This document shows positions 1 through 64,000 of a stretch of DNA of 64,000 nt, in pieces; the first letter of the stretch is position 1; every line of letters begins with the position of its first letter. The notes beneath the pieces are model-generated. The model worked only from the letters and a program-made list of their open reading frames with translations, made no database searches and was not told the DNA's origin. The stretch comes from an uncultured bacterium (GTDB taxonomy: Bacteria > Fidelibacterota > Marinisomatia > Marinisomatales > UBA1611): the NCBI GenBank assembly GCA_965660855.1, contig CBFIBM010000003.1, positions 86,382 to 150,381 of the forward strand, in the 5' to 3' direction. The position numbers and the translations under genes are program-made.

Positions 1-1
1 A

Positions 2-253
2 TTATCAGATAGTACATTTAATGAAGTAACGGTACCACCAAGTCAGACTTCTGCTTGGTATCAAGATAACAGTGCTGTTGAGTACGGAGGGATAGATGAA
101 ATAATTAGCTATAATATGACATCTCATGTAGCTAGTATTGAAAATCCAAGTCGTACTTTTATTATTTATGAGTATATAGGTCATACCACCTACAAGATTC
201 AGTTTCTTGAGTATACTGACGGGGTAGTCTCTTTACAATTTTTTGCATTATAA
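2..253 (+). CDS. 3' end of an ORF truncated by the window edge; hypothetical protein
   Basis: Frame +2 is open from base 2 to TAA at 251-253 (...RTFIIYEYIGHTTYKIQFLEYTDGVVSLQFFAL*). It is absent from the ORF track because it has no start in the window. Family not recognised. Confidence 0.4.
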   Translation, partial: LSDSTFNEVTVPPSQTSAWYQDNSAVEYGGIDEIISYNMTSHVASIENPSRTFIIYEYIGHTTYKIQFLEYTDGVVSLQFFAL

Positions 254-662
254 ATTGAATAAAAATCAACATAATATACTGCCATCGAGTAATTTTTTTA
301 CTCGATGGCTGTGGCTTCTCATTGGCCTTATTCTAACGGCAATTGGTTTTATTGGAATTGTGGTTCCAGGCTTACCTACTACTATATTTATGATATTAGC
401 GGCAGGTTGTTATTTTCGAAGCTCGCAAGGATTGTATAATTGGATAATTAATCATAGATACTTTGGACATCATGTTAAAAATTATCGTGAAGGAAGAGGT
501 ATGCCTTTAAAAGCAAAAATTTTATCCCTTATAATGATGTTTGTTTTTGTTTTTTATGCATTATTCTTTTCAATTCCGGATGATCTATTGTCTTTAAAAA
601 TCATTATATTTTTAGTTGCTTCTTTTGGTGCAAAAACAATTTTAAGTCTTCCGACTAAATAA
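243..662 (+). CDS. YbaN/DUF454-family inner membrane protein
   Basis: LIGLILTAIGFIGIVVPGLPTTIFMILAAGCYFRSS... matches the DUF454 N-terminal signature (G..lP.LPTT.F.llAa.cf.rsS). There are four hydrophobic segments. The start is a TTG (243 or 255) that overlaps the upstream stop. Confidence 0.7.
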   Translation: MHYKLNKNQHNILPSSNFFTRWLWLLIGLILTAIGFIGIVVPGLPTTIFMILAAGCYFRSSQGLYNWIINHRYFGHHVKNYREGRGMPLKAKILSLIMMFVFVFYALFFSIPDDLLSLKIIIFLVASFGAKTILSLPTK

Positions 663-732
663 CATATTTTTAATGTTACTTTATAATTCTGAGATATAAA
701 ACCAGATACGATAATTTTAATAATAGTAAGAT

Positions 733-1434
733 TTGTATATGAATTTCTATTCTTTATTTGGTTTTATACCTAAACATACTTTGCTAGTTGTTTTACCAAG
801 ATTAGCTACAATTTTATTTATTTTTTTTCAGCTTGCGGGAATGTTTTTATATCCAGGAGGTACAATGTTTAATTCCGCGTCAAAGGGTTATACTTTTTCA
901 GAAAACTTTTTTTCGGATATGGGCGCATATACTGCAAGGAATGGAGAACCAAACTATCTTTCAATGATTCTGTTTTCGTTTTCATTAGCTATTGTAGGGG
1001 TAACATTTATATTATATTACTTTACACTGCCTTTACTTTTCAAAAGTAATAAATTAAATTATTTATTTACTTTGATTGGTACTTTATTTGCATTTATGGG
1101 TTCTATATGTTTAATTGGAACAGGTCTGACACCATCTGATCTAGTTTTGAAAAGTCATCAGTTTTTTGCAAACAATATTTTTTATTCCTTCTTATTAACT
1201 TCATTCTTTTATACTATAGCTATTTTTAGATCAAATCAAATAGAAAAAAAATATGCTATTGGTTATTTTATATTTTTTTTATCAATATTCATCTATGTGG
1301 GAATACTAAATTTTGGGCCATCGGCTGATTTAAACAATTCAGCTCTTATTTTTCAAGTTATTTCACAAAAAATTATAGTATTAGTTTTTATTTTTTCAGT
1401 TATCCACCAAACATTTGGTTTCTCAAAGTTATAA
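733..1434 (+). CDS. polytopic membrane protein, function unknown (possibly DUF998-like)
   Basis: About six hydrophobic helices across 233 aa. TTG at 733, or ATG at 739, as start. No catalytic motif recognised. Confidence 0.45.
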   Translation: MYMNFYSLFGFIPKHTLLVVLPRLATILFIFFQLAGMFLYPGGTMFNSASKGYTFSENFFSDMGAYTARNGEPNYLSMILFSFSLAIVGVTFILYYFTLPLLFKSNKLNYLFTLIGTLFAFMGSICLIGTGLTPSDLVLKSHQFFANNIFYSFLLTSFFYTIAIFRSNQIEKKYAIGYFIFFLSIFIYVGILNFGPSADLNNSALIFQVISQKIIVLVFIFSVIHQTFGFSKL

Positions 1435-1550
1435 ATTAAAGATGCTAAAATATTAAATAGAATTGAGTTTTTAAAATATAGTAAATCATAGATAAATTGT
1501 ATCAATCAAAATTTTTGAATATTGAATTATAGTATATTAGGAGGACAATA

Positions 1551-1742
1551 GTGAAAAATTTATCAGTAATAATTTTTTCTTTCTTTTCTTTAATCATAGC
1601 TATTTCCGCTATGAATTATGAAATAAATACTAGTTCTCCTAATTGTGTACCATTCAAAGGAAAAGGGTTTAACTCTTGTTGTTCAATTGATATGAAATCA
1701 ACATACAACAAATCATGTGAAAAGAATTGCTGTCTCAAATAA
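1551..1742 (+). CDS. small secreted cysteine-rich protein (63 aa)
   Basis: GTG start 6 nt after a GGAGG Shine-Dalgarno (taggaggacaataGTG). N-terminal signal-like helix (LSVIIFSFFSLIIAISA). The roughly 40-aa mature part has 7 Cys, including two CC pairs. Confidence 0.5.
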   Translation: MKNLSVIIFSFFSLIIAISAMNYEINTSSPNCVPFKGKGFNSCCSIDMKSTYNKSCEKNCCLK

Positions 1743-1758
1743 CCGAGTAGCTAGCTTT

Positions 1759-3147
1759 ATGAAAAATTACATTACCCTATTCAGTTTAATAACTATAGTT
1801 AGTTCTGAACCAGGAGACTTAGTTGAATATAATTTTCAAAATAGAGTTCCAGTAACCTCGATAAATAACATTATTAGTAGTCTTGCTAATTCTCTTGGTT
1901 TTAATTCTTTTGATTTGAATTATTCAATTAATATATATGATATTCATTATGAATCTATAAATGTTGAGGGTAGCTTGGATACTTTATCAGGATTGATATG
2001 TATCCCAGAATCTAATACTAAATCATTTCCGATTTTAAGTTATCAACATGGCACTCAAATACTTGATTCTTCTGCACCATCAATTGTAGGAGTAAGCCTA
2101 TCTGGAATATATAATAATTTTGAAACTACTTTAATTGGTTTGATTACAGCATCATCGGGTTTTATATCTTTGCTTCCTGATTACGAAGGTCTGGGAAATA
2201 CTGAAAGGTTTCATCCTTATATTGTTGGTGAATCTTATGGTAAATCTTTGGTAAATATGATCCGTGCATCAAAAAAATTTTCCAAAGAAATAAATGGTGC
2301 CCAAAAATTTCAAAGTAATAATCAATTATTTTTACTGGGCTATTCAGAAGGAGGATATGCTACTCTTGCGGCCCAAAAAGATATTGAACTTAATTTTTTT
2401 GACGAGTTCCAAATTACAGCCTCTTTTCCAATGGCGGGACCATATGACCTTTCGGGCACAATGGTTGACTATTTTTTATCTGATCCTGATTACTCACAAC
2501 CATACTATGTACCATATGTATTGACTAGTTATTTATGGACTTATGAGGGGTTGGATGTCGATTTTTCTGATTACTTTACTCCATTTTGGGCTGAAAACCT
2601 TCCTATTCTTTATGATGGTAGTCATTCCTCCAGTGAAATAAATTCAATGATGCCTAATAACCCACTTGATATTTTATTACCTGAGGTATTGGAAGAATTT
2701 CAGAATAATCAGGATCACTTTTTTAGGCAAACGTTGCAAGAAAATACTCTTTTGGATTGGACTCCATTAAGTCCTACATTTTTTTATCATGGTTTAGGTG
2801 ATGATATAATACCTTATCAAAATAGCCAGGCTGTGTATAATATATTTACAGAAAATGGTGCTTCTAATGTAAACCTAATACTCTTTCCAGAAGTTCTAGG
2901 TGGTCACTCTGAGGTCGCAATAACGTGTTTATTATCAGGGTTTGAAACTGCTTTAGATTATCAAATCATAAATAATAAAGGAGATGTAAATATTGATGGC
3001 AACATAACTATTTTAGATCTAACAATAGTGATATCTCATCTGTTTGATGAAACAAATTTTTTAGACCTTGAGTATTGGGCTGCAGATGTAAATTTTGATA
3101 ATAATATATCTTTATTTGATATTTTGCTTTTAGCAGATAGTTTATAA
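1759..3147 (+). CDS. secreted alpha/beta-hydrolase (lipase-like) with C-terminal type-I dockerin module
   Basis: ATG at 1759 gives a signal peptide (MKNYITLFSLITIVSS). Nucleophile elbow GYSEGG. The C-terminus (2980-3144) has two EF-hand-like dockerin repeats, GDVNIDGNITILDLTIV and ADVNFDNNISLFDILLL. The track start at 1717 overlaps the previous gene and is unlikely. Confidence 0.7.
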   Translation: MKNYITLFSLITIVSSEPGDLVEYNFQNRVPVTSINNIISSLANSLGFNSFDLNYSINIYDIHYESINVEGSLDTLSGLICIPESNTKSFPILSYQHGTQILDSSAPSIVGVSLSGIYNNFETTLIGLITASSGFISLLPDYEGLGNTERFHPYIVGESYGKSLVNMIRASKKFSKEINGAQKFQSNNQLFLLGYSEGGYATLAAQKDIELNFFDEFQITASFPMAGPYDLSGTMVDYFLSDPDYSQPYYVPYVLTSYLWTYEGLDVDFSDYFTPFWAENLPILYDGSHSSSEINSMMPNNPLDILLPEVLEEFQNNQDHFFRQTLQENTLLDWTPLSPTFFYHGLGDDIIPYQNSQAVYNIFTENGASNVNLILFPEVLGGHSEVAITCLLSGFETALDYQIINNKGDVNIDGNITILDLTIVISHLFDETNFLDLEYWAADVNFDNNISLFDILLLADSL

Positions 3148-3225
3148 TATTTCTATGAAAAAATATGTTATAAGAGGATTAATAATTTTATTTCTCTGCT
3201 ACTTATTATTTTACTACCTATTAAT

Positions 3226-3414
3226 TTGGTCAACTTATTTTTGATGAAGTTAAGTTTAAAAAAAATATTATTAATGATTTTTTGGATGGGTATAGCAGGG
3301 GGTATAGTTATTATTTTAGATAGGTTTTTTAATCCTCCAGATGAAATATCAGGAGTGCTATATTTTTTGAGTATTGGAATAGCTGCTTCTGCAACTTTGA
3401 ACTATTATAAGTAA
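3226..3414 (+). CDS. small hydrophobic protein (two predicted TM helices), hypothetical
   Basis: ORF only. A likelier ATG at 3244 overlaps (TGATG) the stop of an untracked 29-aa hydrophobic ORF at 3155-3244 (MKKYVIRGLIILFLCYLLFYYLLIWSTYF). Confidence 0.25.
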   Translation: MVNLFLMKLSLKKILLMIFWMGIAGGIVIILDRFFNPPDEISGVLYFLSIGIAASATLNYYK

Positions 3415-3419
3415 GTTTT

Positions 3420-4034
3420 ATGAAGAAAAAAGCCACAGATATTTTTAGTGATTGGGCAGAAAACGGTAAAGATTTAGGAATGGAGATATCACATTCAAAA
3501 GCAGTAAACACCATGCTTAAATATTTATTAAGAAACCAAAAAAAATCTTTTGATTTTATTGATGCAGGTTGTGGAAATGGATGGGTAATTAGAAAAGTTA
3601 AAAAGAATAAACAATGTAAGGTTGCTATTGGAGTTGATGGGGCTAAAATTATGATAGAAAAAGCAGTCGTTAATGATCCAAAAGGGAAATATTATCATAC
3701 AGATTTATTAAAGTGGTCTCCCAATAAAAAAGTTGACTTTATTCATAGTATGGAGGTCTTATATTACTTTAATAAACCTAAAACTTTAATAACTCATATG
3801 ATTACTTCTTGGTTAAAACCTGGTGGAAAATTTATTTCTGGATTAGATTATTATGAAGAAAATATAAACTCTCATACATGGCCTACTAGTTTGAACACAG
3901 ATATGACCTTGTTATCAATGCAAAAATGGGGCGATTTATTAAAAAATTGTGGTTTGAAAAATATTAAAGTTTTTCAAACTAATACTTCTTCAACATTCCT
4001 TGGAACTCTTGTTATATACGGAGAAAAAGAATAA
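3420..4034 (+). CDS. class I SAM-dependent methyltransferase
   Basis: Motif I FIDAGCGNGW and downstream Rossmann-like motifs (VDFIHSMEVLYY, LKPGGKF). Confidence 0.7.
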   Translation: MKKKATDIFSDWAENGKDLGMEISHSKAVNTMLKYLLRNQKKSFDFIDAGCGNGWVIRKVKKNKQCKVAIGVDGAKIMIEKAVVNDPKGKYYHTDLLKWSPNKKVDFIHSMEVLYYFNKPKTLITHMITSWLKPGGKFISGLDYYEENINSHTWPTSLNTDMTLLSMQKWGDLLKNCGLKNIKVFQTNTSSTFLGTLVIYGEKE

Positions 4035-4035
4035 A

Positions 4036-4542
4036 ATGCCTTTTCGTGGTAAAAAATATAATTGGTTACTGTTAATAATTTTTTTGTCAATAATAAATTT
4101 AATAAATGGTCAAAACTCTACAAAACTCAAACATAAAAGAGGGAATATGAAAAAAACTGACTCCGAATGGGAAAAAATATTATCTGCTGAAGAATATCAT
4201 ATTTTAAGAGAAAAAGGAACTGAGCGTGCATTTACAGGTGAGTATGACAAACATTTTGAAGAAGGGACTTATGTGTGCTCTGGTTGTGGAACAAAAATTT
4301 TTGAATCAGATTCAAAATATAATTCTGGGTGTGGGTGGCCTGCTTTCTCTGAGGCAGTTCCTAATTCTGTTGAAGAGACTCAAGATAATAGTTTTGGCAT
4401 GAGACGCATAGAAATCACATGCAAAAATTGTGATGGACATTTAGGACATGTTTTTAATGATGGACCGAAGCCAACAGGAATTCGCTATTGTATAAATTCA
4501 GTTGCAATGGATTTCTTACCACAAGATAATAAAAAGAAATAG
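4036..4542 (+). CDS. msrB: peptide-methionine (R)-S-oxide reductase MsrB
   Basis: CSGCG...CGWPAF...CKNCDGHLGHVFNDGP...RYCINS are the two CxxC zinc motifs and the catalytic Cys of SelR/MsrB. Start is ambiguous. ATG 4036 adds a 37-aa signal-like leader. ATG 4147 (agagggaatATG) gives the canonical cytosolic length. Confidence 0.85.
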   Translation: MPFRGKKYNWLLLIIFLSIINLINGQNSTKLKHKRGNMKKTDSEWEKILSAEEYHILREKGTERAFTGEYDKHFEEGTYVCSGCGTKIFESDSKYNSGCGWPAFSEAVPNSVEETQDNSFGMRRIEITCKNCDGHLGHVFNDGPKPTGIRYCINSVAMDFLPQDNKKK

Positions 4543-4545
4543 CCT

Positions 4546-5151
4546 TTATCTATAAATAAATTCTTGGATAGTTCGTCGTTCTGTAAGTGGAATTTTATGG
4601 CCGGTTGAAAATAATTTTAGGGATACTAAATAGCCTTGAGATTTCAATATTGTGTAAGATTCCTCACTTTCTAAAGGAAAAACTATTTCATCCTTTTGTC
4701 CATGTAATAAAAGAACACGTGTTTTTTTGCTATATATATTAAATTCATCTTTTGATTTATTTTTAAATTTAAAAAAACCTGCAATAGGTATTACACCTCC
4801 TAATGAAAAATTTTGACGTATTAAAAACTCTAAGGAAATGCTTGCCCCTTGAGAAAAACCCAAAATAAAGATATCTTTATTTAAAAAACCTTCTTTATTA
4901 GCTAATTTAATAATTTCTGAAATAATTTTGATTGACTTATTACATTTCCATTTCTGTTTATCATCTTGGAAATACCAAGAGTATCCTTTTTTTGGAGATA
5001 CGTAGGGTGCTTCGGGTATTAGCCATTTAGTTTTTTTTAGATTTAACATTTTAGCTATCGGTTTCATTGAATTTATGTCCCCGGTCCACCCATGAAGAGC
5101 AACCACTGCCCTTGTGGGCTTTTCAGATGTTGAAAAAGATTCTAATTTCAT
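4546..5151 (-). CDS. phospholipase/carboxylesterase-family alpha/beta hydrolase
   Basis: LHGWTGD, nucleophile elbow GFSQGA, LLLHGQKDEIV and a C-terminal GHKI, typical of the Abhydrolase_2 esterase layout. Confidence 0.7.
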   Translation of the reverse strand: MKLESFSTSEKPTRAVVALHGWTGDINSMKPIAKMLNLKKTKWLIPEAPYVSPKKGYSWYFQDDKQKWKCNKSIKIISEIIKLANKEGFLNKDIFILGFSQGASISLEFLIRQNFSLGGVIPIAGFFKFKNKSKDEFNIYSKKTRVLLLHGQKDEIVFPLESEESYTILKSQGYLVSLKLFSTGHKIPLTERRTIQEFIYR

Positions 5152-5196
5152 TTAAGATAAATCGATGATTAATATACTTTGTATTTAATTTATCTT

Positions 5197-5862
5197 TTAT
5201 AATAAATTAGATTTTCTTGATTCTTCGTAATCAGTCATTCTTTTTGAAAAATCCTTAAAATTTACTGCTTGGAGTAAAGAGCTAATTTTTATATTGTCTT
5301 TTAATGTAATACTTTTTTTCTCACTATAGTGATGTCCTGGATAAACTCGTAAATGATCTGGAAGTTTTAAAATTTTATTATAAATAGATAAATACAAATC
5401 TTCTATATCGCTCCCTGAGCTAATTACGCGCCCAGTTCTTCCGACAAACAACGTGTCGCCAGTAAAAATAACAGGTGATAAAAAGTAGCAAATCGAGTCA
5501 AAATAGTGTCCAGGTGTATGGATACTTTTAATTTTTAAATCTCCAATTTTTATAATTTCATTATCATTAATAATTTTAAAATTTGAATATAAAAATTTAT
5601 CTGATGATTCAGGATGCCCAAAAATAAATATTTCTGGATTATTAATTACATATTCATCAATATATTTGATGTGATCATGATGACTATGGGTAATTAATAT
5701 TGCAGCAGGGGCTCTTTTTAGAAATGGCTTAATAGAGGAAAATTCAACTGAGGGGTCAATAATTACTTGTATTCCACTCGCATAGCATGTTAAGACGTAG
5801 CAAAAATTATTATCATAACCACCTAATACAGATTGAATAGAATAATTTGAATTGTTTATCAT
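5197..5862 (-). CDS. MBL-fold metallo-hydrolase (glyoxalase II-like)
   Basis: Metal motif THSHHDH, later HTPGH and GDTLF. Confidence 0.75.
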   Translation of the reverse strand: MINNSNYSIQSVLGGYDNNFCYVLTCYASGIQVIIDPSVEFSSIKPFLKRAPAAILITHSHHDHIKYIDEYVINNPEIFIFGHPESSDKFLYSNFKIINDNEIIKIGDLKIKSIHTPGHYFDSICYFLSPVIFTGDTLFVGRTGRVISSGSDIEDLYLSIYNKILKLPDHLRVYPGHHYSEKKSITLKDNIKISSLLQAVNFKDFSKRMTDYEESRKSNLL

Positions 5863-5962
5863 GAATTTTTAGAGAGTTTCTATAATTTTTTGTAGATTTA
5901 GGCATATTGAAATTACATTATTAAACAATATAATATCTCAATAAATAAATAGAGGTTATTAA

Positions 5963-6130
5963 ATGAAAAATAAACAAATAGCATGGTATCTCATTTTTGC
6001 TGGCCTCATAATATTTATGATAGAGTTTGTAACAACTATTTTAGCTTTTATTGGAAACCATCCATTACTTGGTTTAGCATGTCTAATTATACTAGTGGGT
6101 ATTTTTCTTCTTGCATATGATGATGAATAA
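5963..6130 (+). CDS. 55-aa two-TM hydrophobic micro-protein, hypothetical
   Basis: Untracked ORF ATG 5963 to TAA 6128-6130 (MKNKQIAWYLIFAGLIIFMIEFVTTILAFIGNHPLLGLACLIILVGIFLLAYDDE), preceded by agaggt. ORF evidence only. Confidence 0.25.
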   Translation: MKNKQIAWYLIFAGLIIFMIEFVTTILAFIGNHPLLGLACLIILVGIFLLAYDDE

Positions 6131-6163
6131 ATGATGACTTTAATAAAAAAAAAGGGAAACTAA

Positions 6164-6850
6164 ATGAAAATCAGTATTATCCTAACGATGTTATTTATGA
6201 TAGCATGTAGTAATCAAAGTTCTAAAAAGTCAACTTCAAGCCTTGAAAATTTTGATGATTCTACAAGCTACTCAATTGGTGCAGATTTAGGTGTAAACCT
6301 TAAAAGACAAAATGTCGATATTAATTATGATGTGTTTTTGGCAGGCTTAGTCGATGGAATGGAGCTAAGTGATAAGGATGTGAAATTAAATCAAAGTGAA
6401 AGAAGAAAAGTGATGTCTGTTTTGCAAAATAGAATAAGAGAAAAAGAAAAAAATCAAGGTGGAGAAAATTTAAAAGCAGCTGAAGCTTTTTTATCTGAAA
6501 ATAAAAAAAAGATAGATATAAAAGAAACCCCAACAGGTCTTCAATATAGAGCTTTAAAAGAAGGAGATGGTGAAAAACCTAATGCAGATGAAAAGGTAAA
6601 GGTTCATTATGTTGGTCGGTTAATAGATGGGACTAAATTTGATAGTTCCATTGATAGAGGAGAACCTGCTGAATTTGGACTAAATCAAGTTATAAAAGGA
6701 TGGACAGAAGGTTTACAATTAATGAAAGTTGGATCAAAATATGAATTTTTCATTCATCCTAAAATTGCATATGGTTCAAGACCCAGACCTCAAATTCCTG
6801 CAAATAGCTTGTTAATTTTTGAAGTAGAGCTACTTGAAATTTTAAAATAG
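6164..6850 (+). CDS. FKBP-type peptidyl-prolyl cis-trans isomerase, lipoprotein (FkpA/Mip-like)
   Basis: Lipobox LFMIAC. The C-terminal FKBP domain reads VHYVGRLIDGTKFDSS...GWTEGLQLMKVGSKYEFFIHPKIAYG...LIFEVELL. Confidence 0.85.
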   Translation: MKISIILTMLFMIACSNQSSKKSTSSLENFDDSTSYSIGADLGVNLKRQNVDINYDVFLAGLVDGMELSDKDVKLNQSERRKVMSVLQNRIREKEKNQGGENLKAAEAFLSENKKKIDIKETPTGLQYRALKEGDGEKPNADEKVKVHYVGRLIDGTKFDSSIDRGEPAEFGLNQVIKGWTEGLQLMKVGSKYEFFIHPKIAYGSRPRPQIPANSLLIFEVELLEILK

Positions 6851-6873
6851 ATATTATTCTAATAAATTAATGA

Positions 6874-6903
6874 AAAAAGGGAGTGAAAACTCCCTTTTTT
6901 TTT
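6874..6903 (+). terminator. intrinsic terminator after the FKBP gene
   Basis: GGGAG(6879-6883)-tgaaaa-CTCCC(6890-6894) followed by a 9-T run. Confidence 0.7.
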
Positions 6904-6906
6904 GTG

Positions 6907-6980
6907 TACGCCCGAGAGGATTCGAACCTCTGACCCTCTCCTTAGAAGGGAGATGCTCTATCCAGCTGAGCTACGGGCGC
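6907..6980 (-). tRNA. tRNA-Arg (anticodon TCT)
   Basis: The reverse complement is GCGCCCGTAGCTCAGCTGGATAGAGCATCTCCCTTCTAAGGAGAGGGTCAGAGGTTCGAATCCTCTCGGGCGTA. It folds as a cloverleaf with anticodon loop CTTCTAA and T-loop GGTTCGAATCC. CCA is not encoded. Confidence 0.9.
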
Positions 6981-7158
6981 ATACTAAAGTAAATTTACAA
7001 AGATTTTTATTGTAATAACAATAAAGGGTTCAACATTATTATAATTATATTGTTCTTAAACTATTGATAAAAATTTTAATGGTAATTTGGATTAATTCAA
7101 GTTTAATTATTGAAATAATACGCTTTAGATACAGATAAATCATTATCATAGAAAAAAC

Positions 7159-7188
7159 TTGACAGATTCATATTATATGTCGTACAAT
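7159..7188 (+). promoter_or_regulatory. sigma70-like promoter candidate for the 75-aa repeat protein
   Basis: TTGACA (7159-7164), 18-nt spacer, TACAAT (7183-7188). GGAGG lies 6 nt before the ATG at 7266. The promoter consensus of this lineage is unknown. Confidence 0.35.
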
Positions 7189-7265
7189 TGCAATTGAGAG
7201 AACTGACGTTTTAAGAATCTCTTCACTACCAAAAAACCAAATTAACATCAGAATGGAGGTCTTTT

Positions 7266-7493
7266 ATGGCTGAAGTAGTTGCAAATACAGGAGTTTCAAA
7301 GGATAAGGGCTATTTATATTATCTTGGAAAAGATGGTAATGTATGGCGTTCACAGATGGCGCGAGCAGGAAAAGGAGGAGGAAACGCAGAGAAGGTTGCA
7401 GATGCAGGTGTAACGCGTGAGTCCGGTTATCTTTATTTTATAGATAAGAATGGTAACGTTTCAAGGTCTCCTATGGCGAGGGGGCGTAAATAG
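7266..7493 (+). CDS. small basic protein made of two tandem ~35-aa repeats, unknown function
   Basis: Repeat 1 is NTGVSKDKGYLYYLGKDGNVWRSQMARAGK. Repeat 2 is DAGVTRESGYLYFIDKNGNVSRSPMARGRK. Strong SD and its own terminator. Confidence 0.6.
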   Translation: MAEVVANTGVSKDKGYLYYLGKDGNVWRSQMARAGKGGGNAEKVADAGVTRESGYLYFIDKNGNVSRSPMARGRK

Positions 7494-7511
7494 TAGTTTG
7501 AATTTATCTTG

Positions 7512-7542
7512 AAAGGCTCTCTTTTTGGGAGCCTTTTTTTTT
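7512..7542 (+). terminator. intrinsic terminator
   Basis: GGCTCTC(7515-7521)-ttttt-GGGAGCC(7527-7533) followed by a T-run. Confidence 0.7.
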
Positions 7543-7617
7543 AACGTAAAATACCAAAAAATATAGTAAATTTATATCTGAAGTAATTATTAATTTAACA
7601 TTAAAATAATTAAAAAT

Positions 7618-8403
7618 ATGCGAAGTATAATTTTTTATAGTCTATTAATTTTTTCATTTCTTCCTTTGAACGCTGAAGGAATGCAGTTGTTTAGATCAAA
7701 AAAAGCATCGGCAAAGGACTCGAGAAATGAAGATCAAAGTAATAAAAGAGAAATTATTACAGAAGATTTTTCCAAACCTGAAGTTACAACAAGAAAAAAT
7801 ATAGAATCAGTTATACCTGTTAAAAGGATACCTAACGGTTGGGTTTTTCGAGATGAATTACTCGCTCCATGGGAGTCTAATCTGCCTGCTGTTTTATCAA
7901 TTATACCCGATACTACTGTAGAGGTAATATATCACGACGATAACAGAACAACTAGAGAAGGTTTTGTTTTACCAATTAAGAGAGCTTCTGTCGAATTTCA
8001 ATATACATCAAGACTAACACATGAGCTGATAATGTTAGAATTTGTAAATGTAGACTTTATTTATAGTACAACCAATAATAATGACTCTCATTTTATTCTT
8101 GAAGGGATTACAAAAAAAGTGAAATTGAAAGATACTGGATTCCCCCAGCTTGCTGCATCTGATATTATTAAACATAAAGTCCTAATGGAATATGGTAGTC
8201 CAAAGGAATTCGATGGAGTATGGCATATTTACGAAGATTTAAACTCTTCTTATAAAGTAAGAGAATTAGATGAAAGAAATATTAAAGTTGAAACTAAGAG
8301 CCTTCAAGTATCTGATAAACTTGAAAAAGCTATTGATGATACATATTCAAAACAAGGTATTGAATATAAAAAGAGACTAATGGTTCAAGGGATTGATATT
8401 TAA
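7618..8403 (+). CDS. secreted hypothetical protein
   Basis: Signal peptide MRSIIFYSLLIFSFLPLNA. No family recognised. Confidence 0.45.
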   Translation: MRSIIFYSLLIFSFLPLNAEGMQLFRSKKASAKDSRNEDQSNKREIITEDFSKPEVTTRKNIESVIPVKRIPNGWVFRDELLAPWESNLPAVLSIIPDTTVEVIYHDDNRTTREGFVLPIKRASVEFQYTSRLTHELIMLEFVNVDFIYSTTNNNDSHFILEGITKKVKLKDTGFPQLAASDIIKHKVLMEYGSPKEFDGVWHIYEDLNSSYKVRELDERNIKVETKSLQVSDKLEKAIDDTYSKQGIEYKKRLMVQGIDI

Positions 8404-8408
8404 TTATC

Positions 8409-9710
8409 GTGCACAAAATAATCTTTTTAAAAAGGCCTCTGAAAGGCCTTTTTTTGTATCTTGTTTGTCTATCTTTTACTCTGTCTTCACAAAAATATTA
8501 TCCTGAAATAGTTAAGGTTGAATTTGAAGGCAATATAAAAACCCTTGATTATATCATAAATAGAGAAATCCAACATCAAATAAATACAAAGTTAGATAGT
8601 GTAAAAGCTGAGCAGGACAGAAATAGAATTGAAAATTTAGGACTCTTTAGTCAAGTAGAGTGGAAAGTAATTCCGCTTGAAGATGGTACTGCCACCCTTA
8701 AATTTATCATCATCGAATCAATACAAAGAACCCCTCCATTTGCTCTACCAACATATGAAGAAGACACGGGTTGGTCACTTACGGGTTTTTATCTCATTAA
8801 TAATTTTAAAGGTAAAAATCAATCTTTAGTATTGGGAGGAAGTATTGGTGGAAAAGATACCTATGGGATACAATTTAGCGATCCTTGGGTTTTTGGTAAT
8901 CATGTTTCAATGAACTTTCAGTTTGGAAAAACTCTTTTTCAACATAGGTTTTTAAAAAAAAATCTAGAAGTAAATAGTTTTAATTTAAACTTTGGGAAAT
9001 GGTTTGGTGAGAAATTAAAAACACAATTAGGGATAGAGATTGAGAATAAAATATTTTTAGATAAAAATATAAATGACTCTTTTTTTTATTATTCTCCAAT
9101 ATTTACCGTTAGCTATGATACAAGAGATGTGTATTGGAATCCTAGTAGAGGTGTAATTATCTCTCAATATTTAATTAGAAAAAATGGTATAAATCCAAAA
9201 TCATTTAGTTTAACTCTATGGGATCAATCATATTCAATTTTCTATTCAAAAGAATTTTTCGATAAAAAAACTGTTTTTGCTTTTAATATAAGTTCAAAAG
9301 TAAAAAGTGGTAAAAAAGAAGAGATATGGTTGGATTATTTTGGGGGTCAAGCAACAGTTAGAGGGTGGGAAATTCCAGATTCTTCTTTATATTATTCAGG
9401 TTCAGAAGATTTTAGATTTGGCCATGAGTCTATTTATTCAAGTATTGAAATTAGAAGAGAGATTATACCAAAATATGCAACCTCCCTTAAAATTGAATTT
9501 GGGTTAGTGTTAGTATTTTTTACTGATATAGGATTTATAGCAAAAGATTTTAATGCTATAAATTATCAGGAACCTATTTCTGGAACCGGACTAGGTATAC
9601 GAATACCATTTCCAATTGTTAACGTTATAAGACTTGATTATGGTTGGGGTTTTTATAATAATAAATGGAACTTTGGTTCCTTACATTTTGGAATTGGACA
9701 AAAATTTTGA
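8409..9710 (+). CDS. Omp85/BamA-family outer-membrane protein (single POTRA plus surface-antigen barrel)
   Basis: POTRA-like N-terminus (VKVEFEGNIKTLDYIINREI...RIENLGLFSQVEW). Alternating beta-strand pattern throughout. C-terminal beta-signal ...GSLHFGIGQKF. GTG start. Confidence 0.7.
   Translation: MHKIIFLKRPLKGLFLYLVCLSFTLSSQKYYPEIVKVEFEGNIKTLDYIINREIQHQINTKLDSVKAEQDRNRIENLGLFSQVEWKVIPLEDGTATLKFIIIESIQRTPPFALPTYEEDTGWSLTGFYLINNFKGKNQSLVLGGSIGGKDTYGIQFSDPWVFGNHVSMNFQFGKTLFQHRFLKKNLEVNSFNLNFGKWFGEKLKTQLGIEIENKIFLDKNINDSFFYYSPIFTVSYDTRDVYWNPSRGVIISQYLIRKNGINPKSFSLTLWDQSYSIFYSKEFFDKKTVFAFNISSKVKSGKKEEIWLDYFGGQATVRGWEIPDSSLYYSGSEDFRFGHESIYSSIEIRREIIPKYATSLKIEFGLVLVFFTDIGFIAKDFNAINYQEPISGTGLGIRIPFPIVNVIRLDYGWGFYNNKWNFGSLHFGIGQKF
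8429..8455 (+). terminator. intrinsic-terminator-like hairpin inside the first codons of the Omp85 ORF
   Basis: AAAGGCC(8431-8437)-loop-GGCCTTT(8445-8451) running into 7 T. It lies 26 nt after the stop of the upstream gene. Confidence 0.5.
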
Positions 9711-9722
9711 CATATTAAAATT

Positions 9723-10316
9723 TTATGGCAGAGGGTTTTCTTTTGGTGCTAAAAGACCTCCAGAAATAATAGTCTTTAAACCTTTTTCAACTGACATTCC
9801 AGTAGATATCGTATCTTTTTGAGGTATCATTAAAAAAAAACCGGATGTTGGATTTGGCGTGGTGGGTACAAATAGATGATAAAAAGCTTCGCCTTGACTT
9901 GTTTTTGATTCTCCACTAATGAAAGCCATAGTCCATAATCCTTTTCTAGGGTATTGTATGTATACTGCTCCTTCAAATGCTTCAGTAGATCCTTTGGTAA
10001 AAGTATCAGTAATCTGCTTAAGTGTTGTATAAATGATATTCACTATAGGTACTTTTTTTACAATCTTTTCCCCTATCGCAAATATTTTACGTCCTAAAAA
10101 ATTTGTAACAAGTATCCCAAGGATATACACAAGGATAATAGTTAAAATTATTCCTAAGCCAGGAATATCAATATGTAGTTTTTTTAATAATGGTCCTGAA
10201 ATTTCTTCAAGAGTATTAAATAAAAATTTAATAACAAAAAAAGTTAAGTAAAGTGGAAGGAGTGTTGCGATACCAGCAAATAATTTTGATTTAAAGTATT
10301 TTGTGATTGAATTCAT
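9723..10316 (-). CDS. DUF502-family membrane protein
   Basis: Two N-terminal TM helices, then ...YPRKGLWTMAFISGE...FVPTTPNPTSGFFLMIPQKD, the conserved DUF502 core. Confidence 0.7.
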   Translation of the reverse strand: MNSITKYFKSKLFAGIATLLPLYLTFFVIKFLFNTLEEISGPLLKKLHIDIPGLGIILTIILVYILGILVTNFLGRKIFAIGEKIVKKVPIVNIIYTTLKQITDTFTKGSTEAFEGAVYIQYPRKGLWTMAFISGESKTSQGEAFYHLFVPTTPNPTSGFFLMIPQKDTISTGMSVEKGLKTIISGGLLAPKENPLP

Positions 10317-10336
10317 ATATAAAATTAAAAAATGTT

Positions 10337-10834
10337 TTATCTGAAAAAAAGATTATCGTTAATTAAGTGACCTTCATGTTCTAATAAATTCCTTTTGATC
10401 TTTTTTCCATAAGTGTAATTCCCAATTGACCCGTTCGATGGAACCACTCTATGGCATGGAATTAAAATTGGTATTGGGTTTAGATTATTAGCAGTTCCAA
10501 CAGCTCTGTATGCTTTTTTATTATTACAACTAATCGCAATTTCTTTATAAGAATTAAAAGTTCCATATGAAATTTTTCTAACACACATTAATACTTTTTG
10601 ATAAAAAAAAGGTAACTGAAGATCAATTGGGATGGTGAATTCTTTTCTCTTCCCATGAAAGTATTCATTTATTTGTTTAATGGCTTCATCAATAATCAGA
10701 TTATTTTTATTTAATTCTAGATCAGAAGTGTCATTTAATAGCTTTAAATTTCTAATGCCCCTTGAGCTAGAACATATGAAAAACCTCCCAAAGGTGGTTT
10801 TAAAAGTAGCTGAGCTTATTTTATCAGGAATCAA
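10337..10834 (-). CDS. ogt: methylated-DNA--protein-cysteine methyltransferase
   Basis: Active-site motif IPCHRVV, plus the YKEIA...RAVGTANNLNPIPILIPCHRV helix-turn-wing region. Confidence 0.85.
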   Translation of the reverse strand: MIPDKISSATFKTTFGRFFICSSSRGIRNLKLLNDTSDLELNKNNLIIDEAIKQINEYFHGKRKEFTIPIDLQLPFFYQKVLMCVRKISYGTFNSYKEIAISCNNKKAYRAVGTANNLNPIPILIPCHRVVPSNGSIGNYTYGKKIKRNLLEHEGHLINDNLFFR

Positions 10835-10872
10835 TGATAATCATAAAAGTTCTAATTAAAAAACAAGTTTTT

Positions 10873-11793
10873 CTACTTTGAATCCATATAAACTACCACA
10901 GGACTTGCTACGAAAATACTCGAATAAGTTCCAATTAAAACACCTATGATCATTGCAAATGAAAAGGTATGTATCACTTCTCCACCAAAAATAAATAAAA
11001 TTAAAACAACAAAAAAAGTGGTAATTGATGTAATAATTGTACGGCTCAAGGACTCATTGATACTCTTATTAATTGTGCTAATTATATTGGCATTTTTTGA
11101 AATTTTGACATTCTCGCGCACTCTATCAAATATTACAATAGTATCATTCAGAGAGTAGCCTACAATAGTTAAGAAGGCAGCTATTACAGCAAGGGATACT
11201 TCATATCCTAGTAATGAAAATACACCAAGTGTAATTAATACATCATGGGTTAAAGCTGCAATCGCTCCTAACGCATATTTAAATTCAAACCTGACAGAAA
11301 CATATATTAATATAAAAAATAGAGCACTTAATATAGCCATAAGAGCATCACTACTTAATTCAGCCCCAACTTTAGGACCTACCTTTTCAATTGAAAGAAC
11401 AAAGTTTTTCATATCCTGAGGAACTGAATTAGGGAAAATATCAGCCATTTTACTTGTAAATTTTTTTGTGAATTGTTCGGGTTCATTTTCCATACTTGCA
11501 ATCCTGACAGCTATATTTGATTTATCACCAAAATATTTAATTTCAGCATTACTAAAATTAAAGTTTTGACCATCTATAGATATTGAGCTTAGTTCTTCCC
11601 TGATTTTTTCAATATTTACTGTATCAGTATAATTTACTGCAATTAATGTTCCACCTTTAAAATCAATACTCAGTTTAGGGCCTCCATTTAAAATGATAGA
11701 TATGGTTCCTAAAAGTATTAATAAGACAGAAAATATTGTTGTAATATTTGTTTTTCCTAAAAAATCAATATTAGTGTTTTTTATAATTCTCAT
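10873..11793 (-). CDS. secF: protein translocase subunit SecF
   Basis: IDFKGGT start of the periplasmic domain. Six-TM SecDF core (GYSLNDTIVIFDRVREN). Directly downstream of secD with a 1-nt gap. Confidence 0.9.
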   Translation of the reverse strand: MRIIKNTNIDFLGKTNITTIFSVLLILLGTISIILNGGPKLSIDFKGGTLIAVNYTDTVNIEKIREELSSISIDGQNFNFSNAEIKYFGDKSNIAVRIASMENEPEQFTKKFTSKMADIFPNSVPQDMKNFVLSIEKVGPKVGAELSSDALMAILSALFFILIYVSVRFEFKYALGAIAALTHDVLITLGVFSLLGYEVSLAVIAAFLTIVGYSLNDTIVIFDRVRENVKISKNANIISTINKSINESLSRTIITSITTFFVVLILFIFGGEVIHTFSFAMIIGVLIGTYSSIFVASPVVVYMDSK

Positions 11794-11794
11794 T

Positions 11795-13696
11795 TTAAAT
11801 ACTCAAGTTTGAAAGTGATTTACGTGAAACGTATGTATTGAAAATTGTTCTTGTAATAAAAACTGCAGTAAACATGCTAATTAAAATTCCCCAAAATAAT
11901 ACAGTAGCAAATCCTTTTATTGGACCTGTTCCAAATTGATAGAGTACAAGCGAAGCGATTAATGTTGTGACATTTGCATCAATTATGGTAGTAATTGCTC
12001 TATTATAACCAGAGTCTATTGCTGTTTTTGCAGTTTTACCTTTTCTCAATTCTTCTCTTATTCTTTCAAATATTATAACATTGGCATCAATAGACATTCC
12101 TACAGTTAAAATTAATCCGGCAATACCTGGTAGTGTTAATGTTGCTTGCAATGACGCTAGTACAGCCAGAACTAAAAGTATATTCCAAATTAGTGCAAAA
12201 TTTGCAATTAGACCTGAAAGCTTATAGTAAAATAGAATAAATATTAAAACTATAGTTAGACCTAATAAAACAGCTTGCGTACCTTGCTTAATGGAATCTG
12301 CACCAAGACTAGGACCTACTATTCTCTCCTCAATGATATTAACTGGAGCGGGTAATGCACCTGCTCTTAAAATGATAGCTAGATCTTTTGCCTCCGAAAT
12401 GTTTGCAAATCCTTCTATTTGAGTCCTACCGCTTGGTATTTTTTCACGTATTGAAGGCGCCATGTGGACTTTTTTATCAAGAACAATTGCTATTCTCTCT
12501 CCAATATTTGCTCCTGTAACTCGAGACCATGTTCTGGAACCATCATTATTCATTGATAAGGAGACAACAGCTTGGCCTGCAGATCCAGTTCCAAGGCCTC
12601 CTAAATCAGCACGAGCTTCCTCTACAATCCCACCAGTCAATTCAGGTTTACTCTCTAGGTAGTAGAGCTTATAAAATTTTTCTGCTGAATTATTAGTAGT
12701 TCTCTCACTGTTTTGATTTAAAAGAAATTGTCCATTTGAATTTCCTAATCTAGTTTGAATATCTGGTATGGCTAATAGTTTTTTTAATGCGTAAATATTA
12801 TTCTCGGAAATAGCAATATCTCCAGATAGAGAAGTCAGAAGGCTTGAGAATGGAGCATCTATTGATTGTTGTTCTGCATCATCCATTGAATTAGTATCAC
12901 TAGTGTTTTCTACTTCACCAAATAATTCTGTAACTGATGTTACCTCTTCTTCGGGTTTTTCATCAATGGATGAAGTAGACAATGACTCATTAGATTTTTC
13001 AGTTTCTTTAATTTTAATGATATCATCTCTTCCTTTGAGAAGGTTATCTATTTGTGAAATCATTTCATTTGTCACAGAAGTGTTTTTAACCAAATAGAAT
13101 TCTAATAATGCTGTACTTTGCAGGAGTGCTCTTGCTCTTTCCGAATCTTGAATACCAGCAAGTTCCACAACGATACGATGTTTTCCTTGCTTTTGAATAG
13201 TAGGTTCAGAGACACCAAATTGGTCAACCCTATTTTGTAATATTTCAAGCACACGATTAATTGCATCATCTGCTTCTTCTTTTAGGGATGATAAAATATC
13301 GTCAAGAGAAGATCCATATTCATGGTAATACCTGGAAAGCTTAATTCCATCTGATTTCACATTTTTTTCAAAAGCTGTAAAAAAATCAACTTCGGGATCT
13401 ATTGATTCAACTTTTGCATCATTAATTATTTTTTTTAACCTATCATCTTCTAAAGTTGCAATATTTGCTAAAAGAGTTGGAATGTCTGCTTCAAGAACAA
13501 TGTACATTCCTCCTTTGAGGTCTAAACCCTGTTTAATAATTTTAGATTCAATTTTATTTAGTTCACCAGTAGTGCGTAAATCTTCTTTCTCATCTTCTGT
13601 TAATTTTTGATATTCCCATGTTGGCAAAAGAGAATAAATAGCCCATGTTAAAATCAATAAAATGATTAGGTATCTAGGTGTTAAGTTTTTTTGCAT
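11795..13696 (-). CDS. secD: protein translocase subunit SecD
   Basis: LGLDLKGGM, large periplasmic P1 domain, and C-terminal TM core GMSIDANVIIFERIREE. Confidence 0.9.
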   Translation of the reverse strand: MQKNLTPRYLIILLILTWAIYSLLPTWEYQKLTEDEKEDLRTTGELNKIESKIIKQGLDLKGGMYIVLEADIPTLLANIATLEDDRLKKIINDAKVESIDPEVDFFTAFEKNVKSDGIKLSRYYHEYGSSLDDILSSLKEEADDAINRVLEILQNRVDQFGVSEPTIQKQGKHRIVVELAGIQDSERARALLQSTALLEFYLVKNTSVTNEMISQIDNLLKGRDDIIKIKETEKSNESLSTSSIDEKPEEEVTSVTELFGEVENTSDTNSMDDAEQQSIDAPFSSLLTSLSGDIAISENNIYALKKLLAIPDIQTRLGNSNGQFLLNQNSERTTNNSAEKFYKLYYLESKPELTGGIVEEARADLGGLGTGSAGQAVVSLSMNNDGSRTWSRVTGANIGERIAIVLDKKVHMAPSIREKIPSGRTQIEGFANISEAKDLAIILRAGALPAPVNIIEERIVGPSLGADSIKQGTQAVLLGLTIVLIFILFYYKLSGLIANFALIWNILLVLAVLASLQATLTLPGIAGLILTVGMSIDANVIIFERIREELRKGKTAKTAIDSGYNRAITTIIDANVTTLIASLVLYQFGTGPIKGFATVLFWGILISMFTAVFITRTIFNTYVSRKSLSNLSI

Positions 13697-13784
13697 GTTA
13701 ATTTTATATTTTATGTCTAAAAAAAGTTGGTTAATATACTTCCAGCGTATTTAGTCTGGCAAGTGATCAGCTAATCTATTTATT

Positions 13785-14975
13785 CTAAATAATATTTAAT
13801 TTATTTCCTACGTTTTTAAAAGCAGTTATAGCGCTATCAAGGTGCTTTTTTTCCATAGCTGCAGATATTTGAATTCGAATTCTTGCCTGATTTTTCGGAA
13901 CTACAGGGTAAGTAAAACCAACAACGTATATCCCTTCCTTTAACATCTCTTTTGCCATTTTTTTTGCAATTGAAGCATCATAGAGCATAATAGGTACAAT
14001 AGGGTGTATACCTTCAATAATATCGAAGCCTATATTTTTCATTTCTTTTCTAAAATAATTAGTGTTTTTTTCTAATTTATTTTTTAAAGAGTTATCAGAG
14101 CAAATTAGTTCAAATACCTTATTTCCTGCACATATAATGCTGGGTGATACAGTGTTTGAGAATAAATAGGGTCTTGACTTTTGCCTTAGAAGATCAATTA
14201 AACTTTTTGATCCAGTTGTAAATCCACCAGATGCCCCTCCAAGTGCTTTCCCAAGAGTTGATGTCCAGATATCTATTTTATCCATTACATTATGATGCTC
14301 TGCAGATCCTTTACCTGTCCTTCCAATAAAGCCAGTAGCGTGACTATCATCAACCATCACTAAGGCATTATATTTATCTGCTAGAAATGTAATCTCATCA
14401 AGTTTTGCAATTTCTCCATCCATTGAGAAAACACCATCTGTAGCTATCATTTTAATTCTAGCCTTATTTGCAGCAATTAGTTTTTTTTCTAGGTCATCCA
14501 TATCATTGTGAACATATCGAAGACGTTGTGCTTTACAGAGACGAATTCCATCGATAATTGATGCATGGTTTAAACTATCAGAGATAATAGCATCCTCAGA
14601 GTCAAGTATGGTTTCAAACAATCCACTATTCGCATCAAAACATGAAGAATATAAAATAGTATCATCTGTCTCAAAAAAATTTGAAATTTTAGATTCTAAT
14701 TTTTTATGTATGTTTTGAGTACCACAAATAAATCGGACTGAGGCCATTCCAAAGCCGTAGAAGTCCAAAGCTTCTTTTGCCGCATTAATTAAATCTTGAT
14801 TATTGGCTAATCCTAAATAATTGTTCGAGCAGAAATTTAGTACTTTTCTATTTTTATCAATAAGTATCTCAATTCCTTGCGCTGAAAAAATAGGGGTTTC
14901 AATTTTTATGAGTCCAGAATCTTCAATTTGTTGAATGTATTTTTGAAAGTAACTAGACGAATGTTTTATTCCCAT
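13785..14975 (-). CDS. kbl: glycine C-acetyltransferase (2-amino-3-ketobutyrate CoA ligase)
   Basis: Alpha-oxoamine synthase PLP fold (NNYLGLA, DDSHATGF, TLGKALGGASGG with the PLP Lys). Paired with tdh. The ATG at 14975 is preferred over the track start at 14996. Confidence 0.85.
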   Translation of the reverse strand: MGIKHSSSYFQKYIQQIEDSGLIKIETPIFSAQGIEILIDKNRKVLNFCSNNYLGLANNQDLINAAKEALDFYGFGMASVRFICGTQNIHKKLESKISNFFETDDTILYSSCFDANSGLFETILDSEDAIISDSLNHASIIDGIRLCKAQRLRYVHNDMDDLEKKLIAANKARIKMIATDGVFSMDGEIAKLDEITFLADKYNALVMVDDSHATGFIGRTGKGSAEHHNVMDKIDIWTSTLGKALGGASGGFTTGSKSLIDLLRQKSRPYLFSNTVSPSIICAGNKVFELICSDNSLKNKLEKNTNYFRKEMKNIGFDIIEGIHPIVPIMLYDASIAKKMAKEMLKEGIYVVGFTYPVVPKNQARIRIQISAAMEKKHLDSAITAFKNVGNKLNII

Positions 14976-15991
14976 AATAAAACAACTTTTCCACATTTTC
15001 CAGATTGAATCACGTCAAACGCAGACTTATAGTCATCAATTAAAAATTTGTGTGTTAATACTTTGGAAATATCTAGACCACTTCGAATCATTTGAGTCAT
15101 TTTGTACCAAGTTTCAAACATTTCTCTTCCATAAATACCCTTAATATTTAATCCTTTGAAAATAACATCGTCCCAATTAATCTGTGTATTATTTGGAAGA
15201 AGTCCCAGGAGAGCGACTCTACCTCCATTATACATATTTTTAATTAGATCATTAAATGCATTCGAATTCCCTGACATTTCTAAACCAATATCAAAACCAT
15301 TGGTGATATTTAATTCCTTGTAACAATCTATAATACTATTATTCTTAACATTAATTGCTTTTGTAGCACCCAGATTTTTTGCAAGATTTAATCTAAAGTT
15401 ATTTGTATCTGTAATTACAATATTTCTTGCTCCAACAAATTTACATATTGCAACAGACATAATACCAATTGGACCTGCACCAGTAATCAAAACGTCTTCT
15501 CCAACCATTTCATATGATAAAGTTGCATGTGCAGCATTACCATATGGGTCAAAAAAAGATGCAATTTCTGATGAAATTTCATCATGGACGCGCCATACAT
15601 TTGATTCTGGAATAACTAGATATTCCGCAAATGCACCATCCCTGTGTATCCCAATTCCTACAGTCTTTTGACATAGGTGTGTTTTTCCAGCTCTACAATT
15701 TCTGCAATTACCGCATGTAATATGGCCTTCTCCTGAAACCCTATCACCAATTTTATAATGTGTAACACCTCTACCAATCTCAGAAACTATCCCACAGAAT
15801 TCATGGCCAATTACTAATGGTGTTTTTATAGTTCGTTGTGCCCATTCATCCCACTCAAAAATATGAAGATCCGTTCCACAAATCGAGGTATGGGTAATTT
15901 TTATTTTTACTTCATTTGTTCCACAAACTGGCTCGCGGATATTTTCTAACCAAATTCCCTTTGTAGGATTCTTTTTAACTAGAGCTTTCAT
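14966..15991 (-). CDS. tdh: L-threonine 3-dehydrogenase (Zn-dependent MDR family)
   Basis: ICGTDLH, GHEFCG, structural-zinc CGNCRNCRAGKTHLC, and NAD motif ITGAGPIG. Operon with kbl. Confidence 0.85.
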   Translation of the reverse strand: MKALVKKNPTKGIWLENIREPVCGTNEVKIKITHTSICGTDLHIFEWDEWAQRTIKTPLVIGHEFCGIVSEIGRGVTHYKIGDRVSGEGHITCGNCRNCRAGKTHLCQKTVGIGIHRDGAFAEYLVIPESNVWRVHDEISSEIASFFDPYGNAAHATLSYEMVGEDVLITGAGPIGIMSVAICKFVGARNIVITDTNNFRLNLAKNLGATKAINVKNNSIIDCYKELNITNGFDIGLEMSGNSNAFNDLIKNMYNGGRVALLGLLPNNTQINWDDVIFKGLNIKGIYGREMFETWYKMTQMIRSGLDISKVLTHKFLIDDYKSAFDVIQSGKCGKVVLLWE

Positions 15992-16109
15992 TTTATATCA
16001 TGAATTTCATACACCAATATTAATATTTAAATTTAGAAATAATAATAAATGAATTAGTTTCAAACCTTACATACATTTAAAAAATATTAATTAGGATGGT
16101 TTTCTTTTA

Positions 16110-16874
16110 ATGGCAAAAGTTTTAGCATTTACAAATCAAAAAGGTGGTGTTGGGAAAACTACATCTGCAGTTAACGTGGCTTTAAGTATGGCTGTAACTG
16201 AGGTTCGTACATTGTTGATTGACCTTGACCCGCAAGCGAATGCTTCAACTGGACTTTCGACCCTTTTTGATGATGCAAAGGGTTCAGTCTATGACATACT
16301 TTTAAAAGGAAATGGAATAAAAAAAGCGATAACAAAGACATCTTTTAGTTATTTAGATTTAATTTGTTCTACAAATGATCTTGTTGGTGCAGAGATAGAA
16401 TTGGTAAGCATTATGGCAAGAGAATTTCAACTTCAGAAGGCTTTAAAAGATGTCAGTGAAGAATATGATATTATTATTATAGACTGTCCCCCATCTCTAG
16501 GATTATTAACTTTGAATGCATTTACTGCGGCAAATTCTTTGGTGATACCAATTCAATGCGAATATTATGCTTTGGAAGGTCTTGGCCAATTATTGAATAC
16601 CGTTAGATTGGTTCAAAGGCACTTAAATAAAAAGTTGGAAATAGTTGGAATAATTATGACAATGTACGATGGAAGATTAAACCTTTCTAAGCAAGTTGTA
16701 AAAGAAGTAGATAGCTTTTTTAAGGATAAGTTATTCAAAACATTTATCCATAGAAATGTGAGGCTTAGCGAGGCTCCAAGTTTTGGAAAACCTGTACTAT
16801 TATACGATGCTAACTCTACAGGAGCGCAAAATTATATGAACCTTACTGAGGAGATTCTACAGCGTGTCAGTTAA
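16110..16874 (+). CDS. parA: chromosome partitioning ATPase ParA/Soj
   Basis: Deviant Walker A NQKGGVGKTT and DCPPSLG. Confidence 0.9.
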   Translation: MAKVLAFTNQKGGVGKTTSAVNVALSMAVTEVRTLLIDLDPQANASTGLSTLFDDAKGSVYDILLKGNGIKKAITKTSFSYLDLICSTNDLVGAEIELVSIMAREFQLQKALKDVSEEYDIIIIDCPPSLGLLTLNAFTAANSLVIPIQCEYYALEGLGQLLNTVRLVQRHLNKKLEIVGIIMTMYDGRLNLSKQVVKEVDSFFKDKLFKTFIHRNVRLSEAPSFGKPVLLYDANSTGAQNYMNLTEEILQRVS

Positions 16875-17742
16875 TAGACTTGGTAAAGGGCTTGAAGCAT
16901 TGATAAGGTCAGACTCGAGCAATGATTTGGATAATAAGCTTTATAAAGATTCTCCCCGAAGTGGAGTTTCTAAGATTAAAATAAAAGATATAAAAGCTAA
17001 TCCTAATCAACCTAGGAGGCTTTTTGATGATGAGAAACTTAATGAGTTAGTAAGTTCCATAAGAGATAAAGGAATTATAACACCAATAACTGTAAGAAAA
17101 ATTAAAATAGGCTATGAACTTATTGCCGGAGAAAGACGATGGCGAGCATCAAAAAAAGCTAATTTGAAATTAATACCTGCATACATAATTGATGTAAAAA
17201 ACCAGTCTGACATTATGGAATTAGCTCTAATAGAAAATATTCAACGTGAAAATTTAAATCCCATTGAAGAATCAGAGGCATATGAAGTTTTACATAAGAA
17301 GTATAAAATGTCACATGAATCTATAGCAAATTCAATTGGAAAAGGTAGAGCTTCAATTTCAAACTCCTTGAGATTGTTACAACTTCCTCTTAATATAAGA
17401 AATAGTCTGCGTTCTGGGGAAATTTCATCTGGGCATGCCAGAGCAATATTGCAAGCAAAAACAATAAAAAAAATGAACAAGATTTGGAATAAAATCAAAA
17501 TAAATAATTTGAGCGTGAGGCAAGCAGAACAATTAGTGAAAAATGAGATTTTGCCAAAAAAAAATAAGAAAAAATATAAATATGTAGATGCTGAAATCAT
17601 AAATTTAGAAAATAAACTTATTGAATCTCTTGGAACAAAAGTAAAAATAATTCCTGGGAAAAATGGTGGTCGATTTGAAGTTTCTTATTTTTCTAATGAT
17701 GATTTAATTAGAATCTTTGATTTAATTAATAAAGAGAACTAA
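16864..17742 (+). CDS. parB: chromosome partitioning protein ParB/Spo0J
   Basis: NPNQPRR box, ELIAGERRWRA arginine patch and HTH region. Overlaps parA by 11 nt. Confidence 0.9.
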   Translation: MSVNRLGKGLEALIRSDSSNDLDNKLYKDSPRSGVSKIKIKDIKANPNQPRRLFDDEKLNELVSSIRDKGIITPITVRKIKIGYELIAGERRWRASKKANLKLIPAYIIDVKNQSDIMELALIENIQRENLNPIEESEAYEVLHKKYKMSHESIANSIGKGRASISNSLRLLQLPLNIRNSLRSGEISSGHARAILQAKTIKKMNKIWNKIKINNLSVRQAEQLVKNEILPKKNKKKYKYVDAEIINLENKLIESLGTKVKIIPGKNGGRFEVSYFSNDDLIRIFDLINKEN

Positions 17743-17744
17743 AC

Positions 17745-18533
17745 TTGTTCAAGCCAAAGAAATATACAGTCATGATTATTCCTGATGATGATTCTAAGTC
17801 AAGGACATTTTATATTTCAAAAAACAAAGCAAAATTAATATTCTCATTTTTTTGCTTTTCTTTTATAATATGCTTGATCTTGATAACTTTCTCAGTTCAA
17901 AATATTTCAGACTACAGAAATATGAAATCAAAATTCCTTGATTTTTCAGCTGAAAGATTAAAAGTTTTAGAGTTGACTAGGGATTTAGAAAGAATCCAGC
18001 AAATGGATGCTTTAATTAGAAAATCATTAAGTGCATCATTGAAAATTGATTCAATAAAACCTAATTTTGATTCTTTACAAAAAAATTTGAATTCTAACTT
18101 AGAAATATCTTACTTAGAGAATATTCCTTCTTTTCCGCCAATAGAGGGGTATGTAAGCCAAAAATCAGGGGGAGATGGATTTTTTGTTATCAAGAGTCAT
18201 GATGGTATTGATATAGTTTCTAAAGAAGGGGAGCCGATCTCCGCAGCAGCTTCTGGAGTTGTTGTCTTTTCTGGTTGGACATATGAATTTGGAAATCAAA
18301 TTATTTTATATCATGGTAATGATTACTTTACTCATTATGGTCATAATCTTCAAAATTTGAAAAATCAGCGTGAATTTGTTAAAAGAGGTGAAACAATTGC
18401 ACTCGTTGGAAGTACAGGCATTTCATCAGGTCCACATTTACACTTTGAGGTTTGGAAAAAATTTGATTCAATGGATCCTCTATTATTTTTCCCAGAATAT
18501 TCAAATATGGATTTAACTTCAAGCGATGAGTAA
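17745..18533 (+). CDS. M23/LytM-family metallopeptidase with N-terminal TM anchor
   Basis: HDGIDI ... GSTGISSGPHLHFEVW (HxxxD and HxH zinc motifs). TM segment FSFFCFSFIICLILITF. Confidence 0.8.
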   Translation: MFKPKKYTVMIIPDDDSKSRTFYISKNKAKLIFSFFCFSFIICLILITFSVQNISDYRNMKSKFLDFSAERLKVLELTRDLERIQQMDALIRKSLSASLKIDSIKPNFDSLQKNLNSNLEISYLENIPSFPPIEGYVSQKSGGDGFFVIKSHDGIDIVSKEGEPISAAASGVVVFSGWTYEFGNQIILYHGNDYFTHYGHNLQNLKNQREFVKRGETIALVGSTGISSGPHLHFEVWKKFDSMDPLLFFPEYSNMDLTSSDE

Positions 18534-18879
18534 TCTAAATTTTAAAAATATTCAAACAATGATCGGGCCAGATGTTGAAATTAATGGACCAATAAAATTG
18601 AAACAAGGTATCATTGTTTATGGTAGAGTAAATGGTGATATTATAACGGAAGGGCCAGTTAGAATTTCGGGTGGTGCATTAGTGGATGGCGATATAATTG
18701 GTGAGGATATAAAAATAGGAGGAACCGTTGTTGGAAACATAAATTCAAATGGTCAAGTTGTTTTGGGTTCTCGATGTATTCTGAAAGGTGATATTGTTTA
18801 TAGAAAGCTTACAATTGAAGATGGTGCTCAGTTTGAAGGTAAATGTGATCTTTCATATGAAAAGAATTCTAATATTTAG
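18526..18879 (+). CDS. bactofilin (polymer-forming cytoskeletal protein, CcmA-like)
   Basis: Repetitive beta-helical pattern (GPIKLKQGIIVYGRVNGDIITEGPVRISGGALVDGDIIGEDIKIGGTVVGNI...) typical of DUF583. Overlaps the M23 gene by 8 nt. Confidence 0.8.
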   Translation: MSNLNFKNIQTMIGPDVEINGPIKLKQGIIVYGRVNGDIITEGPVRISGGALVDGDIIGEDIKIGGTVVGNINSNGQVVLGSRCILKGDIVYRKLTIEDGAQFEGKCDLSYEKNSNI

Positions 18880-18913
18880 GTGCTCGACTATTTCTGATAA
18901 AAATAAAAATTCA

Positions 18914-19150
18914 ATGTTTACGATGATAAAGCTAGCTACATCATTTCAAAAAATCGTACATCAATCAGGCCCTGCTGCCTCTGCATCCTATTCATTAATT
19001 GGCTCCATTTTGATATTTACTTTTCTTGGTAGGTATATTGATACAAAATATGATTCCGAACCAACTTTTACAATATCAGGACTTTCATTTGGACTAATGG
19101 TTGGGTTCTATGGATTATTTAAAGTTTTTTATTTGAAAAAAAAAAGATAA
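18914..19150 (+). CDS. AtpZ/AtpI-family small membrane protein preceding the ATP synthase operon
   Basis: ...YSLIGSILIFTFLGRYIDTKYDSEPTFTISGLSFGLMVGFYGLFK is the two-TM AtpZ/AtpI pattern. ATG at 18914 (or 18857) is more plausible than the track start at 18788, which overlaps bactofilin. Confidence 0.6.
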   Translation: MFTMIKLATSFQKIVHQSGPAASASYSLIGSILIFTFLGRYIDTKYDSEPTFTISGLSFGLMVGFYGLFKVFYLKKKR

Positions 19151-19302
19151 TAAAGAAAATTTTTCCAAAAATTAATTTTATTCTTTTAATAGCCTGATAT
19201 AGTGATGTATTTTTTGCGGCTTTTTAAAGTTGTTTTTTTTTAAAAATCTAGTAAATCAAATTTCATTATTAATTAAAAAATTAAAGTGTTAAGCAAATTT
19301 AA

Positions 19303-20256
19303 ATGAGTGCCCTAGCCGCAGCTGAACATTCAAATTCCAGCGTTATGGATCAAGTCGGTCCTAATATTATTCATCATGTCTCTAACACGTTTAGTGAAAC
19401 AGATGCTTTCCACCCCATTATTTCATTGCCTACCGTTTTTGGTGTTAATTTATCTGTTTCAAAGCATGTTTTGATGCTCTGGATAGTTTCTTTTTTACTT
19501 GTTCTTACCATAATATTACCCGTTCGTAAATTTATACGCAGTAAAAAAAGAGTTCCTTCAGGTTGGGTAAATGCAATTGAAGCAATTGCTAAATTTATTC
19601 GTGATGCAATAGCTCTACCTAATATAGGAGAAAAGTGGATTTTGACTTGGGCTCCTCTCTTAATGACTTTTTTCTTCTTTATATTATACTCGAATGGAAT
19701 AGGCATGGTGCCAATTTTTGATGTTCTAGGACTAATAAACAGGTTTGTAATAGGCGTTCCTCCAGATGCCCATGGTACTCATTCAGGTAATCTAATAAAT
19801 GATATGTTGCACGGTGGTGTTACAGCAACAGGAAATTTCAATGTAACTGGAGCTCTGGCTACTGTTACATTTTTTGCTATCATTATAGCTGGAACTTTAG
19901 CTCATGGATTTCTACAGCACTTGAAAAATTTAGTACCACATGGACTACCTATTCCAGTTTATTTTTTACTAATACCCATCGAAATTATGGGTTTATTTGT
20001 TAAGCCTTTTGCATTGACAATGAGGTTAGCTGCTAATATGACAGGTGGTCATGTTGCTCTACTTGCATTGCTATCTCTGATGGCTATTTTTGGAGAATTG
20101 TTTGGCACTTCGGTAGGTATTGGTGTTGCATCTATTGCTATACCCATGGCTGTGGCTGTGGCTGCCTTGGAAATTATTGTTGTGCTTGTTCAGGCATATG
20201 TTTTTACTTTATTAACTGCCGTATTTATAGGTATGGCAATTCATGTACATCATTAA
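19303..20256 (+). CDS. atpB: F-type ATP synthase subunit a
   Basis: RLAANMTGGH essential-Arg motif, multiple TM helices, operon position. Confidence 0.9.
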   Translation: MSALAAAEHSNSSVMDQVGPNIIHHVSNTFSETDAFHPIISLPTVFGVNLSVSKHVLMLWIVSFLLVLTIILPVRKFIRSKKRVPSGWVNAIEAIAKFIRDAIALPNIGEKWILTWAPLLMTFFFFILYSNGIGMVPIFDVLGLINRFVIGVPPDAHGTHSGNLINDMLHGGVTATGNFNVTGALATVTFFAIIIAGTLAHGFLQHLKNLVPHGLPIPVYFLLIPIEIMGLFVKPFALTMRLAANMTGGHVALLALLSLMAIFGELFGTSVGIGVASIAIPMAVAVAALEIIVVLVQAYVFTLLTAVFIGMAIHVHH

Positions 20257-20278
20257 ATAAAAAAAAAGGAAAAAAATA

Positions 20279-20494
20279 ATGGACTCAACATTACTAATAC
20301 CTCTTGGAATGGGATTAATTGTTTTAGGAGCAGGAATGGGAATTGGAAAATTTACTTCAGCAGCAGCAGAGAGTATTGCTCGCCAACCTGAAGCTGCAGA
20401 TAAAATTACTGGAGCTATTAATCTACCTTTATTCTTATTAGAGGGTGTTGCTATTTTAGCTGAGGTATTCACTTTCTTAATGCTTATTCTTTAA
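20279..20494 (+). CDS. atpE: F-type ATP synthase subunit c
   Basis: 71-aa hairpin with the ARQPE loop and the carboxylate in FLLEGVAIL. Confidence 0.9.
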   Translation: MDSTLLIPLGMGLIVLGAGMGIGKFTSAAAESIARQPEAADKITGAINLPLFLLEGVAILAEVFTFLMLIL

Positions 20495-20508
20495 ACAACA
20501 GATTAATT

Positions 20509-21084
20509 ATGAGCCAATTAAGAGTAGTGCCTGGTGGTGAAAACCTCCATGGAACCACCCATGGACATGGGGGGTCTGAGCCACCAAATCCTTTAGTTCA
20601 GTTAGATCCAGGTTTATTTTTTTGGACCATTCTCACCTTTGTCACTCTTAGTTTTGTACTTGCGAAGTTTGCATGGAAGCCATTACTTACTGCGTTAAAA
20701 GAAAGGGAAGATCAGATAAATAAATCATTAGGTGATGCAGATAAGGCTAAGTTGGAGCTTGAAAAAATAAATACTCAATCAGAAGAAATTATTTTAAAAG
20801 CTAAAGAAAATGCGTCGGAAATTCAATCAGAAGCGAAATTAATGGCAGAAAAAGTAAAATCTGATATTCTCGAAAAAGCTAATGAAGAAACGAAAATCTT
20901 AAGGGATAAAGCTGAAAAACAAATCAATATTGAAAAGGATAAAGCCCTAAACGATATAAGGAAAGAAGTAGTTGGTTTGTCAATGGTGGTTGCTGAAAAA
21001 TTAATTAAAAAGAACTTGTCAGAAAATGATAATGAAAAATTAATTAATGAAACACTAAAAGGCTTGAAAGGATATGAAGCTTAG
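20509..21084 (+). CDS. atpF: F-type ATP synthase subunit b (with unusual N-terminal extension)
   Basis: LDPGLFFWTILTFVTLSFVLAKFAWKPL, then a long coiled coil. Preceded by a roughly 33-aa Gly/His/Pro-rich extension. Confidence 0.85.
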   Translation: MSQLRVVPGGENLHGTTHGHGGSEPPNPLVQLDPGLFFWTILTFVTLSFVLAKFAWKPLLTALKEREDQINKSLGDADKAKLELEKINTQSEEIILKAKENASEIQSEAKLMAEKVKSDILEKANEETKILRDKAEKQINIEKDKALNDIRKEVVGLSMVVAEKLIKKNLSENDNEKLINETLKGLKGYEA

Positions 21085-21613
21085 AAAACCAGAAAAAGTA
21101 CTCTCTCAAATATTATTTGATATTTCTTTTAAAGATCAAATGCAGGACAAAATGCTTTCAGATTTATCCTATTTGATTAAGGTAATCCAAAATGAAAATC
21201 AAATGAAATCTTTCATTCAATCAAAAAAGATATCAAATGATCAAAAACTAGATATATTGAAACTAGTTTTTAAAGATAGTATCAATGCAGTACTTATTGA
21301 AGTTATATCGTTACTGTCAGGGCCAGACTCAATTAAAGTACTTAACAGTATTAACAAATACTACGTGGAGAGATACAAAAAAGAAAATAATATAGCAGAT
21401 GTAAAAATAGTTGTTGCGAAAAAGCTCCGCACCCCGCAAATGAAAATTCTTGAATCGTCCATTAGTAAGTCATTAGGTAAAAATATAGCTTTATCAGTCG
21501 AGGTCGATGAGAAGATTATAGGAGGTATGAAACTTCGAGTTGAAGATACTTTTATAGACGGATCAATTATTAATCAATTACAGAGCCTCAAAACAGAGCT
21601 CTTACAAATTTGA
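21074..21613 (+). CDS. atpH: F-type ATP synthase subunit delta (OSCP)
   Basis: Position between atpF and atpA. C-terminal ...IIGGMKLRVEDTFIDGSI motif. Confidence 0.8.
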   Translation: MKLRKPEKVLSQILFDISFKDQMQDKMLSDLSYLIKVIQNENQMKSFIQSKKISNDQKLDILKLVFKDSINAVLIEVISLLSGPDSIKVLNSINKYYVERYKKENNIADVKIVVAKKLRTPQMKILESSISKSLGKNIALSVEVDEKIIGGMKLRVEDTFIDGSIINQLQSLKTELLQI

Positions 21614-21626
21614 TAAATAGGATATT

Positions 21627-23153
21627 ATGGAAATTAAAACAGATCAATTAACAAAAATTCTTCGTCAACAGATTGAAAAATTTGATGGTAATACTGACGT
21701 AACAGAGGTTGGAGAAGTTATCGAGGTTGGAGATGGTGTTGCTCGAGTTTCAGGACTCGAAAACGTCATGAGTTCTGAATTAGTCGAGCTACAAAAAGAT
21801 ATTTTTGGAATGGCTCTAAATCTAGAAGAAGATAATGTAGGTCTCGTTCTCTTTGGAGAAACTAGACATGTAAAAGAAGGTGATATTGCCAAAAGAACTG
21901 GTCGTGTGGTGGAAGTACCTGTTGGTGAAGAAATGCTGGGAAGAGTTGTTAATCCTCTCGGGCAACCAATTGATGGTAAAGGTGCGATAAATGCAAAAGC
22001 AACTTTGCCAATTGAGAGAAAGGCATTAGGTGTTATGGAAAGGCAACCAGTTACAGAGCCTCTCCAGACAGGTATCAAAGCTGTTGATAGCATGATTCCA
22101 ATTGGAAGAGGACAAAGAGAGCTCATTATTGGTGATCGTCAAACTGGTAAAACAGCTGTTGCAATTGATGCAATCATTAATCAAGCTTACACACACAAAA
22201 CTGACTCTCCAGTTTTTTGTATTTATGTTGCAATTGGCCAAAAAGCATCCACTGTAGCTGCATTAGTTCAAGAATTAGAAGCTAATGGAGCTATGGAGTA
22301 CACTACGGTTGTGGCTGCAAATGCATCTGATCCAGCACCAATGCAATATATTGCACCATACTCAGGTAGTGCAATGGGTGAATATTTTAGAGATAATGGT
22401 AAGCATGGTCTCATAGTTTTTGATGATTTATCAAAACAAGCAGTAGCTTACAGGCAAATGTCCCTTGTTTTAAGAAGGCCGCCAGGAAGAGAAGCTTTCC
22501 CAGGAGATGTTTTTTATCTTCATAGCCGTTTACTTGAAAGAGCCTCAAAACTATCTGATGATTTAGGAGGCGGATCCTTGACGGCATTGCCAATAATTGA
22601 AACGCAAGAAGGCGACGTATCTGCATATATCCCTACTAATGTAATTTCTATTACTGATGGGCAAATATATCTTGAAACTAATATTTTTAATTCAGGAATA
22701 AGACCTGCCATTGATGTTGGTCTTTCAGTTTCAAGAGTTGGTGGAAATGCTCAAATTAAAGCAATGAAATCTGTAGCTGGTACATTAAGATTAGACTTAG
22801 CTCAATTTAGAGAATTGGAAGCATTTGCAAAATTTGGTTCAGATTTAGATAAAGCTACACTTGCGCAGTTGACTCGTGGAGAAAGAATGGTGGAAATTTT
22901 AAAACAAAATCAATATGTTCCAATGAGTGTTGAGAAACAAGTTGCGATAATTTTTGCTGCTTCAAAAGGATATTTAGATGATTTAGATATAAGTCAGGTG
23001 GCTGATTTTGAGTCTAATCTTTTTGACTATCTTGATGCAAATTCTAAAGATATTTTAGATGAGATTGTGAAAGAAGGAAAAATTTCTAATGAATTAGAGA
23101 ATGAGCTCAATTCTTCAATTGAAAAATTTAAGTCTGGATTTCAAACAGCTTAA
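21627..23153 (+). CDS. atpA: F-type ATP synthase subunit alpha
   Basis: Walker A GDRQTGKT, and the sequence is alpha-subunit-like along its full length. Confidence 0.95.
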
Positions 23154-24004
23154 TGGCAAACTTAAAAGACATAAGAGATCGCATAAAATCGGTCAAAAGT
23201 ATACAAAAAGTTACAAAGGCAATGAAAATGGTTGCTGCAGCTAAAATGCGAAAGGCGCAAGATCGAATGGAGTTAGCTAGACCATATAGTAATTCTTTAA
23301 CGGATGTCATAAAAAATCTCATACCTGAAGTTGATAGAAGTTTGCTGCCTTTATTGAGTAAGAGAGATATTAAGAGAAAAGCATATATCATTGTTTCTGC
23401 TGATAGAGGCCTTGCTGGAGCTTTTAATACAAATGTTCTGAAGGTAGCCCAAAAAGAAATAGATGATTTTGGTAAAGATAATGTAGACTTATTTTGTATA
23501 GGTAAAAAATCTATTGACCATTTCAAAAAAAGAAATTATAACATTGTGGAAAGCCATGCTGATTTCTGGTCTGAAATGGAATTTGAATCTGCAGTTTCCA
23601 TAGGTCGTGATATTGTTGAACATTTTACAAATTTAAAGGTTGATGAAGTCCACGTAGTGTACAATTATTTTATAAATGTTGCTCAACAGGAAGTAATATC
23701 AGAAACATTACTCCCACTTGATTACGATGATAATACAGAAACTCTTAGTGACAAGCTTTACGAGCCATCAAAAGAAGATATAATAAAATCTTTGATTCCA
23801 AGACACCTAAATGTTCAAATGTGGAAATATTTATTAGAATCATATGCAAGTGAGCAGGCTGCTAGGATGCTTTCTATGGAGAATGCGACTACAAATGCAG
23901 AGGATATGATAAAAGAATTAACATTAGAATTTAACAAAGCTAGACAGGCTGCAATTACTACTGAAATGTTAGAAATCGTTGGTGGTGCTGAAGCTCTAGG
24001 ATAA
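23153..24004 (+). CDS. atpG: F-type ATP synthase subunit gamma
   Basis: [32 protein letters not shown]-terminus and ...ITTEMLEIVGGAEAL C-terminus. Confidence 0.95.
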   Translation: MANLKDIRDRIKSVKSIQKVTKAMKMVAAAKMRKAQDRMELARPYSNSLTDVIKNLIPEVDRSLLPLLSKRDIKRKAYIIVSADRGLAGAFNTNVLKVAQKEIDDFGKDNVDLFCIGKKSIDHFKKRNYNIVESHADFWSEMEFESAVSIGRDIVEHFTNLKVDEVHVVYNYFINVAQQEVISETLLPLDYDDNTETLSDKLYEPSKEDIIKSLIPRHLNVQMWKYLLESYASEQAARMLSMENATTNAEDMIKELTLEFNKARQAAITTEMLEIVGGAEALG

Positions 24005-24009
24005 AATAA

Positions 24010-25421
<1,412 letters not shown>

Positions 25422-25422
<1 letters not shown>

Positions 25423-25820
25423 TGACTGATTTTTGTGTAGATATTGTTACCCCAACTAAGAATTTAAATTTAAAAAATATTACTTATTTACGTTGTCCTG
25501 GTTTGGATGGTGCTTTTGGTGTGTTGCCAAATCATCAAGAAGGTATATTTGCATTAGGTGTAGGTGAGCTAAAAGTAATAAAAAATGGAGAGAGTAATTA
25601 TTTTTCAGTAGGAGGAGGTTTTGCAGAGATTATTTCTAATAAAATAAAGCTCTTAGTTGAATCTGTAGAATCTTCATCTGAAATAGATTCTGAAAGAGCA
25701 AACAATGCGTTAAGTAGAGCAACTGAAAGAAAGTCTAAGTTAAAATCTAATTATGACCAAAGTCGTGTTAATGCCTCTCTAATGAGAGCAATGAACAGAT
25801 TAAAGGTCTCAAATAGATGA
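25422..25820 (+). CDS. atpC: F-type ATP synthase subunit epsilon
   Basis: Beta-sandwich plus helical hairpin pattern. The start overlaps the atpD stop (TAATG). Confidence 0.85.
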
Positions 25821-25844
25821 AAATATTTCATATAAAAAAATAAT

Positions 25845-25879
25845 AAAACCGCTTGTAATTTAAATAGCGGTTTTTTTTT
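25845..25879 (+). terminator. intrinsic terminator closing the atp operon
   Basis: ACCGCT(25848-25853)...AGCGGT(25866-25871) followed by 9 T. Confidence 0.7.
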
Positions 25880-25898
25880 ACTAGTTATTGGATAAATA

Positions 25899-27656
25899 AT
25901 GTATAAAAGCACTCATAAATGCGGAAATATTGACATAGAAGATTTAGGAAATCAGGTTTTTTTAAATGGGTGGATTCATTCAATTAGATTACATGGTCAA
26001 GTAGTTTTTATTGATTTAAGAGATAGATATGGATTAATTCAATTAGTTTTTGATTCAACTTTAATTCCCGATAGTTTTGAGTTTGTAAAAAAATTATCGA
26101 TGGAAGATGTATTATCAATTAAAGGAAATGTGAGAAAAAGGGAAGTCCCCGCAACAAACAAGAATCTTAAAACTGGTAAAATCGAAATATTAATTGAAAA
26201 TTATAAATTACTCAACAAAGCTAAGACGCTTCCTTTTGTTCTCTCTGACAGATCTAGTTCCGAAGAGAATCTAAGATTAAAATATAGATACTTAGAATTA
26301 CGAATGGATGAACTGCAAAAAAACATCTTATTAAGGCATAAAACTTATCAAGAAACTAGAAATTTTTTGTCACATAATAGCTTTGTTGAGGTAGAAACAC
26401 CAATTCTAATGAAGTCAACCCCTGAAGGTGCAAGAGATTATTTAGTTCCAAGTCGAATTCAGAAAGGAAAATTTTATGCTCTACCACAGTCCCCACAACT
26501 TTACAAACAAATTTTGATGATTGCGGGATATGATCGTTACTTTCAAATTGTAAAATGTTTTAGAGATGAGGATCTAAGAGCAGATAGGCAGCCAGAGTTC
26601 ACCCAAATTGATATAGAAATGTCTTTTGTTGATGAGTCTGATATTTTTAAACATATTGAGCAATTGGTAAAACATATATTTAAAAAAGTTAGAAATATTA
26701 ATTTAAATGATAATTTTCCTAAGTTGACCTACCTTGAATCATTAGAAAAATACGGAACAGACAAGCCTGACTTAAGATATGGACTAGAGATTCTTGATTT
26801 AAAACCCTTTACTGATCCATCTAATTTTAATGTTTTTAAAAATTGTGAAGTTGTTAAGGGCTTAATTGTAAAAAATGGAGCAAAATATTCTAGGAAAGAT
26901 ATAGATAAGTATACCGACCATGTGAAAAAGTATAAAGCAAAAGGTTTAGCTTGGATGAAATCGGAAATGGGTGACCTAACTGGTGGAATTTCGAAATTTT
27001 TTTCAAAAGAATTGAAAAAAAATATTGTTGAAACGTTTGATATAAAAAACAGTGATATTATTTTTTTAATTGGCGATAAAAGGAATATCACTTTAAATGC
27101 TCTGGGTCACCTTAGAACATTCATAGCTAAAATCGAGGGACTTCCTAAAAAAGATGACTTTAAACCAGTTTGGATAACTGAATTCCCTATGTTTGATTAT
27201 GACTTAAATGAAAATAGATTCATTGCTATGCATCACCCATTTACGGCACCAAAAAAAACTGATATTAAATTACTAGATACTGGACCTTCTAAAGTAATGA
27301 GCCGTGGCTATGATTTGGTAATGAATGGCTATGAGATTGCAGGCGGATCGATTCGAATTCATAAACCTGATTTACAAGAAAAGGTTTTTAAATTACTAGG
27401 TCTAGGAAATAATGAAATTAATGAAAAATTTGGATTTTTAGTTGAAGCTTTAAATTATGGTGCTCCACCACATGGTGGAATAGCTTTTGGGTTTGATCGT
27501 TTGGTTATGTTACTAGCAGGAACTGAAAATATTCGTGATGTAATTGCATTCCCTAAAACTACTTCGGCAACTTCTCTTATGGACCAGAGCCCTAACAGCG
27601 TCAGAGAAGCACAATTAAATGATTTAGGGATTAAAATAAAAGAGAACAATTCTTAA
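25899..27656 (+). CDS. aspS: aspartate--tRNA ligase (bacterial type)
   Basis: Class II motifs (FRDEDLRADRQPEFTQID, GGSIRIH, PPHGGIAFGFDRL), an N-terminal OB fold and the bacterial insertion domain. Confidence 0.95.
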   Translation: MYKSTHKCGNIDIEDLGNQVFLNGWIHSIRLHGQVVFIDLRDRYGLIQLVFDSTLIPDSFEFVKKLSMEDVLSIKGNVRKREVPATNKNLKTGKIEILIENYKLLNKAKTLPFVLSDRSSSEENLRLKYRYLELRMDELQKNILLRHKTYQETRNFLSHNSFVEVETPILMKSTPEGARDYLVPSRIQKGKFYALPQSPQLYKQILMIAGYDRYFQIVKCFRDEDLRADRQPEFTQIDIEMSFVDESDIFKHIEQLVKHIFKKVRNINLNDNFPKLTYLESLEKYGTDKPDLRYGLEILDLKPFTDPSNFNVFKNCEVVKGLIVKNGAKYSRKDIDKYTDHVKKYKAKGLAWMKSEMGDLTGGISKFFSKELKKNIVETFDIKNSDIIFLIGDKRNITLNALGHLRTFIAKIEGLPKKDDFKPVWITEFPMFDYDLNENRFIAMHHPFTAPKKTDIKLLDTGPSKVMSRGYDLVMNGYEIAGGSIRIHKPDLQEKVFKLLGLGNNEINEKFGFLVEALNYGAPPHGGIAFGFDRLVMLLAGTENIRDVIAFPKTTSATSLMDQSPNSVREAQLNDLGIKIKENNS

Positions 27657-27685
27657 TTTTTTATTATAAAACTATTTAAAGATTA

Positions 27686-28306
27686 TTAGTATAGAATTTT
27701 CTTAATCTCATTAATATTTTGTTTTAAACACATATCGATGGTTTTTTGTAATTCTAGACCATTATACCAAGATGAATTTGACCAAACAATTTTCCCTGAA
27801 TCATTATCTCTTAAATTAAATACTAAGCTGACTCTACTTTCAGTGTATTCAATTCTACTACTTTCGATAACATTACCAGAATGTGTTTTAGTTGTAGACG
27901 AAGATATCATTTCAGATTTTTCATTTTTACCGTTCTGTTCTGCTGATTGGTTTATAGTTGTTTCAACATATCCTCTGTCTTCATTTCTATATGGTAAGAT
28001 TATTCTATCTGATTCTTTATATTGAGTGATTAGGCAAGATAGTAAAAGGATATTCTCTTTCGTATCATTTATTACAACAGATTTATCAATTTTTTGATGT
28101 AATTCAAATTCATACCTTAAAAAATTATGAATCAAACTAGACTCAACCATTTCTCCAGACCCTGAAATATCCCTAAAGTCTTTTATGGGTAGAATTTTTA
28201 TTGATTTCACATTTTTAAAATTATATGAATTACTTATAGCAGGATTATTATAGCAAGATATAGAAAAAATTAGAAGTATAAACTCTACTTTTTTTATCAT
28301 AATCAA
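27686..28306 (-). CDS. lipoprotein, hypothetical (LpoB/CsgG-N-like alpha/beta module suspected)
   Basis: Lipobox IFSISC. The KSIKILPIKDFRDISGSGEMVESSLIHNFL pattern resembles periplasmic lipoproteins of that fold. ATGA overlap with the upstream TPR gene. Confidence 0.4.
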   Translation of the reverse strand: MIMIKKVEFILLIFSISCYNNPAISNSYNFKNVKSIKILPIKDFRDISGSGEMVESSLIHNFLRYEFELHQKIDKSVVINDTKENILLLSCLITQYKESDRIILPYRNEDRGYVETTINQSAEQNGKNEKSEMISSSTTKTHSGNVIESSRIEYTESRVSLVFNLRDNDSGKIVWSNSSWYNGLELQKTIDMCLKQNINEIKKILY

Positions 28307-28614
28307 TCAATTAAAAGGTTTTTTAAATGATTTTTAGATTCTTCTATAAGTTTTTGTTCTCCTTTAGAATATTTTAGACAATTTTTCCATGATTGAATAG
28401 CTTTTTTATTATTTCCAAGAGTTTCATGTAAGAGACCTTCAATTTTATATATTTGGGGATCAGTTGGATTTTTTATTTTTGATTCAGATAGATGTACTAA
28501 AGCCTCTTCGTACATTCCAGATTTCAAGGCTAATGAGGCATTGACTAGATGATCATTTTGGTATCCATTAAGAAAACTTAAAATAATCATAATTAATAAT
28601 AATAAATTATTCAT
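28303..28614 (-). CDS. small secreted TPR-repeat protein
   Basis: The internal ATG (28614) gives signal peptide MNNLLLLIMIILSFLNG and lies 4 nt after the upstream stop. TPR-like helices (ALKSGMYEEALVHL..., NNKKAIQSWKNCLKY). Confidence 0.5.
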   Translation of the reverse strand: MNNLLLLIMIILSFLNGYQNDHLVNASLALKSGMYEEALVHLSESKIKNPTDPQIYKIEGLLHETLGNNKKAIQSWKNCLKYSKGEQKLIEESKNHLKNLLID

Positions 28615-28618
28615 AGTG

Positions 28619-29374
28619 TCATTCAAACAATAAAGATTCTTTTTCAAGTAGTCTTTGAGCATAAATCTTTGAAAAATAATTATCATTCATAATTTCAGGG
28701 AATTGATTAATATCTGAATTTAAAACTTCTTTTAGTATTTTATTATACTGTTCACGGTTGCCTTTTTTTTGATGATAAAATTCTGCATAAGATACCCAAT
28801 TAAATAAATATTCGGGGTGAGAATCTATTGATTGTTTAAAATAGGTATCAGCTTGGCCAAGTTCCACGCCAGGAATTTTGGTGTATAGTGATCCAAAAAA
28901 TCGATAAGGACCACTGTAATTATAACCAGGGTCAAGAGCAAGTACACGATTCATGAGAACCTCTAGTAGCTCTCTATGGTTTAGTCTTTTTATTACAGGT
29001 TGTTCAATTAAATAGTGGGATAAGTTTTCAGCCCACCAAAATAACCCAGGTACAACTTCTTTTGGTGCATTTGCTATTGATGCTAAAATTTTAGAAGAAC
29101 TATCTAAAGTAGATTTATCTAAAAGTATTTTAACCTTATTATGGTTGAGGATTGCTTGTCTAGAGATTTTAGCTCCTTCTAAAAACAAAGAATCTTTTAA
29201 TTTAGGATCCATCTCTATATTTTTTGCTATGTTGTATTTAATTTTACTTAGCAAAATAGATAATTCAAAATCTATGTGACGTTTATTTTTTGCAAGACTA
29301 ATAAAATGATCTGCTTTTTTTAAAGCTTCATCATTGGTTCTTTGTTCCCAAAATAACTTACCTCTTTTAATCAA
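28619..29374 (-). CDS. TPR-like periplasmic protein, possibly TatT (TRAP-T-component)-family; N-terminus unresolved
   Basis: ...GPYRFFGSLYTKIPGVELGQADTYFKQSIDSHPEYLFNWVSYAEFY... resembles the TatT C-terminal region (from memory). The frame stays open upstream to 29512 and encodes a signal/lipobox-like peptide without a canonical start codon. Confidence 0.4.
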   Translation of the reverse strand: MIKRGKLFWEQRTNDEALKKADHFISLAKNKRHIDFELSILLSKIKYNIAKNIEMDPKLKDSLFLEGAKISRQAILNHNKVKILLDKSTLDSSSKILASIANAPKEVVPGLFWWAENLSHYLIEQPVIKRLNHRELLEVLMNRVLALDPGYNYSGPYRFFGSLYTKIPGVELGQADTYFKQSIDSHPEYLFNWVSYAEFYHQKKGNREQYNKILKEVLNSDINQFPEIMNDNYFSKIYAQRLLEKESLLFE

Positions 29375-29531
29375 GAAATTAACATTATCATTATTTGATT
29401 TATTTTCAATAGTTGGCTGAAAGCAACAGACAAAAAATGAAATGAAGAGTAAAGAAAGAAGTTTTTGTTTTAAATGTAAAATAATATTTAACCTTATATT
29501 AGTGATGACAAATTAAAGGTATTTATTTATA

Positions 29532-30473
29532 ATGGAAAAGTTGATTACACTAAAATCAGTTAGTTTTTTAGATATATTTGGTTCTGGTGATGAATATTTA
29601 AAATTAATTGAGAAATCTTTGAATGTTACAATTTTTTCAAGGGGAAATAAGGTTAAGATCAGTGGTGATAAAAAAAATACCCTTGCTGCTTATGATACCA
29701 TTTTGGAGATGATTGAAATTATTTCTAAGACTAAATATTTATCAAAAAATGACATTCAAAAAATAATAGCAATAGCACAGAATGAACACTCTGAGGAATC
29801 TATTGATTTAAGTAAAGTTATTGTTAAGGGTAAAAATGGAGACGTAAAGACTAAAACTATTGGTCAACAAAATTACATTGAAAAAGTAAGAAAAAATGAT
29901 ATAGTTTTTAGCATTGGGCCAGCTGGTACTGGAAAAACATTTATAGCTGTAGCGTTAGCAGTGAATTATTTGAGACAAAGTAGGATAAATAAAATTATCC
30001 TTTGTCGCCCTGCTGTTGAAACGGGAGAGAGTTTGGGGTTCCTTCCAGGAGATTTGAAAGAAAAAATTGACCCTTATTTAAATCCTCTTTATGATTCATT
30101 AAGATATTTATTACCAGAAAAGATTTTAACTAACTATATTGAGAATAAACTAATTGAAGTTGCTCCGTTAGCCTATATGCGCGGCAGAACACTTGACAAT
30201 TCATTTATAATATTAGACGAGGCACAGAATGCAACGGTGGCTCAAATGAAAATGTTTTTAACGAGGCTTGGTATAGGTTCTAAGTCAGTAATCACAGGAG
30301 ATCTCACTCAAATAGATTTAAAAAGAAAAGTTGACTCAGGATTACTTCAAGCAATAAAAATATTGAAAAATTTGGACGGTTTGGGTTTTGCTACATTGAA
30401 TGAAACTGATATTGTTCGACATCAGCTTGTTACAAAAATTGTTAAGGCATATGAGAAATTTGAAGCAAGATGA
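29532..30473 (+). CDS. phoH: PhoH-family ATPase
   Basis: Walker A GPAGTGKTF, ILDEAQN, ITGDLTQIDL. Confidence 0.9.
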   Translation: MEKLITLKSVSFLDIFGSGDEYLKLIEKSLNVTIFSRGNKVKISGDKKNTLAAYDTILEMIEIISKTKYLSKNDIQKIIAIAQNEHSEESIDLSKVIVKGKNGDVKTKTIGQQNYIEKVRKNDIVFSIGPAGTGKTFIAVALAVNYLRQSRINKIILCRPAVETGESLGFLPGDLKEKIDPYLNPLYDSLRYLLPEKILTNYIENKLIEVAPLAYMRGRTLDNSFIILDEAQNATVAQMKMFLTRLGIGSKSVITGDLTQIDLKRKVDSGLLQAIKILKNLDGLGFATLNETDIVRHQLVTKIVKAYEKFEAR

Positions 30474-30560
30474 GATTTTTATTAAGTTTCTTGCTATGGG
30501 CAGTTAATGAAATTATTTATTAAATTCTTTACTAGTTTTTATACTATAATGAAGGATTAA

Positions 30561-31745
30561 ATGGGTAATAAATCAGTAATTATTAAGGCAAAAAGGACCC
30601 CAATTGGATCTTTCCAAGGAAAACTCTCAAGTTTTTCTTCTCCAGAACTTGCCGCTGAAGTGATAAAAAGTATTCTAAGGACTGTGAACTTGGGAAAATA
30701 TAAACCTGACGAAATTATCTTGGGTAATGTTTTAACTAGCGGACTTGGGCAAGCACCAGCAAGGCAAGCAGCAATATATGGAGGATGTGGTAAATCAATT
30801 GAAACATTAACAATAAATAAAATGTGTGGTTCTGGTTTAAAAGCAGTAATGCTCGCAGATCAAGCAATAAGATCTGGAAATGCTAACATAATTTTAGCAG
30901 GTGGAATGGAAAGTATGTCGAACTCTCCTTATTTATTAAATAAAGCTAGGTCTGGGTTTAAACTAGGACATGGTAGAATAATTGACAGTGTAATTCATGA
31001 TGGTCTTTGGGACGCTTACAATAATAAACATATGGGAAACTTTGCAGAAATGTTAGCTAAAGATCAAGGATATAGTCGAAAAGAGCAAGATGCATATGCA
31101 ATATTATCTTATGAAAAAGCATTAAAATCTCAATTAAATAACTCTTTTGATTCAGAAATAATTCCAATTATATATAACGATAAGAAAAAAAATAAAATTG
31201 AAGTATTTCAAGATGAGGAACCTCAAAAAGTATCTTTTGATAAAATTGAGAAGTTAAAACCTGCTTTTGACCCCGAAGGAACAATCACGGCTGCAAATGC
31301 ATCATCTCTCAATGATGGTGCTTCAGTTTTATTAATTATGAATGAAGAAAAGGCTAGAGATTTGGATTTGAATCCAATAGCAAAAATAATTTCTCATTGC
31401 TCATACGCTCATGAGCCAGAATGGTTTACTACCGCTCCATCCAAAGCAATCGATAAGGTTTTAAAAAAAGCTTCAATGAGCCATAATGATATAGGTTTAT
31501 GGGAAATAAATGAGGCATTTTCAGTTGTCGCAATGTCTGCAATAGATAATTATAAACTTGATATAGATTATGTGAATGTTTTTGGTGGTGCTGTTGCCTT
31601 GGGTCATCCAATTGGTGCATCAGGAGCAAGAATTTTAACAACCTTATTAAATGGTATGAATAAAAAAAATATTGACGTTGGTTTAGCTGCAATATGTATT
31701 GGTGGTGGTGAAGCGTCAGCAATGATTGTGGAAAAATTTGATTAA
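30561..31745 (+). CDS. acetyl-CoA C-acetyltransferase (thiolase II)
   Basis: Active-site NKMCGSGLKA, NVFGGAVALGHPIGASGARI, CIGGGEASAMIVE. Confidence 0.9.
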   Translation: MGNKSVIIKAKRTPIGSFQGKLSSFSSPELAAEVIKSILRTVNLGKYKPDEIILGNVLTSGLGQAPARQAAIYGGCGKSIETLTINKMCGSGLKAVMLADQAIRSGNANIILAGGMESMSNSPYLLNKARSGFKLGHGRIIDSVIHDGLWDAYNNKHMGNFAEMLAKDQGYSRKEQDAYAILSYEKALKSQLNNSFDSEIIPIIYNDKKKNKIEVFQDEEPQKVSFDKIEKLKPAFDPEGTITAANASSLNDGASVLLIMNEEKARDLDLNPIAKIISHCSYAHEPEWFTTAPSKAIDKVLKKASMSHNDIGLWEINEAFSVVAMSAIDNYKLDIDYVNVFGGAVALGHPIGASGARILTTLLNGMNKKNIDVGLAAICIGGGEASAMIVEKFD

Positions 31746-32880
31746 TTTTAACTTGACTGAAGAGCAATTGATGGTGCAAAAAACTGCACAAGAATTTGCT
31801 AGGACTCATTTAGAACCTGGTGTTTTAAAAAGAGACGAATTATCTCATTTCCCAAAAGAGCAAATTAAAATGATGGGAGAGTTGGGCTTTATGGGAATGA
31901 TGGTTCCTGAAAAATGGGGTGGTTCGGGGATGGACACTTTAAGTTTTACTTTAGCAATTGAAGAAATTGCATCAGTGGAGTTGGCTTCTTCAACAATAAT
32001 GTCTGTTAATAATTCTTTAGTGTGTCAAGTTTTAGAAGATTGGGGTACAGAATATCAGAAAATTAAATATTTGAAAGATTTATCAAGTGGTTTGAAGCTA
32101 GGAGCATATTCTTTAAGTGAACCGCAATCAGGATCAGATGCTAGTAATATGAAAGCTGTAGCTAAAAAAAGTGGCAACTCGTATATTATAAACGGCGTTA
32201 AAAACTGGGTTACAAATGGTGAAAGTTCTGATTTTATTATTTTATTCTGCGTAACTGGAAATACTGAAAAAGGAAAAGAAATTTCTGCATTCATAGTAGA
32301 TAAAAAATTTGATGGGATTAAAACTGGTAAAAAAGAAGATAAATTAGGGCTTAGGGCTTCGGATACATGTGAGATATATTTTGAAAATTGCATTGTTCCT
32401 CAGGAAAATCTTTTAGGAAAACTTGGTGATGGTTACAGAATTGCAATGAAAACTTTAGGCGGAGGTAGAATTGGTATTGCGGCCCAATCAGTTGGTTTAG
32501 CAAGGGCAGCATTGGAAAAAGCAATCTCATATTCAAAGGAAAGAGAACAATTTGGGAAAAAAATTAATCAATTTGGGTCCATAAGAAATAAAATAGCAGA
32601 TATGGCAACAAATATTGATGCAGCTAGATTACTTGTTTGGAAAGCCGCATTTTTAAAAGATCAAGGAGAACCTTACAATAAAGAGAGCTCAATGGCTAAA
32701 TTATTTTCATCAAATGTTGCTATGCAATCTGCAACTGAATGTGTCCAGATTCATGGTGGATATGGTTATATCCAAGAGTATGGAGTAGAGCGTTTAATGC
32801 GAGATGCTAAGATAACTCAGATATATGAAGGAACCTCAGAAATACAAAGAATTGTGATTAGCAGGGAACTAACAAAATAA
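31726..32880 (+). CDS. acyl-CoA dehydrogenase (short/branched-chain type)
   Basis: LTEEQ N-terminus, ...GSDA..., C-terminal catalytic-base region YEGTSEIQRIVISREL. TTG start at 31726 or 31738. Confidence 0.85.
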   Translation: MWKNLINFNLTEEQLMVQKTAQEFARTHLEPGVLKRDELSHFPKEQIKMMGELGFMGMMVPEKWGGSGMDTLSFTLAIEEIASVELASSTIMSVNNSLVCQVLEDWGTEYQKIKYLKDLSSGLKLGAYSLSEPQSGSDASNMKAVAKKSGNSYIINGVKNWVTNGESSDFIILFCVTGNTEKGKEISAFIVDKKFDGIKTGKKEDKLGLRASDTCEIYFENCIVPQENLLGKLGDGYRIAMKTLGGGRIGIAAQSVGLARAALEKAISYSKEREQFGKKINQFGSIRNKIADMATNIDAARLLVWKAAFLKDQGEPYNKESSMAKLFSSNVAMQSATECVQIHGGYGYIQEYGVERLMRDAKITQIYEGTSEIQRIVISRELTK

Positions 32881-32881
32881 A

Positions 32882-33895
32882 ATGATAAGTATAGATTGGG
32901 ATAAATTAGGTTTTGATGTAATACCAACAAAAAGTATGTTTAAGGCGACATGTAACCAAAATGGAAAATGGGAAAATGGATCCATAGTTCCATATGGGAA
33001 TATAGAATTATCACCAGCTGCAAATGTATTAAATTATGGTCAAGGTGCTTTCGAAGGTGTCAAGGCTTTTAGAACATCAAAAAATAATACTGTTTTATTC
33101 CGTGTTGATAAAAATGCAGCAAGAATGGCTCATTCTACTAAAAGATTATGTATTCCTGAAATGGATGTAGATTTTTTCATTGAATCTGTTATAAAAACTG
33201 TAAAAGATAATATTGAATACGTACCTCCTCATGGAAAAGGAAGTCTATATATAAGACCTGTTGTTTGGGGAACCTCAATTGGAATTGGTGTTAAACCAGC
33301 TACAGAGTACACTTTCATGATTTTTGTTACCCCGGTTGGACCATATTTTAAAAAAGGAATTAATCCATTAAACCTTAAAGTTACAGATCATTACCATAGA
33401 GCTGCTCCAAAAGGAATTGGAAATATCAAAGCAATAGGGAATTATTCTGCCTCACTTTTACCTTTAAGCGAAGCAAAAGATGAGGGGTTTGATGAAGTAA
33501 TCTATTTAGACGCGGCAAATGAAGAATATATTGAAGAGGTTGGTTCAGCTAATATGTTCATTATAAAGAGGGGTATTATTTATACCCCCCCTCTATCAGG
33601 GTCTATTCTTGGTGGGGTTACAAGGGATTCAGTTTGTTTAGTAGCAGAAAAAATACTAAAGATTCCTGTAAAAGAATTAAATATAAACTTTCAGGATTTA
33701 ATAAGCGCTGATGAAGTTTTTTGCACAGGAACTGCTGTTGTTGTTTCGCCTATTGGAAAAATATCTTTTAATGGATTAAACCATAAAATAAATAATAATG
33801 AAATGGGTAAGATTACAAAAAAAATTAGAGAAACAATTTTAGCTATTCAAAATGAGCAATTATCCGATGCTTATGATTGGTTAAAATATATCTAG
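32882..33895 (+). CDS. ilvE: branched-chain amino acid aminotransferase
   Basis: Fold-type IV PLP enzyme motifs (GQGAFEGVKAF, EEVGSANMF, GGVTRDSV, GTAVVVSPIG). Confidence 0.85.
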   Translation: MISIDWDKLGFDVIPTKSMFKATCNQNGKWENGSIVPYGNIELSPAANVLNYGQGAFEGVKAFRTSKNNTVLFRVDKNAARMAHSTKRLCIPEMDVDFFIESVIKTVKDNIEYVPPHGKGSLYIRPVVWGTSIGIGVKPATEYTFMIFVTPVGPYFKKGINPLNLKVTDHYHRAAPKGIGNIKAIGNYSASLLPLSEAKDEGFDEVIYLDAANEEYIEEVGSANMFIIKRGIIYTPPLSGSILGGVTRDSVCLVAEKILKIPVKELNINFQDLISADEVFCTGTAVVVSPIGKISFNGLNHKINNNEMGKITKKIRETILAIQNEQLSDAYDWLKYI

Positions 33896-33896
33896 G

Positions 33897-34322
33897 ATGA
33901 AAATACATTCAAGAAGGAAAGCAAGAGAAGGCGTACTGGAAGCGCTATTTTCACATCAATTTTCAGATGTTGAAAGGGAAATAACCATTAAACGTGTTTT
34001 AGAAAATGCACCTGAGAGAGAAGAAAATATTGCTTTTATTAATGCTTTATTTAATAGTGTAATGGATAATTATGAGTGGGCTGACCAAATAATAGAGACT
34101 CATCTTCAGAATTGGGAGTTTAATAGAGTTGCAAAGGTAGATAAAGTATTATTAAGAATGGGTATATGTGAAATTTATTTTCTAGATGATATACCCCCTA
34201 AAGTATCAATTAGTGAGATGGTTGAAATCTCAAAGGTCTATAGTACTGATGAAAGTCCTGTTTTTATAAATGGTATTTTGGATACAGTTTATAAAGATTT
34301 TCAAAAAAAAGGAAAAACATAA
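33897..34322 (+). CDS. nusB: transcription antitermination factor NusB
   Basis: RRKAREGVLEALF... and ...EMVEISKVYSTDESPVFINGILD. Confidence 0.85.
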   Translation: MKIHSRRKAREGVLEALFSHQFSDVEREITIKRVLENAPEREENIAFINALFNSVMDNYEWADQIIETHLQNWEFNRVAKVDKVLLRMGICEIYFLDDIPPKVSISEMVEISKVYSTDESPVFINGILDTVYKDFQKKGKT

Positions 34323-34324
34323 GA

Positions 34325-37300
34325 ATGATTTTTACAAAATTATTTGGTACAAAATCCGATAGGGAGATTAAAAAATTATCTAATATTATCTCTCAAATTA
34401 ATCAACAATACGAAAATTTAGCGTCACAAAGCGATGAAGGTTTAGTTGAAAGAACTAAAGAATTAAAAGAATTTGTAATGAACTCAAGAAAAGAGAAAGA
34501 GAATTCTTTACCTTCGAATATGGATCAAGAGGAAAGGAAAAAAGAAATTCTAAAAGCTGAGCAAGGTGCACTCGGTTTAATCATGGTGGAAGCTTTTGCA
34601 ATTGTTAAGGATGTCTCTAGGAGAATGTTTGGATCCTCATGGAGGGTCTCAGAGCATGAGATAACTTGGGAAATGATACCTTATGATGTTCAGTTAATTG
34701 GAGCTATCATTTTACATAATGGAAAAGTAGCAGAAATGAAAACTGGTGAGGGTAAAACACTTGTGGCGACAATGCCAATTTATTTAAATGCTTTAACAGG
34801 AAGAGGCGTCCATGTTATCACGGTAAATGATTACCTTGCTCAAAGAGATGCAGAATGGATGGGGCAAGTATACAAGCGGTTGGGTTTATCTGTTGGATAT
34901 ATTTTAAATTCAATGGACAATGTAGAAAGAAGAGAAATGTATAATCGAGATATTACCTATGGAACCAACAATGAGTTTGGTTTTGATTATTTAAGAGATA
35001 ATATGTCTTTAAGAAAAGAAGACAAGGTTCAGCGAGGGCATGCTTTTGCAATAGTAGATGAGGTTGATAGTGTCCTTATTGATGAAGCTAGAACGCCTTT
35101 AATAATATCAGGTGCTGTTGATGCTCCAGTAGATGAAACTTTTACAACTCTAAAACCTGGGGTGCAGCGATTAGTTAAAAAACAAACAAATTTAGTTGCA
35201 GACTTGGTAAGAGAAGCTCAAAGATTTCTTGAGGAAGGTGATGAAGAAAAAGCAGGCCTTAAACTTCTACAGGCTCAAAGAGGAATGCCAAAACATAAGC
35301 TTGTAATGAAGATTTTCCAAGAAACGGGTATGTTGAAACTAGCTCAAAATGTAGAGTCTGATCACATTAGAGATAAAAAAATGCATGAAGTTGATGATGA
35401 TTTATTTTTCTCAATTGAGGAAAAAAGTCATGTGATGGATATCACTGAAAAAGGACGAAATGTACTTTCACCTGAAAATCCTGATACATTTATTATTCCA
35501 GACTTAGGAGAGCTTTTACTAGAAATTGATGAAAATGAGAACCTTGATAAACTTGAAAAAGATAAGGAACGTGAAAAAGCACATCAATTGCACGCTGAAA
35601 GAAGCGGTACCATTCATAATTTTAATCAACTTTTAAAAGCATATACTTTATACGAGAAAGATGTCGAGTATGTGCTTGAGGGTGGGAAAGTAATGATCGT
35701 GGATGAGTTTACAGGCAGAGTCCTGCCCGGAAGAAGATATTCAGATGGACTCCATCAGGCTCTTGAGGCAAAAGAAAATGTACGAATAGAGCGTGAAACT
35801 CAAACTCTAGCAACTATTACAATTCAAAATTATTTTAGACTCTATGATAAACTAGCAGGTATGACAGGGACTGCTGAAACTGAAGCAGAAGAACTTGGTT
35901 CAATATATGGGTTGGATGTAACTGTAATACCTACACATAGACCCATATCAAGAGAAGATAGAGAAGATCTGGTTTATAAAACAAAACGTGAAAAATATAA
36001 TGCAGTTATTGACGAAATTATTGATTGCCATAAGAGAGGACAACCCGTTCTGGTTGGAACAATTTCTGTTGAAATTTCAGAGTTACTTGCACGGATGTTA
36101 AAAAGAAAAAGTATCCCTCATAATGTTTTGAATGCTAAACAGCATAAAAGCGAAGCAGAAGTTGTGAGTAGAGCAGGTCAAAATGGAGCAGTTACTATTG
36201 CTACAAATATGGCTGGAAGAGGAACTGATATTAAATTAGTTGATGGTATAAAAGAGCTAGGTGGCTTGCATATAATAGGAACAGAGAGGCATGAATCGAG
36301 GAGAATTGATTTACAGTTAAGAGGAAGAAGTGGAAGGCAAGGCGATCCTGGATCTTCTATATTTTATTTATCACTTGAAGACGATTTAATGAGACTTTTT
36401 AGTTCAGATAAAGTTGCTGCAATTATGGATCGAATGGGTATTGAAGAAGGTGAAGTTATATCGGCAAAAATGGTTACAAGAGCGATATCAAATGCTCAGA
36501 AAAAAGTAGAAGTAAGAAATTATGGTATTAGAAAACATTTACTAGAATACGATGATGTTATGAATCAGCAAAGGCAAGTTGTTTATGATATTCGTAATCA
36601 AGCTTTGGAGGGTGATAACCTAGATCAATCAGTCTCCTTACTATTAAATGATTTTATTGAAGAGGAACTTGAATCTCAAAGCCAAAATGGGACACCGGAT
36701 ATGTGGGAATGGGATTATTTAAGACAATATTTTTCAAGTCACGTTTTGGTTGATGTCGAGTATGATAAATTAAAAAAAGAATTAAAAAATGAAGATCCTA
36801 ACTTTGAGGAAATTTCAAATTGGATTAAAGAAAAAGCGAGTGCTATTTATAAAGCTAGAGAGTCTTTACTTGATGAAGAAGCAATGAAAGGTTTTGAGAG
36901 ATTTGTGATGCTCCGGACAATTGATGATAAATGGAAAGATCATCTCTACGGTATGGATCAATTACGAGAGGGTATTAATCTTAGAGCTTACGGCCAAAAG
37001 AACCCACTTTTAGAATATAAATCTGAAGGTTTTAAAATGTTTCAGGAGATGATGGCGGATATGAATGCTATAATAATCAAAAGATTATTTCGTACTCAGA
37101 TACAAGGATTAGATCAAGTAAATACAAACAATAGACGAGTTGTTAAAAATATGCAAACTTCTCACCAAGATACAACTGGTATGGGCTTTTCAGGGGGGCG
37201 AACTCAAGATAAGAACAATCAGCCTCAACAAGTCAGAGTTCCTCTGCAAGCGGAAGTAAAACATGGAAGAAATGAAAAAATTTCTGTAAGGGATCCTAAT

Positions 37301-37369
37301 GGTAACACAGTTGAAATAAAGTTTAAAAAATTAGAATCTTATCTCAAAAAAGGGTACACACAGGTTTAA
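34325..37369 (+). CDS. secA: preprotein translocase ATPase SecA (no C-terminal zinc finger)
   Basis: MKTGEGKTLV Walker A, VDEVDSVLIDEARTPLIISG, TNMAGRGTDIKL. The C-terminal tail has no Cys. Confidence 0.95.
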   Translation: MIFTKLFGTKSDREIKKLSNIISQINQQYENLASQSDEGLVERTKELKEFVMNSRKEKENSLPSNMDQEERKKEILKAEQGALGLIMVEAFAIVKDVSRRMFGSSWRVSEHEITWEMIPYDVQLIGAIILHNGKVAEMKTGEGKTLVATMPIYLNALTGRGVHVITVNDYLAQRDAEWMGQVYKRLGLSVGYILNSMDNVERREMYNRDITYGTNNEFGFDYLRDNMSLRKEDKVQRGHAFAIVDEVDSVLIDEARTPLIISGAVDAPVDETFTTLKPGVQRLVKKQTNLVADLVREAQRFLEEGDEEKAGLKLLQAQRGMPKHKLVMKIFQETGMLKLAQNVESDHIRDKKMHEVDDDLFFSIEEKSHVMDITEKGRNVLSPENPDTFIIPDLGELLLEIDENENLDKLEKDKEREKAHQLHAERSGTIHNFNQLLKAYTLYEKDVEYVLEGGKVMIVDEFTGRVLPGRRYSDGLHQALEAKENVRIERETQTLATITIQNYFRLYDKLAGMTGTAETEAEELGSIYGLDVTVIPTHRPISREDREDLVYKTKREKYNAVIDEIIDCHKRGQPVLVGTISVEISELLARMLKRKSIPHNVLNAKQHKSEAEVVSRAGQNGAVTIATNMAGRGTDIKLVDGIKELGGLHIIGTERHESRRIDLQLRGRSGRQGDPGSSIFYLSLEDDLMRLFSSDKVAAIMDRMGIEEGEVISAKMVTRAISNAQKKVEVRNYGIRKHLLEYDDVMNQQRQVVYDIRNQALEGDNLDQSVSLLLNDFIEEELESQSQNGTPDMWEWDYLRQYFSSHVLVDVEYDKLKKELKNEDPNFEEISNWIKEKASAIYKARESLLDEEAMKGFERFVMLRTIDDKWKDHLYGMDQLREGINLRAYGQKNPLLEYKSEGFKMFQEMMADMNAIIIKRLFRTQIQGLDQVNTNNRRVVKNMQTSHQDTTGMGFSGGRTQDKNNQPQQVRVPLQAEVKHGRNEKISVRDPNGNTVEIKFKKLESYLKKGYTQV

Positions 37370-37370
37370 T

Positions 37371-38537
37371 ATGGAAAATAAATTAAAGTTTATTACTAAA
37401 TCAATTCATGTAGGTAACAAGCCTGATTCTTTGACTGGAGCTGTAATACCACCCTTGAATATGACATCTACATTCCAACAAGAGAGTGTTGGTGTTAATA
37501 AAGGTTTTGATTATTCTAGGGCTGGGAACCCCACCACTAAAAGGTATGAGGAAAACATTGCTTCATTAGAGGCTTGTGATTTTGCAATCTCTTTCTCAAG
37601 TGGAATGGCCGCAATAGCTGCATTATTTCAGTTATTAAAAAAAGGAGACCATGTAGTAATCGGACGAAATACTTATGGTGGTACCTATAGGTTTACAACA
37701 CAAATATTAAAAAAGCATGGTTTTGAGTTTGATTTTGTTGATACAAGAAATATCAGTGAGATAAAATCTTCAATTAAGCCAAATACAAAATGGGTATTTG
37801 TTGAGACTCCGACAAATCCTTTACTTGAATTATGCGATATTAAAGAGACATCAGAATTATGTAAAAAGGAAAAAGTTTTTTTAGCAGTTGACAATACATT
37901 TATGAGTCCCTACGGACAATCTCCAATTGCATTAGGTGCAGATGTAGTTATGCATAGTGCAACCAAGTATATTGGAGGTCACAGTGATTTAATTTCAGGT
38001 GTATTGATAACCAATAAAAAGCCTATTGCTGATAGTTTATATTTTATACAAAAATCTGGAGGGGCAATCCCATCCCCTTTTGATTCTTGGCTTTTACTTA
38101 GAAGTACGAAGACTCTTGGACTTCGTGTGCAAAGACAATCTGATAATGCTTTTAAATTAGCAAAAATTTTGGAGGGGCATAATGCAATTAATTCTATCAT
38201 TTACCCAGGCTTAGAAAGTCATCCTCAAAATAAAATAGCTATTAAACAGCAATTAAACCCAGATGGAAAGCCTATTTTTGGGAGTGTTTTTTCAATAATA
38301 CTAAAATCATTAGAAAAAAGAGATGATTTTTTAAGAAAAATTAAGTTATTCACTTTAGCCGAGAGCCTAGGTGGTGTGGAAAGCTTAGTTTCAGTTCCAT
38401 ATGATATGACACATGTATCAGTTCCTGTTGAAGTGAAAAAGGATATGGGCTTACCAAAAACACTTGTAAGGTTATCGGTTGGCATAGAAGATTTAGAAGA
38501 TTTACGTTTAGATATTATGCAGGCACTTAAAGATTAA
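37371..38537 (+). CDS. Cys/Met-metabolism PLP enzyme (cystathionine beta-lyase/gamma-synthase family)
   Basis: SATKYIGGHSD (PLP lysine), ...ESLGGVESL... signature. Confidence 0.8.
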   Translation: MENKLKFITKSIHVGNKPDSLTGAVIPPLNMTSTFQQESVGVNKGFDYSRAGNPTTKRYEENIASLEACDFAISFSSGMAAIAALFQLLKKGDHVVIGRNTYGGTYRFTTQILKKHGFEFDFVDTRNISEIKSSIKPNTKWVFVETPTNPLLELCDIKETSELCKKEKVFLAVDNTFMSPYGQSPIALGADVVMHSATKYIGGHSDLISGVLITNKKPIADSLYFIQKSGGAIPSPFDSWLLLRSTKTLGLRVQRQSDNAFKLAKILEGHNAINSIIYPGLESHPQNKIAIKQQLNPDGKPIFGSVFSIILKSLEKRDDFLRKIKLFTLAESLGGVESLVSVPYDMTHVSVPVEVKKDMGLPKTLVRLSVGIEDLEDLRLDIMQALKD

Positions 38538-38655
38538 TTTATGAGTGATATATCGATAGAAAATCGTTATTTTATATAACCTTTATTAATATAAGATTTT
38601 AATAGTACTCACATTTTTTAATAATTTAAAGCTTTTAATATAGTTGGAGGATCTT

Positions 38656-41600
38656 ATGATCTCGATGAGAAAATATTTATTCAAATTTTTAATTGCAATT
38701 CTCCCCGCAAGTACGGTTTTATCAAACGTGATAATATCATTGGGAGATGTTGATGTCCAAGGTTATACTAATGAAATTATTGTGCCTGTAACTCTTGAAA
38801 ATCCAAATAGTACAGTTGGTGGATTTCAATTTGATTTTTCAACAAATGATGAGATCTTAACCATATCAGGAGTTTCTGCTATTGATTCAGAAAACTTTTC
38901 ATCTGACTATAATATTTTAAATAATGGAGATACTAGAGTGGTCTTCTTCACGATATCAGGTGATGGTATTGAATCAGGTAACGCTGGTACAGTCGTTAAT
39001 TTACACTTTGATGGATCAGACATCTTATCAGGATTTTTTAGTCTTGATGCATTTAATCTTACTGTTAGCGATGAGGATGGGACTATCGTAAATAGTCAAA
39101 TAAATGATGGATCCATAACTATCGGGACGGTTGTCTCAATGAGTGCAACATCTGATTCCGGAGATATAAATGAGCAAGTTGTAATCGATATTAATCTTAA
39201 TAATTCTGGTTTAGTTGGTGGTTTGCAATTTGATATTATAGATACACCCAATTACTTATCCGTGATTGGGTTATCTACTACTGACCGCTCAGAAGGATTT
39301 ACAATTGAATATAATGAACTCTCAGATGGCTTAACTAGAGTTTTAATGTTTAGTCCTGAAAACCAAAATATCGAGATTGGATCTGGTTCAATAGCTTCGC
39401 TACAAATGTTGATAGCTGAAAATGCATACAATTCAAACGTTGGAGTTAACTTTGAGAATGTTACAATTACTGACCCAATTGGAGGAATTTATTTTACAGA
39501 AAGTGCAGACTCAGGAACTGTAACGGTTACCCCTGGTTATATAGAAGAACCTCATAACCTGCAAGCTCAAGATGGTATGGATGCACAAGTTCTACTTAGT
39601 TGGGATGCTCCTTATGGGCCAATACCTCCAAATTTTGAAGAAGATTTCGAAGCAGGTTCAATTCCTGAGAATTGGAATTTAACTACAAATTCATCACAAG
39701 GATGGTTTATTACTCAAGATGGCTCAAGTGACTTTTGGTCAATACCTGCACATTCTTGGTATATGTGCTCAAATGATGATATGGCTGATGATGATGGGTC
39801 TGTAGATTATCTTATTATGCCTCCTCTTAACGTGAGTGGAGCAGAGAATATTGCACTTAATTTTGCATCCTATTATGATGGTGCGTATGGACAGTCTGCT
39901 CATATCGCGGTAAGCACAGATGGATCAAATTTCACGGAAGTAGCTGTACTCGATGCCGCAGCTGAATGGGTCATGGAAACTGTTGATTTATCTGAATTTT
40001 CTGGTGTACCAAATTTATATATTGCATTTCATTCAAATGATAATGGTGCATGGGCGTCAGGATGGGCTGTTGATGATGTTCTAGTATCCTTCGCTCTAAG
40101 AGATTCAGAGCGTTTTTTACACTACAACTTAACTGAATTTGGACAATGGGCTATGGATGCTTCAAAAGAAGATGTCCTTTCTCAATATGGGGGAGGTATT
40201 CCGTATAGCATGAAGGTTGACTTGAATAATCCGAATATTAATACAAGTAGACCTGTTACAATAGATGCATATAAGGTATATAAATCATTGAACAATAATT
40301 CAGATTTTGAAGAGGTTGCAGAAGTAGATGGATCTTTAACAACATATCTTGACGATGATGTTATTAATAGTACAATCTACTACTACTATGTTACAGCTAT
40401 TTATCCTGATGGCTCTGAATCAGGTCCAACAAATACAATCTCCGCAACCCCAGTTGAGTGGGTTGAGCTTTCATTAGATAATGGATATTCCCTGTCAGGG
40501 CAGATGGACACACTTGACTTTTACATAAATAATGAAAGTGATCTAGGTTTATTTTATTTTGAAATAATGGACTATCCCAATGTTTTGAATGGTCTAAACA
40601 TACTTTCAACTGAGAGAACTGAATCTTGGGCTTTAGAAATTGCAGACCAAGGAGATGGAACAATTGCAATTACTGGGATTAGTATCGGTGAGCCTCTTTT
40701 ACCAGGAAATGGACCAGTTTGTAGAGCTATTTTATACCCTGATGCTGAAGAAGAAATGGTTGTAAACCTTTCTTTTACTAGTGGCACTTCAATTCAAGAC
40801 GTTAATTACATTGATTTAAATTGGACTGCCGAAGGAGGCATATATGAAGTTGGTATAGAGACTCAGTATATTAACTTATATGGCGGATATGCTCTCTCAG
40901 GAGAAGAAACAGCTGGTTCAGTTTTCATGGAGACAACACAACCTGTTTACGCTATCGAATTTGATATCTTAGCAGATCCACCTTTTATTACTGGTACAGA
41001 TATTAATTTTAGTGAACTTCTAAATTTAGAAAATTGGACTGTATCAGGGTCGGATTTAGGTATTGGTTATAGAGTTACAGCTTATGATAATACTTTATCT
41101 AACCCAATAAGTCCTGGAGTCCGACACCTTGCAGATATTAATTATAATGTTTTAGATCAAATTCCTGAAGCTACCATTGTTAATATATCTGTCTCTGATC
41201 CAATTTTAGCAGACATGAATAATCTCTCTATGGTCACAGAAACAACTCCACATGCATTTTATATTGGTACTCCTCCAGCGGGGTGTACAATTGAAAATGC
41301 AACAGGACAATTAATACCCGGCGGTACAGGAGTATTTGAAATCCATATGGAGAATACAGAAACAATTAATATTTTAGAGTTTGAAATACAAGATATGCCA
41401 AACAATATGGCAGTAACAAATATTACTGGTGTAGGTAGGTTTGAAGATGGAACAATCGATGGTGGATCTGGAGAAACAGATGAAGGAAATATCTACTTCT
41501 TAGGATATGATTTTGCTACAGCAATTGAACCTGGAAGCGGAGCTATTCTCGAGATCGAAGTTGTATTCAATGAAAACATTAATAATTCATCAATTGTTTT

Positions 41601-41994
41601 TATGATAAATACAATTTCTGCGGGAGATGTGAATGCGGTCCCAGTTACGATTTTAGCTGATAATTTTGGGCAGTTCTCAGGATACTTAAATACAATATCT
41701 ACAGGACCAGTTCCACAAGATTTCCAATTAAATCAGAACTATCCAAACCCATTTAATCCTAGTACAATTATTAGTTATAGCTTACCATACAAGTCAGATG
41801 TGAAGCTGAATGTTTATGATATGAATGGTAAAAGAGTAAATTCATTAGTTAATCAAACTCAAGAAGCTGGCACACATAACATCTCATGGAGAGCGATAGA
41901 CTTTAGAGGAAACTCAATAAGTGCAGGCGTCTATTTATATAAATTAGAAGCTGGTGGAAAAGTATTTACAGAAAAAATGGTATATATGAAATAA
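38656..41994 (+). CDS. giant secreted scaffold-like protein: multiple cohesin-like modules, MAM/choice-of-anchor-J-like and FN3-like modules, type-A T9SS C-terminal sorting domain
   Basis: ATG 38656 follows GGAGG (38646-38650). Repeated modules follow the pattern ...EIIVPVTLENPNSTVGGFQFDF...TRVVFF...GTVVNLHF (also GGLQFDII, LFYFEIMD, YAIEFDIL, ILEFEIQD). The C-terminal domain at 41716-41991 reads QNYPNPFNPSTIISYSLP...VYDMNGKRV...GVYLYKL. Confidence 0.65.
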   Translation: MISMRKYLFKFLIAILPASTVLSNVIISLGDVDVQGYTNEIIVPVTLENPNSTVGGFQFDFSTNDEILTISGVSAIDSENFSSDYNILNNGDTRVVFFTISGDGIESGNAGTVVNLHFDGSDILSGFFSLDAFNLTVSDEDGTIVNSQINDGSITIGTVVSMSATSDSGDINEQVVIDINLNNSGLVGGLQFDIIDTPNYLSVIGLSTTDRSEGFTIEYNELSDGLTRVLMFSPENQNIEIGSGSIASLQMLIAENAYNSNVGVNFENVTITDPIGGIYFTESADSGTVTVTPGYIEEPHNLQAQDGMDAQVLLSWDAPYGPIPPNFEEDFEAGSIPENWNLTTNSSQGWFITQDGSSDFWSIPAHSWYMCSNDDMADDDGSVDYLIMPPLNVSGAENIALNFASYYDGAYGQSAHIAVSTDGSNFTEVAVLDAAAEWVMETVDLSEFSGVPNLYIAFHSNDNGAWASGWAVDDVLVSFALRDSERFLHYNLTEFGQWAMDASKEDVLSQYGGGIPYSMKVDLNNPNINTSRPVTIDAYKVYKSLNNNSDFEEVAEVDGSLTTYLDDDVINSTIYYYYVTAIYPDGSESGPTNTISATPVEWVELSLDNGYSLSGQMDTLDFYINNESDLGLFYFEIMDYPNVLNGLNILSTERTESWALEIADQGDGTIAITGISIGEPLLPGNGPVCRAILYPDAEEEMVVNLSFTSGTSIQDVNYIDLNWTAEGGIYEVGIETQYINLYGGYALSGEETAGSVFMETTQPVYAIEFDILADPPFITGTDINFSELLNLENWTVSGSDLGIGYRVTAYDNTLSNPISPGVRHLADINYNVLDQIPEATIVNISVSDPILADMNNLSMVTETTPHAFYIGTPPAGCTIENATGQLIPGGTGVFEIHMENTETINILEFEIQDMPNNMAVTNITGVGRFEDGTIDGGSGETDEGNIYFLGYDFATAIEPGSGAILEIEVVFNENINNSSIVFMINTISAGDVNAVPVTILADNFGQFSGYLNTISTGPVPQDFQLNQNYPNPFNPSTIISYSLPYKSDVKLNVYDMNGKRVNSLVNQTQEAGTHNISWRAIDFRGNSISAGVYLYKLEAGGKVFTEKMVYMK

Positions 41995-42018
41995 TTTAGT
42001 TTTTGTGATACTAAATAT

Positions 42019-42101
42019 GCCGCGGTGGTGGAATTGGTAGACACGCCAGATTTAGGATCTGGTGCACTTTGTGCGTGAAGGTTCGAGCCCTTTCCGCGGT
42101 A
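42019..42101 (+). tRNA. tRNA-Leu (anticodon TAG)
   Basis: GCCGCGGTGGTGGAATTGGTAGACACGCCAGATTTAGGATCTGG... with a long variable arm (type II), T-loop GGTTCGAGCC and anticodon loop TTTAGGA. Confidence 0.9.
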
Positions 42102-42102
42102 C

Positions 42103-42148
42103 AAAATTAGAAACCCTATTTATTTGAATAAATAGGGTTTCTAATTTT
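42103..42148. terminator. 22-bp perfect inverted repeat, probable bidirectional terminator
   Basis: AAAATTAGAAACCCTATTTATT(42103-42124)-tg-AATAAATAGGGTTTCTAATTTT(42127-42148). A-run on one side and T-run on the other. It lies between convergent transcription units. Confidence 0.65.
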
Positions 42149-42175
42149 TAAACCTATCGTAAAAATGTCGATTAA

Positions 42176-45100
42176 TTATTTTAAGTGGATCATTTTTCTT
42201 GAAGAGCTAAACTCTTTTGAATAAATAGATAGGAAATACATTCCAGATGGAACTGGTTTTCCATTATCATTTAATCCATTCCATATGATTTTGTGTTGTC
42301 CAGCTTGTTTAAATTCCTTTAAAGGTTTAAAAACCTCATTACCAGTTATATCATGAATTGCTATCTCAATATACGATGCTAATGGAAGGTCGTACTGAAT
42401 AGTTGTAGTAGGGTTAAATGGATTTGGGTAATTCTGATATAATTCAAATTTGGTGGGTAGCCCATTATAGTCATTTTGATTGAGTAAATTATAATGAATA
42501 ATAAGAGAATACCTTGAAGTTCCAATGATAGGATATGGCTTTAATATTTCGCTAGTAGTTGGATTAAAGCTTCCTCTTGGTTCGATAAAAAGATTTAATC
42601 CACTTGTATTACTAATATCCAATTCATTTCCTATTAAATTGTCTAATAAACTTATTGATATATGGTCAGGTAAACTTAGTTCTAGTAATGACATTGTTGC
42701 ATTTGTTTCATTTGTTACAAAATATCCAGATGAATCAATATTTAAAAATAGTATATCTAATGGAATTGTAATGGATTCTTCATGGTGTAGGGGTAAGTGA
42801 TTTATCTTTAAAGGAATATCATTTGATAAGGTCATAGCAACCAACCGTGGTGAAATCTCTAAAGGTAATAATTTTTTTCCATCTGAAATGTCAGAGTTTA
42901 TATTCCCGTTTATCCCAAATGTTAGATAGACTTCATCGATATAATTGTTCGATGAAAAACTTAAGGTAAGTTTACCCGAGTCCTCATGGTCATTCCTTTG
43001 CCTAATTAATGTACTAGAGCCAGTCGCAATATCTTCTTCTTCAATTGTAAAACTACCTATCCCACCACTTGCTTGAATCCAAAAACCTTGGAATGGAGCA
43101 ATCAAACCATTACTTAAGTCACCGGATGATCCATTCCACATTTTCCAACTTGCAGTAGAATTATCCCAAATCGAAATAACATTTGAAAGATTATTTTTGG
43201 AAATATCATTCCAGCTTATTGTTTTAGTAAATGGATTACCTGCTAAGTAATAATTATCTTGCGGAATAGAACTTTTTGAAACACTTCCAGTATTCTGAGT
43301 GCCAGATAAAAAAAGATCAACAGGAAGATCATTGTTTCCATCAAAATCTATATCATTAAAAACATAAATGAGGAAACCTTGTCCTGCATTTAAAGACTGA
43401 GTTGATATATTCGTAATAGGTGTCCAGCTTTGCTGAGCAAGGTTTAATATCCATATATTTGCATTACCATCCGTAGCATCTCCACCAGATATTCCTTGAA
43501 TCCAAAGCTCATCTAACAAGTCTTCAAATATAGTCCCTGAGACTGGACTACTCAACATTCTAAAACCAGAATTACCACTTATAGTTATATTATGGAGAGG
43601 AATCCAAGTATTTCCAAAAGTAGAACTTAAATCCCAATCATGTCCAGCAGTCCAATTAATATTCCCATCCTCATAAGCGCCAATATCTGGTGAACTACCA
43701 TTATTAGTGTAGGTATCTGTTATTCCAGGTATAGAAATTCCAGCATCAATAAGTGGAGAGCTGGCTGCTGGAGAGAAATCACTATTTGATGTATCAGTTA
43801 AGACACTATTTAATGTTACACTCTCATTATATCCATTCCAATTATTGCTGTATGTTCCAAAATCAATAGTTACATTATTGGTTCTGTGATTTGAAATTTT
43901 GTCTGCAGCATTATTTTTAATGATAGATGTAGAATGATCATCGTTATTAATTTTTAGAACAATAATATCGTTTTTACTTCCGGAGTTTAAAACAGTATTG
44001 TTATATATTTTGTGATTATTTCCTTTTACCATAATCCCGCCACTTTCACAGTTCCACGCTAAATTATGATGCATTATTCCATTTGTTCCGTCAGCAGATC
44101 CGCTATGATCAAATCTCGCACCATACTTCTCTGTATCATGAAGCCAGTTGAACCTACATATAGCCCCATCTTGCTGGTCTTCCATAAATTGAATCATAGA
44201 ACCATCACTTTGTAAGTGGCCTGTATCATACAGATTGTTATATTCTATCAATCCAGCATTCCCAATCATTACAGTAGCAGAACCACCAGTTTTATGAACC
44301 GTATTTTTTCGAAAAACATTGGACGTACCATTCATGCGAATAGTCAGCATGATACTGCTATTATCTGCTACGGAATAATCAATTTTATTAAAATAGCAAT
44401 TATCTAATGTATCTGTTCCACCCCACATCTCTACAGCAGTTCCATCTGTATTCCTGAAAGCACAATTTCTAATAGTACTACCAGAACTACCTGAAGCAAA
44501 TTTTGTCATTTCTGGCTCTGTGTCCACAATTCGTAGCATTCGTTTTGAACAACTAGGATACATGAAGTTACACCCATAAACTAAACAATTATCACCGTTG
44601 GAGAAGTAGACTGTTGTTGCAAAAAACTCTAAATTTTTAATTTGAACATATTTTGACCCTGTAATAGTAAATGCATATGATTGAATTTTTCCTCTAAACT
44701 CTAGTTTATTTGGATTAATTCCATTTTCAGTATAATAATATAGAGAGTCTTGATTGTTGTGGGTATCATACCACCATTCACCACTTTGATCAAGAAATTC
44801 ACGTCGGCCTTCTAAATAATAGTAGTGATGTTTTGTTTTCCAATTTGGAACGGTTGAATAGTTAAAGGTACCCCCTGAGTGATTTGTCACAATCCTAGAC
44901 CATGTTCTAAAAGATCCTAAATTAAGTATAGCAATTGCTTGTTTATTACTCTCATCAAGATCAAAGCCAGTAGAGCTAAGATTAATATTTGTTCCTTGTG
45001 AGTTTGTAAAAGGTTTATCTATAATTGTCCCATTAGAATATGCATTTTCATCATCATCTATTGTTCCTTTTGCCCAAAAATTATCATTGTCCCAAATTGT

Positions 45101-45556
45101 ATCATCATCAAACTTAGCATTTGGCCAACGAGCCATAATTTGTTCTTCCCAATTCACAAATAGTTGCCAAATATCCGATGTTAATTTTGTTCTCCATATA
45201 TTTGAAGATCCAACTTGAGTCCATGATGAGTTTATTGGTATGGTTCCATCCATTATTACTCTTTCATTATTGTAGTTTGTAAATATTATTGCAGACCCTG
45301 AAGAACCATTTAAATTATCGATAGTCACACTTTCATGATATCGACCTTGGCGTATATAACATATATCACCCGAATTCATTACGCTTGCTGCTTTGGAGAC
45401 AGTTTTAAAAGGCTTTGCAAGGGTAGTTCCATTATTCTCATCGTCACCATAAGAGATTGCAACGTAATAGTCAGTAGCTGATAGATGGGTGACGGCTACA
45501 GTAATATAAATAAGTTTTTGTATTGCTGGAGTCAATTTTCTAATCAAAAAAGACAT
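42176..45556 (-). CDS. giant secreted right-handed parallel beta-helix protein with type-A T9SS C-terminal sorting domain
   Basis: The N-terminus DYYVAISYGDDENNGTTLAKPFKTVSKAA..GDICYIRQGRYHE is typical of pectate-lyase-fold proteins. Repeated N/G-rich beta-helix rungs follow. The C-terminus (about 42179-42440) reads QNYPNPFNPTTTIQYDLP...IHDITGNEV...GMYFLSI. Confidence 0.65.
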   Translation of the reverse strand: MSFLIRKLTPAIQKLIYITVAVTHLSATDYYVAISYGDDENNGTTLAKPFKTVSKAASVMNSGDICYIRQGRYHESVTIDNLNGSSGSAIIFTNYNNERVIMDGTIPINSSWTQVGSSNIWRTKLTSDIWQLFVNWEEQIMARWPNAKFDDDTIWDNDNFWAKGTIDDDENAYSNGTIIDKPFTNSQGTNINLSSTGFDLDESNKQAIAILNLGSFRTWSRIVTNHSGGTFNYSTVPNWKTKHHYYYLEGRREFLDQSGEWWYDTHNNQDSLYYYTENGINPNKLEFRGKIQSYAFTITGSKYVQIKNLEFFATTVYFSNGDNCLVYGCNFMYPSCSKRMLRIVDTEPEMTKFASGSSGSTIRNCAFRNTDGTAVEMWGGTDTLDNCYFNKIDYSVADNSSIMLTIRMNGTSNVFRKNTVHKTGGSATVMIGNAGLIEYNNLYDTGHLQSDGSMIQFMEDQQDGAICRFNWLHDTEKYGARFDHSGSADGTNGIMHHNLAWNCESGGIMVKGNNHKIYNNTVLNSGSKNDIIVLKINNDDHSTSIIKNNAADKISNHRTNNVTIDFGTYSNNWNGYNESVTLNSVLTDTSNSDFSPAASSPLIDAGISIPGITDTYTNNGSSPDIGAYEDGNINWTAGHDWDLSSTFGNTWIPLHNITISGNSGFRMLSSPVSGTIFEDLLDELWIQGISGGDATDGNANIWILNLAQQSWTPITNISTQSLNAGQGFLIYVFNDIDFDGNNDLPVDLFLSGTQNTGSVSKSSIPQDNYYLAGNPFTKTISWNDISKNNLSNVISIWDNSTASWKMWNGSSGDLSNGLIAPFQGFWIQASGGIGSFTIEEEDIATGSSTLIRQRNDHEDSGKLTLSFSSNNYIDEVYLTFGINGNINSDISDGKKLLPLEISPRLVAMTLSNDIPLKINHLPLHHEESITIPLDILFLNIDSSGYFVTNETNATMSLLELSLPDHISISLLDNLIGNELDISNTSGLNLFIEPRGSFNPTTSEILKPYPIIGTSRYSLIIHYNLLNQNDYNGLPTKFELYQNYPNPFNPTTTIQYDLPLASYIEIAIHDITGNEVFKPLKEFKQAGQHKIIWNGLNDNGKPVPSGMYFLSIYSKEFSSSRKMIHLK

Positions 45557-45686
45557 TTAGAATTCATTTCTATTTTATTGAAAATATTAAATAGTAGTTT
45601 ACAATAGAAAGATTAGCCTTATTATATTATATAGTATAATAATAATTCCTATTGCAATAGAAATTCTAGCGATAATTCGAATTAAG

Positions 45687-46160
45687 CTACTGTTGAAATT
45701 CATTTTTATCTTGATTTAATTGCTCGAACAATCTGAGAGAATTCCATTTATCAAAAACTTCATTTAAAAGATCTACATATTCATTGTAAATTCTGTAAAT
45801 AATATTTTTTTTATCATTAATTCGATTATCAGTATCCATTTTTAAATCGCCAATTAACTCTAACATAACTTCTGCAGATTCTTTTTCTTTTATTATCCAA
45901 CTAATAGGTTCATTGATAGATGCTTGAACAATTTTGTTTTTTTCTTCATTTTGAGTTATGAGAATAGGTATACCTGAAAGTTTTATTCGATTAATTAATG
46001 TAAGGGTAGTTTTTTCTTTTATTTTTAATTCTTTTGAGAGCTCTTTAATAGAAAGCTTTTTTGGGTAGGCTTTGAAGATTAGATGTAGTATTTTTGAAGA
46101 AGTCTCATCTATTCCCCTTCTAGCAATTCTTTTTTTATTATTTGAAAAAGTCGAAATCAT
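45687..46160 (-). CDS. hypothetical protein with probable winged-helix DNA-binding region
   Basis: KKLSIKELSKELKIKEKTTLTLINRIKLSG resembles an HTH/wHTH. ATG at 46160 (track GTG at 46187). Divergent from the TPR/LuxR regulator. Confidence 0.35.
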   Translation of the reverse strand: MISTFSNNKKRIARRGIDETSSKILHLIFKAYPKKLSIKELSKELKIKEKTTLTLINRIKLSGIPILITQNEEKNKIVQASINEPISWIIKEKESAEVMLELIGDLKMDTDNRINDKKNIIYRIYNEYVDLLNEVFDKWNSLRLFEQLNQDKNEFQQ

Positions 46161-46266
46161 ATGAATCTTTAATAATATATATTGCACAAAATTTAAATAT
46201 ATATAATTACGCCATGGCTACTCATATTTATTAAAATACTACTCATTTGTTTTTGTAAATTTCAAA

Positions 46267-48096
46267 ATGATAGATAATAAATTTTATACTTTAGTAATAA
46301 TGTTTTTATTTAGTCAAGTAGTAATATGCTCGACTGAAGAATTTGATGAAAAGCCAACCACAAGGAATCCTGATTTTGCATTAATAGATTCTTTAGTCGA
46401 TTATAAATATGCACAACCTGAAAGAGCTATTACATTTGCAAGGACGGTCTTGCAAAGAAAGAAATATGCTACTGGAGGTTTTCCAAAGATCGAAAGCGCA
46501 TTCTATAATCATTTAGGTGAAATTTATCTTCGAATGAATCTACCTTCACAAGCTTTATCTTATTTTATTGAAGCAAAAAGGTTGCTCCCTAAGACTAAAA
46601 CTCCATGGCTAGATGTTCAATTTGGAAATGTCTATTACAATCAAGATATGATGATAAAGGCAAAAGAAGCTTATGGGAAAGCTCTTGATATTTTTTCTAA
46701 AACTAAAATTTCTGGAGATAGACTCGATGGAAAAAAGACGGGTGGAAACTCCATTGCAGGAATTGCAACGTGTTATAGCAATCTTGGTAAGATAGAAATA
46801 CAATTAAAAAATTATGAATCTGCATTATCATATTTTGAATTAGCTTTGGAAATTAGAAAAGATTTTTATGATAATTTGGATAGCAATAGGGACATTCAAT
46901 TTAACGTTTTAACGGGTGTACTGTACCAGTATTATTTGCTTGCAGAACTATATCATATTTGGGAAATGGATGATTTAGCTATGGAAAAAATTTCTTTAAT
47001 TGATAGTATAGCTATTCCCATTTATAATAAAAATAATCTGGATCCACTTCCTAGCCAAGATAAAGGGTTAAGGTTGATTTATCGTGTATTAGGTCTATCA
47101 AACGATATGAAAATAATTATTAAAACAAATGAAAAAAAATATAAACAAGCTAAACAAGCATCTATTTTAGCAAATATGTTTTTGAAAGATTGGCCTATTT
47201 ATCTTTCTAGAAGCTATTCAAATAGTGCAAGGATGTATTTTGAGCAAGATAGTTTATATAAATCATTGGAACATATCGATGCAGGGATTCGGGTGTGTCA
47301 ATTAAACGGTTTAGGCTTTGAAGAATTGGAACTCCTCAAATACAAAATGGAATTATTAGAAAAAAGCAATTTAAACAAAAGTGCAATTGATATTGCATCA
47401 AAAATATTAGATAAGAAGATCATTATTGAAAAGATGCAAATGTCTGATATGGTAGAGAGCGTTGAGATTAAATCTGAATTATACCAAAGTAGAAATGAGC
47501 TTTTAAAATCAAAAAGAAGACAAACCCTACTTCAGATTCTAATAGGTGTTTTAATATTAATTACTGGCTTAATTATAATTTCTTATAGAAATAAAAAAAG
47601 ATATTCTGAGCAAATTGCAATTATCAATGAGCAAGAAAATCAGATTACTCAAGTTGAATTGAAAAATAAAGAAGCTGAACTAGTTAATATCTCTACTTTT
47701 GCTCTATCAAAAAATGACCTTTTAATTAATATTATTAAAGAATTAGAATATCACATAACTCTCATAAATGATAAGGATGATCAAAAATCTTTAAAACCAT
47801 TAAAAAAGAAAATTCAGAGCTTTATTGATGATGGTATAGATTGGGAGGATTATAAACTTCAATTTTCTAATGTTTTTCCTAATTTTGTCGACTCATTGAT
47901 AGCAAATAATCCAGATATTACAAATAATGATATCAAGTTATGTTGTTATCTAAAGATGAATATGAATACAAAAGATATAGCGCAGCTTTTTGGCTTAACT
48001 GTCAGAGCCATAGAGAATAAACGATATAGACTTAGGAAAAAGCTTTCATTAGAAAAAGATGTTAGTCTTATGTCCTTTATAAATAGCTTAAAATAG
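46267..48096 (+). CDS. membrane-spanning TPR-repeat regulator with C-terminal LuxR/GerE-type HTH
   Basis: N-terminal hydrophobic segment, about 380 aa of TPR-like helices, TM helix LLQILIGVLILITGLIIISY, a coiled coil, then NNDIKLCCYLKMNMNTKDIAQLFGLTVRAIENKRYRLRKKL (LuxR-type HTH). Confidence 0.7.
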   Translation: MIDNKFYTLVIMFLFSQVVICSTEEFDEKPTTRNPDFALIDSLVDYKYAQPERAITFARTVLQRKKYATGGFPKIESAFYNHLGEIYLRMNLPSQALSYFIEAKRLLPKTKTPWLDVQFGNVYYNQDMMIKAKEAYGKALDIFSKTKISGDRLDGKKTGGNSIAGIATCYSNLGKIEIQLKNYESALSYFELALEIRKDFYDNLDSNRDIQFNVLTGVLYQYYLLAELYHIWEMDDLAMEKISLIDSIAIPIYNKNNLDPLPSQDKGLRLIYRVLGLSNDMKIIIKTNEKKYKQAKQASILANMFLKDWPIYLSRSYSNSARMYFEQDSLYKSLEHIDAGIRVCQLNGLGFEELELLKYKMELLEKSNLNKSAIDIASKILDKKIIIEKMQMSDMVESVEIKSELYQSRNELLKSKRRQTLLQILIGVLILITGLIIISYRNKKRYSEQIAIINEQENQITQVELKNKEAELVNISTFALSKNDLLINIIKELEYHITLINDKDDQKSLKPLKKKIQSFIDDGIDWEDYKLQFSNVFPNFVDSLIANNPDITNNDIKLCCYLKMNMNTKDIAQLFGLTVRAIENKRYRLRKKLSLEKDVSLMSFINSLK

Positions 48097-48209
48097 CTAT
48101 GTATTTAATTTGAGTAGTTTTGGCGTAGTATTTATGTAGTATTGGAGTAAGGCTTTTTGTAACTACTTATTCTTAATTTCTTCTAACTAAAAATGAGTTT
48201 TAATTTAAA

Positions 48210-49568
48210 ATGAAAGTAAAATATCTAATTTTATTCGTCCTTTACTTACTCATCAGTTCCTGTGAGGATGTTGAAGTTGCATACCCTGGAAATAATCAAT
48301 CTACCAGAGCTGTTGCTCCAAATGGTACTGCTGACTGGTTAATTGCGCAAGTGAATGGCGTTGGGCAATTACCCGAAAATTCAGCTGCAGGGATTGATAT
48401 AGCAACCTTGAATGCTGAAGATGAAAATCCAGATGATGAGTTTTCTTATTCGATTGCAAGTCAGACTATTGGCAATACTTCAGGTGATTATTTCAGAATT
48501 GAGAAAGAAGAAGATGGAGATTTTAAACTTGTTTTAAATAATAGTAGTATTAACTATGAATCTCTAAGCGGTGTAAAGGTAGTTACGATTAATATTTCAG
48601 TTGAGGATGATAGTCCTGATAAATTAAAAAGTGATTTTTCATTGGAAGTGGAAATAATTAATGTGAATGAGTCCCCTTATTTTATTAACCTAAGCTCAAT
48701 TACCCCTTTCGCTGATGAATATGTTGAATTTTCTTCTGGAAATTTAATTTGGGATGATATAGACGAAGGTGATAATCCAATTTTAAATACACAAGGTCCT
48801 GGCTGGTTAAATATAAGTAATGAAGGTTTGTTTAGTGGGTCACCCTCATCTTCAGATGTGGGTGTTAACTCATTTGTTTTGACCATTTCTGATGACGATA
48901 ATCCACCGATCTCTGTAAGTGAGGAAGTAAATATTGAAGTAAGAGAGAATGTCGCTCCAATTTTTGAAAACGCGCCCTCATCACTATCAATTAAGGTAGG
49001 TTGTTATGATACAAATGAAAGCATTGTAAATCTAAATTGGCGAGATCCAAATAATGATGCTCCATATTTTTCTGGTAATGATTTGGTTTCATTTAGTTTT
49101 AATGAAAATATCTCCTGGTTAAATATTTCTGATGATGGAAATATATTTTGTGTTGATGCTCCTCAAAATACAGATGCGGCTGTTTCTGAAATTGAAATTA
49201 CCATTGCTGACAATAGGCCGAGTAATCCAAAAAGCACAACAAAATCATTTGATGTTACAGTAATAGCAAATGATGCACCAAGTTTCACAAACCTTAATGG
49301 CTTTGCAGATGAAATGGATTCAGGTACAGAATATATCTTTGAATTGGAATATGATGATCCAAATGACGATCTTCTCGCATTTGAATTGAAGTTTGCTATT
49401 GGTAATAATGTATTTGATTCTGATCAATTAGGGTGGGTTAGTATTGATAATTCAGGAGAAATCACTCTAAGTCCAACATCGAGTAATGCTGGAGATTATA
49501 CGATCAGTTTTATTATTTCAGATGAATGCTTTGAAGTTTCAGAAGAAAAATCTTTTACAATTAGATAA
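48210..49568 (+). CDS. lipoprotein with one cadherin-like repeat and several He_PIG/dystroglycan-type Ig-like repeats
   Basis: Lipobox LLISSC. Cadherin-like LPENSAAGIDIATLNAEDENPDDEFSYSI...EVEIINVNESPYF. The Ig-like module WLNISNEGLFSGSPSSSDVGVNSFVLTISD is repeated. Confidence 0.6.
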   Translation: MKVKYLILFVLYLLISSCEDVEVAYPGNNQSTRAVAPNGTADWLIAQVNGVGQLPENSAAGIDIATLNAEDENPDDEFSYSIASQTIGNTSGDYFRIEKEEDGDFKLVLNNSSINYESLSGVKVVTINISVEDDSPDKLKSDFSLEVEIINVNESPYFINLSSITPFADEYVEFSSGNLIWDDIDEGDNPILNTQGPGWLNISNEGLFSGSPSSSDVGVNSFVLTISDDDNPPISVSEEVNIEVRENVAPIFENAPSSLSIKVGCYDTNESIVNLNWRDPNNDAPYFSGNDLVSFSFNENISWLNISDDGNIFCVDAPQNTDAAVSEIEITIADNRPSNPKSTTKSFDVTVIANDAPSFTNLNGFADEMDSGTEYIFELEYDDPNDDLLAFELKFAIGNNVFDSDQLGWVSIDNSGEITLSPTSSNAGDYTISFIISDECFEVSEEKSFTIR

Positions 49569-49588
49569 ATTAAAAAAAAGGAATTAAC

Positions 49589-49987
49589 ATGAAGTTGAGA
49601 TCAGATATTAATGCAATGACCGCCCTTGTTTATGGAGGAGCAGCATTCTTACTTGTTATCGTAGGGTTTAGGTCTATTCTAGCAACATTAGGAGATCATG
49701 TTGGTGTGATGACTTACTTATCTATTGCTGCACTTGGTTTAGAATTTGTACTTTTAATTTTATACGCAAAGGCTATTTATAACTTGGGTCCAGATTCAGG
49801 TGAAAGTAAAGTCAGCGCTGGGGCAAGTGTTGCGAACATGGATAGTAAAGAGATATCAGAGTTAACCAAAGCAGTAATAAAAGTTGCTGAAATGGGCGAG
49901 GGTTTAGCAAATCTCTCAAATGGGAAAGTTCGTGATGAAGTGAAAAAAGAGGTTAATGATATTCTTTCGAAAGCAATTAAGAAATAG
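49589..49987 (+). CDS. 132-aa two-TM inner-membrane protein, GldL/PorL-like (tentative)
   Basis: ALVYGGAAFLLVIVGF...GVMTYLSIAALGLEFVLLILYA parallels the remembered GldL N-terminus FAYGMGAAVVIVGALF...GTVMLSIGLLTEALIFALSAF, including the TM2 Glu (E52, codon 49742-49744). The cytoplasmic tail is short and helical. Confidence 0.45.
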   Translation: MKLRSDINAMTALVYGGAAFLLVIVGFRSILATLGDHVGVMTYLSIAALGLEFVLLILYAKAIYNLGPDSGESKVSAGASVANMDSKEISELTKAVIKVAEMGEGLANLSNGKVRDEVKKEVNDILSKAIKK

Positions 49988-49996
49988 GTCTATAAA

Positions 49997-51436
49997 ATGA
50001 AAAAAGTAGAAGTCTATTTTCTAATCAATCTTGGTGCTATACTTAGCCTGTTTGCTATTGAAGGTGAGCTGTCTATTTATATGCAAAGACAAGATGATAT
50101 TTTAAAGAATGTTGCTCAAGATAAGCTTCAAACGCTTGTTGAAATAAGCAATGTTGAATCAAATTATGATGATTCCGATTATTACAGGTTATTTTTCGAT
50201 GTTGAAGGACAATATGAACAAGGTTCAATCGAGTTTAATCCTAGTTTTACTACTCCAATTGTAGAGGTTGATGGCGACTCGATAAAAGTAGATGATTCAT
50301 ATGTATGGGAATTGGATTCTGTTAATATCGAGCCTTATACAGAAGAGGGGGATAAAAATAGATATGTAGCTAAGGTCAAGCTTGCATCCATTGAGGATAA
50401 CTATCTAAATCAACCCTTTGATATAAACCTAGGTGTGAATTTCATTCCCGCTATTGACACTGTTACTTACGCAAAATGGACAAAGGCGTTTGGAGATTAC
50501 ACAGTTACAGACAAATTGTTGAAGATAATCGATGATGAAGTTTCCTCAAAAGGAAGCTTTGAAATGGAGAGGGAATTTGACACCCCGGTAACACTGATTT
50601 ATATGGATGGTCAGCAAGCAGAGTTTTTTGTTTTGTTTGATAAAGAAAAGTATACTGTGTTAAGAGGTTTGGATTGGGAGATTCCGTTCAGTATTGGTGG
50701 GGTGAATTCTGAAGCTGATTTTGATATTGAGATATCAAGTGGCAAAGATTTAGTAAAAGAGTCTCAACCAGGGTTGCCAAGATCATTTATCAAAGGTAAA
50801 GGTACGAGTGATGGAACTGTTGAAATTGTTGGGCTGAGGAAAAGAGATAAAAAATCTAGTATTACTAAGGCTAAGATAGTAGTAGTGGATCCACAGTATA
50901 GTTCTCCAACTGAAGACAAAGAAATTTACATTGGAGAGCAGTATGTTTTTGATAGCAGAGTTAAAGATGTAGACAGAGATAGAATTTCTGTGAAAATTTC
51001 TGGATCTGCGGTAAACTCAAAAACTTTTAACTCTTACGAAGCAAAATTAAAACCTAAAAGTCGAGGAAAAGTTAAATTCCAAACTTTTGTTGATGGGAAA
51101 GCTGTAAAAGGATTATTTCGTGAAGTTTCTGTAAAGAAAATTCCACCGCCTAAGCTTGAGTTTAAGCGTTTAGGAAAAGGATCAAATAATATGATGGTTA
51201 CAGTTACAACATATGGAAATAATAATGGTAAAAAAGCTGTAGTCCCTCTCTCTGGTATTTATGGAAAACTAGACGAAGAGCAAGCTGAAAAACGGGTTGG
51301 AAATCGAAGAGTTGTTAAATACAGCTTTGAAATGGACGAGCCACAATTTGGAACAACCACTGAGATAAGAATAAAAGTTGTGGATAAATATAAAGCAGAA
51401 ACTGTCTCAGACAATGAATTTGAATATTATGATTAA
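49997..51436 (+). CDS. bitopic protein (N-terminal TM plus ~440-aa periplasmic Ig-like domains), GldM/PorM-like (tentative)
   Basis: Start is 9 nt after the GldL-like gene. The TM YFLINLGAILSLFAIEGEL can be compared with GldM MINLMYLVFIAMLALNVS. The late motif FREVSVKKIPPPKLEF resembles the GldM C-terminal F.V..iP.P motif. Confidence 0.4.
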   Translation: MKKVEVYFLINLGAILSLFAIEGELSIYMQRQDDILKNVAQDKLQTLVEISNVESNYDDSDYYRLFFDVEGQYEQGSIEFNPSFTTPIVEVDGDSIKVDDSYVWELDSVNIEPYTEEGDKNRYVAKVKLASIEDNYLNQPFDINLGVNFIPAIDTVTYAKWTKAFGDYTVTDKLLKIIDDEVSSKGSFEMEREFDTPVTLIYMDGQQAEFFVLFDKEKYTVLRGLDWEIPFSIGGVNSEADFDIEISSGKDLVKESQPGLPRSFIKGKGTSDGTVEIVGLRKRDKKSSITKAKIVVVDPQYSSPTEDKEIYIGEQYVFDSRVKDVDRDRISVKISGSAVNSKTFNSYEAKLKPKSRGKVKFQTFVDGKAVKGLFREVSVKKIPPPKLEFKRLGKGSNNMMVTVTTYGNNNGKKAVVPLSGIYGKLDEEQAEKRVGNRRVVKYSFEMDEPQFGTTTEIRIKVVDKYKAETVSDNEFEYYD

Positions 51437-53174
51437 AAAACACCATATTTCTACTCTCTTATTTTTAAGTAGCACTCTATTATTTGGTCAAAAATCAATC
51501 TACTGGGAAGTAGCTGATCCTGTTGTGAACAGCGAGTTCATCGAATCTTATATTAATAGATTGATTGAGGTTGATAAATTTGAGCAAAATACCATTCAAG
51601 CTTCTCATACAATCATTGTCCAAATGGATATTGAAAATGATAAAATTAGTTTAGAAAAACTCAAAGCTAAAAATTATCAAATGGGAGAGTACCAATCTTT
51701 TGATATGGAAGAAATTGAAAAGATGGATCCTGTCCAGATTAATACATTAATGTCGCGAGAGTACAAGTGGAAAGATGTAAGTCGAAGAGATTTGTCTGAG
51801 TTAGAAGCTTTTAGTACTGTAGATAATGTATTTCAAGAGCGTAGTTTTAAAGATGCTAGAGATGCATTTTGGTGGTCGAATTCTCAAATAAGCGTCAGTA
51901 CTGCTCAGAAGGTTTTTATTAGACAGAAAAGTAATAGTCTTGCATTTCGTTTGGAGAAGGGTTTTCTTGACCTTGGACTGTCAAGAGAATTGTCTGAAAA
52001 TTTGATTTTAGGCATTTCAAATGATGTTGTGAGCTCATATCTCATTATACCTGGAGCAACTAATTCTACAGCTATGGGTATTGGGCATCCTTTAGAAGGA
52101 AATTTAGGCTTTGGCTTTAAGTTTGACACTCATACTCTTGGTGGTCAGGTTAACTATATGGATGTCGATGGTCAGGATTATGACTATTCAAAAGTTTTTA
52201 GCAGAAAACATTTGGTGATCCCATCAAGTAGTGGACTATTATATTGGAGCAATACTTTCCAAATTAATAGAAATGTTGATTCCAAGTATGGTAATAAAGT
52301 TAAAGATCAAAAAAAAGAAAAAGCCAAAGCAGAAAAAGCAATCTCGAAATCTAGAGAATGGAATACTGGATCAGACAAATTTAATGGAGTATTTCAGGTA
52401 ATGGAAGAAGAGACTGTTACTTTTATTGTTGATAGAGATAATAAAGCACACAAGTTAGCAGAAAAGGGTAAAGAGTGGACGACAAAATCAGGAAGTGTTG
52501 TTAAAGCAGTTTTAACAAATAGAAACCCCAAAGAGATTACCCTGTTAAGAGCAAAGGATAATTTTAAAATTGTACTAAAATTAAGAGATCTATCCGAAGA
52601 GGATCAATCTTTTGTTGAAAGTTTAAAGTGGGATGGTAAAAAAACAAAAACTCTATCTATTGAGCAACTAAATCCCTCCGATCAACAGCTTATTAGAGCA
52701 GCGACAGGGACTGTGAAGGCAAGAAGCGGTAAAGGTCGTGAGCTAAAAGTCAGTGAACCATTTGCTTCAATGCGGTTGAAAGCAGGTCTTGCATTTACTC
52801 AATTTGTTCACGCTAGAGTTTTTGAAGATAATTTAGTATCGGTAATTGATCGTACGTCTGGCTCTAATTCATTAGGGTTTTATGCAAAAGTTGAGGGAGT
52901 GACAGATAGTAAAAGCTCCAAAGGGTATATCCAAGTAAATGTAGCAGGTAATGGATTTAAGGCATACGGGTTGGGTTTAGAGCATAATGTATGGAAAATG
53001 GTTAATTTAGGAGTGGATTTGACTCTTTACCCTGATAACAGTTTTATCGAATTTAAAAATGATCGAAATAATCCAGAAGATAAATGGAGATGGTATCCAG
53101 GGAGTCGCCCAGATGAAAATGGAAAGGGCGGAGGAACTCTTTTCTTTTCTCCTTATATTACTGTGAACTTCTAA
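51429..53174 (+). CDS. secreted probable outer-membrane beta-barrel protein with internal tandem SHD1-like domains
   Basis: ATG 51429 (ATGA-type overlap with the upstream stop) gives signal peptide MIKKHHISTLLFLSSTLLFGQ. C-terminal beta-signal LFFSPYITVNF. 52353-52625 encodes REWNTGSDKFNGVF... and KEWTTKSGSVVKAVL...IVLKLRDLSEEDQSFVESL. Confidence 0.5.
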   Translation: MIKKHHISTLLFLSSTLLFGQKSIYWEVADPVVNSEFIESYINRLIEVDKFEQNTIQASHTIIVQMDIENDKISLEKLKAKNYQMGEYQSFDMEEIEKMDPVQINTLMSREYKWKDVSRRDLSELEAFSTVDNVFQERSFKDARDAFWWSNSQISVSTAQKVFIRQKSNSLAFRLEKGFLDLGLSRELSENLILGISNDVVSSYLIIPGATNSTAMGIGHPLEGNLGFGFKFDTHTLGGQVNYMDVDGQDYDYSKVFSRKHLVIPSSSGLLYWSNTFQINRNVDSKYGNKVKDQKKEKAKAEKAISKSREWNTGSDKFNGVFQVMEEETVTFIVDRDNKAHKLAEKGKEWTTKSGSVVKAVLTNRNPKEITLLRAKDNFKIVLKLRDLSEEDQSFVESLKWDGKKTKTLSIEQLNPSDQQLIRAATGTVKARSGKGRELKVSEPFASMRLKAGLAFTQFVHARVFEDNLVSVIDRTSGSNSLGFYAKVEGVTDSKSSKGYIQVNVAGNGFKAYGLGLEHNVWKMVNLGVDLTLYPDNSFIEFKNDRNNPEDKWRWYPGSRPDENGKGGGTLFFSPYITVNF

Positions 53175-53187
53175 AAACGGAACTTAT

Positions 53188-55506
53188 ATGACTCTAGTAT
53201 TTAAATATTTTACAATTTTAGCTTTTTCATCAACGCTTATTTTTAGTCAAAATGAGTTAAAATTAAAAAAAGACAAAGCGCAGGTTACCGAGGATGAAAG
53301 CATTAAAATAGATGTCTTAAAAAATGACGGAATTAAAGATAAAAGTAACCTAATAATTAAGATTGAAAAACAAGCTCAAAAAGGAGTTGCCGTACTATCT
53401 GGGAAAATGATCGAGTATACCCCCAATAGTAATGAAAGTGGATCAGATAGTTTTACATACTCAGTTGATATTGGTACTGGAGCTGGTACAGCTGAAGTCT
53501 CTGTCAAAATTAAATCAGTAAATGATGAACCCACCGGACTTAGTCTTTCTAGTAAGACAATTAAAGAAAATAAACCTGAAGGGACATTAATTGGTAAGCT
53601 AATTGTTGATGATCCAGATATGAATGATACTTTCAACTTTGGTCTATCTAGAGATAGTAAAGCAGATTTTCGAATTGATGGTGAAAAGTTACTTTCAAAA
53701 AGATCATTTGATTATGAGGAGCAAAGTAAATATAATTTATCAATACAAGTATCAGACGCAGCAGGTGAATCTAATGTTTTTGATATAGCAGTGAATATTG
53801 AAAATGAAAATGAAGCTCCAAAACTCATTGGGGATAAAGACTTAAACATTAATCACCCGGAAGATGCGGGAAAAATTGTGGCAAGAATTCAAGTAGAAGA
53901 CCCTGATTCTGACCAATCGGGTCTTAAATACAAGCTTACTAAGAGTCTAGATAAGGAACATTTTAAAATCACTCGTAGTGGCGATATCTCATTTTTAAAA
54001 GAGCCGGATTTTGAAAACCCAAAAGATAAAAATAAAAATAATACTTATAATGTTTCATACAAAGTAACAGATAGTAAAGACCCTTCCCTTTCCATTGAAG
54101 GAGAAGTTACTATTAATCTTCTTGATGCTGAGGAAACAGAAGTTAAGGCTTTGGACAAAAGGAAATTTATTGCTTGGTCTGTAGATCATCAACCATATCA
54201 CATTTTGATGGAAGAAGCCGTAGAGGATTATTTGAAATTAAAATATTCTGATGATTCTATTGATGAGGCAGTTGATGATGGATATGGTGCTAGTATTCAG
54301 GAACTAAAGCCAACAGATCAAATTATTATTGTTCAGCAAAAAGGTAATAATAGTGAAATTTATGAAATTTGGTATGGTAACGGATTAGACTATACCATAA
54401 TCGATAGAGAAAAAGTGGATTGGATTTTTAGTCAGGATATACAATCTGTTCTTGTCACAAAAGATCAATATCTTAATAGTGATTCAGAGACAGTATTTCA
54501 TAAAAGTGAAAGTGATAGATTGATGGCTAGCTATGGAAATGAATTTTCTGTCTGGCACTCCAATAATTTCAAAATGTCACTTGCTTCCTTTTCTATGAGA
54601 TCGAATTTATTGCAATACGCATCTAATATGCGTGTAGGAAATAAATTAATAGGAATTCCAGGTGAGCTTGGTGCAGGGGCAGAATTTGGTATTGCGACAC
54701 AACGATCAGAATTTGGTTTTCGATTGCCAATTTCATTTGATTTTGCAACATCTAATTCTGATGGTATTGATTTACCAGAAGCTGATAATTTAGGGTTGTA
54801 TGCACGTGGAAATATTGAAAATTTATTTTCAACTAATACTGATTTTCATGGATTGATTGGGTTTTCTTTTTATTCACCAAGTGTTGGTAATGTTTTAAGT
54901 TCCCCTAAAGATTTAGAAAGTGACAGTACAAAGTGGGGGGCTATAAACGACTCCACTGAAAATATTAATATTTTAGATAGCTATGCTTTATTTGGTGCGA
55001 CTGTTCAAGTTCCAGTAAATGCACCTTTTATTGGTCGCTTAACCGCAACACCGGGTATTCATTACATAAAGATAGCCCACCGTTTAAAAGATAAGCGCTA
55101 TTCAGCAGATGATGACTTGTATGAAAGGCTTTATTATAATCAAATGTTTGAGCAAAATGATAGTACTTTGACTTTCAATTCAGAAAAATTAAATGATGAA
55201 AATGAATCTTTTACATCTCTATCATCTTTTTACTTACGATTTGATCTACTAGGGAAAATAGGGGAAAAGCCTAACGTAATTGAGAGATTATCATTCTTGG
55301 ATTTCATTAAAATTTCCAATGTCCCTTTTTATGAGGTTTCATTACAGTTTATTCCCGGTTTTAATACAATCAGCACACTGAATGTGAATTTCTCAGACCA
55401 ATTTGGCATGTCTTTGACACGTTTGTCTTCCGATGATGCATTAAAAGGAAATTGGATGCCAGAATCAAAACTTTGGTTTGGATTTAATTATCGTGCTAAT
55501 TTTTAA
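53188..55506 (+). CDS. secreted protein: bacterial cadherin-like repeats fused to a probable C-terminal outer-membrane beta-barrel
   Basis: Signal peptide. IDVLKNDG...YTPNSNESGSDSFTYSV. Two cadherin repeats end in VNDEP and ENEAP. The C-terminal ~440 aa show alternating strands and end in LWFGFNYRANF. Confidence 0.5.
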   Translation: MTLVFKYFTILAFSSTLIFSQNELKLKKDKAQVTEDESIKIDVLKNDGIKDKSNLIIKIEKQAQKGVAVLSGKMIEYTPNSNESGSDSFTYSVDIGTGAGTAEVSVKIKSVNDEPTGLSLSSKTIKENKPEGTLIGKLIVDDPDMNDTFNFGLSRDSKADFRIDGEKLLSKRSFDYEEQSKYNLSIQVSDAAGESNVFDIAVNIENENEAPKLIGDKDLNINHPEDAGKIVARIQVEDPDSDQSGLKYKLTKSLDKEHFKITRSGDISFLKEPDFENPKDKNKNNTYNVSYKVTDSKDPSLSIEGEVTINLLDAEETEVKALDKRKFIAWSVDHQPYHILMEEAVEDYLKLKYSDDSIDEAVDDGYGASIQELKPTDQIIIVQQKGNNSEIYEIWYGNGLDYTIIDREKVDWIFSQDIQSVLVTKDQYLNSDSETVFHKSESDRLMASYGNEFSVWHSNNFKMSLASFSMRSNLLQYASNMRVGNKLIGIPGELGAGAEFGIATQRSEFGFRLPISFDFATSNSDGIDLPEADNLGLYARGNIENLFSTNTDFHGLIGFSFYSPSVGNVLSSPKDLESDSTKWGAINDSTENINILDSYALFGATVQVPVNAPFIGRLTATPGIHYIKIAHRLKDKRYSADDDLYERLYYNQMFEQNDSTLTFNSEKLNDENESFTSLSSFYLRFDLLGKIGEKPNVIERLSFLDFIKISNVPFYEVSLQFIPGFNTISTLNVNFSDQFGMSLTRLSSDDALKGNWMPESKLWFGFNYRANF

Positions 55507-55577
55507 ATCCTAGATTCTTTATTTGAGGACTAAAGTAAAGAGAATTTTTTTTAATTAAAACCTGGACAAAGAACTAA

Positions 55578-58250
55578 ATGCTTTTTAGAACTTGTTACAT
55601 AATACTTTTTCTTTTTTCTTTACTTAATGCACAAACATCTATTCTTGACTCTAAAGAGCTTGGTATTACAAAACCTAAGAAGCTCATAGAAGCAATTCTT
55701 GGTGATAATATTGAGGCTCCAGGTGGATCTGCAGTTATCCTAGATGCTTCAAAATCAAGGCCTAACAATGGATCCTTGACCTTCGAGTGGTCTTTTCCTG
55801 AGAATCTTATTTTTGAAGATGATTATGAATATGATAAATCCCAAACAGTAATAACTTATTCATCTGAAGAATTAAAAGAGGTTCCTTTTCAAAATAAAAC
55901 TAGTATTAAAACACTTGTTACTAGAAATCAATATATAGAATTAGACCTTCCAAATTATACAACAGCTAAAACTTTTTCAATTATTCTCAAAGTTCAAAAC
56001 CATGTAGGTATGAAAGACTTTGATACATTATTTGTTAATCTAATACCTCCTATTAAAACTAGCTTACAAGTGGTTGATGTTGGAGATGAATATTTATCCA
56101 TTCAGGATAGCTCTGAGTCCGTTGGAGTCGAGTTAACAGAAACTATAATAGATGAATCGTTACTATCTATACAACCAATTAATAAAAATTTATTTAAACC
56201 AAGAGAAATTGATTTGATTAACTCTCTTATTTTTAATGAGATTAAAAACAAAGGATTTGATAATGTTTTAAATCCAAATAGGTACATATCAGAAGAGATA
56301 AAATTAAATAGACTTTATGAAAGATTTAAAATTGTTAAGGATACTGTAATAACTGAAAATAATCCTAGTGCACCAGCTGGACCATCTCTTATCCAAAAAA
56401 TCCAAAGTTTTTTTATTAAAGATAAAAATAATGATTCCCTAAAAACCACAACAACAGAAGATACATTAAATATTGTAATAAAAGGAAAAGATGACTCTAA
56501 TCTTGAAGTCGTATTAGCTGATGAAGAGGATCCTGATCTAAAAATAGATTCATTAAGTAATGACTCAACTGTAGTAACAGACTCAATCAATACGGAAAAT
56601 TTATTTAGCCTAGGGTTTTTTAAGTCCTTTTTTCAAAAATTTTCTAAAAAACAGGAAAATAATGTTATCTTAAAAGATAGTACCTCTTTAATTGTCGATG
56701 ATTCTTCCGTTGTTAAAAATATTACAAATAATGATATTCCTGTAACGGATATATCAGAAGAACTAAATAAAACCATTGAATATGATTCATCCCTTGTTTC
56801 AGCTGTTACCTATGATACCACTATTGTTGTAGACACACTGAAATATAATGTGGTCGTGGACACAACACTTTTCTATAATTTTTCCTGTGCCTCAGACTCT
56901 TGTGCAGGAGAAAATGCAATTTTAGAAGGAGCTGGTAAAGTTTTAACTTGGGGTCTAAACGATGATTCTGAGTTGGAGTTCCGTTATTTCTCAGTAGCAA
57001 ATCTTTTTAACGAAGATGTTCATTTTGATTGGGTAATCAGCAATGTCCAATTAAACCCTAGCTCAAAAGAAAAAATAATTTATCCAACCACTCTAGCAAC
57101 AAGTATCACTGGTAGTCTTTTTGTCGGAGAAGCAAACTCAAATAATATATTAGAAATAACAAAAGACCAGAATGCTCAAATAGTTGTAGAAGGGAATATT
57201 TTGAATGAAGAGCTTTCAAAACCATCAGGAATGGAAATAGGTTCAAACCAGGAAATATATTTTTCTGATAAATATAATAATAGAATTCTAATTAATTCTG
57301 GAGAAAGCTTCAGAACTCTTGTCAACAGTAAGAGTAAGTATAATAATCAAGATAACTCTTCTCCAATGGACCCTTCTTCAGTACGAATAGGACCAAATGG
57401 AGCAGTTTATGTATTATTCGATAAAGATGGATCGGTTTATAAGATTGCTAAAAGAGAAATTAGCACTATTCTAAATCCTAATTTACTAGATGGGATTGAT
57501 GATTTTGCGATTAATTCAAAAGGTGAAATTTTCATTTTAAGTACTGAAATGAAAAAAATCTATAAAATCATCAATAAAAATGAAATTATAACTATAGCTG
57601 GTTTAGACCGTCCTGATAAGAATAGAAAAATATATATGAAGAGGAAAGGTCCTAATTCTTTGAGCTTTTCAGGAACTGCATTAGAACCTGCTCTTATGAA
57701 TGATGTTCCTTCAAAAAAAATTCCATTTGGAAACCCTGTTAGTATTGATATTGATTTAAATGATAATCTTTACATTGCAGATGATGAATATGGAACCATT
57801 AGGAGAATTGATAAAGAGGGTACAATAAGCACATTTTTTGGGCCTAGCGATGAATTAAAAGGTGTTTCTCAAATTAGACTAACAAATGAAGAAAATTTTC
57901 AGATATATATTTCAAAACCATTTGCCCATGAATTAAAAAAGATTAGTTTGAGTGAAATTTCTCCATGGGTTAAAAAATCAACCATTGATCACCCTAGGTA
58001 TATAATTCAAGAAAAGGGTGTTTATGGACTTGAGGATCAATTAAATGAATCTCTCTCGTTCACATTAGATGAGATCTTACCAAAAGTAAGAAAAACGTTT
58101 TTGGAGCGAATTAGTAATCAAAATAAAAAGGTTACTAAATTTATGGGAAAGAATCCACTTTTCTGTGGTCTTTTATTACTACTTGTGAATCAAGGTGTCG
58201 CAGCTAGCCTTGAAGATCCACCTAAATTACCTCCAGATTTTCCATTTTAA
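55578..58250 (+). CDS. secreted PKD-like plus NHL-repeat beta-propeller protein with C-terminal hydrophobic anchor
   Basis: Signal peptide. APGGSAVILDASKSRPNNGSLTFEWSF (PKD-like). A low-complexity S/T/D/N linker. NHL-like blades (PSGMEIGSNQEIYFSDKYNNRIL, PVSIDIDLNDNLYIADDEYGTIRRI). The C-terminus reads PLFCGLLLLLVNQGVAASLEDPPKLPPDFPF. Confidence 0.5.
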   Translation: MLFRTCYIILFLFSLLNAQTSILDSKELGITKPKKLIEAILGDNIEAPGGSAVILDASKSRPNNGSLTFEWSFPENLIFEDDYEYDKSQTVITYSSEELKEVPFQNKTSIKTLVTRNQYIELDLPNYTTAKTFSIILKVQNHVGMKDFDTLFVNLIPPIKTSLQVVDVGDEYLSIQDSSESVGVELTETIIDESLLSIQPINKNLFKPREIDLINSLIFNEIKNKGFDNVLNPNRYISEEIKLNRLYERFKIVKDTVITENNPSAPAGPSLIQKIQSFFIKDKNNDSLKTTTTEDTLNIVIKGKDDSNLEVVLADEEDPDLKIDSLSNDSTVVTDSINTENLFSLGFFKSFFQKFSKKQENNVILKDSTSLIVDDSSVVKNITNNDIPVTDISEELNKTIEYDSSLVSAVTYDTTIVVDTLKYNVVVDTTLFYNFSCASDSCAGENAILEGAGKVLTWGLNDDSELEFRYFSVANLFNEDVHFDWVISNVQLNPSSKEKIIYPTTLATSITGSLFVGEANSNNILEITKDQNAQIVVEGNILNEELSKPSGMEIGSNQEIYFSDKYNNRILINSGESFRTLVNSKSKYNNQDNSSPMDPSSVRIGPNGAVYVLFDKDGSVYKIAKREISTILNPNLLDGIDDFAINSKGEIFILSTEMKKIYKIINKNEIITIAGLDRPDKNRKIYMKRKGPNSLSFSGTALEPALMNDVPSKKIPFGNPVSIDIDLNDNLYIADDEYGTIRRIDKEGTISTFFGPSDELKGVSQIRLTNEENFQIYISKPFAHELKKISLSEISPWVKKSTIDHPRYIIQEKGVYGLEDQLNESLSFTLDEILPKVRKTFLERISNQNKKVTKFMGKNPLFCGLLLLLVNQGVAASLEDPPKLPPDFPF

Positions 58251-58298
58251 TTAAATTTTTAATTCATTTATTATGAAACACTTCTTAAGGAGTTCATT

Positions 58299-61200
58299 AT
58301 GAATAAGCTCTTATTAATATTTGTTTTATTTACCTATGTCCTTAACGGGCAAAAATATAAAACTAATAATCAAAGTTTATTTAATTCAAAAAATAAAATA
58401 AATACAGCCGAAACTTTAAGTTCTACAGTTCCAAGGTTGCTATCCTATCAAGGCCTCTTAACAAAAACAGATGGCAAAGCAATCAAGGATGGTAGTATAG
58501 AGGTAACTTTTAGGTTATATACATCTTTGGAAGAAGGGGTTCATTTTTGGGAAGAGGTGCAAAATGTTGTTATCGAAGATGGTATCCTCACTGCTGTTTT
58601 AGGAAAGATTATACCAATAGATATCGTTCCTGATGCATCTTTTTTAGAAGTAGAAATAAATGGTACAGTTCTTTCACCTCGCCAAGAAATGACTTCTTCA
58701 TTTTATTCTATTATCTCAGATACTTCAAAATACTCCCAAGGTGGAAATTATTTGGATCTTGATGGTTTACCAGATTTAAATATTTTTGCAAGGAAAGATA
58801 CTCTTAGCAATTACACCCTAATAGATAGCCTTAATCCAGTTGCTTTGAGTGGGGATTATCTTGATTTAGAAAATGTTCCTGATTTATCAGAAGTTCTTCA
58901 AAGTGACACACTTGATTTATACGTGATGATAGATAGCCTTAATTCGTATGTTCTTCAATCAAGTTTAAGTATAGTTGCTTTTTCAAATGACTATTCAGAT
59001 TTAAATAATATTCCTGACCTTAATCAATATGCGACAAAGGATACTTTGACTAATTTCATTTCAGAAGACACCTTATCCTTCTATGCTTTGAACACAGAAT
59101 TAGGTTCTATTGCATTGCAAGATACTAATAATGTTAATATTACAGGTGGATCCATTTCTGGTGTTTCTGATATTTCGGTTGCAGATGGAGGTACAGGCGC
59201 TTCTGATATAGCTACTGCGAGAGAAAATTTAGGTCTTGAAATTGGTACAGATGTTCAAGGATACGATGCAGATCTAGCAGATCTAGCAGACGGTTCCTTA
59301 TCAGCATCAAAAGTACAATTTTTAGAAAATATTAGTTCCGATGTTCAAGAGCAAATTAATAATTTAGGTTTAAACAGTTTAATGGACCTTGGTGTGGTCG
59401 CTGACTCCTCTGAGTTAAATTTTGTTGATGGAGTTACATCAAATATTCAAACTCAATTAGATAATAAACAAGAAATAAACTCGAACCTTACCTCGATAGT
59501 CAATCTAGATCAAACAGATGGAAATTTCATTGTGTCTGATGGAAATAACTGGACGGTTGAAAACGGAGCAGATGCGAGGGCATCCTTGAATTTAGGTTCA
59601 ATGTCGACTCAACAATCAGATAATGTCACAATCTCGGGTGGAAGAGTGACGGGCATATTAGACATTGCGATTGCAGACGGGGGAACTGGCGCATCAGATA
59701 TCGCTACGGCAAGAGAAAATTTAGGACTCCAAATTGGTGCTGATATTCAAGGCTATGATGCTGACCTTGCTGATATATCAAGTTTATCGCAAGCTGAGGG
59801 TAACATCATTGTTTCCAATGGGAGTAATTGGACCGCCGAATCTGGTTCTGATGCTAGAGAATCTCTTGGATTATCTATAGGGAGTGATATCCAAGGCTAT
59901 GATGCAGATTTAGAAGATTTAGCAGATGGAACCCTATCTTCTAGTAAAATAGAGAATAATGAATACTTTATTACATCCTCAGGAAATGCCAATGAGGTTT
60001 GGACTTCTGATGGAAGCGGAGCAGGAACATGGGCCACTTCTACCAATACCCTCACAGGAGCAGGGTCTACAATAGATACAGAGGATTTATCAGCATCTCA
60101 AGCGGTGGTTACGGATAGTGATGGCAAAATAGCGGTATCAGATGTAACGGTCACTGAATTAAATTATGTGGATGGAGTAACATCAAGCATCCAGGCTCAA
60201 TTAGATGCAAAACAATTAGCTGATTCTGATTTAGATGATTTAGCTGTATTACCTCAAAGTAATGGTAATATTATCGTCTCGGATGGAAGTAATTGGACTG
60301 CCGAATCTGGTTCTGATGCTAGGGAATCTCTTGGATTATCTATAGGGAGCGATGTTCAGGGTTATGATGCTGATTTAACAGATTTAGCAGATGGAACCCT
60401 GTCTGCTAGTAAAGTAGAGAACAATGAGTATTTTATTACATCTCCTGGTAACGCTGGTGAAGTATGGATTTCAGATGGTTCTGGTGCAGGTGAATGGGGT
60501 CTATCAGCAGGCATAACCGGAGCCGCATCTACCGTGGATACGGAAGATTTGACAGGGAAGAGAACGCTTATATCAAATATTGATGGTAAAATTGCAATAT
60601 CTGACATTACATCCCAAGAACTAGGTTATTTAGATGATGTATCAAGTAATGTACAAACTCAATTAGATGGTAAACAGCCTTTGAATTCTAACTTAACAGA
60701 CTTAGTTGGATTAACTCAAAGTGATGGGAATTTTATTATTTCTGATGGAGTAAATTGGACTGTAGAAAAGGGAGCAGATGCCCGGGCATCTTTGGGGTTA
60801 GGCTCTTTATCTACACAAGAATCTAGTGCCGTAGCTATTACTGGGGGTTCTATAGCCGGTATTGCAGATATTACCATTTCTGATGGTGGAACTGGAGCTT
60901 CAGATATAGCAACTGCAAGGGAAAATTTAGGGCTTGAAATTGGAACAGATATTCAAGGTTACGATGCAGACCTAGCAGACCTAGCAGATGGAACTCTATC
61001 CGCAAGTAAAGTTGAAAATAATGAATACTTTATTACTTCTTCAGGCTCAGCGAATGAGGTGTGGACATCCGATGGAAGTGGTGCTGGAACATGGGCCACT
61101 TCTACAAACGCCCTCACTGGAGCGGGATCTACGATAGATACAGAAAATTTATCAGCATCTGTAGTTGTAGTTACAGATAGTAATGGTAAAATAGCAGTAT

Positions 61201-63443
61201 CAGATGTTACAGCAGCAGAACTTAATTATGTAGATGGAGTTACCTCCAACATCCAGACTCAGTTAGATGCAAAGGGAACAGGAATGGTTAGCTCTTTATC
61301 AGACTTGAGTGTTACTTCCACAGCAACAGAGTTAAATCTTTTAGATGGGGTAACTTCTACAACATCAGAGCTAAATATTTTAGATGGGGTAACCGCCACA
61401 GCAGCAGAACTTAATTATGTAGATGGAGTTACCTCCAACATCCAGACTCAGTTAGATGCAAAGGGAACAGGAACGGTTAGCTCTTTATCAGACTTGAGTG
61501 TTACTTCCACAGCAACAGAGTTAAATCTTTTAGATGGTGTATCTGGATTAGTTCAAGGAGACCTTACAAAGTTAGCAGCGGTTGACGCCACAGCAGCAGA
61601 ACTGAATTATGTGGATGGAGTTACCTCCAACATTCAGACTCAACTAGATGCGAAGGGAACAGGAACGGTTAGCTCTTTATCCGACTTGAGTATTACCTCC
61701 ACAGCGACAGAGTTAAATATATTAGATGGTGTTACTTCTACTACTGGAGAGTTAAATATTCTTGATGGGGTAACCGCCACAGCAGCAGAGCTTAATTATG
61801 TAGATGGAGTTACCTCCAACATCCAGACTCAGTTAGATGCGAAGGGTACAGGAACAGTTAGCTCTTTATCCGACTTGAGTGTTACTTCCACAGCGACAGA
61901 GTTAAATATATTAGATGGTGTTACTTCTACTACTGGAGAGTTAAATATTCTTGATGGGGTAACCGCCACAGCAGCAGAGCTTAATTATGTAGATGGAGTT
62001 ACCTCCAACATCCAGACTCAGTTAGATGCGAAATCTTCTATAACAGGACTTGATGGTCTTACGGATGTTAAATCAGGTGGAAGTAATTTTTCAAATTCGA
62101 TGATTGTTGGACATCAAACAACAGGTACACTTAACAATGCAGATGAAAATATTGGACTAGGTGTTGGATCCCTTGAATCGCTTACCTCTGGTGATAGAAA
62201 TACTGCTATCGGGAAAGATGCAATGAATAGTAACACTGATGGTAATTATAACACTAGTTCTGGATATCAAAGCTTATATGTCAATACTACTGGTAGTTTT
62301 AATCTGGCATCAGGAAATTCAGCATTGGGGCTAAATATTGATGGAGATTCAAACACGGGTTTAGGGCATAGAGCATTAAATAGTAATACAAGTGGAGACT
62401 TAAATATTGGAGTTGGTCGAAGATCATTATATTCAACAACCACAAGTAATTATAATTCAGCAATTGGCTCTTATGCTTTAGAAGATGCCAACAGGACAGC
62501 AGATACGGATGGTTATAATACTGCACTTGGGTATAAAGCTGGTAACACAGGAACTAACGACGTAACGACAGGGAATAAGAATACTCTATTAGGAGCAAAT
62601 ACTGCCTCTTCAGCCGCAGCAGGAACCAATCAGACGGTTATTGGTTACGGTGCGTCCGGTACAGCGAATAATAGTGTTACGATTGGTAATAGTGATGTAA
62701 CAGCATGGTATCCAGGTTCAGATAATACTGCAGATTTAGGTAGTAGCTCAGTTGAATTCAAAGATTTGTATATAGATGGTACTGCAAACTTAGATGCAGT
62801 TGATATTGATGGAGGTGCGATTGATGGTGCTGCTATAGGAGCAAATTCAGCATCAACGGGAGTATTCACAACCGTTACAGCAAGTACTTCTTTGGATGTT
62901 ACAGGTTCAGCAGGTGTGATATTAGAGAATGATGAAACTATTACAAATTCAAGTGATGGAACGGTTTTGGTTACAGCAACTACCACTTCTTTAAGTGGCG
63001 ACTTAACTGTCACAGGAAATGACATAACTTTTGGTAACGGAGAGACAATTTCTAACTCGACAGATGGAACGGTAGTTGTTACAGCAACTACCATTGAATT
63101 GTCCGGGAAAACTGACTTTGGTGATAATGCAATTACGGGTTATGGAGCAGATTTACAAACATTATCTGGAACTACAAAAACTCTTGCTGCAACTGACAAT
63201 GGAACTGTGATTGTATGTTCTAGTGGTTCCGCGACAACGATTACTGTCGCTTCTGGTGCAAGTTTACCTGCTGGATTTAATTGTATGATTGTTCAAAGTG
63301 GCGCAGGCCAGGTGACATTTAGTGGATCAGGTACTACCTTAAATGCGAGGAATGGTTTAAAGACTGCAGGACAATATGCAATGATGACATTAGTTCATCT
63401 TGGAAGTAATGTTTTTGTTATTTCAGGGGATACGACTCTTTAG
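58299..63443 (+). CDS. 1714-aa repetitive tail-fibre-like surface protein
   Basis: Signal peptide. N-terminal module LLSYQGLLTKTDGKAIKDGSIEVTFRLY...HFWEE. DY.DL.N.PDL motifs. Three copies of DGGTGASDIATARENLGL. Many ELNYVDGVTSNIQTQLDAK units. YadA-head-like NT.IG/NTA.G repeats. No T9SS type-A or type-B C-terminal domain recognised. Confidence 0.6.
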   Translation: MNKLLLIFVLFTYVLNGQKYKTNNQSLFNSKNKINTAETLSSTVPRLLSYQGLLTKTDGKAIKDGSIEVTFRLYTSLEEGVHFWEEVQNVVIEDGILTAVLGKIIPIDIVPDASFLEVEINGTVLSPRQEMTSSFYSIISDTSKYSQGGNYLDLDGLPDLNIFARKDTLSNYTLIDSLNPVALSGDYLDLENVPDLSEVLQSDTLDLYVMIDSLNSYVLQSSLSIVAFSNDYSDLNNIPDLNQYATKDTLTNFISEDTLSFYALNTELGSIALQDTNNVNITGGSISGVSDISVADGGTGASDIATARENLGLEIGTDVQGYDADLADLADGSLSASKVQFLENISSDVQEQINNLGLNSLMDLGVVADSSELNFVDGVTSNIQTQLDNKQEINSNLTSIVNLDQTDGNFIVSDGNNWTVENGADARASLNLGSMSTQQSDNVTISGGRVTGILDIAIADGGTGASDIATARENLGLQIGADIQGYDADLADISSLSQAEGNIIVSNGSNWTAESGSDARESLGLSIGSDIQGYDADLEDLADGTLSSSKIENNEYFITSSGNANEVWTSDGSGAGTWATSTNTLTGAGSTIDTEDLSASQAVVTDSDGKIAVSDVTVTELNYVDGVTSSIQAQLDAKQLADSDLDDLAVLPQSNGNIIVSDGSNWTAESGSDARESLGLSIGSDVQGYDADLTDLADGTLSASKVENNEYFITSPGNAGEVWISDGSGAGEWGLSAGITGAASTVDTEDLTGKRTLISNIDGKIAISDITSQELGYLDDVSSNVQTQLDGKQPLNSNLTDLVGLTQSDGNFIISDGVNWTVEKGADARASLGLGSLSTQESSAVAITGGSIAGIADITISDGGTGASDIATARENLGLEIGTDIQGYDADLADLADGTLSASKVENNEYFITSSGSANEVWTSDGSGAGTWATSTNALTGAGSTIDTENLSASVVVVTDSNGKIAVSDVTAAELNYVDGVTSNIQTQLDAKGTGMVSSLSDLSVTSTATELNLLDGVTSTTSELNILDGVTATAAELNYVDGVTSNIQTQLDAKGTGTVSSLSDLSVTSTATELNLLDGVSGLVQGDLTKLAAVDATAAELNYVDGVTSNIQTQLDAKGTGTVSSLSDLSITSTATELNILDGVTSTTGELNILDGVTATAAELNYVDGVTSNIQTQLDAKGTGTVSSLSDLSVTSTATELNILDGVTSTTGELNILDGVTATAAELNYVDGVTSNIQTQLDAKSSITGLDGLTDVKSGGSNFSNSMIVGHQTTGTLNNADENIGLGVGSLESLTSGDRNTAIGKDAMNSNTDGNYNTSSGYQSLYVNTTGSFNLASGNSALGLNIDGDSNTGLGHRALNSNTSGDLNIGVGRRSLYSTTTSNYNSAIGSYALEDANRTADTDGYNTALGYKAGNTGTNDVTTGNKNTLLGANTASSAAAGTNQTVIGYGASGTANNSVTIGNSDVTAWYPGSDNTADLGSSSVEFKDLYIDGTANLDAVDIDGGAIDGAAIGANSASTGVFTTVTASTSLDVTGSAGVILENDETITNSSDGTVLVTATTTSLSGDLTVTGNDITFGNGETISNSTDGTVVVTATTIELSGKTDFGDNAITGYGADLQTLSGTTKTLAATDNGTVIVCSSGSATTITVASGASLPAGFNCMIVQSGAGQVTFSGSGTTLNARNGLKTAGQYAMMTLVHLGSNVFVISGDTTL
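61209..62035 (+). repeat. in-frame tandem repeat, ~189-bp (63-64 aa) unit, about 4.3 copies, near-identical DNA
   Basis: Unit starts (ACAGCAGCAGA[AG]CT.AATTATGT.GATGGAGTTACCTCCAAC) at 61209, 61398, 61590, 61779 and 61968. Copies 4 and 5 are identical over the readable overlap. Copies 1 and 2 differ by 1 nt in the first ~140 nt. Confidence 0.9.
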
Positions 63444-63451
63444 GAAGAAAT

Positions 63452-64000
63452 ATGTACTTTTTCTTTAAAAATCATATAATAAAGTTTCTTTTCACCTCTA
63501 TAATTTTATTTGCTCAAGATTATGATTTGAAAACATTTCAATTTTCTCTTACCAATGAAATAATGGAGTCACAAGATTTAAAACTAAAAGGTTCGATTAG
63601 TTCAAACCTTTTTAGCACTAGTAGCAGCGATTCTATTTCTCTAAAAGGCGGGGTTATAAGTTCAGCATTAGGCTTATATTCAGAACCACCCAAACTTATT
63701 ACCTTTTTTCCTGATACAATAACGCAATCTGATCCTAATGTTGCACGTGCAATTGCGACTGATTTAAATGGAATACAAAGTACAAATTTGTATATACAAA
63801 TTGGTGGAAGTAAGAGAACTTTAAAACTTCCTATGGCGGTGGTTAATGATTCTATTTTTGAAGTACATATCCCAGAAAGCCTAATGACTGTTCGAAATTT
63901 TAGAACATATTTTGAGAGTGTTGATAGTATGGACTATTCCAGTTCTAGCGATTATAATACCCCATATTTAACCATTCCACAAAATGGTTTAAATATGGAA
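63452..64000 (+). CDS. 5' part of a secreted hypothetical protein (runs off the window)
   Basis: ATG 63452 is 8 nt after the fibre gene stop, and the frame is open to base 64000 (183 codons). Signal-like N-terminus MYFFFKNHIIKFLFTSIILFAQ. Not in the ORF track because no stop lies in the window. Confidence 0.5.
   Translation, partial: MYFFFKNHIIKFLFTSIILFAQDYDLKTFQFSLTNEIMESQDLKLKGSISSNLFSTSSSDSISLKGGVISSALGLYSEPPKLITFFPDTITQSDPNVARAIATDLNGIQSTNLYIQIGGSKRTLKLPMAVVNDSIFEVHIPESLMTVRNFRTYFESVDSMDYSSSSDYNTPYLTIPQNGLNME

Follow-up and report, generated by a model that had tools for sequence, protein, structure and literature searches.

A five-cohesin protein with a type IX secretion domain and a dockerin-tagged lipase in Marinimicrobia: parts of a putative surface display system

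Marinimicrobia (SAR406, now called Fidelibacterota) abound in the interior of the ocean and have hardly been cultured at all, and their attack on particulate or polymeric organic matter has largely been inferred from gene lists. In a 64-kb stretch of their DNA (the whole of which is referred to as the window), one gene encodes a large modular protein ending in a type IX secretion system (T9SS) sorting domain, and a second one encodes a secreted hydrolase with a C-terminal dockerin. A first-pass annotation had suggested that the two belong to a cohesin-dockerin display system on the cell surface. The locus raises the question whether the modular protein could serve as a scaffold for dockerin-bearing partners and, more specifically, by which route a dockerin enzyme that lacks a T9SS C-terminal domain (CTD) would be exported.

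Architecture of the scaffold protein and its five cohesins

The scaffold gene (38656-41994, forward strand) starts with an ATG at 38656, stops at 41992-41994 and translates into 1112 aa. A longer form starting with TTG at 38644 is possible, but the ATG is preferred, since orthologs have 1111-1116 aa and one of them (P0001) is 100% identical over 1112 aa. A signal peptide is followed by two cohesins, a choice-of-anchor-J/MAM-like domain, an FN3-like domain, three further cohesins and a type-A T9SS CTD. The features, with the evidence for each in brackets, are:

38656..38724, + strand: signal peptide, Sec-type, MISMRKYLFKFLIAILPASTVLS, aa 1-23 (sequence inspection)
38725..39135, + strand: cohesin M1, aa 24-160 (Pfam Cohesin, module scanned alone)
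39136..39543, + strand: cohesin M2, aa 161-296 (Pfam Cohesin in an ortholog; HMM links)
39544..39633, + strand: FN3-like domain, first strands, aa 297-326 (Pfam fn3, sub-threshold)
39634..40095, + strand: choice-of-anchor J/MAM-like domain, aa 327-480 (NCBIfam NF038128)
40096..40452, + strand: linker and rest of the FN3-like domain, aa 481-599 (Pfam fn3 in orthologs, sub-threshold)
40453..40863, + strand: cohesin M3, aa 600-736 (AlphaFold2 fold, Foldseek, hhalign)
40864..41271, + strand: cohesin M4, aa 737-872 (Pfam Cohesin in an ortholog; hhalign)
41272..41691, + strand: cohesin M5, aa 873-1012 (AlphaFold2 fold, Foldseek, hhalign)
41740..41994, + strand: type-A T9SS CTD and stop codon, aa 1029-1112 (TIGR04183, Pfam)

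The signal peptide was assigned by inspection only: its n-region is basic, its core is hydrophobic, and the residues preceding aa 24 are small. It is the least conserved segment of the scaffold among orthologs (mean column identity 0.44). The most conserved segment is the start of the FN3-like domain at aa 297-326 (mean column identity 0.90). For this domain, named in the first-pass annotation, matches to Pfam fn3 are present and all of them stay below threshold: aa 298-323 align to model positions 2-29 (14-15 bits), and in orthologs, 22 of 26 of which match fn3 (best E 2.9e-4), aa 532-598 align to positions 22-80. The central domain matches NF038128 (choice-of-anchor J) at aa 327-477 with 45 bits (cutoff 30), aligned to positions 2-162 of the 162 in the model; a weak MAM match is found in five orthologs (best E 6.9e-5), and the domain likely binds a ligand or particles. 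The CTD is recognized by TIGR04183 (42.9 bits, cutoff 23, aa 1029-1109) as well as by the Pfam models Por_Secre_tail (PF18962, 31.3 bits, cutoff 27) and FlgD_ig (35.9 bits); a phmmer search with the full-length scaffold against PDB sequences matched nothing but this FlgD-like CTD. Scans with Pfam and NCBIfam detected no CBM in the scaffold.

All five modules are confirmed as cohesins, M3 and M5 by fold and remote homology only. Cohesin was absent at E<=1 from the Pfam scan of the full-length scaffold, and the match of M1 to PF00963 emerged when this module was scanned alone (35.8 bits, E 1.1e-8, cutoff 24.1). Twelve of the 26 full-length orthologs match Pfam Cohesin (best E 4e-14). In ortholog P0076, M1 (aa 25-156) spans positions 1-139 of the model, with 53.4 bits for the whole protein over three stretches; M2 is matched in P0045 at aa 165-274; and M4 of P0110 (aa 763-868) covers positions 22-132, with 38.8 bits for the whole protein over two stretches. 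Modules M2-M5 of the window have no Pfam Cohesin match of their own, and M3 and M5 are without one in all 26 orthologs, too. The cohesin status of M1, M2 and M4 is based on sequence profiles, and the fold evidence comes from models of M3 and M5. The AlphaFold2 model of M5 (pLDDT 89.5, pTM 0.83) has nine strands, and each of its best 39 Foldseek matches in the PDB is a cohesin (E about 1e-7, TM about 0.72). The model of M3, of moderate confidence (pLDDT 68), likewise has nine strands, and its best nine matches are all cohesins, 2jh2, 1g1k, 2xdh and 5nrm among them (E 1e-4 to 7e-4, TM 0.5-0.65). Neither the M3 nor the M5 profile retrieved a cohesin from PDB sequences; fold comparison alone succeeded.

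The modules are also linked to each other. Within the scaffold, an HMM of M2 matches M1 (4.7e-10), M5 (1.9e-9) and M3 (4.7e-5), and comparison of ortholog profiles by hhalign connects M1-M2 (98%), M2-M5 (97%), M2-M3 (91%), M3-M5 (90%), M2-M4 (89%) and M1-M4 (86.5%), with negative controls against the FN3, choice-of-anchor-J and CTD segments all at <=2.5%. BLAST of the scaffold against itself revealed no internal repeats, since the modules have diverged too far for it and need profile methods: pairwise identity among M1-M5 is 11-30% (30% for M1 vs. M2), and each module shares a mean identity of 54-77% with its own orthologs. The cohesin-like motifs quoted in the first-pass annotation are all present in the translation, and its calls of cohesins, choice-of-anchor-J/MAM-like domain and type-A CTD agree with Pfam, fold comparison, NF038128 and TIGR04183, the cohesins numbering five. 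It had also allowed for modules that fit neither cohesin profiles nor cohesin folds; instead, M1 and the orthologs match Pfam Cohesin, and M3 and M5 have cohesin folds.

The dockerin-tagged lipase and its genomic setting

The candidate cargo is encoded upstream of the scaffold on the same strand:

1759..2976, + strand: signal peptide and LIP-family alpha/beta-hydrolase body, candidate cargo (PF03583)
2977..3147, + strand: type-I dockerin with two Ca-binding loops, DVNIDGNITILD and DVNFDNNISLFD, and stop codon (Pfam Dockerin_1)

The body belongs to the LIP family (PF03583, 60.2 bits), and none of 19 orthologs departs from its GYSEGG nucleophile motif or from the candidate Asp and His residues. 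The start at MKNY agrees with that of a 462-aa ortholog (P0124), which is 100% identical. A two-loop dockerin at the end of a lipase-like hydrolase had been read correctly from the sequence: Dockerin_1 (PF00404) is matched above cutoff (37.9 bits, cutoff 22.9, nt 2977-3135, model positions 1-53), and both loops carry D/N at positions 1, 3, 5, and 12. Moreover, a profile built from 15 ortholog dockerins matches the solved dockerins 2y3n_B, 4fl4_A, 2ccl_B and 1ohz_B (E 4e-7 to 3e-6) and can be aligned over its full length with 1ohz_B and 2ccl_B. The dockerin is kept in 19 of 19 aligned Marinimicrobia lipase orthologs, down to an identity of 55%, with invariant Ca-ligand positions, an indication that a binding function has been preserved. 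When the 75-aa dockerin served as the query for homologs, three fragments of lipase orthologs came back and nothing else, and an exhaustive dockerin-profile search found 2516 proteins at E<=1e-3, mostly multi-dockerin proteins. In the window, this dockerin is the sole one, compared to five cohesins, and no cohesin gene besides the scaffold was found there. The lipase has a Sec signal peptide, and neither a T9SS CTD nor a lipoprotein cysteine; the missing CTD leaves its outer-membrane route to a surface scaffold in a diderm cell unexplained.

The two genes lie 35 kb apart, with genes for ATP synthase, ParAB, SecDF and AspRS, among others, between them, and do not form an operon. Both are conserved Marinimicrobia genes embedded among housekeeping genes. 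Full-length scaffold orthologs share 52-100% identity (1111-1117 aa), and every source-named match is from Candidatus Marinimicrobia. The scaffold gene adjoins genes for SecA and a Cys/Met PLP enzyme in the window and on a 1.22-Mb contig; downstream synteny with the latter was rejected, as its 597-aa and 452-aa neighbors are unrelated to the 609-aa and 452-aa ORFs of the window. Scaffold (P0060) and lipase (P0132) occur together on one 80.9-kb contig of the MAG CMG55. Many genes for surface proteins with cadherin, He_PIG, NHL and beta-helix domains are located downstream of the scaffold, and an Omp85 protein is encoded in the window as well. Genes for T9SS machinery (SprA, PorV, PorU, GldK-N) were not found in the window; another protein with a CTD, encoded at 42176-45556, points to a T9SS in use.

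A profile search of genome contigs with the scaffold alignment yielded no true ortholog, as the generic CTD motif N[YF]PNPFNP dominated its matches. As a by-product, it identified a 2312-aa T9SS protein in an FCB-group MAG (L002), which is 27% identical to the scaffold over aa 18-1112 and comparable in architecture, with Cleaved_Adhesin (124 bits), MAM-like domains and at least three cohesins. Its gene lies 1 kb, tail to tail, from that of a signal-peptide protein with a C-terminal Dockerin_1. Dockerin_1 and a T9SS CTD are combined within single proteins of two further FCB-group genomes, L045 (Bacteroidetes, one protein) and L050 (Gemmatimonadota, two).

Proposed docking and competing explanations

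The favored reading, to which we assign a probability of about one in two, is that the protein is a T9SS-anchored, non-cellulosomal scaffoldin of Marinimicrobia, the five cohesins of which hold dockerin-bearing partners, with the lipase as a candidate. The scaffold would cross the inner membrane via Sec; the T9SS would recognize the type-A CTD and pass the protein through the outer membrane, where it would most likely stay attached to the cell surface and display five cohesins together with the central choice-of-anchor-J/MAM-like adhesin domain. Type-A CTD cargo can be released instead of anchored in some Bacteroidota, and the CTD alone is therefore no proof of surface attachment. The central domain might take the role that the CBM has in cellulosomes, probably by binding particles or polymers. 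Each cohesin would bind, depending on calcium, a dockerin carried by a secreted protein; within the window, the LIP-family lipase/esterase at 1759-3147 is the single candidate for such a partner. As the cohesins are so different from each other and each of them is conserved among orthologs, they probably accommodate partners that differ from position to position and form a fixed set, unlike the interchangeable enzyme loading of clostridial scaffoldins. Docking is partly supported by the conservation of the dockerin, by the co-occurrence of both genes on one contig in CMG55 and in the window, and by the neighboring pair in L002. Of the display system proposed in the first-pass annotation, the parts are thus in place as regards domains, conservation and co-occurrence, whereas docking of the lipase is a prediction, against which the distance of 35 kb, the single dockerin and the missing CTD count.

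It is possible, if rather doubtful, that the scaffold is a T9SS-exported adhesin, in which modules of cohesin fold act as stalk or spacer or in general ligand binding and bind no dockerin, while the dockerin of the lipase serves otherwise, e.g., in calcium-dependent stabilization or with a different partner. The adhesin-like central domain, the abundance of surface-protein genes downstream, the lack of linkage between dockerin and scaffold genes and the Pfam-negative modules (M2-M5 in the window, M3 and M5 in every ortholog) would fit this explanation, as would the presence of cohesin-like folds in non-docking proteins: YcnI and the CLIPPER adhesin domain also appear in the Foldseek lists of M3 and M5. 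However, spacer domains of adhesins are usually near-identical tandem repeats, whereas the five modules diverged anciently and are yet conserved among orthologs, which fits five distinct binding specificities. Moreover, a conserved dockerin accompanies the scaffold both here and on the CMG55 contig, and the cohesin-T9SS protein of L002 has a dockerin protein as its neighbor.

An unlikely variant is a true cohesin-dockerin hub for which the lipase is not cargo: the partners would be encoded elsewhere in the genome, possibly with a T9SS domain of their own, and the lipase would dock to another cohesin protein. Proteins such as those of L045 and L050 would indeed need no help to reach the surface, whereas the lipase lacks a CTD, and five divergent cohesins imply several partners outside the window; however, the window holds no further cohesin or dockerin gene, and the genomes are probably small, making a second cohesin system less likely. 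Least probable, and quite unlikely, is a hitchhiking route, in which the lipase folds in the periplasm, binds a scaffold cohesin there and leaves through the T9SS translocon as a passenger, so that the dockerin would be its means of crossing the outer membrane and five position-specific cohesins would set a fixed set of exported enzymes; if true, this would be a new mode of T9SS cargo recruitment and a new function for cohesin-dockerin pairs.

Relation to known systems and implications

The scaffoldin reading has a precedent in Candidatus Stygibacter (Cloacimonadota), for which a cohesin scaffold anchored through the T9SS, with dockerins on non-cellulolytic enzymes, was deduced from domain annotation only (Williams et al., 2021, Front Microbiol; PMC8542988). 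The scaffoldin-like protein of Stygibacter has 3755 aa, tandem cohesins, CBM2/CBM3 and a T9SS C-terminal domain, and dockerins are found on secreted GH18, GH57, and S8 and C25 peptidases (PMC8542988). Both cases concern FCB-group diderms in which a large non-catalytic protein carries cohesins in tandem and a T9SS CTD at its end, and in which dockerins are found on non-cellulolytic secreted enzymes. Unlike its counterpart, the scaffold described here comprises 1112 aa and has a choice-of-anchor-J/MAM-like domain instead of a CBM; the sole cargo candidate seen is a lipase/esterase, and the genes belong to Marinimicrobia/Fidelibacterota, as a conserved set among housekeeping genes.

With CipA of C. 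thermocellum and ScaA/ScaB of R. flavefaciens, the scaffold shares multiple cohesins on a non-catalytic secreted protein and, as predicted, a substrate-targeting module and a cell-anchoring device; the dockerin is of the type-I, two-loop kind of clostridial and ruminococcal systems, and the predicted folds of M3 and M5 superpose on the type-I cohesins of these. However, cellulosomes are a feature of Gram-positive bacteria, where SLH domains or sortase, not a T9SS, provide the anchoring, and they usually carry cohesin repeats of close similarity that take up many enzymes, in contrast to the five divergent ones here. Neither CBM3 nor a dockerin-bearing glycoside hydrolase was seen at this locus. 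The system may work like a cellulosome, but is not a cellulosome sensu stricto, as it has no CBM and the sole dockerin of the window is on a LIP-family hydrolase. Cohesin and dockerin modules outside cellulose degradation are known from Archaeoglobus fulgidus (2xdh) and from GH84C/GH33 of Clostridium perfringens (2jh2, 2vo8, 2w1n), all four structures being among the best fold matches of M3/M5; in these systems, an enzyme or a small protein typically bears just one cohesin, in contrast to a T9SS scaffold with five. T9SS adhesins of the gingipain hemagglutinin type, with Cleaved_Adhesin/MAM-like domains, resemble the scaffold in that a modular body of beta-sandwiches stands between a signal peptide and a type-A CTD, and the central domain of the scaffold is related to the MAM/Cleaved_Adhesin group. 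Unlike these adhesins, the scaffold has no protease domain, and its body is made of cohesins.

A cohesin scaffold exported by a T9SS is therefore of a kind already known, though unvalidated, since the 2021 report on Cloacimonadota, and is apparently unreported for Marinimicrobia: literature searches on Marinimicrobia in connection with dockerins, cohesins or type IX secretion gave no relevant result. If the favored reading is true, Marinimicrobia would be a second, independent phylum that combines the T9SS with cohesin-dockerin assembly. To our knowledge, none of the T9SS-linked cohesin-dockerin systems has been validated experimentally; the modules described here are small and easily expressed, which makes pairwise binding assays straightforward. 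For the organisms themselves, a scaffold that arranges defined secreted enzymes would, if true, provide a concrete mechanism for particle-associated hydrolysis, with little enzyme lost to diffusion.

Architecture of the scaffold and identity of its modules

The scaffold is encoded by a single long open reading frame on the + strand, which runs from TTG 38644 or ATG 38656 to the stop at 41992-41994 of the window. The ATG product of 1112 aa is 100% identical from end to end to one database protein of 1112 aa, and more than 100 full-length relatives have lengths of 1111-1117 aa; ATG 38656 was therefore taken as the start. The motifs quoted in the first-pass annotation are all found in the translation.

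Layout of the scaffold (amino acid positions)
aa 1-23, signal peptide
aa 24-160 (window 38725-39135), cohesin M1
aa 161-296, cohesin M2
aa 297-326, first part of FN3-like domain
aa 327-480, choice-of-anchor J / MAM-like domain
aa 481-599, linker and rest of FN3-like domain
aa 600-736, cohesin M3
aa 737-872, cohesin M4
aa 873-1012, cohesin M5
aa 1013-1028, linker
aa 1029-1112, T9SS C-terminal sorting domain (CTD)

Choice-of-anchor J (45 bits vs. a cutoff of 30, aa 327-477) and the type-A T9SS sorting domain TIGR04183 (42.9 bits vs. 23, aa 1029-1109), both claimed in the first-pass annotation, are confirmed by NCBIfam scores above the cutoffs. Two sub-threshold Pfam fn3 matches, at model positions 2-29 on aa 298-323 and 22-80 on aa 532-598, are complementary halves of one model with choice-of-anchor J between them, which suggests, at the level of sequence, that choice-of-anchor J is apparently inserted into an FN3 domain (aa 297-599, window 39544-40452). 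The 30-residue N-terminal FN3 piece is the best-conserved segment of the whole scaffold (column identity 0.90).

In a Pfam scan of the full-length scaffold, no Cohesin match appeared at E<=1, and only the C-terminal region of FlgD_ig and Por_Secre_tail was reported. Taken alone, this result would speak for modules that fail cohesin profiles or folds, the outcome that the first-pass annotation had named as fatal to its proposal; four independent tests were therefore applied. Among the aligned orthologs (n=26, 52-91% identical), 12 match Pfam Cohesin with a best E of 4e-14, and the matches are located on M1 (ortholog P0076 aa 25-156, model positions 1-139), M2 (P0045 aa 165-274) and M4 (P0110 aa 763-868). 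As an isolated 137-aa piece, M1 of the window itself matches Cohesin with 35.8 bits (E 1.1e-8). Profile-profile comparison of the module alignments connects M1-M2 (98%), M2-M5 (97%), M2-M3 (91%), M3-M5 (90%), M2-M4 (89%) and M1-M4 (86.5%), with all values <=2.5% against the FN3, choice-of-anchor-J or CTD segments, and the module HMMs cross-match solely within the scaffold, nowhere else in the window. Since M3 and M5 gave no sequence match to cohesins in any search, their folds were modelled. The best 39 PDB matches of the nine-stranded M5 model (pLDDT 89.5, pTM 0.83) are cohesins throughout (E ~1e-7, TM ~0.72), including C. acetobutylicum CohA2, C. thermocellum OlpC and CipA, C. cellulolyticum and A. 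fulgidus 2xdh; the best nine of the moderate M3 model (pLDDT 68) are likewise all cohesins (E 1e-4 to 7e-4, TM 0.5-0.65). Orthologs, isolated module, profile comparison and fold thus agree that the scaffold has five cohesin modules, where the first-pass annotation had proposed at least four to five, and the failure it had envisaged gives way to Cohesin matches and cohesin-like folds.

The M1 match is suppressed in the scan of all 1112 aa and becomes visible only with the module alone, and precomputed annotations of the orthologs are equally patchy for Cohesin. Domain censuses will therefore undercount cohesins in such proteins.

Cohesins of clostridial scaffoldins are near-identical repeats. 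The scaffold displays the opposite pattern: M1-M5 are 11-30% identical to each other, yet the mean identity of each module to its own orthologs is 54-77%, highest in M3 (77%), which suggests that the five cohesins may serve five different, fixed partners instead of being loaded at random. M5 contains an acidic, glycine-rich insertion (RFEDGTIDGGSGETDEGN; window 41440-41500, ~aa 929-948) between strands 4 and 5, which forms a short helix in the model, includes several invariant residues (R928, F929, G932, E940) and may be a metal-binding or partner-binding loop.

Genomic setting

All named matches to the scaffold and the lipase belong to ‘Candidatus Marinimicrobia’, except one ‘Fidelibacterota’. 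Marinimicrobia are the Gram-negative SAR406 or Marine Group A lineage, now called Fidelibacterota (PMC11652737). The window is ordinary chromosome, with an ATP synthase operon, ParAB, SecDF, SecA, AspRS, an Omp85 protein, thiolase and acyl-CoA dehydrogenase (ACAD).

Further features of the window
8409-9710, +, small Omp85/POTRA protein, 433 aa (Pfam, single POTRA match)
42176-45556, -, right-handed beta-helix protein, 1126 aa, with type-A T9SS CTD; convergent neighbour of the scaffold gene
48210-63443, +, series of large putative surface proteins (Pfam), comprising the next five lines
within it, +, He_PIG/cadherin protein, 452 aa
within it, +, two ORFs of 479 and 598 aa without Pfam match
within it, +, cadherin/Big_9 protein, 772 aa
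within it, +, NHL protein, 890 aa
within it, +, ORF of 1714 aa with odd sub-threshold matches only

The Omp85/POTRA protein confirms a diderm envelope and, because of its small size and single POTRA match, resembles a TamA- or TpsB-type transporter more than a full BamA. Directly upstream of the scaffold gene lies a gene for a Cys/Met PLP enzyme, and this upstream block (thiolase, ACAD, ..., SecA, Cys/Met enzyme, scaffold) is shared with a 1.22-Mb contig of a relative (ERZ28548091 north_1__contig_29310), whose scaffold ortholog is 61% identical. The genes downstream are not conserved between the two, which places the scaffold gene at the border of a variable, surface-protein-rich region. The beta-helix gene is missing at the corresponding position of the relative; weak matches to a GH141 insertion and choice-of-anchor Q make its product a candidate secreted polysaccharide lyase or hydrolase. 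None of the surface proteins at 48210-63443 has a T9SS CTD at E<=0.01.

The dockerin-bearing lipase and its putative docking

The lipase gene (1717/1759-3147, +) encodes 462-476 aa depending on the start; orthologs begin at the MKNY methionine (window 1759). Its description as a dockerin-tagged lipase holds: Pfam assigns the product to the LIP secretory-lipase family (60 bits) and places Dockerin_1 at the extreme C-terminus (37.9 bits), and a profile from 15 ortholog dockerins aligns with the solved type-I dockerins 2y3n_B, 4fl4_A, 2ccl_B and 1ohz_B (E 4e-7 to 3e-6). The dockerin (aa 405-462 of the 462-aa form) is kept in 19/19 aligned orthologs at identities down to 55%, with the invariant motif K-G-D...D...D...W..D...D; a functionless module would not persist in this way, and its retention counts in favor of pairing. 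The N-terminus bears a cleavable-looking signal peptide, whereas sequence, domain scan and ortholog alignment show no lipoprotein cysteine and no T9SS CTD.

With signals for both steps observed in its sequence, the scaffold would be exported by Sec first and then by the T9SS, and would probably be retained at the cell surface. T9SS type-A cargo of Bacteroidota can also be released. On the surface, the scaffold would present five cohesins and one adhesin-like domain; apart from the lipase, no candidate partner of the cohesins is visible in the window. That the scaffold is a T9SS-exported five-cohesin protein we hold with high confidence; for the whole chain, including a docked lipase, we estimate a probability of about 50%, and docking of this lipase on this scaffold is a tentative proposal with at best even odds.

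The domain identities on which the first-pass annotation based the pairing stand, and the pairing itself has evidence on both sides. The two proteins occur together in the window and also on one 80.9-kb contig of MAG CMG55 (CMG55_03840, CMG55_04130), which counts for it, as does an FCB-group MAG contig (L002, JAADGM010000080.1) found by a genome-contig scan with the scaffold alignment, a scan of no use as a census. L002 encodes at 133-7068 (+) a 2312-aa T9SS protein, 27% identical to scaffold aa 18-1112, with Cleaved_Adhesin (124 bits), MAM-like and Cohesin (41.8 bits) domains; the M1-M5 HMMs detect three or more modules in this protein, and tail to tail with it, at 1 kb distance, a 267-aa signal-peptide protein (8119-8922, -) ends in Dockerin_1 (37.8 bits). 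This is an independent genomic linkage of cohesin and dockerin modules in a T9SS setting. Against the pairing, the lipase gene lies 35 kb from the scaffold gene with no co-transcription, and the 64-kb window contains a single dockerin and a single cohesin protein. The scaffold might instead be an adhesin, its cohesin-fold modules having a structural role or binding ligands other than dockerins, which we consider rather unlikely beside the retained dockerin and the L002 linkage; that it is a genuine hub, but for dockerin proteins other than the lipase, appears improbable.

Docking of the lipase also leaves its passage across the outer membrane unaccounted for, since it has neither CTD nor lipoprotein cysteine, and this counts against the pairing. 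Among the other FCB-group genomes that the scan returned, Dockerin_1 and a T9SS CTD share one polypeptide in one Bacteroidetes protein (L045) and two Gemmatimonadota proteins (L050), a simpler route to the surface that is not the arrangement of the lipase. Speculatively, the CTD-less lipase might dock in the periplasm and hitchhike through the T9SS, a long shot that would be new if true.

The proteins on L045 (7940-10306) and L050 (10323-13307 and 17085-19835) combine dockerin and CTD with an SBBP propeller, or with Laminin_G_3 and PKD, and a Zixibacteria Ig-repeat protein (L039:2-2314) ends in a dockerin; judging from these, surface proteins related to the T9SS seem to carry dockerins recurrently throughout the FCB group. 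The L002 dockerin protein has a CxxCH motif (TCRDCH), a candidate haem-binding site; with a possible redox role for this protein, its dockerin is reminiscent of the cytochromes with dockerin tags that have been discussed in ANME archaea.

Relation to known cohesin-dockerin systems

Cohesin and dockerin modules outside cellulosomes have reportedly long been known, work by Peer and colleagues of 2009 being named in this regard. The closest precedent of the scaffold locus is the system of Ca. Stygibacter (Cloacimonadota), in which a 3755-aa scaffoldin-like protein combines tandem cohesins, CBM2/CBM3 and a T9SS CTD, and dockerins are borne by chitinase, amylase and peptidases; a cellulosome-like complex was inferred from annotation alone (Williams et al., 2021; PMC8542988). 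The window locus is a system of this kind from a different FCB phylum, but its scaffold is smaller (1112 vs. 3755 aa), an adhesin-type domain replaces the CBM, the cohesins are mutually divergent, and the visible cargo is a lipase. Because the window shows neither a CBM nor a glycoside hydrolase with a dockerin, as in a cellulosome strictly defined, we withhold that label; the locus is cellulosome-like, not a cellulosome. A literature search for dockerins, cohesins or type IX secretion in Marinimicrobia returned no report. The concept is not new, this kind of system being already known and experimentally unvalidated, and the docking itself is putative; the scaffold locus is nevertheless a solid lead that can be tested, and it comes from a marine phylum both abundant and uncultured.

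What the first reader, a model, noticed from the sequence alone, without database searches (positions are those of the whole stretch)
48210..64000. Operon with gldK-L-M-N-like gene order but non-canonical parts: candidate new GldLM-type envelope machine linked to a giant fibre
Eight co-directional genes have gaps of -8 to 71 nt. Their order is as follows. First, a lipoprotein (cadherin/Ig repeats). Second, a 132-aa two-TM GldL/PorL-like protein. Third, a bitopic GldM/PorM-like protein. Fourth, a signal-peptide protein with an OMP beta-signal and SHD1-like inserts. Fifth, a cadherin-plus-barrel protein. Sixth, a PKD/NHL propeller with a C-terminal anchor. Seventh, a 1714-aa tail-fibre-like protein. 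Eighth, another secreted protein. In canonical T9SS/gliding loci the order is gldK (lipoprotein), gldL, gldM, gldN. Here the lipoprotein-L-M-periplasmic/OM order is kept. However, the K-position protein shows no SUMF1/FGE-like features and the N-position protein looks like a barrel. Two type-A-CTD T9SS cargo genes lie just upstream, so the organism presumably has a T9SS. This locus could be a divergent core, or a second, repurposed proton-driven GldLM-type motor. Such a motor might display or move the giant fibre (an SprB-like logic). The system-level reading is inference.
Basis: partly seen in the sequence, partly recalled or inferred. Interest (0 to 1): 0.85.

Follow-up and report, generated by a model that had tools for sequence, protein, structure and literature searches.

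The report
Conserved four-gene envelope cassette, GldLM-like
This ocean bacterium (SAR406/Marinimicrobia) carries an unannotated, phylum-wide set of four genes: two inner-membrane proteins that resemble the proton-driven motor of type 9 secretion in layout but not detectably in sequence, followed by two related outer-membrane proteins.

Summary
The eight co-directional genes are real. The organism is a marine Marinimicrobia (Fidelibacterota).

Only four genes form a conserved unit:
- L: a 132-aa protein with two transmembrane helices (TM).
- M: a 479-aa protein with one TM helix and a large periplasmic part.
- g4 and g5: two paralogous outer-membrane proteins (hhalign E 2e-17).

L-M-g4-g5 recurs with the same order and tight spacing in about 90 fetched loci. 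These include about 47 Marinimicrobia species genomes and a KSB1 genome. The lipoprotein, NHL protein and giant fibre occur only in close relatives.

None of the four core proteins matches any Pfam, NCBIfam or PDB sequence, including GldK, GldL, GldM and GldN. Profile comparison with GldL and GldM is only marginal (4/300 and 17/300 shuffles reach the observed score). It does align the residues known to be essential for the motor.

In a Kapaibacterium genome, L-M sits directly upstream of PorU and PorV. PorE-like genes and T9SS cargo genes flank other copies.

Best reading (about 0.45): a GldLM-like, proton-driven trans-envelope module, possibly the unrecognised T9SS energy module outside Bacteroidia. 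Family membership is not shown. The link to the fibre is not supported.

The parts
46267..48096 (+). Context: 609-aa TPR protein with one TM segment and a LuxR/GerE-like C-terminal helix-turn-helix. Probable local regulator of the window-type (type A) loci.
   Evidence: TPR hits. The TM segment and the HTH motif are read from the sequence. A homologue (blast cluster c13) lies upstream in L004, L005, L006, L016, L022, L026 and L028. It is absent from the other locus types.
48210..49568 (+). g1: 452-aa lipoprotein with Ig/cadherin-like repeats. A lineage-specific accessory, not GldK-like.
   Evidence: Lipobox LLISSC. He_PIG, Big_9 and Cadherin hits, and no FGE-sulfatase/GldK hit. Present only in type A loci, with variable length of 289-655 aa.
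49589..49987 (+). L: 132-aa inner-membrane protein. It has a two-TM hairpin and a cytoplasmic helix. Y15, G17-A18-A19 and E52 (mid-TM2) are invariant or near-invariant, and residue 28 is R or K in most members.
   Evidence: Alignments A1, A3 and A4. 69 representative clusters at E<=1e-3. AF2 model with pLDDT 77.6 and helices at 3-33, 40-65 and 86-131. No Pfam, NCBIfam or PDB hit.
49997..51436 (+). M: 479-aa bitopic inner-membrane protein. The N-terminal TM helix carries the conserved motif [KR]-V-[ED]-[VI]-Y-F-x-x-[YN]. About 440 beta-rich periplasmic residues follow.
   Evidence: Alignment A6. N-terminal motifs. No family or PDB hit. AF2 failed with a shallow alignment, pLDDT 34.
51414..53174 (+). 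g4: 586-aa outer-membrane protein with a signal peptide and a C-terminal beta-signal ending in Phe. The window type has an insert of about 150 aa.
   Evidence: C-termini of 46 homologues. Alignment A8. No Pfam or PDB hit. Start as called in public assemblies.
53188..55506 (+). g5: 772-aa paralogue of g4. In the window type it is preceded by about 300 aa of cadherin/Big_9 repeats.
   Evidence: Cadherin and Big_9 hits. g4 and g5 families are homologous: hhalign 98.9%, E 2.1e-17, 379 columns. Short forms of about 420 aa occur in other lineages.
55578..58250 (+). g6: 890-aa NHL-repeat protein with a C-terminal hydrophobic segment. Accessory.
   Evidence: TEN_NHL and NHL hits. A homologue follows the cassette only in L004, L006 and L007.
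58299..63443 (+). g7: 1714-aa repetitive fibre protein related to phage tail-fibre and virion proteins. Accessory.
   Evidence: PHROG hits. Weak Bdello_MAT_N hit. Tandem repeats at 61209-62032. GC 0.41 against about 0.32 nearby. Not conserved next to the cassette.
63452..64000 (+). g8: secreted protein cut by the window end. Probably T9SS cargo.
   Evidence: The full-length homologue in L030 (615 aa, 44% identity) ends in a type-A CTD that is 42-44% identical to the CTDs of the two upstream cargo proteins.

Best explanation
The operon is built around a conserved four-gene trans-envelope cassette. L and M form an inner-membrane complex that most likely works like the GldLM/PorLM stator.

Proposed mechanism: a ring of L hairpins surrounds the M helices. 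Protonation and deprotonation of the membrane-embedded L Glu52 against the charged N-terminal end of the M helix drives movement of the long periplasmic part of M. That movement delivers energy to the two paralogous outer-membrane proteins g4 and g5.

The most plausible use of this energy is T9SS-type secretion or handling of surface proteins in FCB-group phyla where canonical PorKLMN is not recognised.

In this lineage the core has acquired a regulator, a cadherin lipoprotein, cadherin repeats on g5, an NHL protein, a phage-like fibre and a CTD cargo gene.

Shown: the cassette, its conservation, the topologies, the conserved charged residues, g4/g5 paralogy, and the T9SS neighbours.

Inferred: complex formation, stoichiometry, proton coupling, rotation, and the T9SS role.
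For: 1. Conservation. L-M-g4-g5 has the same order and tight spacing (median gaps 9.5, -26 and 10 nt with longest-ORF starts). It is found in 47 Marinimicrobia species genomes, a KSB1 genome and many metagenome contigs, down to about 25% identity. There is one copy per genome, with one exception.

2. L resembles GldL. It has the same N-in/C-in two-TM hairpin and cytoplasmic helical tail. Glu is near-invariant in mid-TM2 and Tyr in TM1. These parallel GldL E49 and Y13, which are required for motor function (bioRxiv 10.1101/2020.05.11.089193).

3. L aligns in register with GldL. hhalign against five solved GldL/PorL N-termini places GAA on GAA, F-R on F-K and E52 on E49 without gaps in the helices. 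Only 4 of 300 column shuffles reach that score.

4. M resembles GldM. It is bitopic and encoded 3-40 nt after L. Most family members have a basic residue exactly 8 positions before a conserved Tyr, as in GldM R9/Y17. hhalign aligns that Tyr with Y17, and 17 of 300 shuffles reach the score.

5. T9SS context.
- In Kapaibacterium, L, M, PorU (741 bits) and PorV (251 bits) are consecutive on one strand.
- PorE-like OmpA/M23 proteins lie next to the cassette in three sublineages.
- A C25 peptidase with a CTD lies upstream in KSB1.
- CTD cargo genes lie beside the cassette in the window, L054 and L063.

6. Published surveys with the canonical GldK/L/M/N models found a complete T9SS only in Bacteroidetes (10.1101/031039). 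SAR406 genomes are nevertheless rich in CTD proteins (PMC5596340).
Against: - No significant sequence similarity of L or M to GldL/PorL or GldM/PorM in any test. hhalign probabilities are 1.4% and 0.9%.
- The single TIGR03513 hit among 48 family members (1.9e-4) does not come from the TM hairpin.
- The predicted secondary structure of M is beta-rich straight after a short helix, unlike the helical first periplasmic domain (D1) of GldM. This comes from a low-confidence model.
- The window's own M has Lys and Asn where GldM has R9 and Y17.
- A basic residue at the cytoplasmic end of a TM helix is expected anyway.
- g4 and g5 have nothing in common with PorK or PorN.
- PorU/PorV adjacency was seen in one genome only, and there g4 and g5 are not adjacent.
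- The presence or absence of canonical gldKLMN in these genomes was not tested.
Confidence: 0.45

Rival explanations
1. This is a conserved envelope complex that is neither a motor nor part of T9SS. It could be an outer-membrane biogenesis, tethering or uptake system. M would be a periplasm-spanning scaffold to two outer-membrane proteins, L a small membrane partner, and the likeness to GldLM coincidental.
For: No significant similarity to any known motor or T9SS family. The neighbours differ between lineages: a TonB_C lipoprotein, a ParA-like ATPase set, a PorE-like OmpA protein, or housekeeping genes. In L059 and L062 the cassette stands among unrelated genes. Foldseek returns only generic helical hairpins.
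Against: A near-invariant Glu in the middle of a TM helix, together with conserved charged and aromatic residues in the partner's TM helix, is typical of ion-coupled machines and costly otherwise. The in-register match to the functional residues of GldL and GldM exceeds most shuffles. The L-M-PorU-PorV arrangement in Kapaibacterium also argues against it.
Confidence: 0.35
2. This is a dedicated machine that displays or moves the giant fibre.
For: In the window, the fibre gene and an NHL protein follow the cassette in one co-directional run with gaps of 48-71 nt. The fibre has a signal peptide and no T9SS CTD, so it needs some other anchoring route.
Against: The fibre, NHL protein and lipoprotein are missing next to the cassette in most relatives (locus types B and C, KSB1, metagenome loci). 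In L030 the fibre and g8 homologues lie on the opposite strand. The fibre region has a different GC content and phage-like repeats, which suggests a recent addition.
Confidence: 0.08
3. This is a true gene-for-gene divergent PorK-PorL-PorM-PorN core, with g1 as K, L as L, M as M and g4 as N.
For: The order lipoprotein, two-TM protein, bitopic protein, secreted protein matches gldKLMN.
Against: g1 is not conserved with the cassette and has no FGE-sulfatase fold signal. g4 has an OMP beta-signal and is a paralogue of g5. PorN is a periplasmic ring protein and PorK a lipoprotein with the FGE fold (PMC12421860 abstract).
Confidence: 0.04

Closest known systems
GldL-GldM / PorL-PorM proton-driven motor of the type 9 secretion and gliding system (PDB 6YS8, 7SAT, 7SAU, 7SAX, 7SAZ)
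   Same: - Adjacent genes in the order small two-TM protein, then bitopic protein.
- Topology: a hairpin with a cytoplasmic helical tail, and one TM helix with a large periplasmic part.
- Glu in mid-TM2 and Tyr in TM1 of the small subunit.
- In most family members, a basic residue 8 positions before a Tyr in the partner's helix.
- T9SS genes nearby in some genomes.
   Different: - No significant sequence or profile similarity.
- The Tyr-to-GAA spacing in TM1 differs by one residue.
- M appears to lack the helical first periplasmic domain (D1) of GldM. This comes from a low-confidence model.
- The downstream partners are two paralogous outer-membrane proteins rather than the PorK lipoprotein and the PorN ring protein.
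- The distribution is in Marinimicrobia, KSB1 and Kapaibacteria rather than Bacteroidia and Flavobacteriia.
MotAB / ExbBD / TolQR 5:2 ion-driven stators
   Same: - A membrane pair in which a bitopic subunit carries a conserved acidic residue near the cytoplasmic end of its single TM helix (M E/D5).
- Energy is passed to outer-membrane or cell-wall partners.
- TonB_C-domain and OmpA-like genes lie next to some cassettes.
   Different: L has two TM helices, not three or four. No hit to MotA_ExbB, ExbD or MotB models. M has no OmpA-like or TolR-like periplasmic domain.
Myxococcus Agl-Glt gliding machinery (from my own knowledge; not tested here)
   Same: An inner-membrane motor combined with bitopic periplasm-spanning proteins and paralogous outer-membrane beta-barrel proteins (GltA/GltB).
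   Different: The Agl motor is TolQR-like. No homology was tested or seen. The cassette here has only four genes.

Membership tests
GldL/PorL (TIGR03513) | Match to the family model, or to solved GldL/PorL sequences | tested here: not met
   No NCBIfam or Pfam hit for the window protein, nor for 43 N-terminal hairpins of the family. The family profile does not hit PDB GldL/PorL. hhalign probability 1.4%, P 0.036, with 4 of 300 shuffles reaching the score.
GldL/PorL (TIGR03513) | Two TM helices (N-in, C-in) followed by a cytoplasmic tail | tested here: met
   The sequence shows a basic N-terminus and no signal peptide. AF2 helices at 3-33, 40-65 and 86-131, pLDDT 77.6.
GldL/PorL (TIGR03513) | Invariant Glu in TM2 (E49) and conserved Tyr in TM1 (Y13), both needed for motor function | tested here: inconclusive
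   E52 and Y15 are at least 90% conserved across 48 diverse members. E52 aligns with E49. Y15 is offset by one residue relative to the GAA motif. Equivalence of function was not tested.
GldL/PorL (TIGR03513) | Forms a 5:2 complex with the bitopic partner | not testable with these tools
   No multimer prediction was available.
GldM/PorM (GldM_N/GldM_C, TIGR03517) | Match to the family models, or to solved GldM/PorM sequences | tested here: not met
   No hits for four diverse members. The family profile against PDB returns only chance hits. hhalign of the TM region: probability 0.9%, with 17 of 300 shuffles reaching the score.
GldM/PorM (GldM_N/GldM_C, TIGR03517) | Single N-terminal TM helix with R9 and Y17, and a large periplasmic region | tested here: inconclusive
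   The topology is met. A basic residue 8 positions before a Tyr is present in most lineages. The window protein has K3 and N11, and some members have Gly with the basic residue one position earlier.
GldM/PorM (GldM_N/GldM_C, TIGR03517) | Helical D1 domain followed by three Ig-like domains | tested here: inconclusive
   The AF2 model has pLDDT 34. Its secondary structure is beta-rich from residue 49 on. Only a shallow alignment was allowed.
GldK/PorK | Lipoprotein with the FGE-sulfatase (SUMF1) fold, encoded before L | tested here: not met
   g1 is a lipoprotein but hits only He_PIG, Big_9 and Cadherin. It is absent from most cassettes.
GldN/PorN | Periplasmic ring protein encoded after M, matching the GldN models | tested here: not met
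   g4 has no hit in 21 members. It carries an OMP beta-signal and is a paralogue of g5.
Type 9 secretion system (as a system) | CTD cargo plus PorU/PorV/SprA and an energy module in the same genome | tested here: inconclusive
   CTD cargo genes are in the window. PorU and PorV lie next to L-M in Kapaibacterium only. SprA and the rest of the genome could not be searched. No canonical GldL or GldM N-terminus was found in 1.29 Mb of fetched loci.
Outer-membrane beta-barrel proteins (g4, g5) | Signal peptide, C-terminal beta-signal with terminal aromatic residue, barrel fold | tested here: inconclusive
   The signal peptide and the beta-signal are met. 44 of 46 g4 homologues end in F, one in W and one in L. 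g5 homologues of locus types A and B end in F or L. The fold was not predicted, because no permitted alignment existed.

The most novel reading that the evidence does not exclude
L-M-g4-g5 is the missing energy module of type 9 secretion in FCB-group phyla outside Bacteroidia (Marinimicrobia, KSB1, Kapaibacteria). It would be a very distant relative of the GldLM motor, coupled to a pair of outer-membrane proteins instead of the PorK/PorN ring. That is a second architecture for powering T9SS. It would also be the first functional handle on four phylum-wide 'hypothetical' genes of one of the most abundant deep-ocean bacterial groups.
Probability: 0.3. Interest if true: 0.85.

Novelty: new variant of a known kind. 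Interest (0 to 1): 0.68.

Why it matters
T9SS cargo with C-terminal sorting domains, together with PorU and PorV, are widespread in the FCB group. The PorKLMN energy module, however, has only been recognised in Bacteroidetes.

A conserved, single-copy, unannotated cassette with GldLM-like membrane features sits next to PorU/PorV in one lineage. That gives a concrete, testable candidate for what powers secretion in SAR406 and its relatives.

If L-M turns out to be unrelated to GldLM, it is still an uncharacterised, probably ion-coupled trans-envelope machine conserved across a globally abundant phylum.

Tried and rejected
- Profile searches. Pfam and NCBIfam scans of all eight proteins, of 48 L-family members, of 43 L hairpins, of four M-family members and of 21 g4-family members found no Gld/Por family. 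One of the 48 L members hit TIGR03513 at 1.9e-4. I rejected this as evidence because no isolated hairpin reproduces it.
- PDB sequence searches with single proteins and with profiles of L, M and g4 gave nothing. The full-length L profile gave only coiled-coil artefacts.
- AF2 model of L: good, but Foldseek against PDB returned only generic hairpins such as ATP synthase c subunits and designed proteins, with no GldL. This is uninformative in either direction.
- Third homologue search, with the M profile: it returned the same 81-82% identity cluster and no added diversity.
- Metagenome scan with the Kapaibacterium M protein: no relatives.
- BLAST of PorU and PorV against all fetched loci: no further adjacency beyond Kapaibacterium and the KSB1 C25 fragment. 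No SprA-sized gene was found in any flank.
- Literature: no paper in the held library mentions GldL-like or PorL-like proteins, or T9SS components of Marinimicrobia beyond CTD proteins.
- Rejected readings: chance juxtaposition (conserved synteny), and a defence or mobile element (single-copy, phylum-wide, housekeeping flanks).
Full report
**Organism and observation**

The window has about 32% GC. Its proteins are identical or near-identical to proteins from marine metagenomes and from MAGs named Candidatus Marinimicrobia, Neomarinimicrobiota or Fidelibacterota. The first 46 kb hold housekeeping genes: SecDF, SecA, ATP synthase, ParAB and AspRS.

All eight genes of the finding are present, co-directional and closely spaced. 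The two genes further upstream, beyond a TPR-type regulator gene and a small divergent ORF, carry T9SS C-terminal sorting domains. The descriptive part of the finding is therefore confirmed. Two minor exceptions are that no PKD or SHD1 profile hit was obtained.

**What the conserved unit is**

A profile of the 132-aa protein (L) was searched against 1.84 billion representative proteins. It found a small family of 69 clusters at E<=1e-3. The family shares an N-terminal two-helix hairpin and a cytoplasmic coiled-coil tail of variable length. The hairpin consensus is:

- helix 1: RTAxVYxGAAFLIvvVGxRT
- helix 2: ALxxEFxLLLxYAxTI

One scan of 185,579 species genomes returned 50 loci. BLAST-based synteny analysis of these gave the following.

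- L is followed by the 479-aa protein (M), then the fourth gene (g4), then the fifth (g5), in every locus long enough to show them.
- This holds in 47 Marinimicrobia species genomes and one KSB1 genome, down to about 25% identity.
- Nine look-ups that returned informative loci, for distant family members in public assemblies, and a metagenome scan gave the same four genes again.
- Spacing is tight, with median gaps of 9.5, -26 and 10 nt when longest-ORF starts are used.
- Only one MAG shows two copies.

The flanks differ by lineage:

- Window type (A): a TPR/LuxR-like regulator and a cadherin lipoprotein lie upstream.
- Type B: a zinc-ribbon protein, a TM protein, a ParA-like ATPase and two unknown proteins lie upstream.
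- Type C: a TonB_C-domain lipoprotein lies upstream.
- Others: a PorE-like OmpA/M23 protein is adjacent.

The lipoprotein g1, the NHL protein g6, the fibre g7 and g8 accompany the cassette only in close relatives. In L030 the fibre and g8 homologues are on the other strand.

**The outer-membrane pair**

g4 and g5 have signal peptides. Of 46 g4 homologues, 44 end in Phe, one in Trp and one in Leu, within a motif of alternating hydrophobic residues. g5 homologues of locus types A and B end in Phe or Leu.

The two families are homologous along their whole core of about 440 residues: hhalign 98.9%, E 2.1e-17, 379 columns. In the window, g4 carries an insert of about 150 aa and g5 carries about 300 aa of N-terminal cadherin/Big_9 repeats. 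Both additions are absent from the short forms of about 420 aa.

Neither family matches Pfam or any PDB sequence. They are therefore not PorK or PorN, and the K-L-M-N mapping fails at both ends.

**Is L-M a GldL-GldM relative?**

Every sequence-based test was negative or marginal.

- No Pfam, NCBIfam or PDB hit was found for L, M, their relatives or their profiles.
- One of 48 L-family members hit TIGR03513 at 1.9e-4. No isolated hairpin does so, so that hit comes from the tail.
- I recovered five solved GldL/PorL N-termini from the PDB and aligned them. hhalign against the L hairpin profile gave probability 1.4% and P 0.036.

The hhalign alignment is nevertheless in register without gaps inside the helices. 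It places GAA on GAA, F-R28 on F-K27 and E52 on E49. Only 4 of 300 column-shuffled GldL alignments reach its score.

For M, hhalign of the TM region against four GldM/PorM N-termini aligned the conserved Tyr with GldM Y17. 17 of 300 shuffles reach that score.

The motor paper names the residues important for function. [quoted passage not shown] The new family compares as follows.

- L has a near-invariant Glu in mid-TM2 and a near-invariant Tyr in TM1.
- Most M proteins have a basic residue exactly eight positions before the conserved Tyr, as in R9/Y17.
- M also has a near-universal acidic residue two positions after that basic residue.
- The window's own M has Lys and Asn at the two positions.

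Structure did not help.

- The L model is confident (pLDDT 77.6; hairpin plus long helix).
- A two-helix hairpin finds only generic matches in the PDB.

My reading is that L-M works like GldLM and may be a very distant relative, but membership is not demonstrated.

**Link to type 9 secretion**

- In a Kapaibacterium genome (phylum Bacteroidota), an L-family gene, an M-family gene, PorU (741 bits; cut-off 420) and PorV (251 bits; cut-off 250) are consecutive on one strand, with gaps of 20-108 nt.
- In KSB1, a C25-type peptidase with a CTD lies just upstream.
- A protein with PorE-like N-terminal domains, an M23 domain and an OmpA C-terminus flanks the cassette in L051, L052, L073 and L085-L091.
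- CTD cargo genes lie beside the cassette in the window, L054 and L063.
- The full-length homologue of the window's truncated eighth gene ends in a typical type-A CTD.
- Published genome surveys that used the canonical GldK/L/M/N profiles detected T9SS only in Bacteroidetes.
- SAR406 genomes are known to encode many CTD proteins.

These points make 'the T9SS energy module of non-Bacteroidia lineages' the most attractive functional hypothesis. It rests on one strong adjacency and several weak ones. I could not search the rest of any genome for canonical gldKLMN or for SprA. None occurs in the 1.29 Mb fetched.

**The fibre**

The 1714-aa protein shares repeats with phage virion and tail-fibre families. 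It has 189- and 381-nt tandem repeats and a higher GC content than its surroundings. Assemblies of the same species break inside this gene. It is not conserved with the cassette. The 'machine that displays the giant fibre' idea is a local possibility at best.

**Verdict**

- Supported: the GldLM-like logic and the conserved neighbourhood.
- Not supported: the K/N mapping, the fibre link, and significant homology.

The real finding is a conserved, unannotated four-gene trans-envelope cassette, made of two inner-membrane proteins with motor-like conserved charges and two paralogous outer-membrane proteins. It is spread across Marinimicrobia and a few other FCB lineages. I found no description of it in the searchable literature.

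I rate it a new variant of a known kind (an ion-driven, GldLM-type envelope motor) with moderate confidence. There is a substantial chance that it is something else entirely.

Noticed in passing
window 58299-63443: The fibre gene has a GC content of about 0.41 against about 0.32 around it. It has 189- and 381-nt tandem repeats at 61209-62032 and strong PHROG hits (virion structural protein 3e-30, tail fiber 7e-21). Public assemblies of the same species end inside it. This suggests a phage-derived, rapidly varying surface fibre.
   Followed up: partly
window 63452-64000; L030 17811-19658 (-): The truncated eighth gene has a 615-aa homologue that ends in a type-A T9SS sorting domain (QNYPNPFNP...), 42-44% identical to the CTDs of the two upstream cargo proteins. 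Gene 8 is therefore probably T9SS cargo.
   Followed up: yes
L053 4891-12317 (Kapaibacterium sp., DAIUAL010000026.1): An L-family gene, an M-family gene, PorU and PorV are consecutive on one strand. No g4 or g5 follows them.
   Followed up: partly
L008-L014, L029, L031-L033 (e.g. L010 5482-9857): In one Marinimicrobia lineage the cassette is preceded, co-directionally, by five genes: a zinc-ribbon protein, a TM protein, a ParA/MinD-like ATPase, a 476-aa protein and a 326-aa protein. The last has weak, sub-threshold hits to CdsD_C and T2SSB-type small periplasmic domains. This may be a larger operon.
   Followed up: partly
L037, L039-L049, L075-L083, L092 (e.g. L039 8898-9788): A 296-aa protein with a TonB_C domain (61.8 bits) and a lipoprotein-like signal sequence lies directly upstream of L in another lineage.
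   Followed up: partly
L052 4641-7571; L051 952-4124; L073 50-2977; L085-L088, L090, L091: A protein of about 976 aa lies next to the cassette in three sublineages. It has a CHU_0125/PorE-like N-terminal part, an M23 peptidase domain and an OmpA C-terminal peptidoglycan-binding domain.
   Followed up: partly
L007 and L051 (both MAG JAYPLH01): This is the only genome with two cassettes, one 80% and one about 29% identical to the window's L. It could be a real second copy or a mixed bin.
   Followed up: no
window 52280-52730 (g4 residues about 290-440): A lysine-rich insert of about 150 aa in g4 is found only in window-type loci. No SHD1 profile hit was obtained.
   Followed up: partly
window 58100-58250 (g6 C-terminus); L004 16006-18672: The NHL protein ends in a hydrophobic segment followed by a conserved Pro-rich tail (...LLLLLVNQGVAASLEDPPKLPPDFPF). 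This could be an unusual C-terminal anchor or sorting signal.
   Followed up: no
window 45687-46187 (-): A small protein of 157-166 aa is divergently transcribed from the TPR/LuxR-like regulator. It is conserved at that position in L004, L016 and L022, and on the same strand as the regulator in L026 (blast cluster c22). Its sequence looks like a winged-helix regulator.
   Followed up: no
L036 (bin labelled 'uncultured Lentisphaeria'): Its cassette proteins look almost the same as those of type C Marinimicrobia loci, for example at the L and M N-termini. The contig may be misbinned.
   Followed up: no

What the first reader, a model, noticed from the sequence alone, without database searches (positions are those of the whole stretch)
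49997..51436. GldM/PorM-like bitopic partner translationally close to the GldL-like gene
The start is 9 nt after the GldL-like stop. It has a single N-terminal TM (FLINLGAILSLFAIEGEL, sharing the INL core of GldM MINLMYLV). About 440 aa of beta-rich periplasmic sequence follow, and a late motif LFREVSVKKIPPPKLEF resembles the GldM C-terminal F.V..iP.P motif. Caveat: I could not place the conserved GldM arginine before the TM helix. Lysines occupy that region instead, and the overall similarity is weak.
Basis: inference. Interest (0 to 1): 0.55.

Follow-up and report, generated by a model that had tools for sequence, protein, structure and literature searches.

The report
Unannotated GldLM-like envelope motor cassette
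The gene is real and encodes a membrane-anchored, four-domain periplasmic rod that always sits next to a small two-helix membrane protein with a buried glutamate; it is built like the GldL/GldM motor of type IX secretion but is not a recognisable member of that family and has different outer-membrane partners.

Summary
ORF 49997-51436 (479 aa, "D") is a real, conserved Marinimicrobia (SAR406) gene. It starts 9 nt after a 132-aa two-TM gene ("C") and overlaps the next gene ("E") by 8 nt. C-D-E-F is a four-gene cassette, intact wherever the contig extends that far, across 61 genome loci plus 10 more divergent contigs (one of these has a TolC-type gene in place of E-F).

D has one N-terminal TM helix, which is its best-conserved part, followed by four periplasmic domains (AlphaFold pLDDT 86). 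C has an invariant glutamate in TM2.

No curated GldM/GldL model, PDB sequence search or Foldseek top-50 hit links D or C to GldM/GldL. GldM's invariant R9-Q10-N14-Y17 signature is absent; D has Glu5, Tyr7, Glu22 and Glu24 instead. D1 is not all-helical. E and F are unrelated to GldN and GldK.

Profile-profile tests give weak, cognate-specific signals (C-GldL P about 1e-3, D-GldM P about 3e-3 to 7e-3). The TM-only tests are at chance, the C-tail match is generic coiled coil, and the domain-by-domain matrix is not diagonal.

Verdict: a GldLM-like architecture in a new, unannotated family. It probably works as an ion-driven inner-membrane motor with a periplasmic shaft. Homology is possible but unproven, and what it drives is unknown.

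The parts
49589..49987 (+). Gene C: 132-aa two-TM protein (TM1 ~res 10-33, TM2 ~res 40-64, N-in/C-in) with a coiled-coil cytoplasmic tail. Invariant Y15, G17-A18-A19, G26, [RK]28, E52 (codon 49742-49744), F53, Y59, A60.
   Evidence: generic coiled-coil tail
49997..51436 (+). Gene D (the finding): 479-aa bitopic protein, N-in, with a four-domain periplasmic rod.
50000..50131 (+). D residues 2-45: one continuous helix. The TM core is residues 5-25 (50009-50071) with conserved E5, Y7, F8, I10, E22, E24. The periplasmic extension carries Y28 and Q32. This is the best-conserved part of D (pairwise identity 0.78 against 0.35-0.43 for the domains).
50138..50551 (+). D domain 1 (res 48-185): beta sandwich followed by two helices (155-185). 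Unlike the five-helix D1 of GldM.
50558..50887 (+). D domain 2 (res 188-297), all beta. Its best domain-level profile match is to GldM D3 (P=6e-4), not GldM D2.
50894..51136 (+). D domain 3 (res 300-380), all beta. Aligns weakly with GldM D3 (P=0.011).
51140..51151 (+). Proline linker I382-P383-P384-P385 between D3 and D4. Aligns with GldM I405-P-G-P408 at the crystallographic D3/D4 boundary.
51152..51424 (+). D domain 4 (res 386-476), eight-stranded beta domain at the distal (outer-membrane) end.
51429..53174 (+). Gene E: 581-aa secreted protein (signal peptide MIKKHHISTLLFLSSTLLFGQ) whose start overlaps the D stop by 8 nt. The C-terminal third is modelled as long antiparallel strands ending ...ITVNF (probable outer-membrane barrel, weak evidence). 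It has a clade-specific ~150-aa insert. It is part of the conserved core.
53188..55506 (+). Gene F: 772-aa secreted protein. Big_9/cadherin domains (clade-specific N-terminal extension) are followed by a ~420-aa conserved core ending ...NYRANF. It is the fourth core gene.
48210..49568 (+). Gene B: lipoprotein (LLISSC) with He_PIG/cadherin-like Ig domains. An accessory gene found only in the window's clade. It is not GldK-like (no FGE-sulfatase domain).
46267..48096 (+). Gene A: TPR + TM + LuxR-type HTH regulator. A clade-specific accessory gene upstream of the cassette.
55578..63443 (+). Genes G (NHL repeats, C-terminal TM) and H (1714 aa). Clade-specific downstream accessory genes.

Best explanation
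D is the periplasm-spanning, membrane-anchored subunit of an unannotated two-protein inner-membrane complex (C + D) that is built like the GldL/GldM (PorL/PorM) motor. Proposed mechanism: several copies of the two-TM protein C surround the TM helices of a D dimer. Ion flow past the invariant membrane-buried Glu52 of C and the conserved acidic Glu5 of D drives rotation or a conformational change of D. The long helix plus four-domain rod carries this across the periplasm to the two secreted, probably outer-membrane proteins E and F encoded just downstream. Shown here: topology, fold, conservation pattern, gene coupling and cassette conservation. Inferred: complex formation, stoichiometry, ion coupling, movement and contact with E/F. 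It is not a member of the curated GldM family and is not attached to a GldK/GldN hub. If it shares ancestry with GldLM, it is a very divergent branch with a different rotor charge (Glu instead of Arg), a different D1 and different outer-membrane partners.
For: (1) Gene linkage. The C stop and D start are 9 nt apart, and the D stop overlaps the E start by 8 nt. The C-D gap is 3-40 nt in 17 diverse loci. C-D-E(-F) is conserved wherever the contig extends that far in all 61 genome loci, down to 26% identity and including a KSB1 MAG. Of the 10 further divergent contigs, all that reach upstream of D carry C next to D; five carry two ~400-440-aa genes after D, three are cut after one downstream gene, one has a TolC-type gene instead, and one is cut upstream of D. 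Accessory neighbours change between clades. (2) Topology. C has two TM helices and a helical cytoplasmic tail. D has a single N-terminal TM with about 4 cytoplasmic residues. (3) The TM segments are the most conserved parts of both proteins (D TM 0.78 against 0.35-0.43; C TM1/TM2 0.69/0.65 against 0.31-0.41). They carry invariant polar residues: C Y15, GAA, R/K28 and E52 in 20/20; D E5, Y7, E22 and E24. This is what a functional intramembrane interface would look like. GldL E49 is strictly conserved and essential, and GldL and GldM interact through their TM helices (PMC8986121). (4) The AlphaFold model of D (pLDDT 85.8) has helix 2-45 followed by four domains. GldM also has four periplasmic domains, about 180 A long (PMC5790014). 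(5) Weak cognate-specific profile similarity. In the 4x4 matrix, C-GldL (P=0.0016) and D-GldM (P=0.0071) are the best scores in their rows and columns apart from signal-peptide matches. With compacted targets the values are P=6e-4 and 0.0028, with 0/80 shuffles reaching either score. The C hairpin alignment puts Y15 on Y13, GAA on GAA, F-R28 on F-K27 and E52 on E49. The D alignment puts 'VVVDP' (295-299) and 'IPPP' (382-385) on the crystallographic D2/D3 and D3/D4 boundaries of GldM. (6) E and F have signal peptides and OMP-like C-termini. The E model shows long antiparallel strands in its C-terminal third.
Against: No Pfam, NCBIfam or PADLOC hit for C or D in the window, and no Pfam hit for 25 D-family members or for 10 further divergent relatives (9 of them new). 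HMMER profiles of both superfamilies find no GldL/GldM/PorL/PorM chain in PDB. The Foldseek top 50 for D are generic tandem Ig chains, without GldM/PorM. GldM's invariant R9, Q10, N14 and Y17 (66/66) have no counterpart in D. D1 is not all-helical. TM-only profile tests are at chance or marginal. The C-tail match to GldL is explained by generic coiled-coil character, and reversed-profile controls reach 21-24. The domain-by-domain matrix is not diagonal: D2 matches GldM D3 best, and D4-D4 gives P=0.18. P values near 1e-3 would not survive a database-wide search. E and F show no similarity to GldN/GldK. The E model is poor (pLDDT 60) and has no significant fold match. No complex prediction could be run.
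Confidence: 0.52

Rival explanations
1. C-D-E-F is a static or non-motor envelope-spanning scaffold, for example a tether or assembly platform for surface proteins. In this reading it has no evolutionary or mechanistic relation to GldLM, and the resemblance is convergent: a small helical-hairpin membrane protein next to a signal-anchored chain of Ig-like domains.
For: All curated-model and database-scale searches are negative. TM-only similarity is at chance. The tail similarity is generic coiled coil. The domain matrix is not cognate. The Foldseek hits are ordinary Ig/FN3-type chains.
Against: The invariant membrane-buried Glu in C TM2, and the acidic and aromatic residues in the D TM, are hard to explain for a passive anchor. 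The TM helices are the best-conserved parts of both proteins. C-GldL and D-GldM are the best cells in the control matrix. Linkage is tight and universal.
Confidence: 0.25
2. The cassette is the Marinimicrobia/KSB1 equivalent of the type IX secretion energy chain. C-D replace PorL/PorM, E-F replace the PorK/PorN hub, and the cassette powers export of the many Por-CTD proteins of these bacteria.
For: The organism has T9SS cargo. Two Por_Secre_tail proteins lie immediately upstream (38644-41994 and 42176-45556). SAR406 bins carry up to 24 such proteins (PMC5596340). CTD genes also lie near the cassette in L143. No canonical gldL/gldM was found in the window or in the 61 genome loci (0.96 Mb of almost entirely Marinimicrobia DNA).
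Against: That 0.96 Mb all flanks the same cassette and is not a genome census. E and F have no similarity to GldN/GldK, and there is no lipoprotein FGE-fold gene. CTD genes are so numerous in these phyla that adjacency means little. One MAG seems to hold two paralogous cassettes (L010 and L149). Clade-specific neighbours (TonB_C, PD40/M23/OmpA, TolC-like OEP) point to varied outputs.
Confidence: 0.15
3. It is a Ton/Tol-type energiser. D plays the role of TonB/TolA, a periplasm-spanning transducer, and C the role of ExbB/TolQ. The system energises outer-membrane proteins for uptake or envelope maintenance.
For: A TonB_C-domain gene lies directly upstream of C in 13 loci. A PD40 + Peptidase_M23 + OmpA gene, reminiscent of TolB/Pal, neighbours the cassette in 5 loci. 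A TolC-family OEP follows D in L142. The conserved acidic residue at the cytoplasmic end of the D TM recalls Asp in ExbD/TolR/MotB (the comparison is from my own knowledge).
Against: There is no MotA_ExbB, ExbD/TolR or TonB hit in C or D. C has two TM helices rather than three. There is no third ExbD/TolR-like subunit. D lacks a TonB_C or TolA_C domain.
Confidence: 0.08

Closest known systems
GldL/GldM (PorL/PorM) motor of the type IX secretion / gliding apparatus (PDB 6YS8, 7SAT-7SAZ, 6EY4; Pfam GldM_N/GldM_C; NCBIfam GldL/GldM models)
   Same: The gene order is small two-TM protein then bitopic protein, tightly coupled. The small protein is N-in/C-in with a strictly conserved Glu in TM2 and a helical cytoplasmic tail. 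The large protein has a very short cytoplasmic N-terminus, one TM and four periplasmic domains of similar total length (479 against 513 aa), with proline-containing linkers at matching positions. Secreted envelope proteins are encoded downstream. Profile-profile similarity is weak but cognate-specific.
   Different: No curated-model hit. GldM's R9-Q10-N14-Y17 is replaced by E5-Y7...E22-E24. D1 is beta plus two helices rather than five helices. C is shorter (132-182 aa in Marinimicrobia against ~212). There is no GldK/GldN; E and F are unrelated, probable beta-barrel proteins. It is found in Marinimicrobia, KSB1 and unassigned lineages rather than Bacteroidota. Foldseek does not rank GldM/PorM among the top 50.
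ExbB-ExbD-TonB and TolQ-TolR-TolA proton-driven energisers
   Same: An inner-membrane complex with a conserved acidic TM residue on the bitopic subunit, and a periplasm-spanning element that reaches outer-membrane partners. TonB_C, PD40/OmpA and TolC-like genes neighbour the cassette in some clades.
   Different: Two components instead of three. C has two rather than three TM helices. There is no sequence match to any Ton/Tol family. D is a chain of beta domains rather than a Pro-rich or helical spacer with a small C-terminal domain.
MotA/MotB-type 5:2 stator units (including PomAB and ZorAB)
   Same: The general logic of an ion-conducting TM assembly with an acidic residue near the cytoplasmic end of the single-TM subunit.
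   Different: No MotA/MotB/OmpA-like domains, no peptidoglycan-binding domain in D, no PADLOC Zorya hit, and two rather than four TM helices in the multi-copy subunit.

Membership tests
GldM/PorM | Match to the curated family models (Pfam GldM domain models, NCBIfam GldM) | tested here: not met
   No hit at E<=1 for the window protein. No GldM Pfam hit for 25 family members (E<=1) or for 10 further divergent relatives, 9 of them new (E<=0.01).
GldM/PorM | N-in bitopic topology with a single N-terminal TM helix | tested here: met
   One hydrophobic segment at res 5-25 with K2/K3 on the N side. AlphaFold helix 2-45. There is no signal-peptidase-like -3/-1 motif, and the TM is the most conserved region.
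GldM/PorM | Invariant TM signature R9-Q10-x2-I13-N14-x2-Y17 (66/66 in canonical sequences) | tested here: not met
   D has E5, Y7, F8, I10, E22 and E24, and no conserved Arg. TM-only profile comparison is at chance.
GldM/PorM | Four periplasmic domains: D1 all-helical, D2-D4 beta (PMC5790014) | tested here: inconclusive
   There are four domains and D2-D4 are all beta, but D1 is a beta sandwich plus two helices. The linkers align with the GldM D2/D3 and D3/D4 boundaries. The domain matrix is not diagonal. GldM/PorM is not in the Foldseek top 50; the strand swapping in the crystal dimers may contribute to that.
GldM/PorM | Detectable sequence homology to GldM | tested here: inconclusive
   hhalign P=0.23 with a thin profile, 0.015-0.03 with a rich GldM profile, and 0.003-0.007 with the superfamily D profile; 0/80-0/100 shuffles reach the score. 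Unrelated pairs reach P 0.02-0.05. HMMER finds nothing at database scale.
GldM/PorM | Encoded in a gldK-gldL-gldM-gldN operon | tested here: not met
   Upstream gene B is a cadherin/He_PIG lipoprotein present only in one clade. E and F show no similarity to GldN/GldK profiles built from 52 and 32 sequences.
GldM/PorM | Homodimer within a GldL5:GldM2 complex | not testable with these tools
GldL/PorL (partner gene C) | Match to curated GldL models | tested here: not met
   No Pfam/NCBIfam hit. The precomputed Pfam column is empty for the 120 listed homologues.
GldL/PorL (partner gene C) | Two TM helices, N-in/C-in, with a cytoplasmic helical tail | tested here: met
   Hydropathy, family alignment, and coiled-coil-like tail.
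GldL/PorL (partner gene C) | Strictly conserved, essential Glu in TM2 (E49; PMC8986121) | tested here: met
   E52 is invariant in 20/20 sequences and in the 21-sequence superfamily alignment. Every hhalign run that aligned TM2 puts it on GldL E49. Its function was not tested.
GldL/PorL (partner gene C) | Detectable sequence homology to GldL | tested here: inconclusive
   Full-length P=6e-4 to 1.6e-3. Hairpin alone P=0.05 (12/150 shuffles), tail alone P=0.003. The tail is a generic coiled coil and reversed controls score 21-24.
ExbB/ExbD/TolQ/TolR/MotA/MotB | Match to the MotA_ExbB and ExbD/TolR or MotB family models; three or more TM helices in the multi-copy subunit | tested here: not met
   No hits. 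C has two TM helices.

The most novel reading that the evidence does not exclude
C-D is a previously unrecognised branch of the GldLM class of rotary ion-driven motors in which the rotor arginine is replaced by a glutamate, so that two carboxylates face each other; this could mean a different ion or gating chemistry. It is wired to a new pair of outer-membrane proteins (E/F) instead of the PorK/PorN hub. In SAR406 and KSB1 it may be the missing energy source for type IX-like secretion, or for movement of surface adhesins, in some of the most abundant bacteria of the dark ocean.
Probability: 0.2. Interest if true: 0.8.

Novelty: new variant of a known kind. Interest (0 to 1): 0.55.

Why it matters
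Only a handful of families of ion-driven envelope motors are known: MotAB, ExbBD, TolQR, AglRQS, GldLM and ZorAB. A conserved, unannotated two-gene pair with GldLM-like architecture, a different charge arrangement in the membrane and different outer-membrane partners would widen that class. It would give a comparison for asking which features of GldLM are essential. It would also assign a testable role to a four-gene cassette that is universal in the sampled Marinimicrobia loci, in a globally abundant and almost uncultured marine phylum that encodes many T9SS-type cargo proteins. If the resemblance is only convergent, the cassette is still a conserved envelope-spanning system of unknown function that current annotation misses entirely.

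Tried and rejected
1. Pfam, NCBIfam and PADLOC scans of C, D, E, F and neighbours gave nothing for C, D or E.
2. PDB sequence searches with single proteins and with family and superfamily profiles found no GldL/GldM. The C profile hits only generic coiled coils.
3. Foldseek of the D model returned only generic Ig chains. Foldseek of the E model returned nothing significant.
4. The 'INL core' and other TM-level resemblance were rejected as chance. By eye, the ordered set Y/GAA/G/K-R/E in C and GldL looked striking, but the hairpin-only test is marginal (P=0.05, 12/150 shuffles).
5. The C-tail match to GldL 103-130 (P=2e-4) was rejected as specific evidence after the coiled-coil control.
6. An HMM built from four PDB GldM sequences ranked D-family ORFs as its top 12 of 3478. 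This did not hold with the richer 66-sequence HMM.
7. The domain-by-domain matrix was expected to be diagonal and was not.
8. E/F against GldN/GldK, and E against F for paralogy, showed no relation.
The admissible shallower alignment gave a poor model. Co-folding C with D was not possible with the tools.
10. Literature searches for T9SS core genes in Marinimicrobia found only the report of abundant CTD proteins.
11. Promoter and terminator scans were at chance level.
12. tRNA/Rfam scans found nothing relevant to the cassette.
Full report
OBSERVATION. The ORF at 49997-51436 (+) is present exactly as described and encodes 479 aa. The upstream 132-aa ORF (49589-49987, here C) ends with TAG at 49985-49987, and the ATG of the finding (here D) follows after 9 nt. 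The next gene (E) most plausibly starts at ATG 51429 (MIKKHH..., a signal peptide), overlapping the D stop by 8 nt. F starts 13 nt after E. D has one hydrophobic segment at residues ~5-25, and C has two. The gene is real. 373 protein clusters match D at E<=1e-3, and the 120 listed are 81-97% identical. One of them is named by NCBI as Candidatus Neomarinimicrobiota. An exhaustive search of 1.84 billion representatives finds only 100 relatives, with full-length ones down to ~23% identity, so the family is narrow. The window is low-GC (about 27-41%) chromosomal DNA with housekeeping genes: SecA, SecDF, ATP synthase and AspRS. Two T9SS-type cargo genes with Por_Secre_tail domains lie just upstream.

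DIRECT TESTS OF THE GldM READING. Pfam and NCBIfam give no GldM or GldL hit at E<=1 for D or C. None of 25 aligned family members hits a GldM Pfam model. The same is true of 10 further divergent relatives, 9 of them new. PADLOC is empty. Single sequences, the family profile and a broadened superfamily profile find no GldM/PorM chain in PDB. AlphaFold2 with a 25-sequence alignment gives a confident model (pLDDT 85.8). It has one helix at 2-45, domain 1 (48-185, beta plus two helices), and all-beta domains 2 (188-297), 3 (300-380) and 4 (386-476). Foldseek against PDB returns generic tandem Ig-like chains, and GldM/PorM are not among the top 50. GldM D2 and D3 are strand-swapped in the crystal dimers (PMC5790014), which may lower their score against a monomer model, so I treat this as a moderately negative result.

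THE CASSETTE. Pattern-based searching recovered 61 genome loci. Nearly all are Marinimicrobia, one is KSB1 and two are labelled Lentisphaeria. In every locus long enough, C, D and E are adjacent and co-oriented. F follows where BLAST can detect it, and an F-sized ORF follows elsewhere. Ten more divergent contigs were reached through distant representatives. All of those that extend upstream of D carry a C-like gene (145-288 aa) immediately before the D-like gene. Five carry two ~400-440-aa genes after D, and three are cut after a single downstream gene. In one (L142) a TolC-family OEP follows D instead, and one (L146) begins within D. Everything else varies by clade: the TPR-LuxR regulator, cadherin lipoprotein, NHL protein and 1714-aa protein in the window's clade; a ParA-like four-gene set in 12 loci; a TonB_C-domain gene in 13; a PD40/M23/OmpA gene in 5. 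C-D gaps are 3-40 nt. One MAG (JAYPLH01) appears to carry two paralogous cassettes, L010 and L149.

CONSERVATION PATTERN. In both proteins the membrane segments are the best-conserved regions. D TM core pairwise identity is 0.78, against 0.35-0.43 for its periplasmic domains. C TM1 and TM2 are 0.69 and 0.65, against 0.31-0.41 elsewhere. C has invariant Y15, G17-A18-A19, G26, R/K28, E52, F53, Y59 and A60. D has E5 (D in one sequence), Y7, F8, I10, E22, E24 and Q32. A cleaved signal peptide or a passive anchor would not be expected to be the most constrained part of a 479-aa protein. I read this as a specific intramembrane interface that includes ionisable residues. This is an inference.

IS IT HOMOLOGOUS TO GldLM? 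I recovered genuine GldL and GldM sequences from PDB entries (6YS8, 7SAT-7SAZ, 7CMG) and 80 canonical gldKLMN loci from metagenomes. From these I built non-redundant profiles of 57 GldL, 66 GldM, 52 GldN and 32 GldK sequences. In canonical GldM, R9, Q10, N14 and Y17 are invariant (66/66). D has none of them in register.

Thin profiles gave nothing (P about 0.2). Rich GldL/GldM profiles gave D-GldM P=0.015-0.03 and C-GldL P=2-3e-4. Adding the divergent cassette members gave C-GldL P=0.0016 and D-GldM P=0.0071, with off-diagonal cells at 0.11-0.61 apart from signal-peptide matches and E-GldM at 0.046. With compacted targets the values were P=6e-4 and 0.0028, and 0/80 column or block shuffles reached either score. 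The C alignment then spans the whole hairpin: Y15/Y13, GAA/GAA, F-R28/F-K27 and E52/E49. The D alignment is colinear over about 170 columns. It places D 'VVVDP' (295-299) on GldM 'VVVPRP' (316-321) and D 'IPPP' (382-385) on GldM 'IPGP' (405-408). These are the published D2/D3 (320/321) and D3/D4 (405/406) boundaries.

CONTROLS THAT WEAKEN THIS.
N11 is Asn in only 16 of 26 members.
(b) The strongest early C-GldL signal lay in the cytoplasmic tail. Searched against all PDB sequences, the C profile hits designed coiled coils, haemagglutinin HA2 and chemoreceptors rather than GldL. The tail similarity is therefore generic. Reversed-profile controls also reach 21-24.
(c) Unrelated family pairs reach P=0.02-0.05 in the same matrix.
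(d) A GldM HMM from four PDB sequences ranked D-family ORFs as its top 12 of 3478, but the richer HMM did not.
(e) A domain-by-domain matrix is not diagonal. D2 matches GldM D3 best (P=6e-4), D3-D3 gives P=0.011, D2-D2 gives 0.36 and D4-D4 gives 0.18. The beta domains may share a GldM-D3-like domain type rather than one-to-one orthology.
(f) P values near 1e-3 would not be significant in an unbiased database search.
My estimate is that true common ancestry with GldLM is about as likely as not.

PARTNERS. E (581 aa here, about 420-455 aa in most clades) and F (772 aa here with an N-terminal Big_9/cadherin extension, about 400-470 aa elsewhere) have signal peptides and, in most clades, end in OMP-like aromatic C-termini. 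They show no similarity to GldN, GldK or each other and none to PDB sequences. The only admissible alignment for E was shallow and the model is poor (pLDDT 60). Its C-terminal third forms long antiparallel strands. The only fold hints are non-significant matches to outer-membrane barrels, plus SH3/Tudor-like folds for the clade-specific insert. Outer-membrane location is therefore inferred, not shown.

MECHANISM. The best-supported reading has three parts. C and D form an inner-membrane complex through their TM helices. An ion pathway involves C Glu52 and D Glu5 at the cytoplasmic side, with D Glu22/Glu24 and C Arg/Lys28 near the periplasmic face. The resulting movement of D is carried by its helix and four-domain rod to E/F at the outer membrane. 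This is how GldLM works: GldL E49 is essential, the TM helices interact, five GldL wrap two GldM, and the motor feeds an outer-membrane hub (PMC8986121 and PMC12635249). The charge arrangement differs, however. Placing an acidic residue on the bitopic subunit recalls ExbD/TolR/MotB (from my own knowledge). What the system drives is unknown. The varied neighbours (TonB_C, PD40/M23/OmpA, TolC-like OEP, cadherin/NHL surface proteins, T9SS cargo) suggest an output at the outer membrane or cell surface.

VERDICT. D and C belong to an unannotated family that occurs as a four-gene cassette in all sampled Marinimicrobia loci and is also found in KSB1 and unassigned lineages. I rate it a new variant of a known kind (a GldLM-like envelope motor) with moderate confidence. 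The decisive tests are multimer structure prediction or cryo-EM and a whole-genome census of canonical T9SS core genes.

Noticed in passing
window 38644-41994 (+) and 42176-45556 (-), with tRNA-Leu at 42019-42102 between them: Two convergent ~1120-aa proteins with T9SS C-terminal sorting domains (Por_Secre_tail/TIGR04183 plus FlgD_ig). One also has a right-handed beta-helix domain. They show that the organism has type IX-style cargo right next to the cassette.
   Followed up: partly
window 51429-53174, residues ~290-440 of E: A clade-specific ~150-aa insertion, absent from the ~420-455-aa E proteins of other clades. It is modelled with fair confidence (pLDDT ~80) as small beta domains plus helices, with weak SH3/Tudor/Hfq-like fold hints.
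   Followed up: partly
window 53188-55506, residues ~28-320 of F: F carries an N-terminal Big_9/cadherin extension not present in the 400-470-aa F proteins of other clades. The upstream lipoprotein B (48210-49568) also has cadherin/He_PIG domains, so this clade has added adhesin-like modules to the cassette.
   Followed up: partly
window 55578-58250: An NHL-repeat protein with a signal peptide, a C-terminal TM helix and a short tail ending ...DPPKLPPDFPF. This looks like a possible C-terminal sorting or anchoring signal of unknown type.
   Followed up: no
window 58299-63443: A 1714-aa secreted protein with no convincing domain match (only weak hits without a significant stretch). It is conserved downstream of the cassette in the window's clade.
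   Followed up: no
L010 (JAYPLH010000048.1) and L149 (JAYPLH010000063.1): The same MAG assembly carries two divergent copies of the C-D-E-F cassette: one 82% identical to the window's D, and one only a distant relative (~29% over the aligned part). If this is not a binning artefact, the cassette has paralogous versions with different neighbours within one genome.
   Followed up: partly
L043 8370-9260 and 12 other loci; L148-L151 and L056: Clade-specific neighbours with an envelope-energising flavour. A TonB_C-domain protein lies directly upstream of C in 13 loci. A PD40 + Peptidase_M23 + OmpA protein, with a WD40 protein nearby in three of the loci, lies next to the cassette in 5 loci.
   Followed up: partly
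L142 7214-8011 and L143 4469-5335: The most divergent C-like proteins have an extra ~85-aa N-terminal cytoplasmic domain. Their TM2 sequence ('FEALLLV', 'IEACMLL', then F.P-acidic-acidic) looks closer to GldL 'TEALIFALSAFEPVEDE' than the Marinimicrobia version does. They may be useful intermediates for homology detection.
   Followed up: partly
window 49589-51436: C and D are in the same reading frame, separated only by TAG plus three codons (VYK). The gap length varies in other loci (3-40 nt, not always a multiple of 3), so conserved read-through fusion is unlikely.
   Followed up: partly
window 8409-9710: A short (433-aa) Omp85/BamA-like protein that matches only the C-terminal barrel part of the BamA model, far below the curated cut-off.
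   Followed up: no
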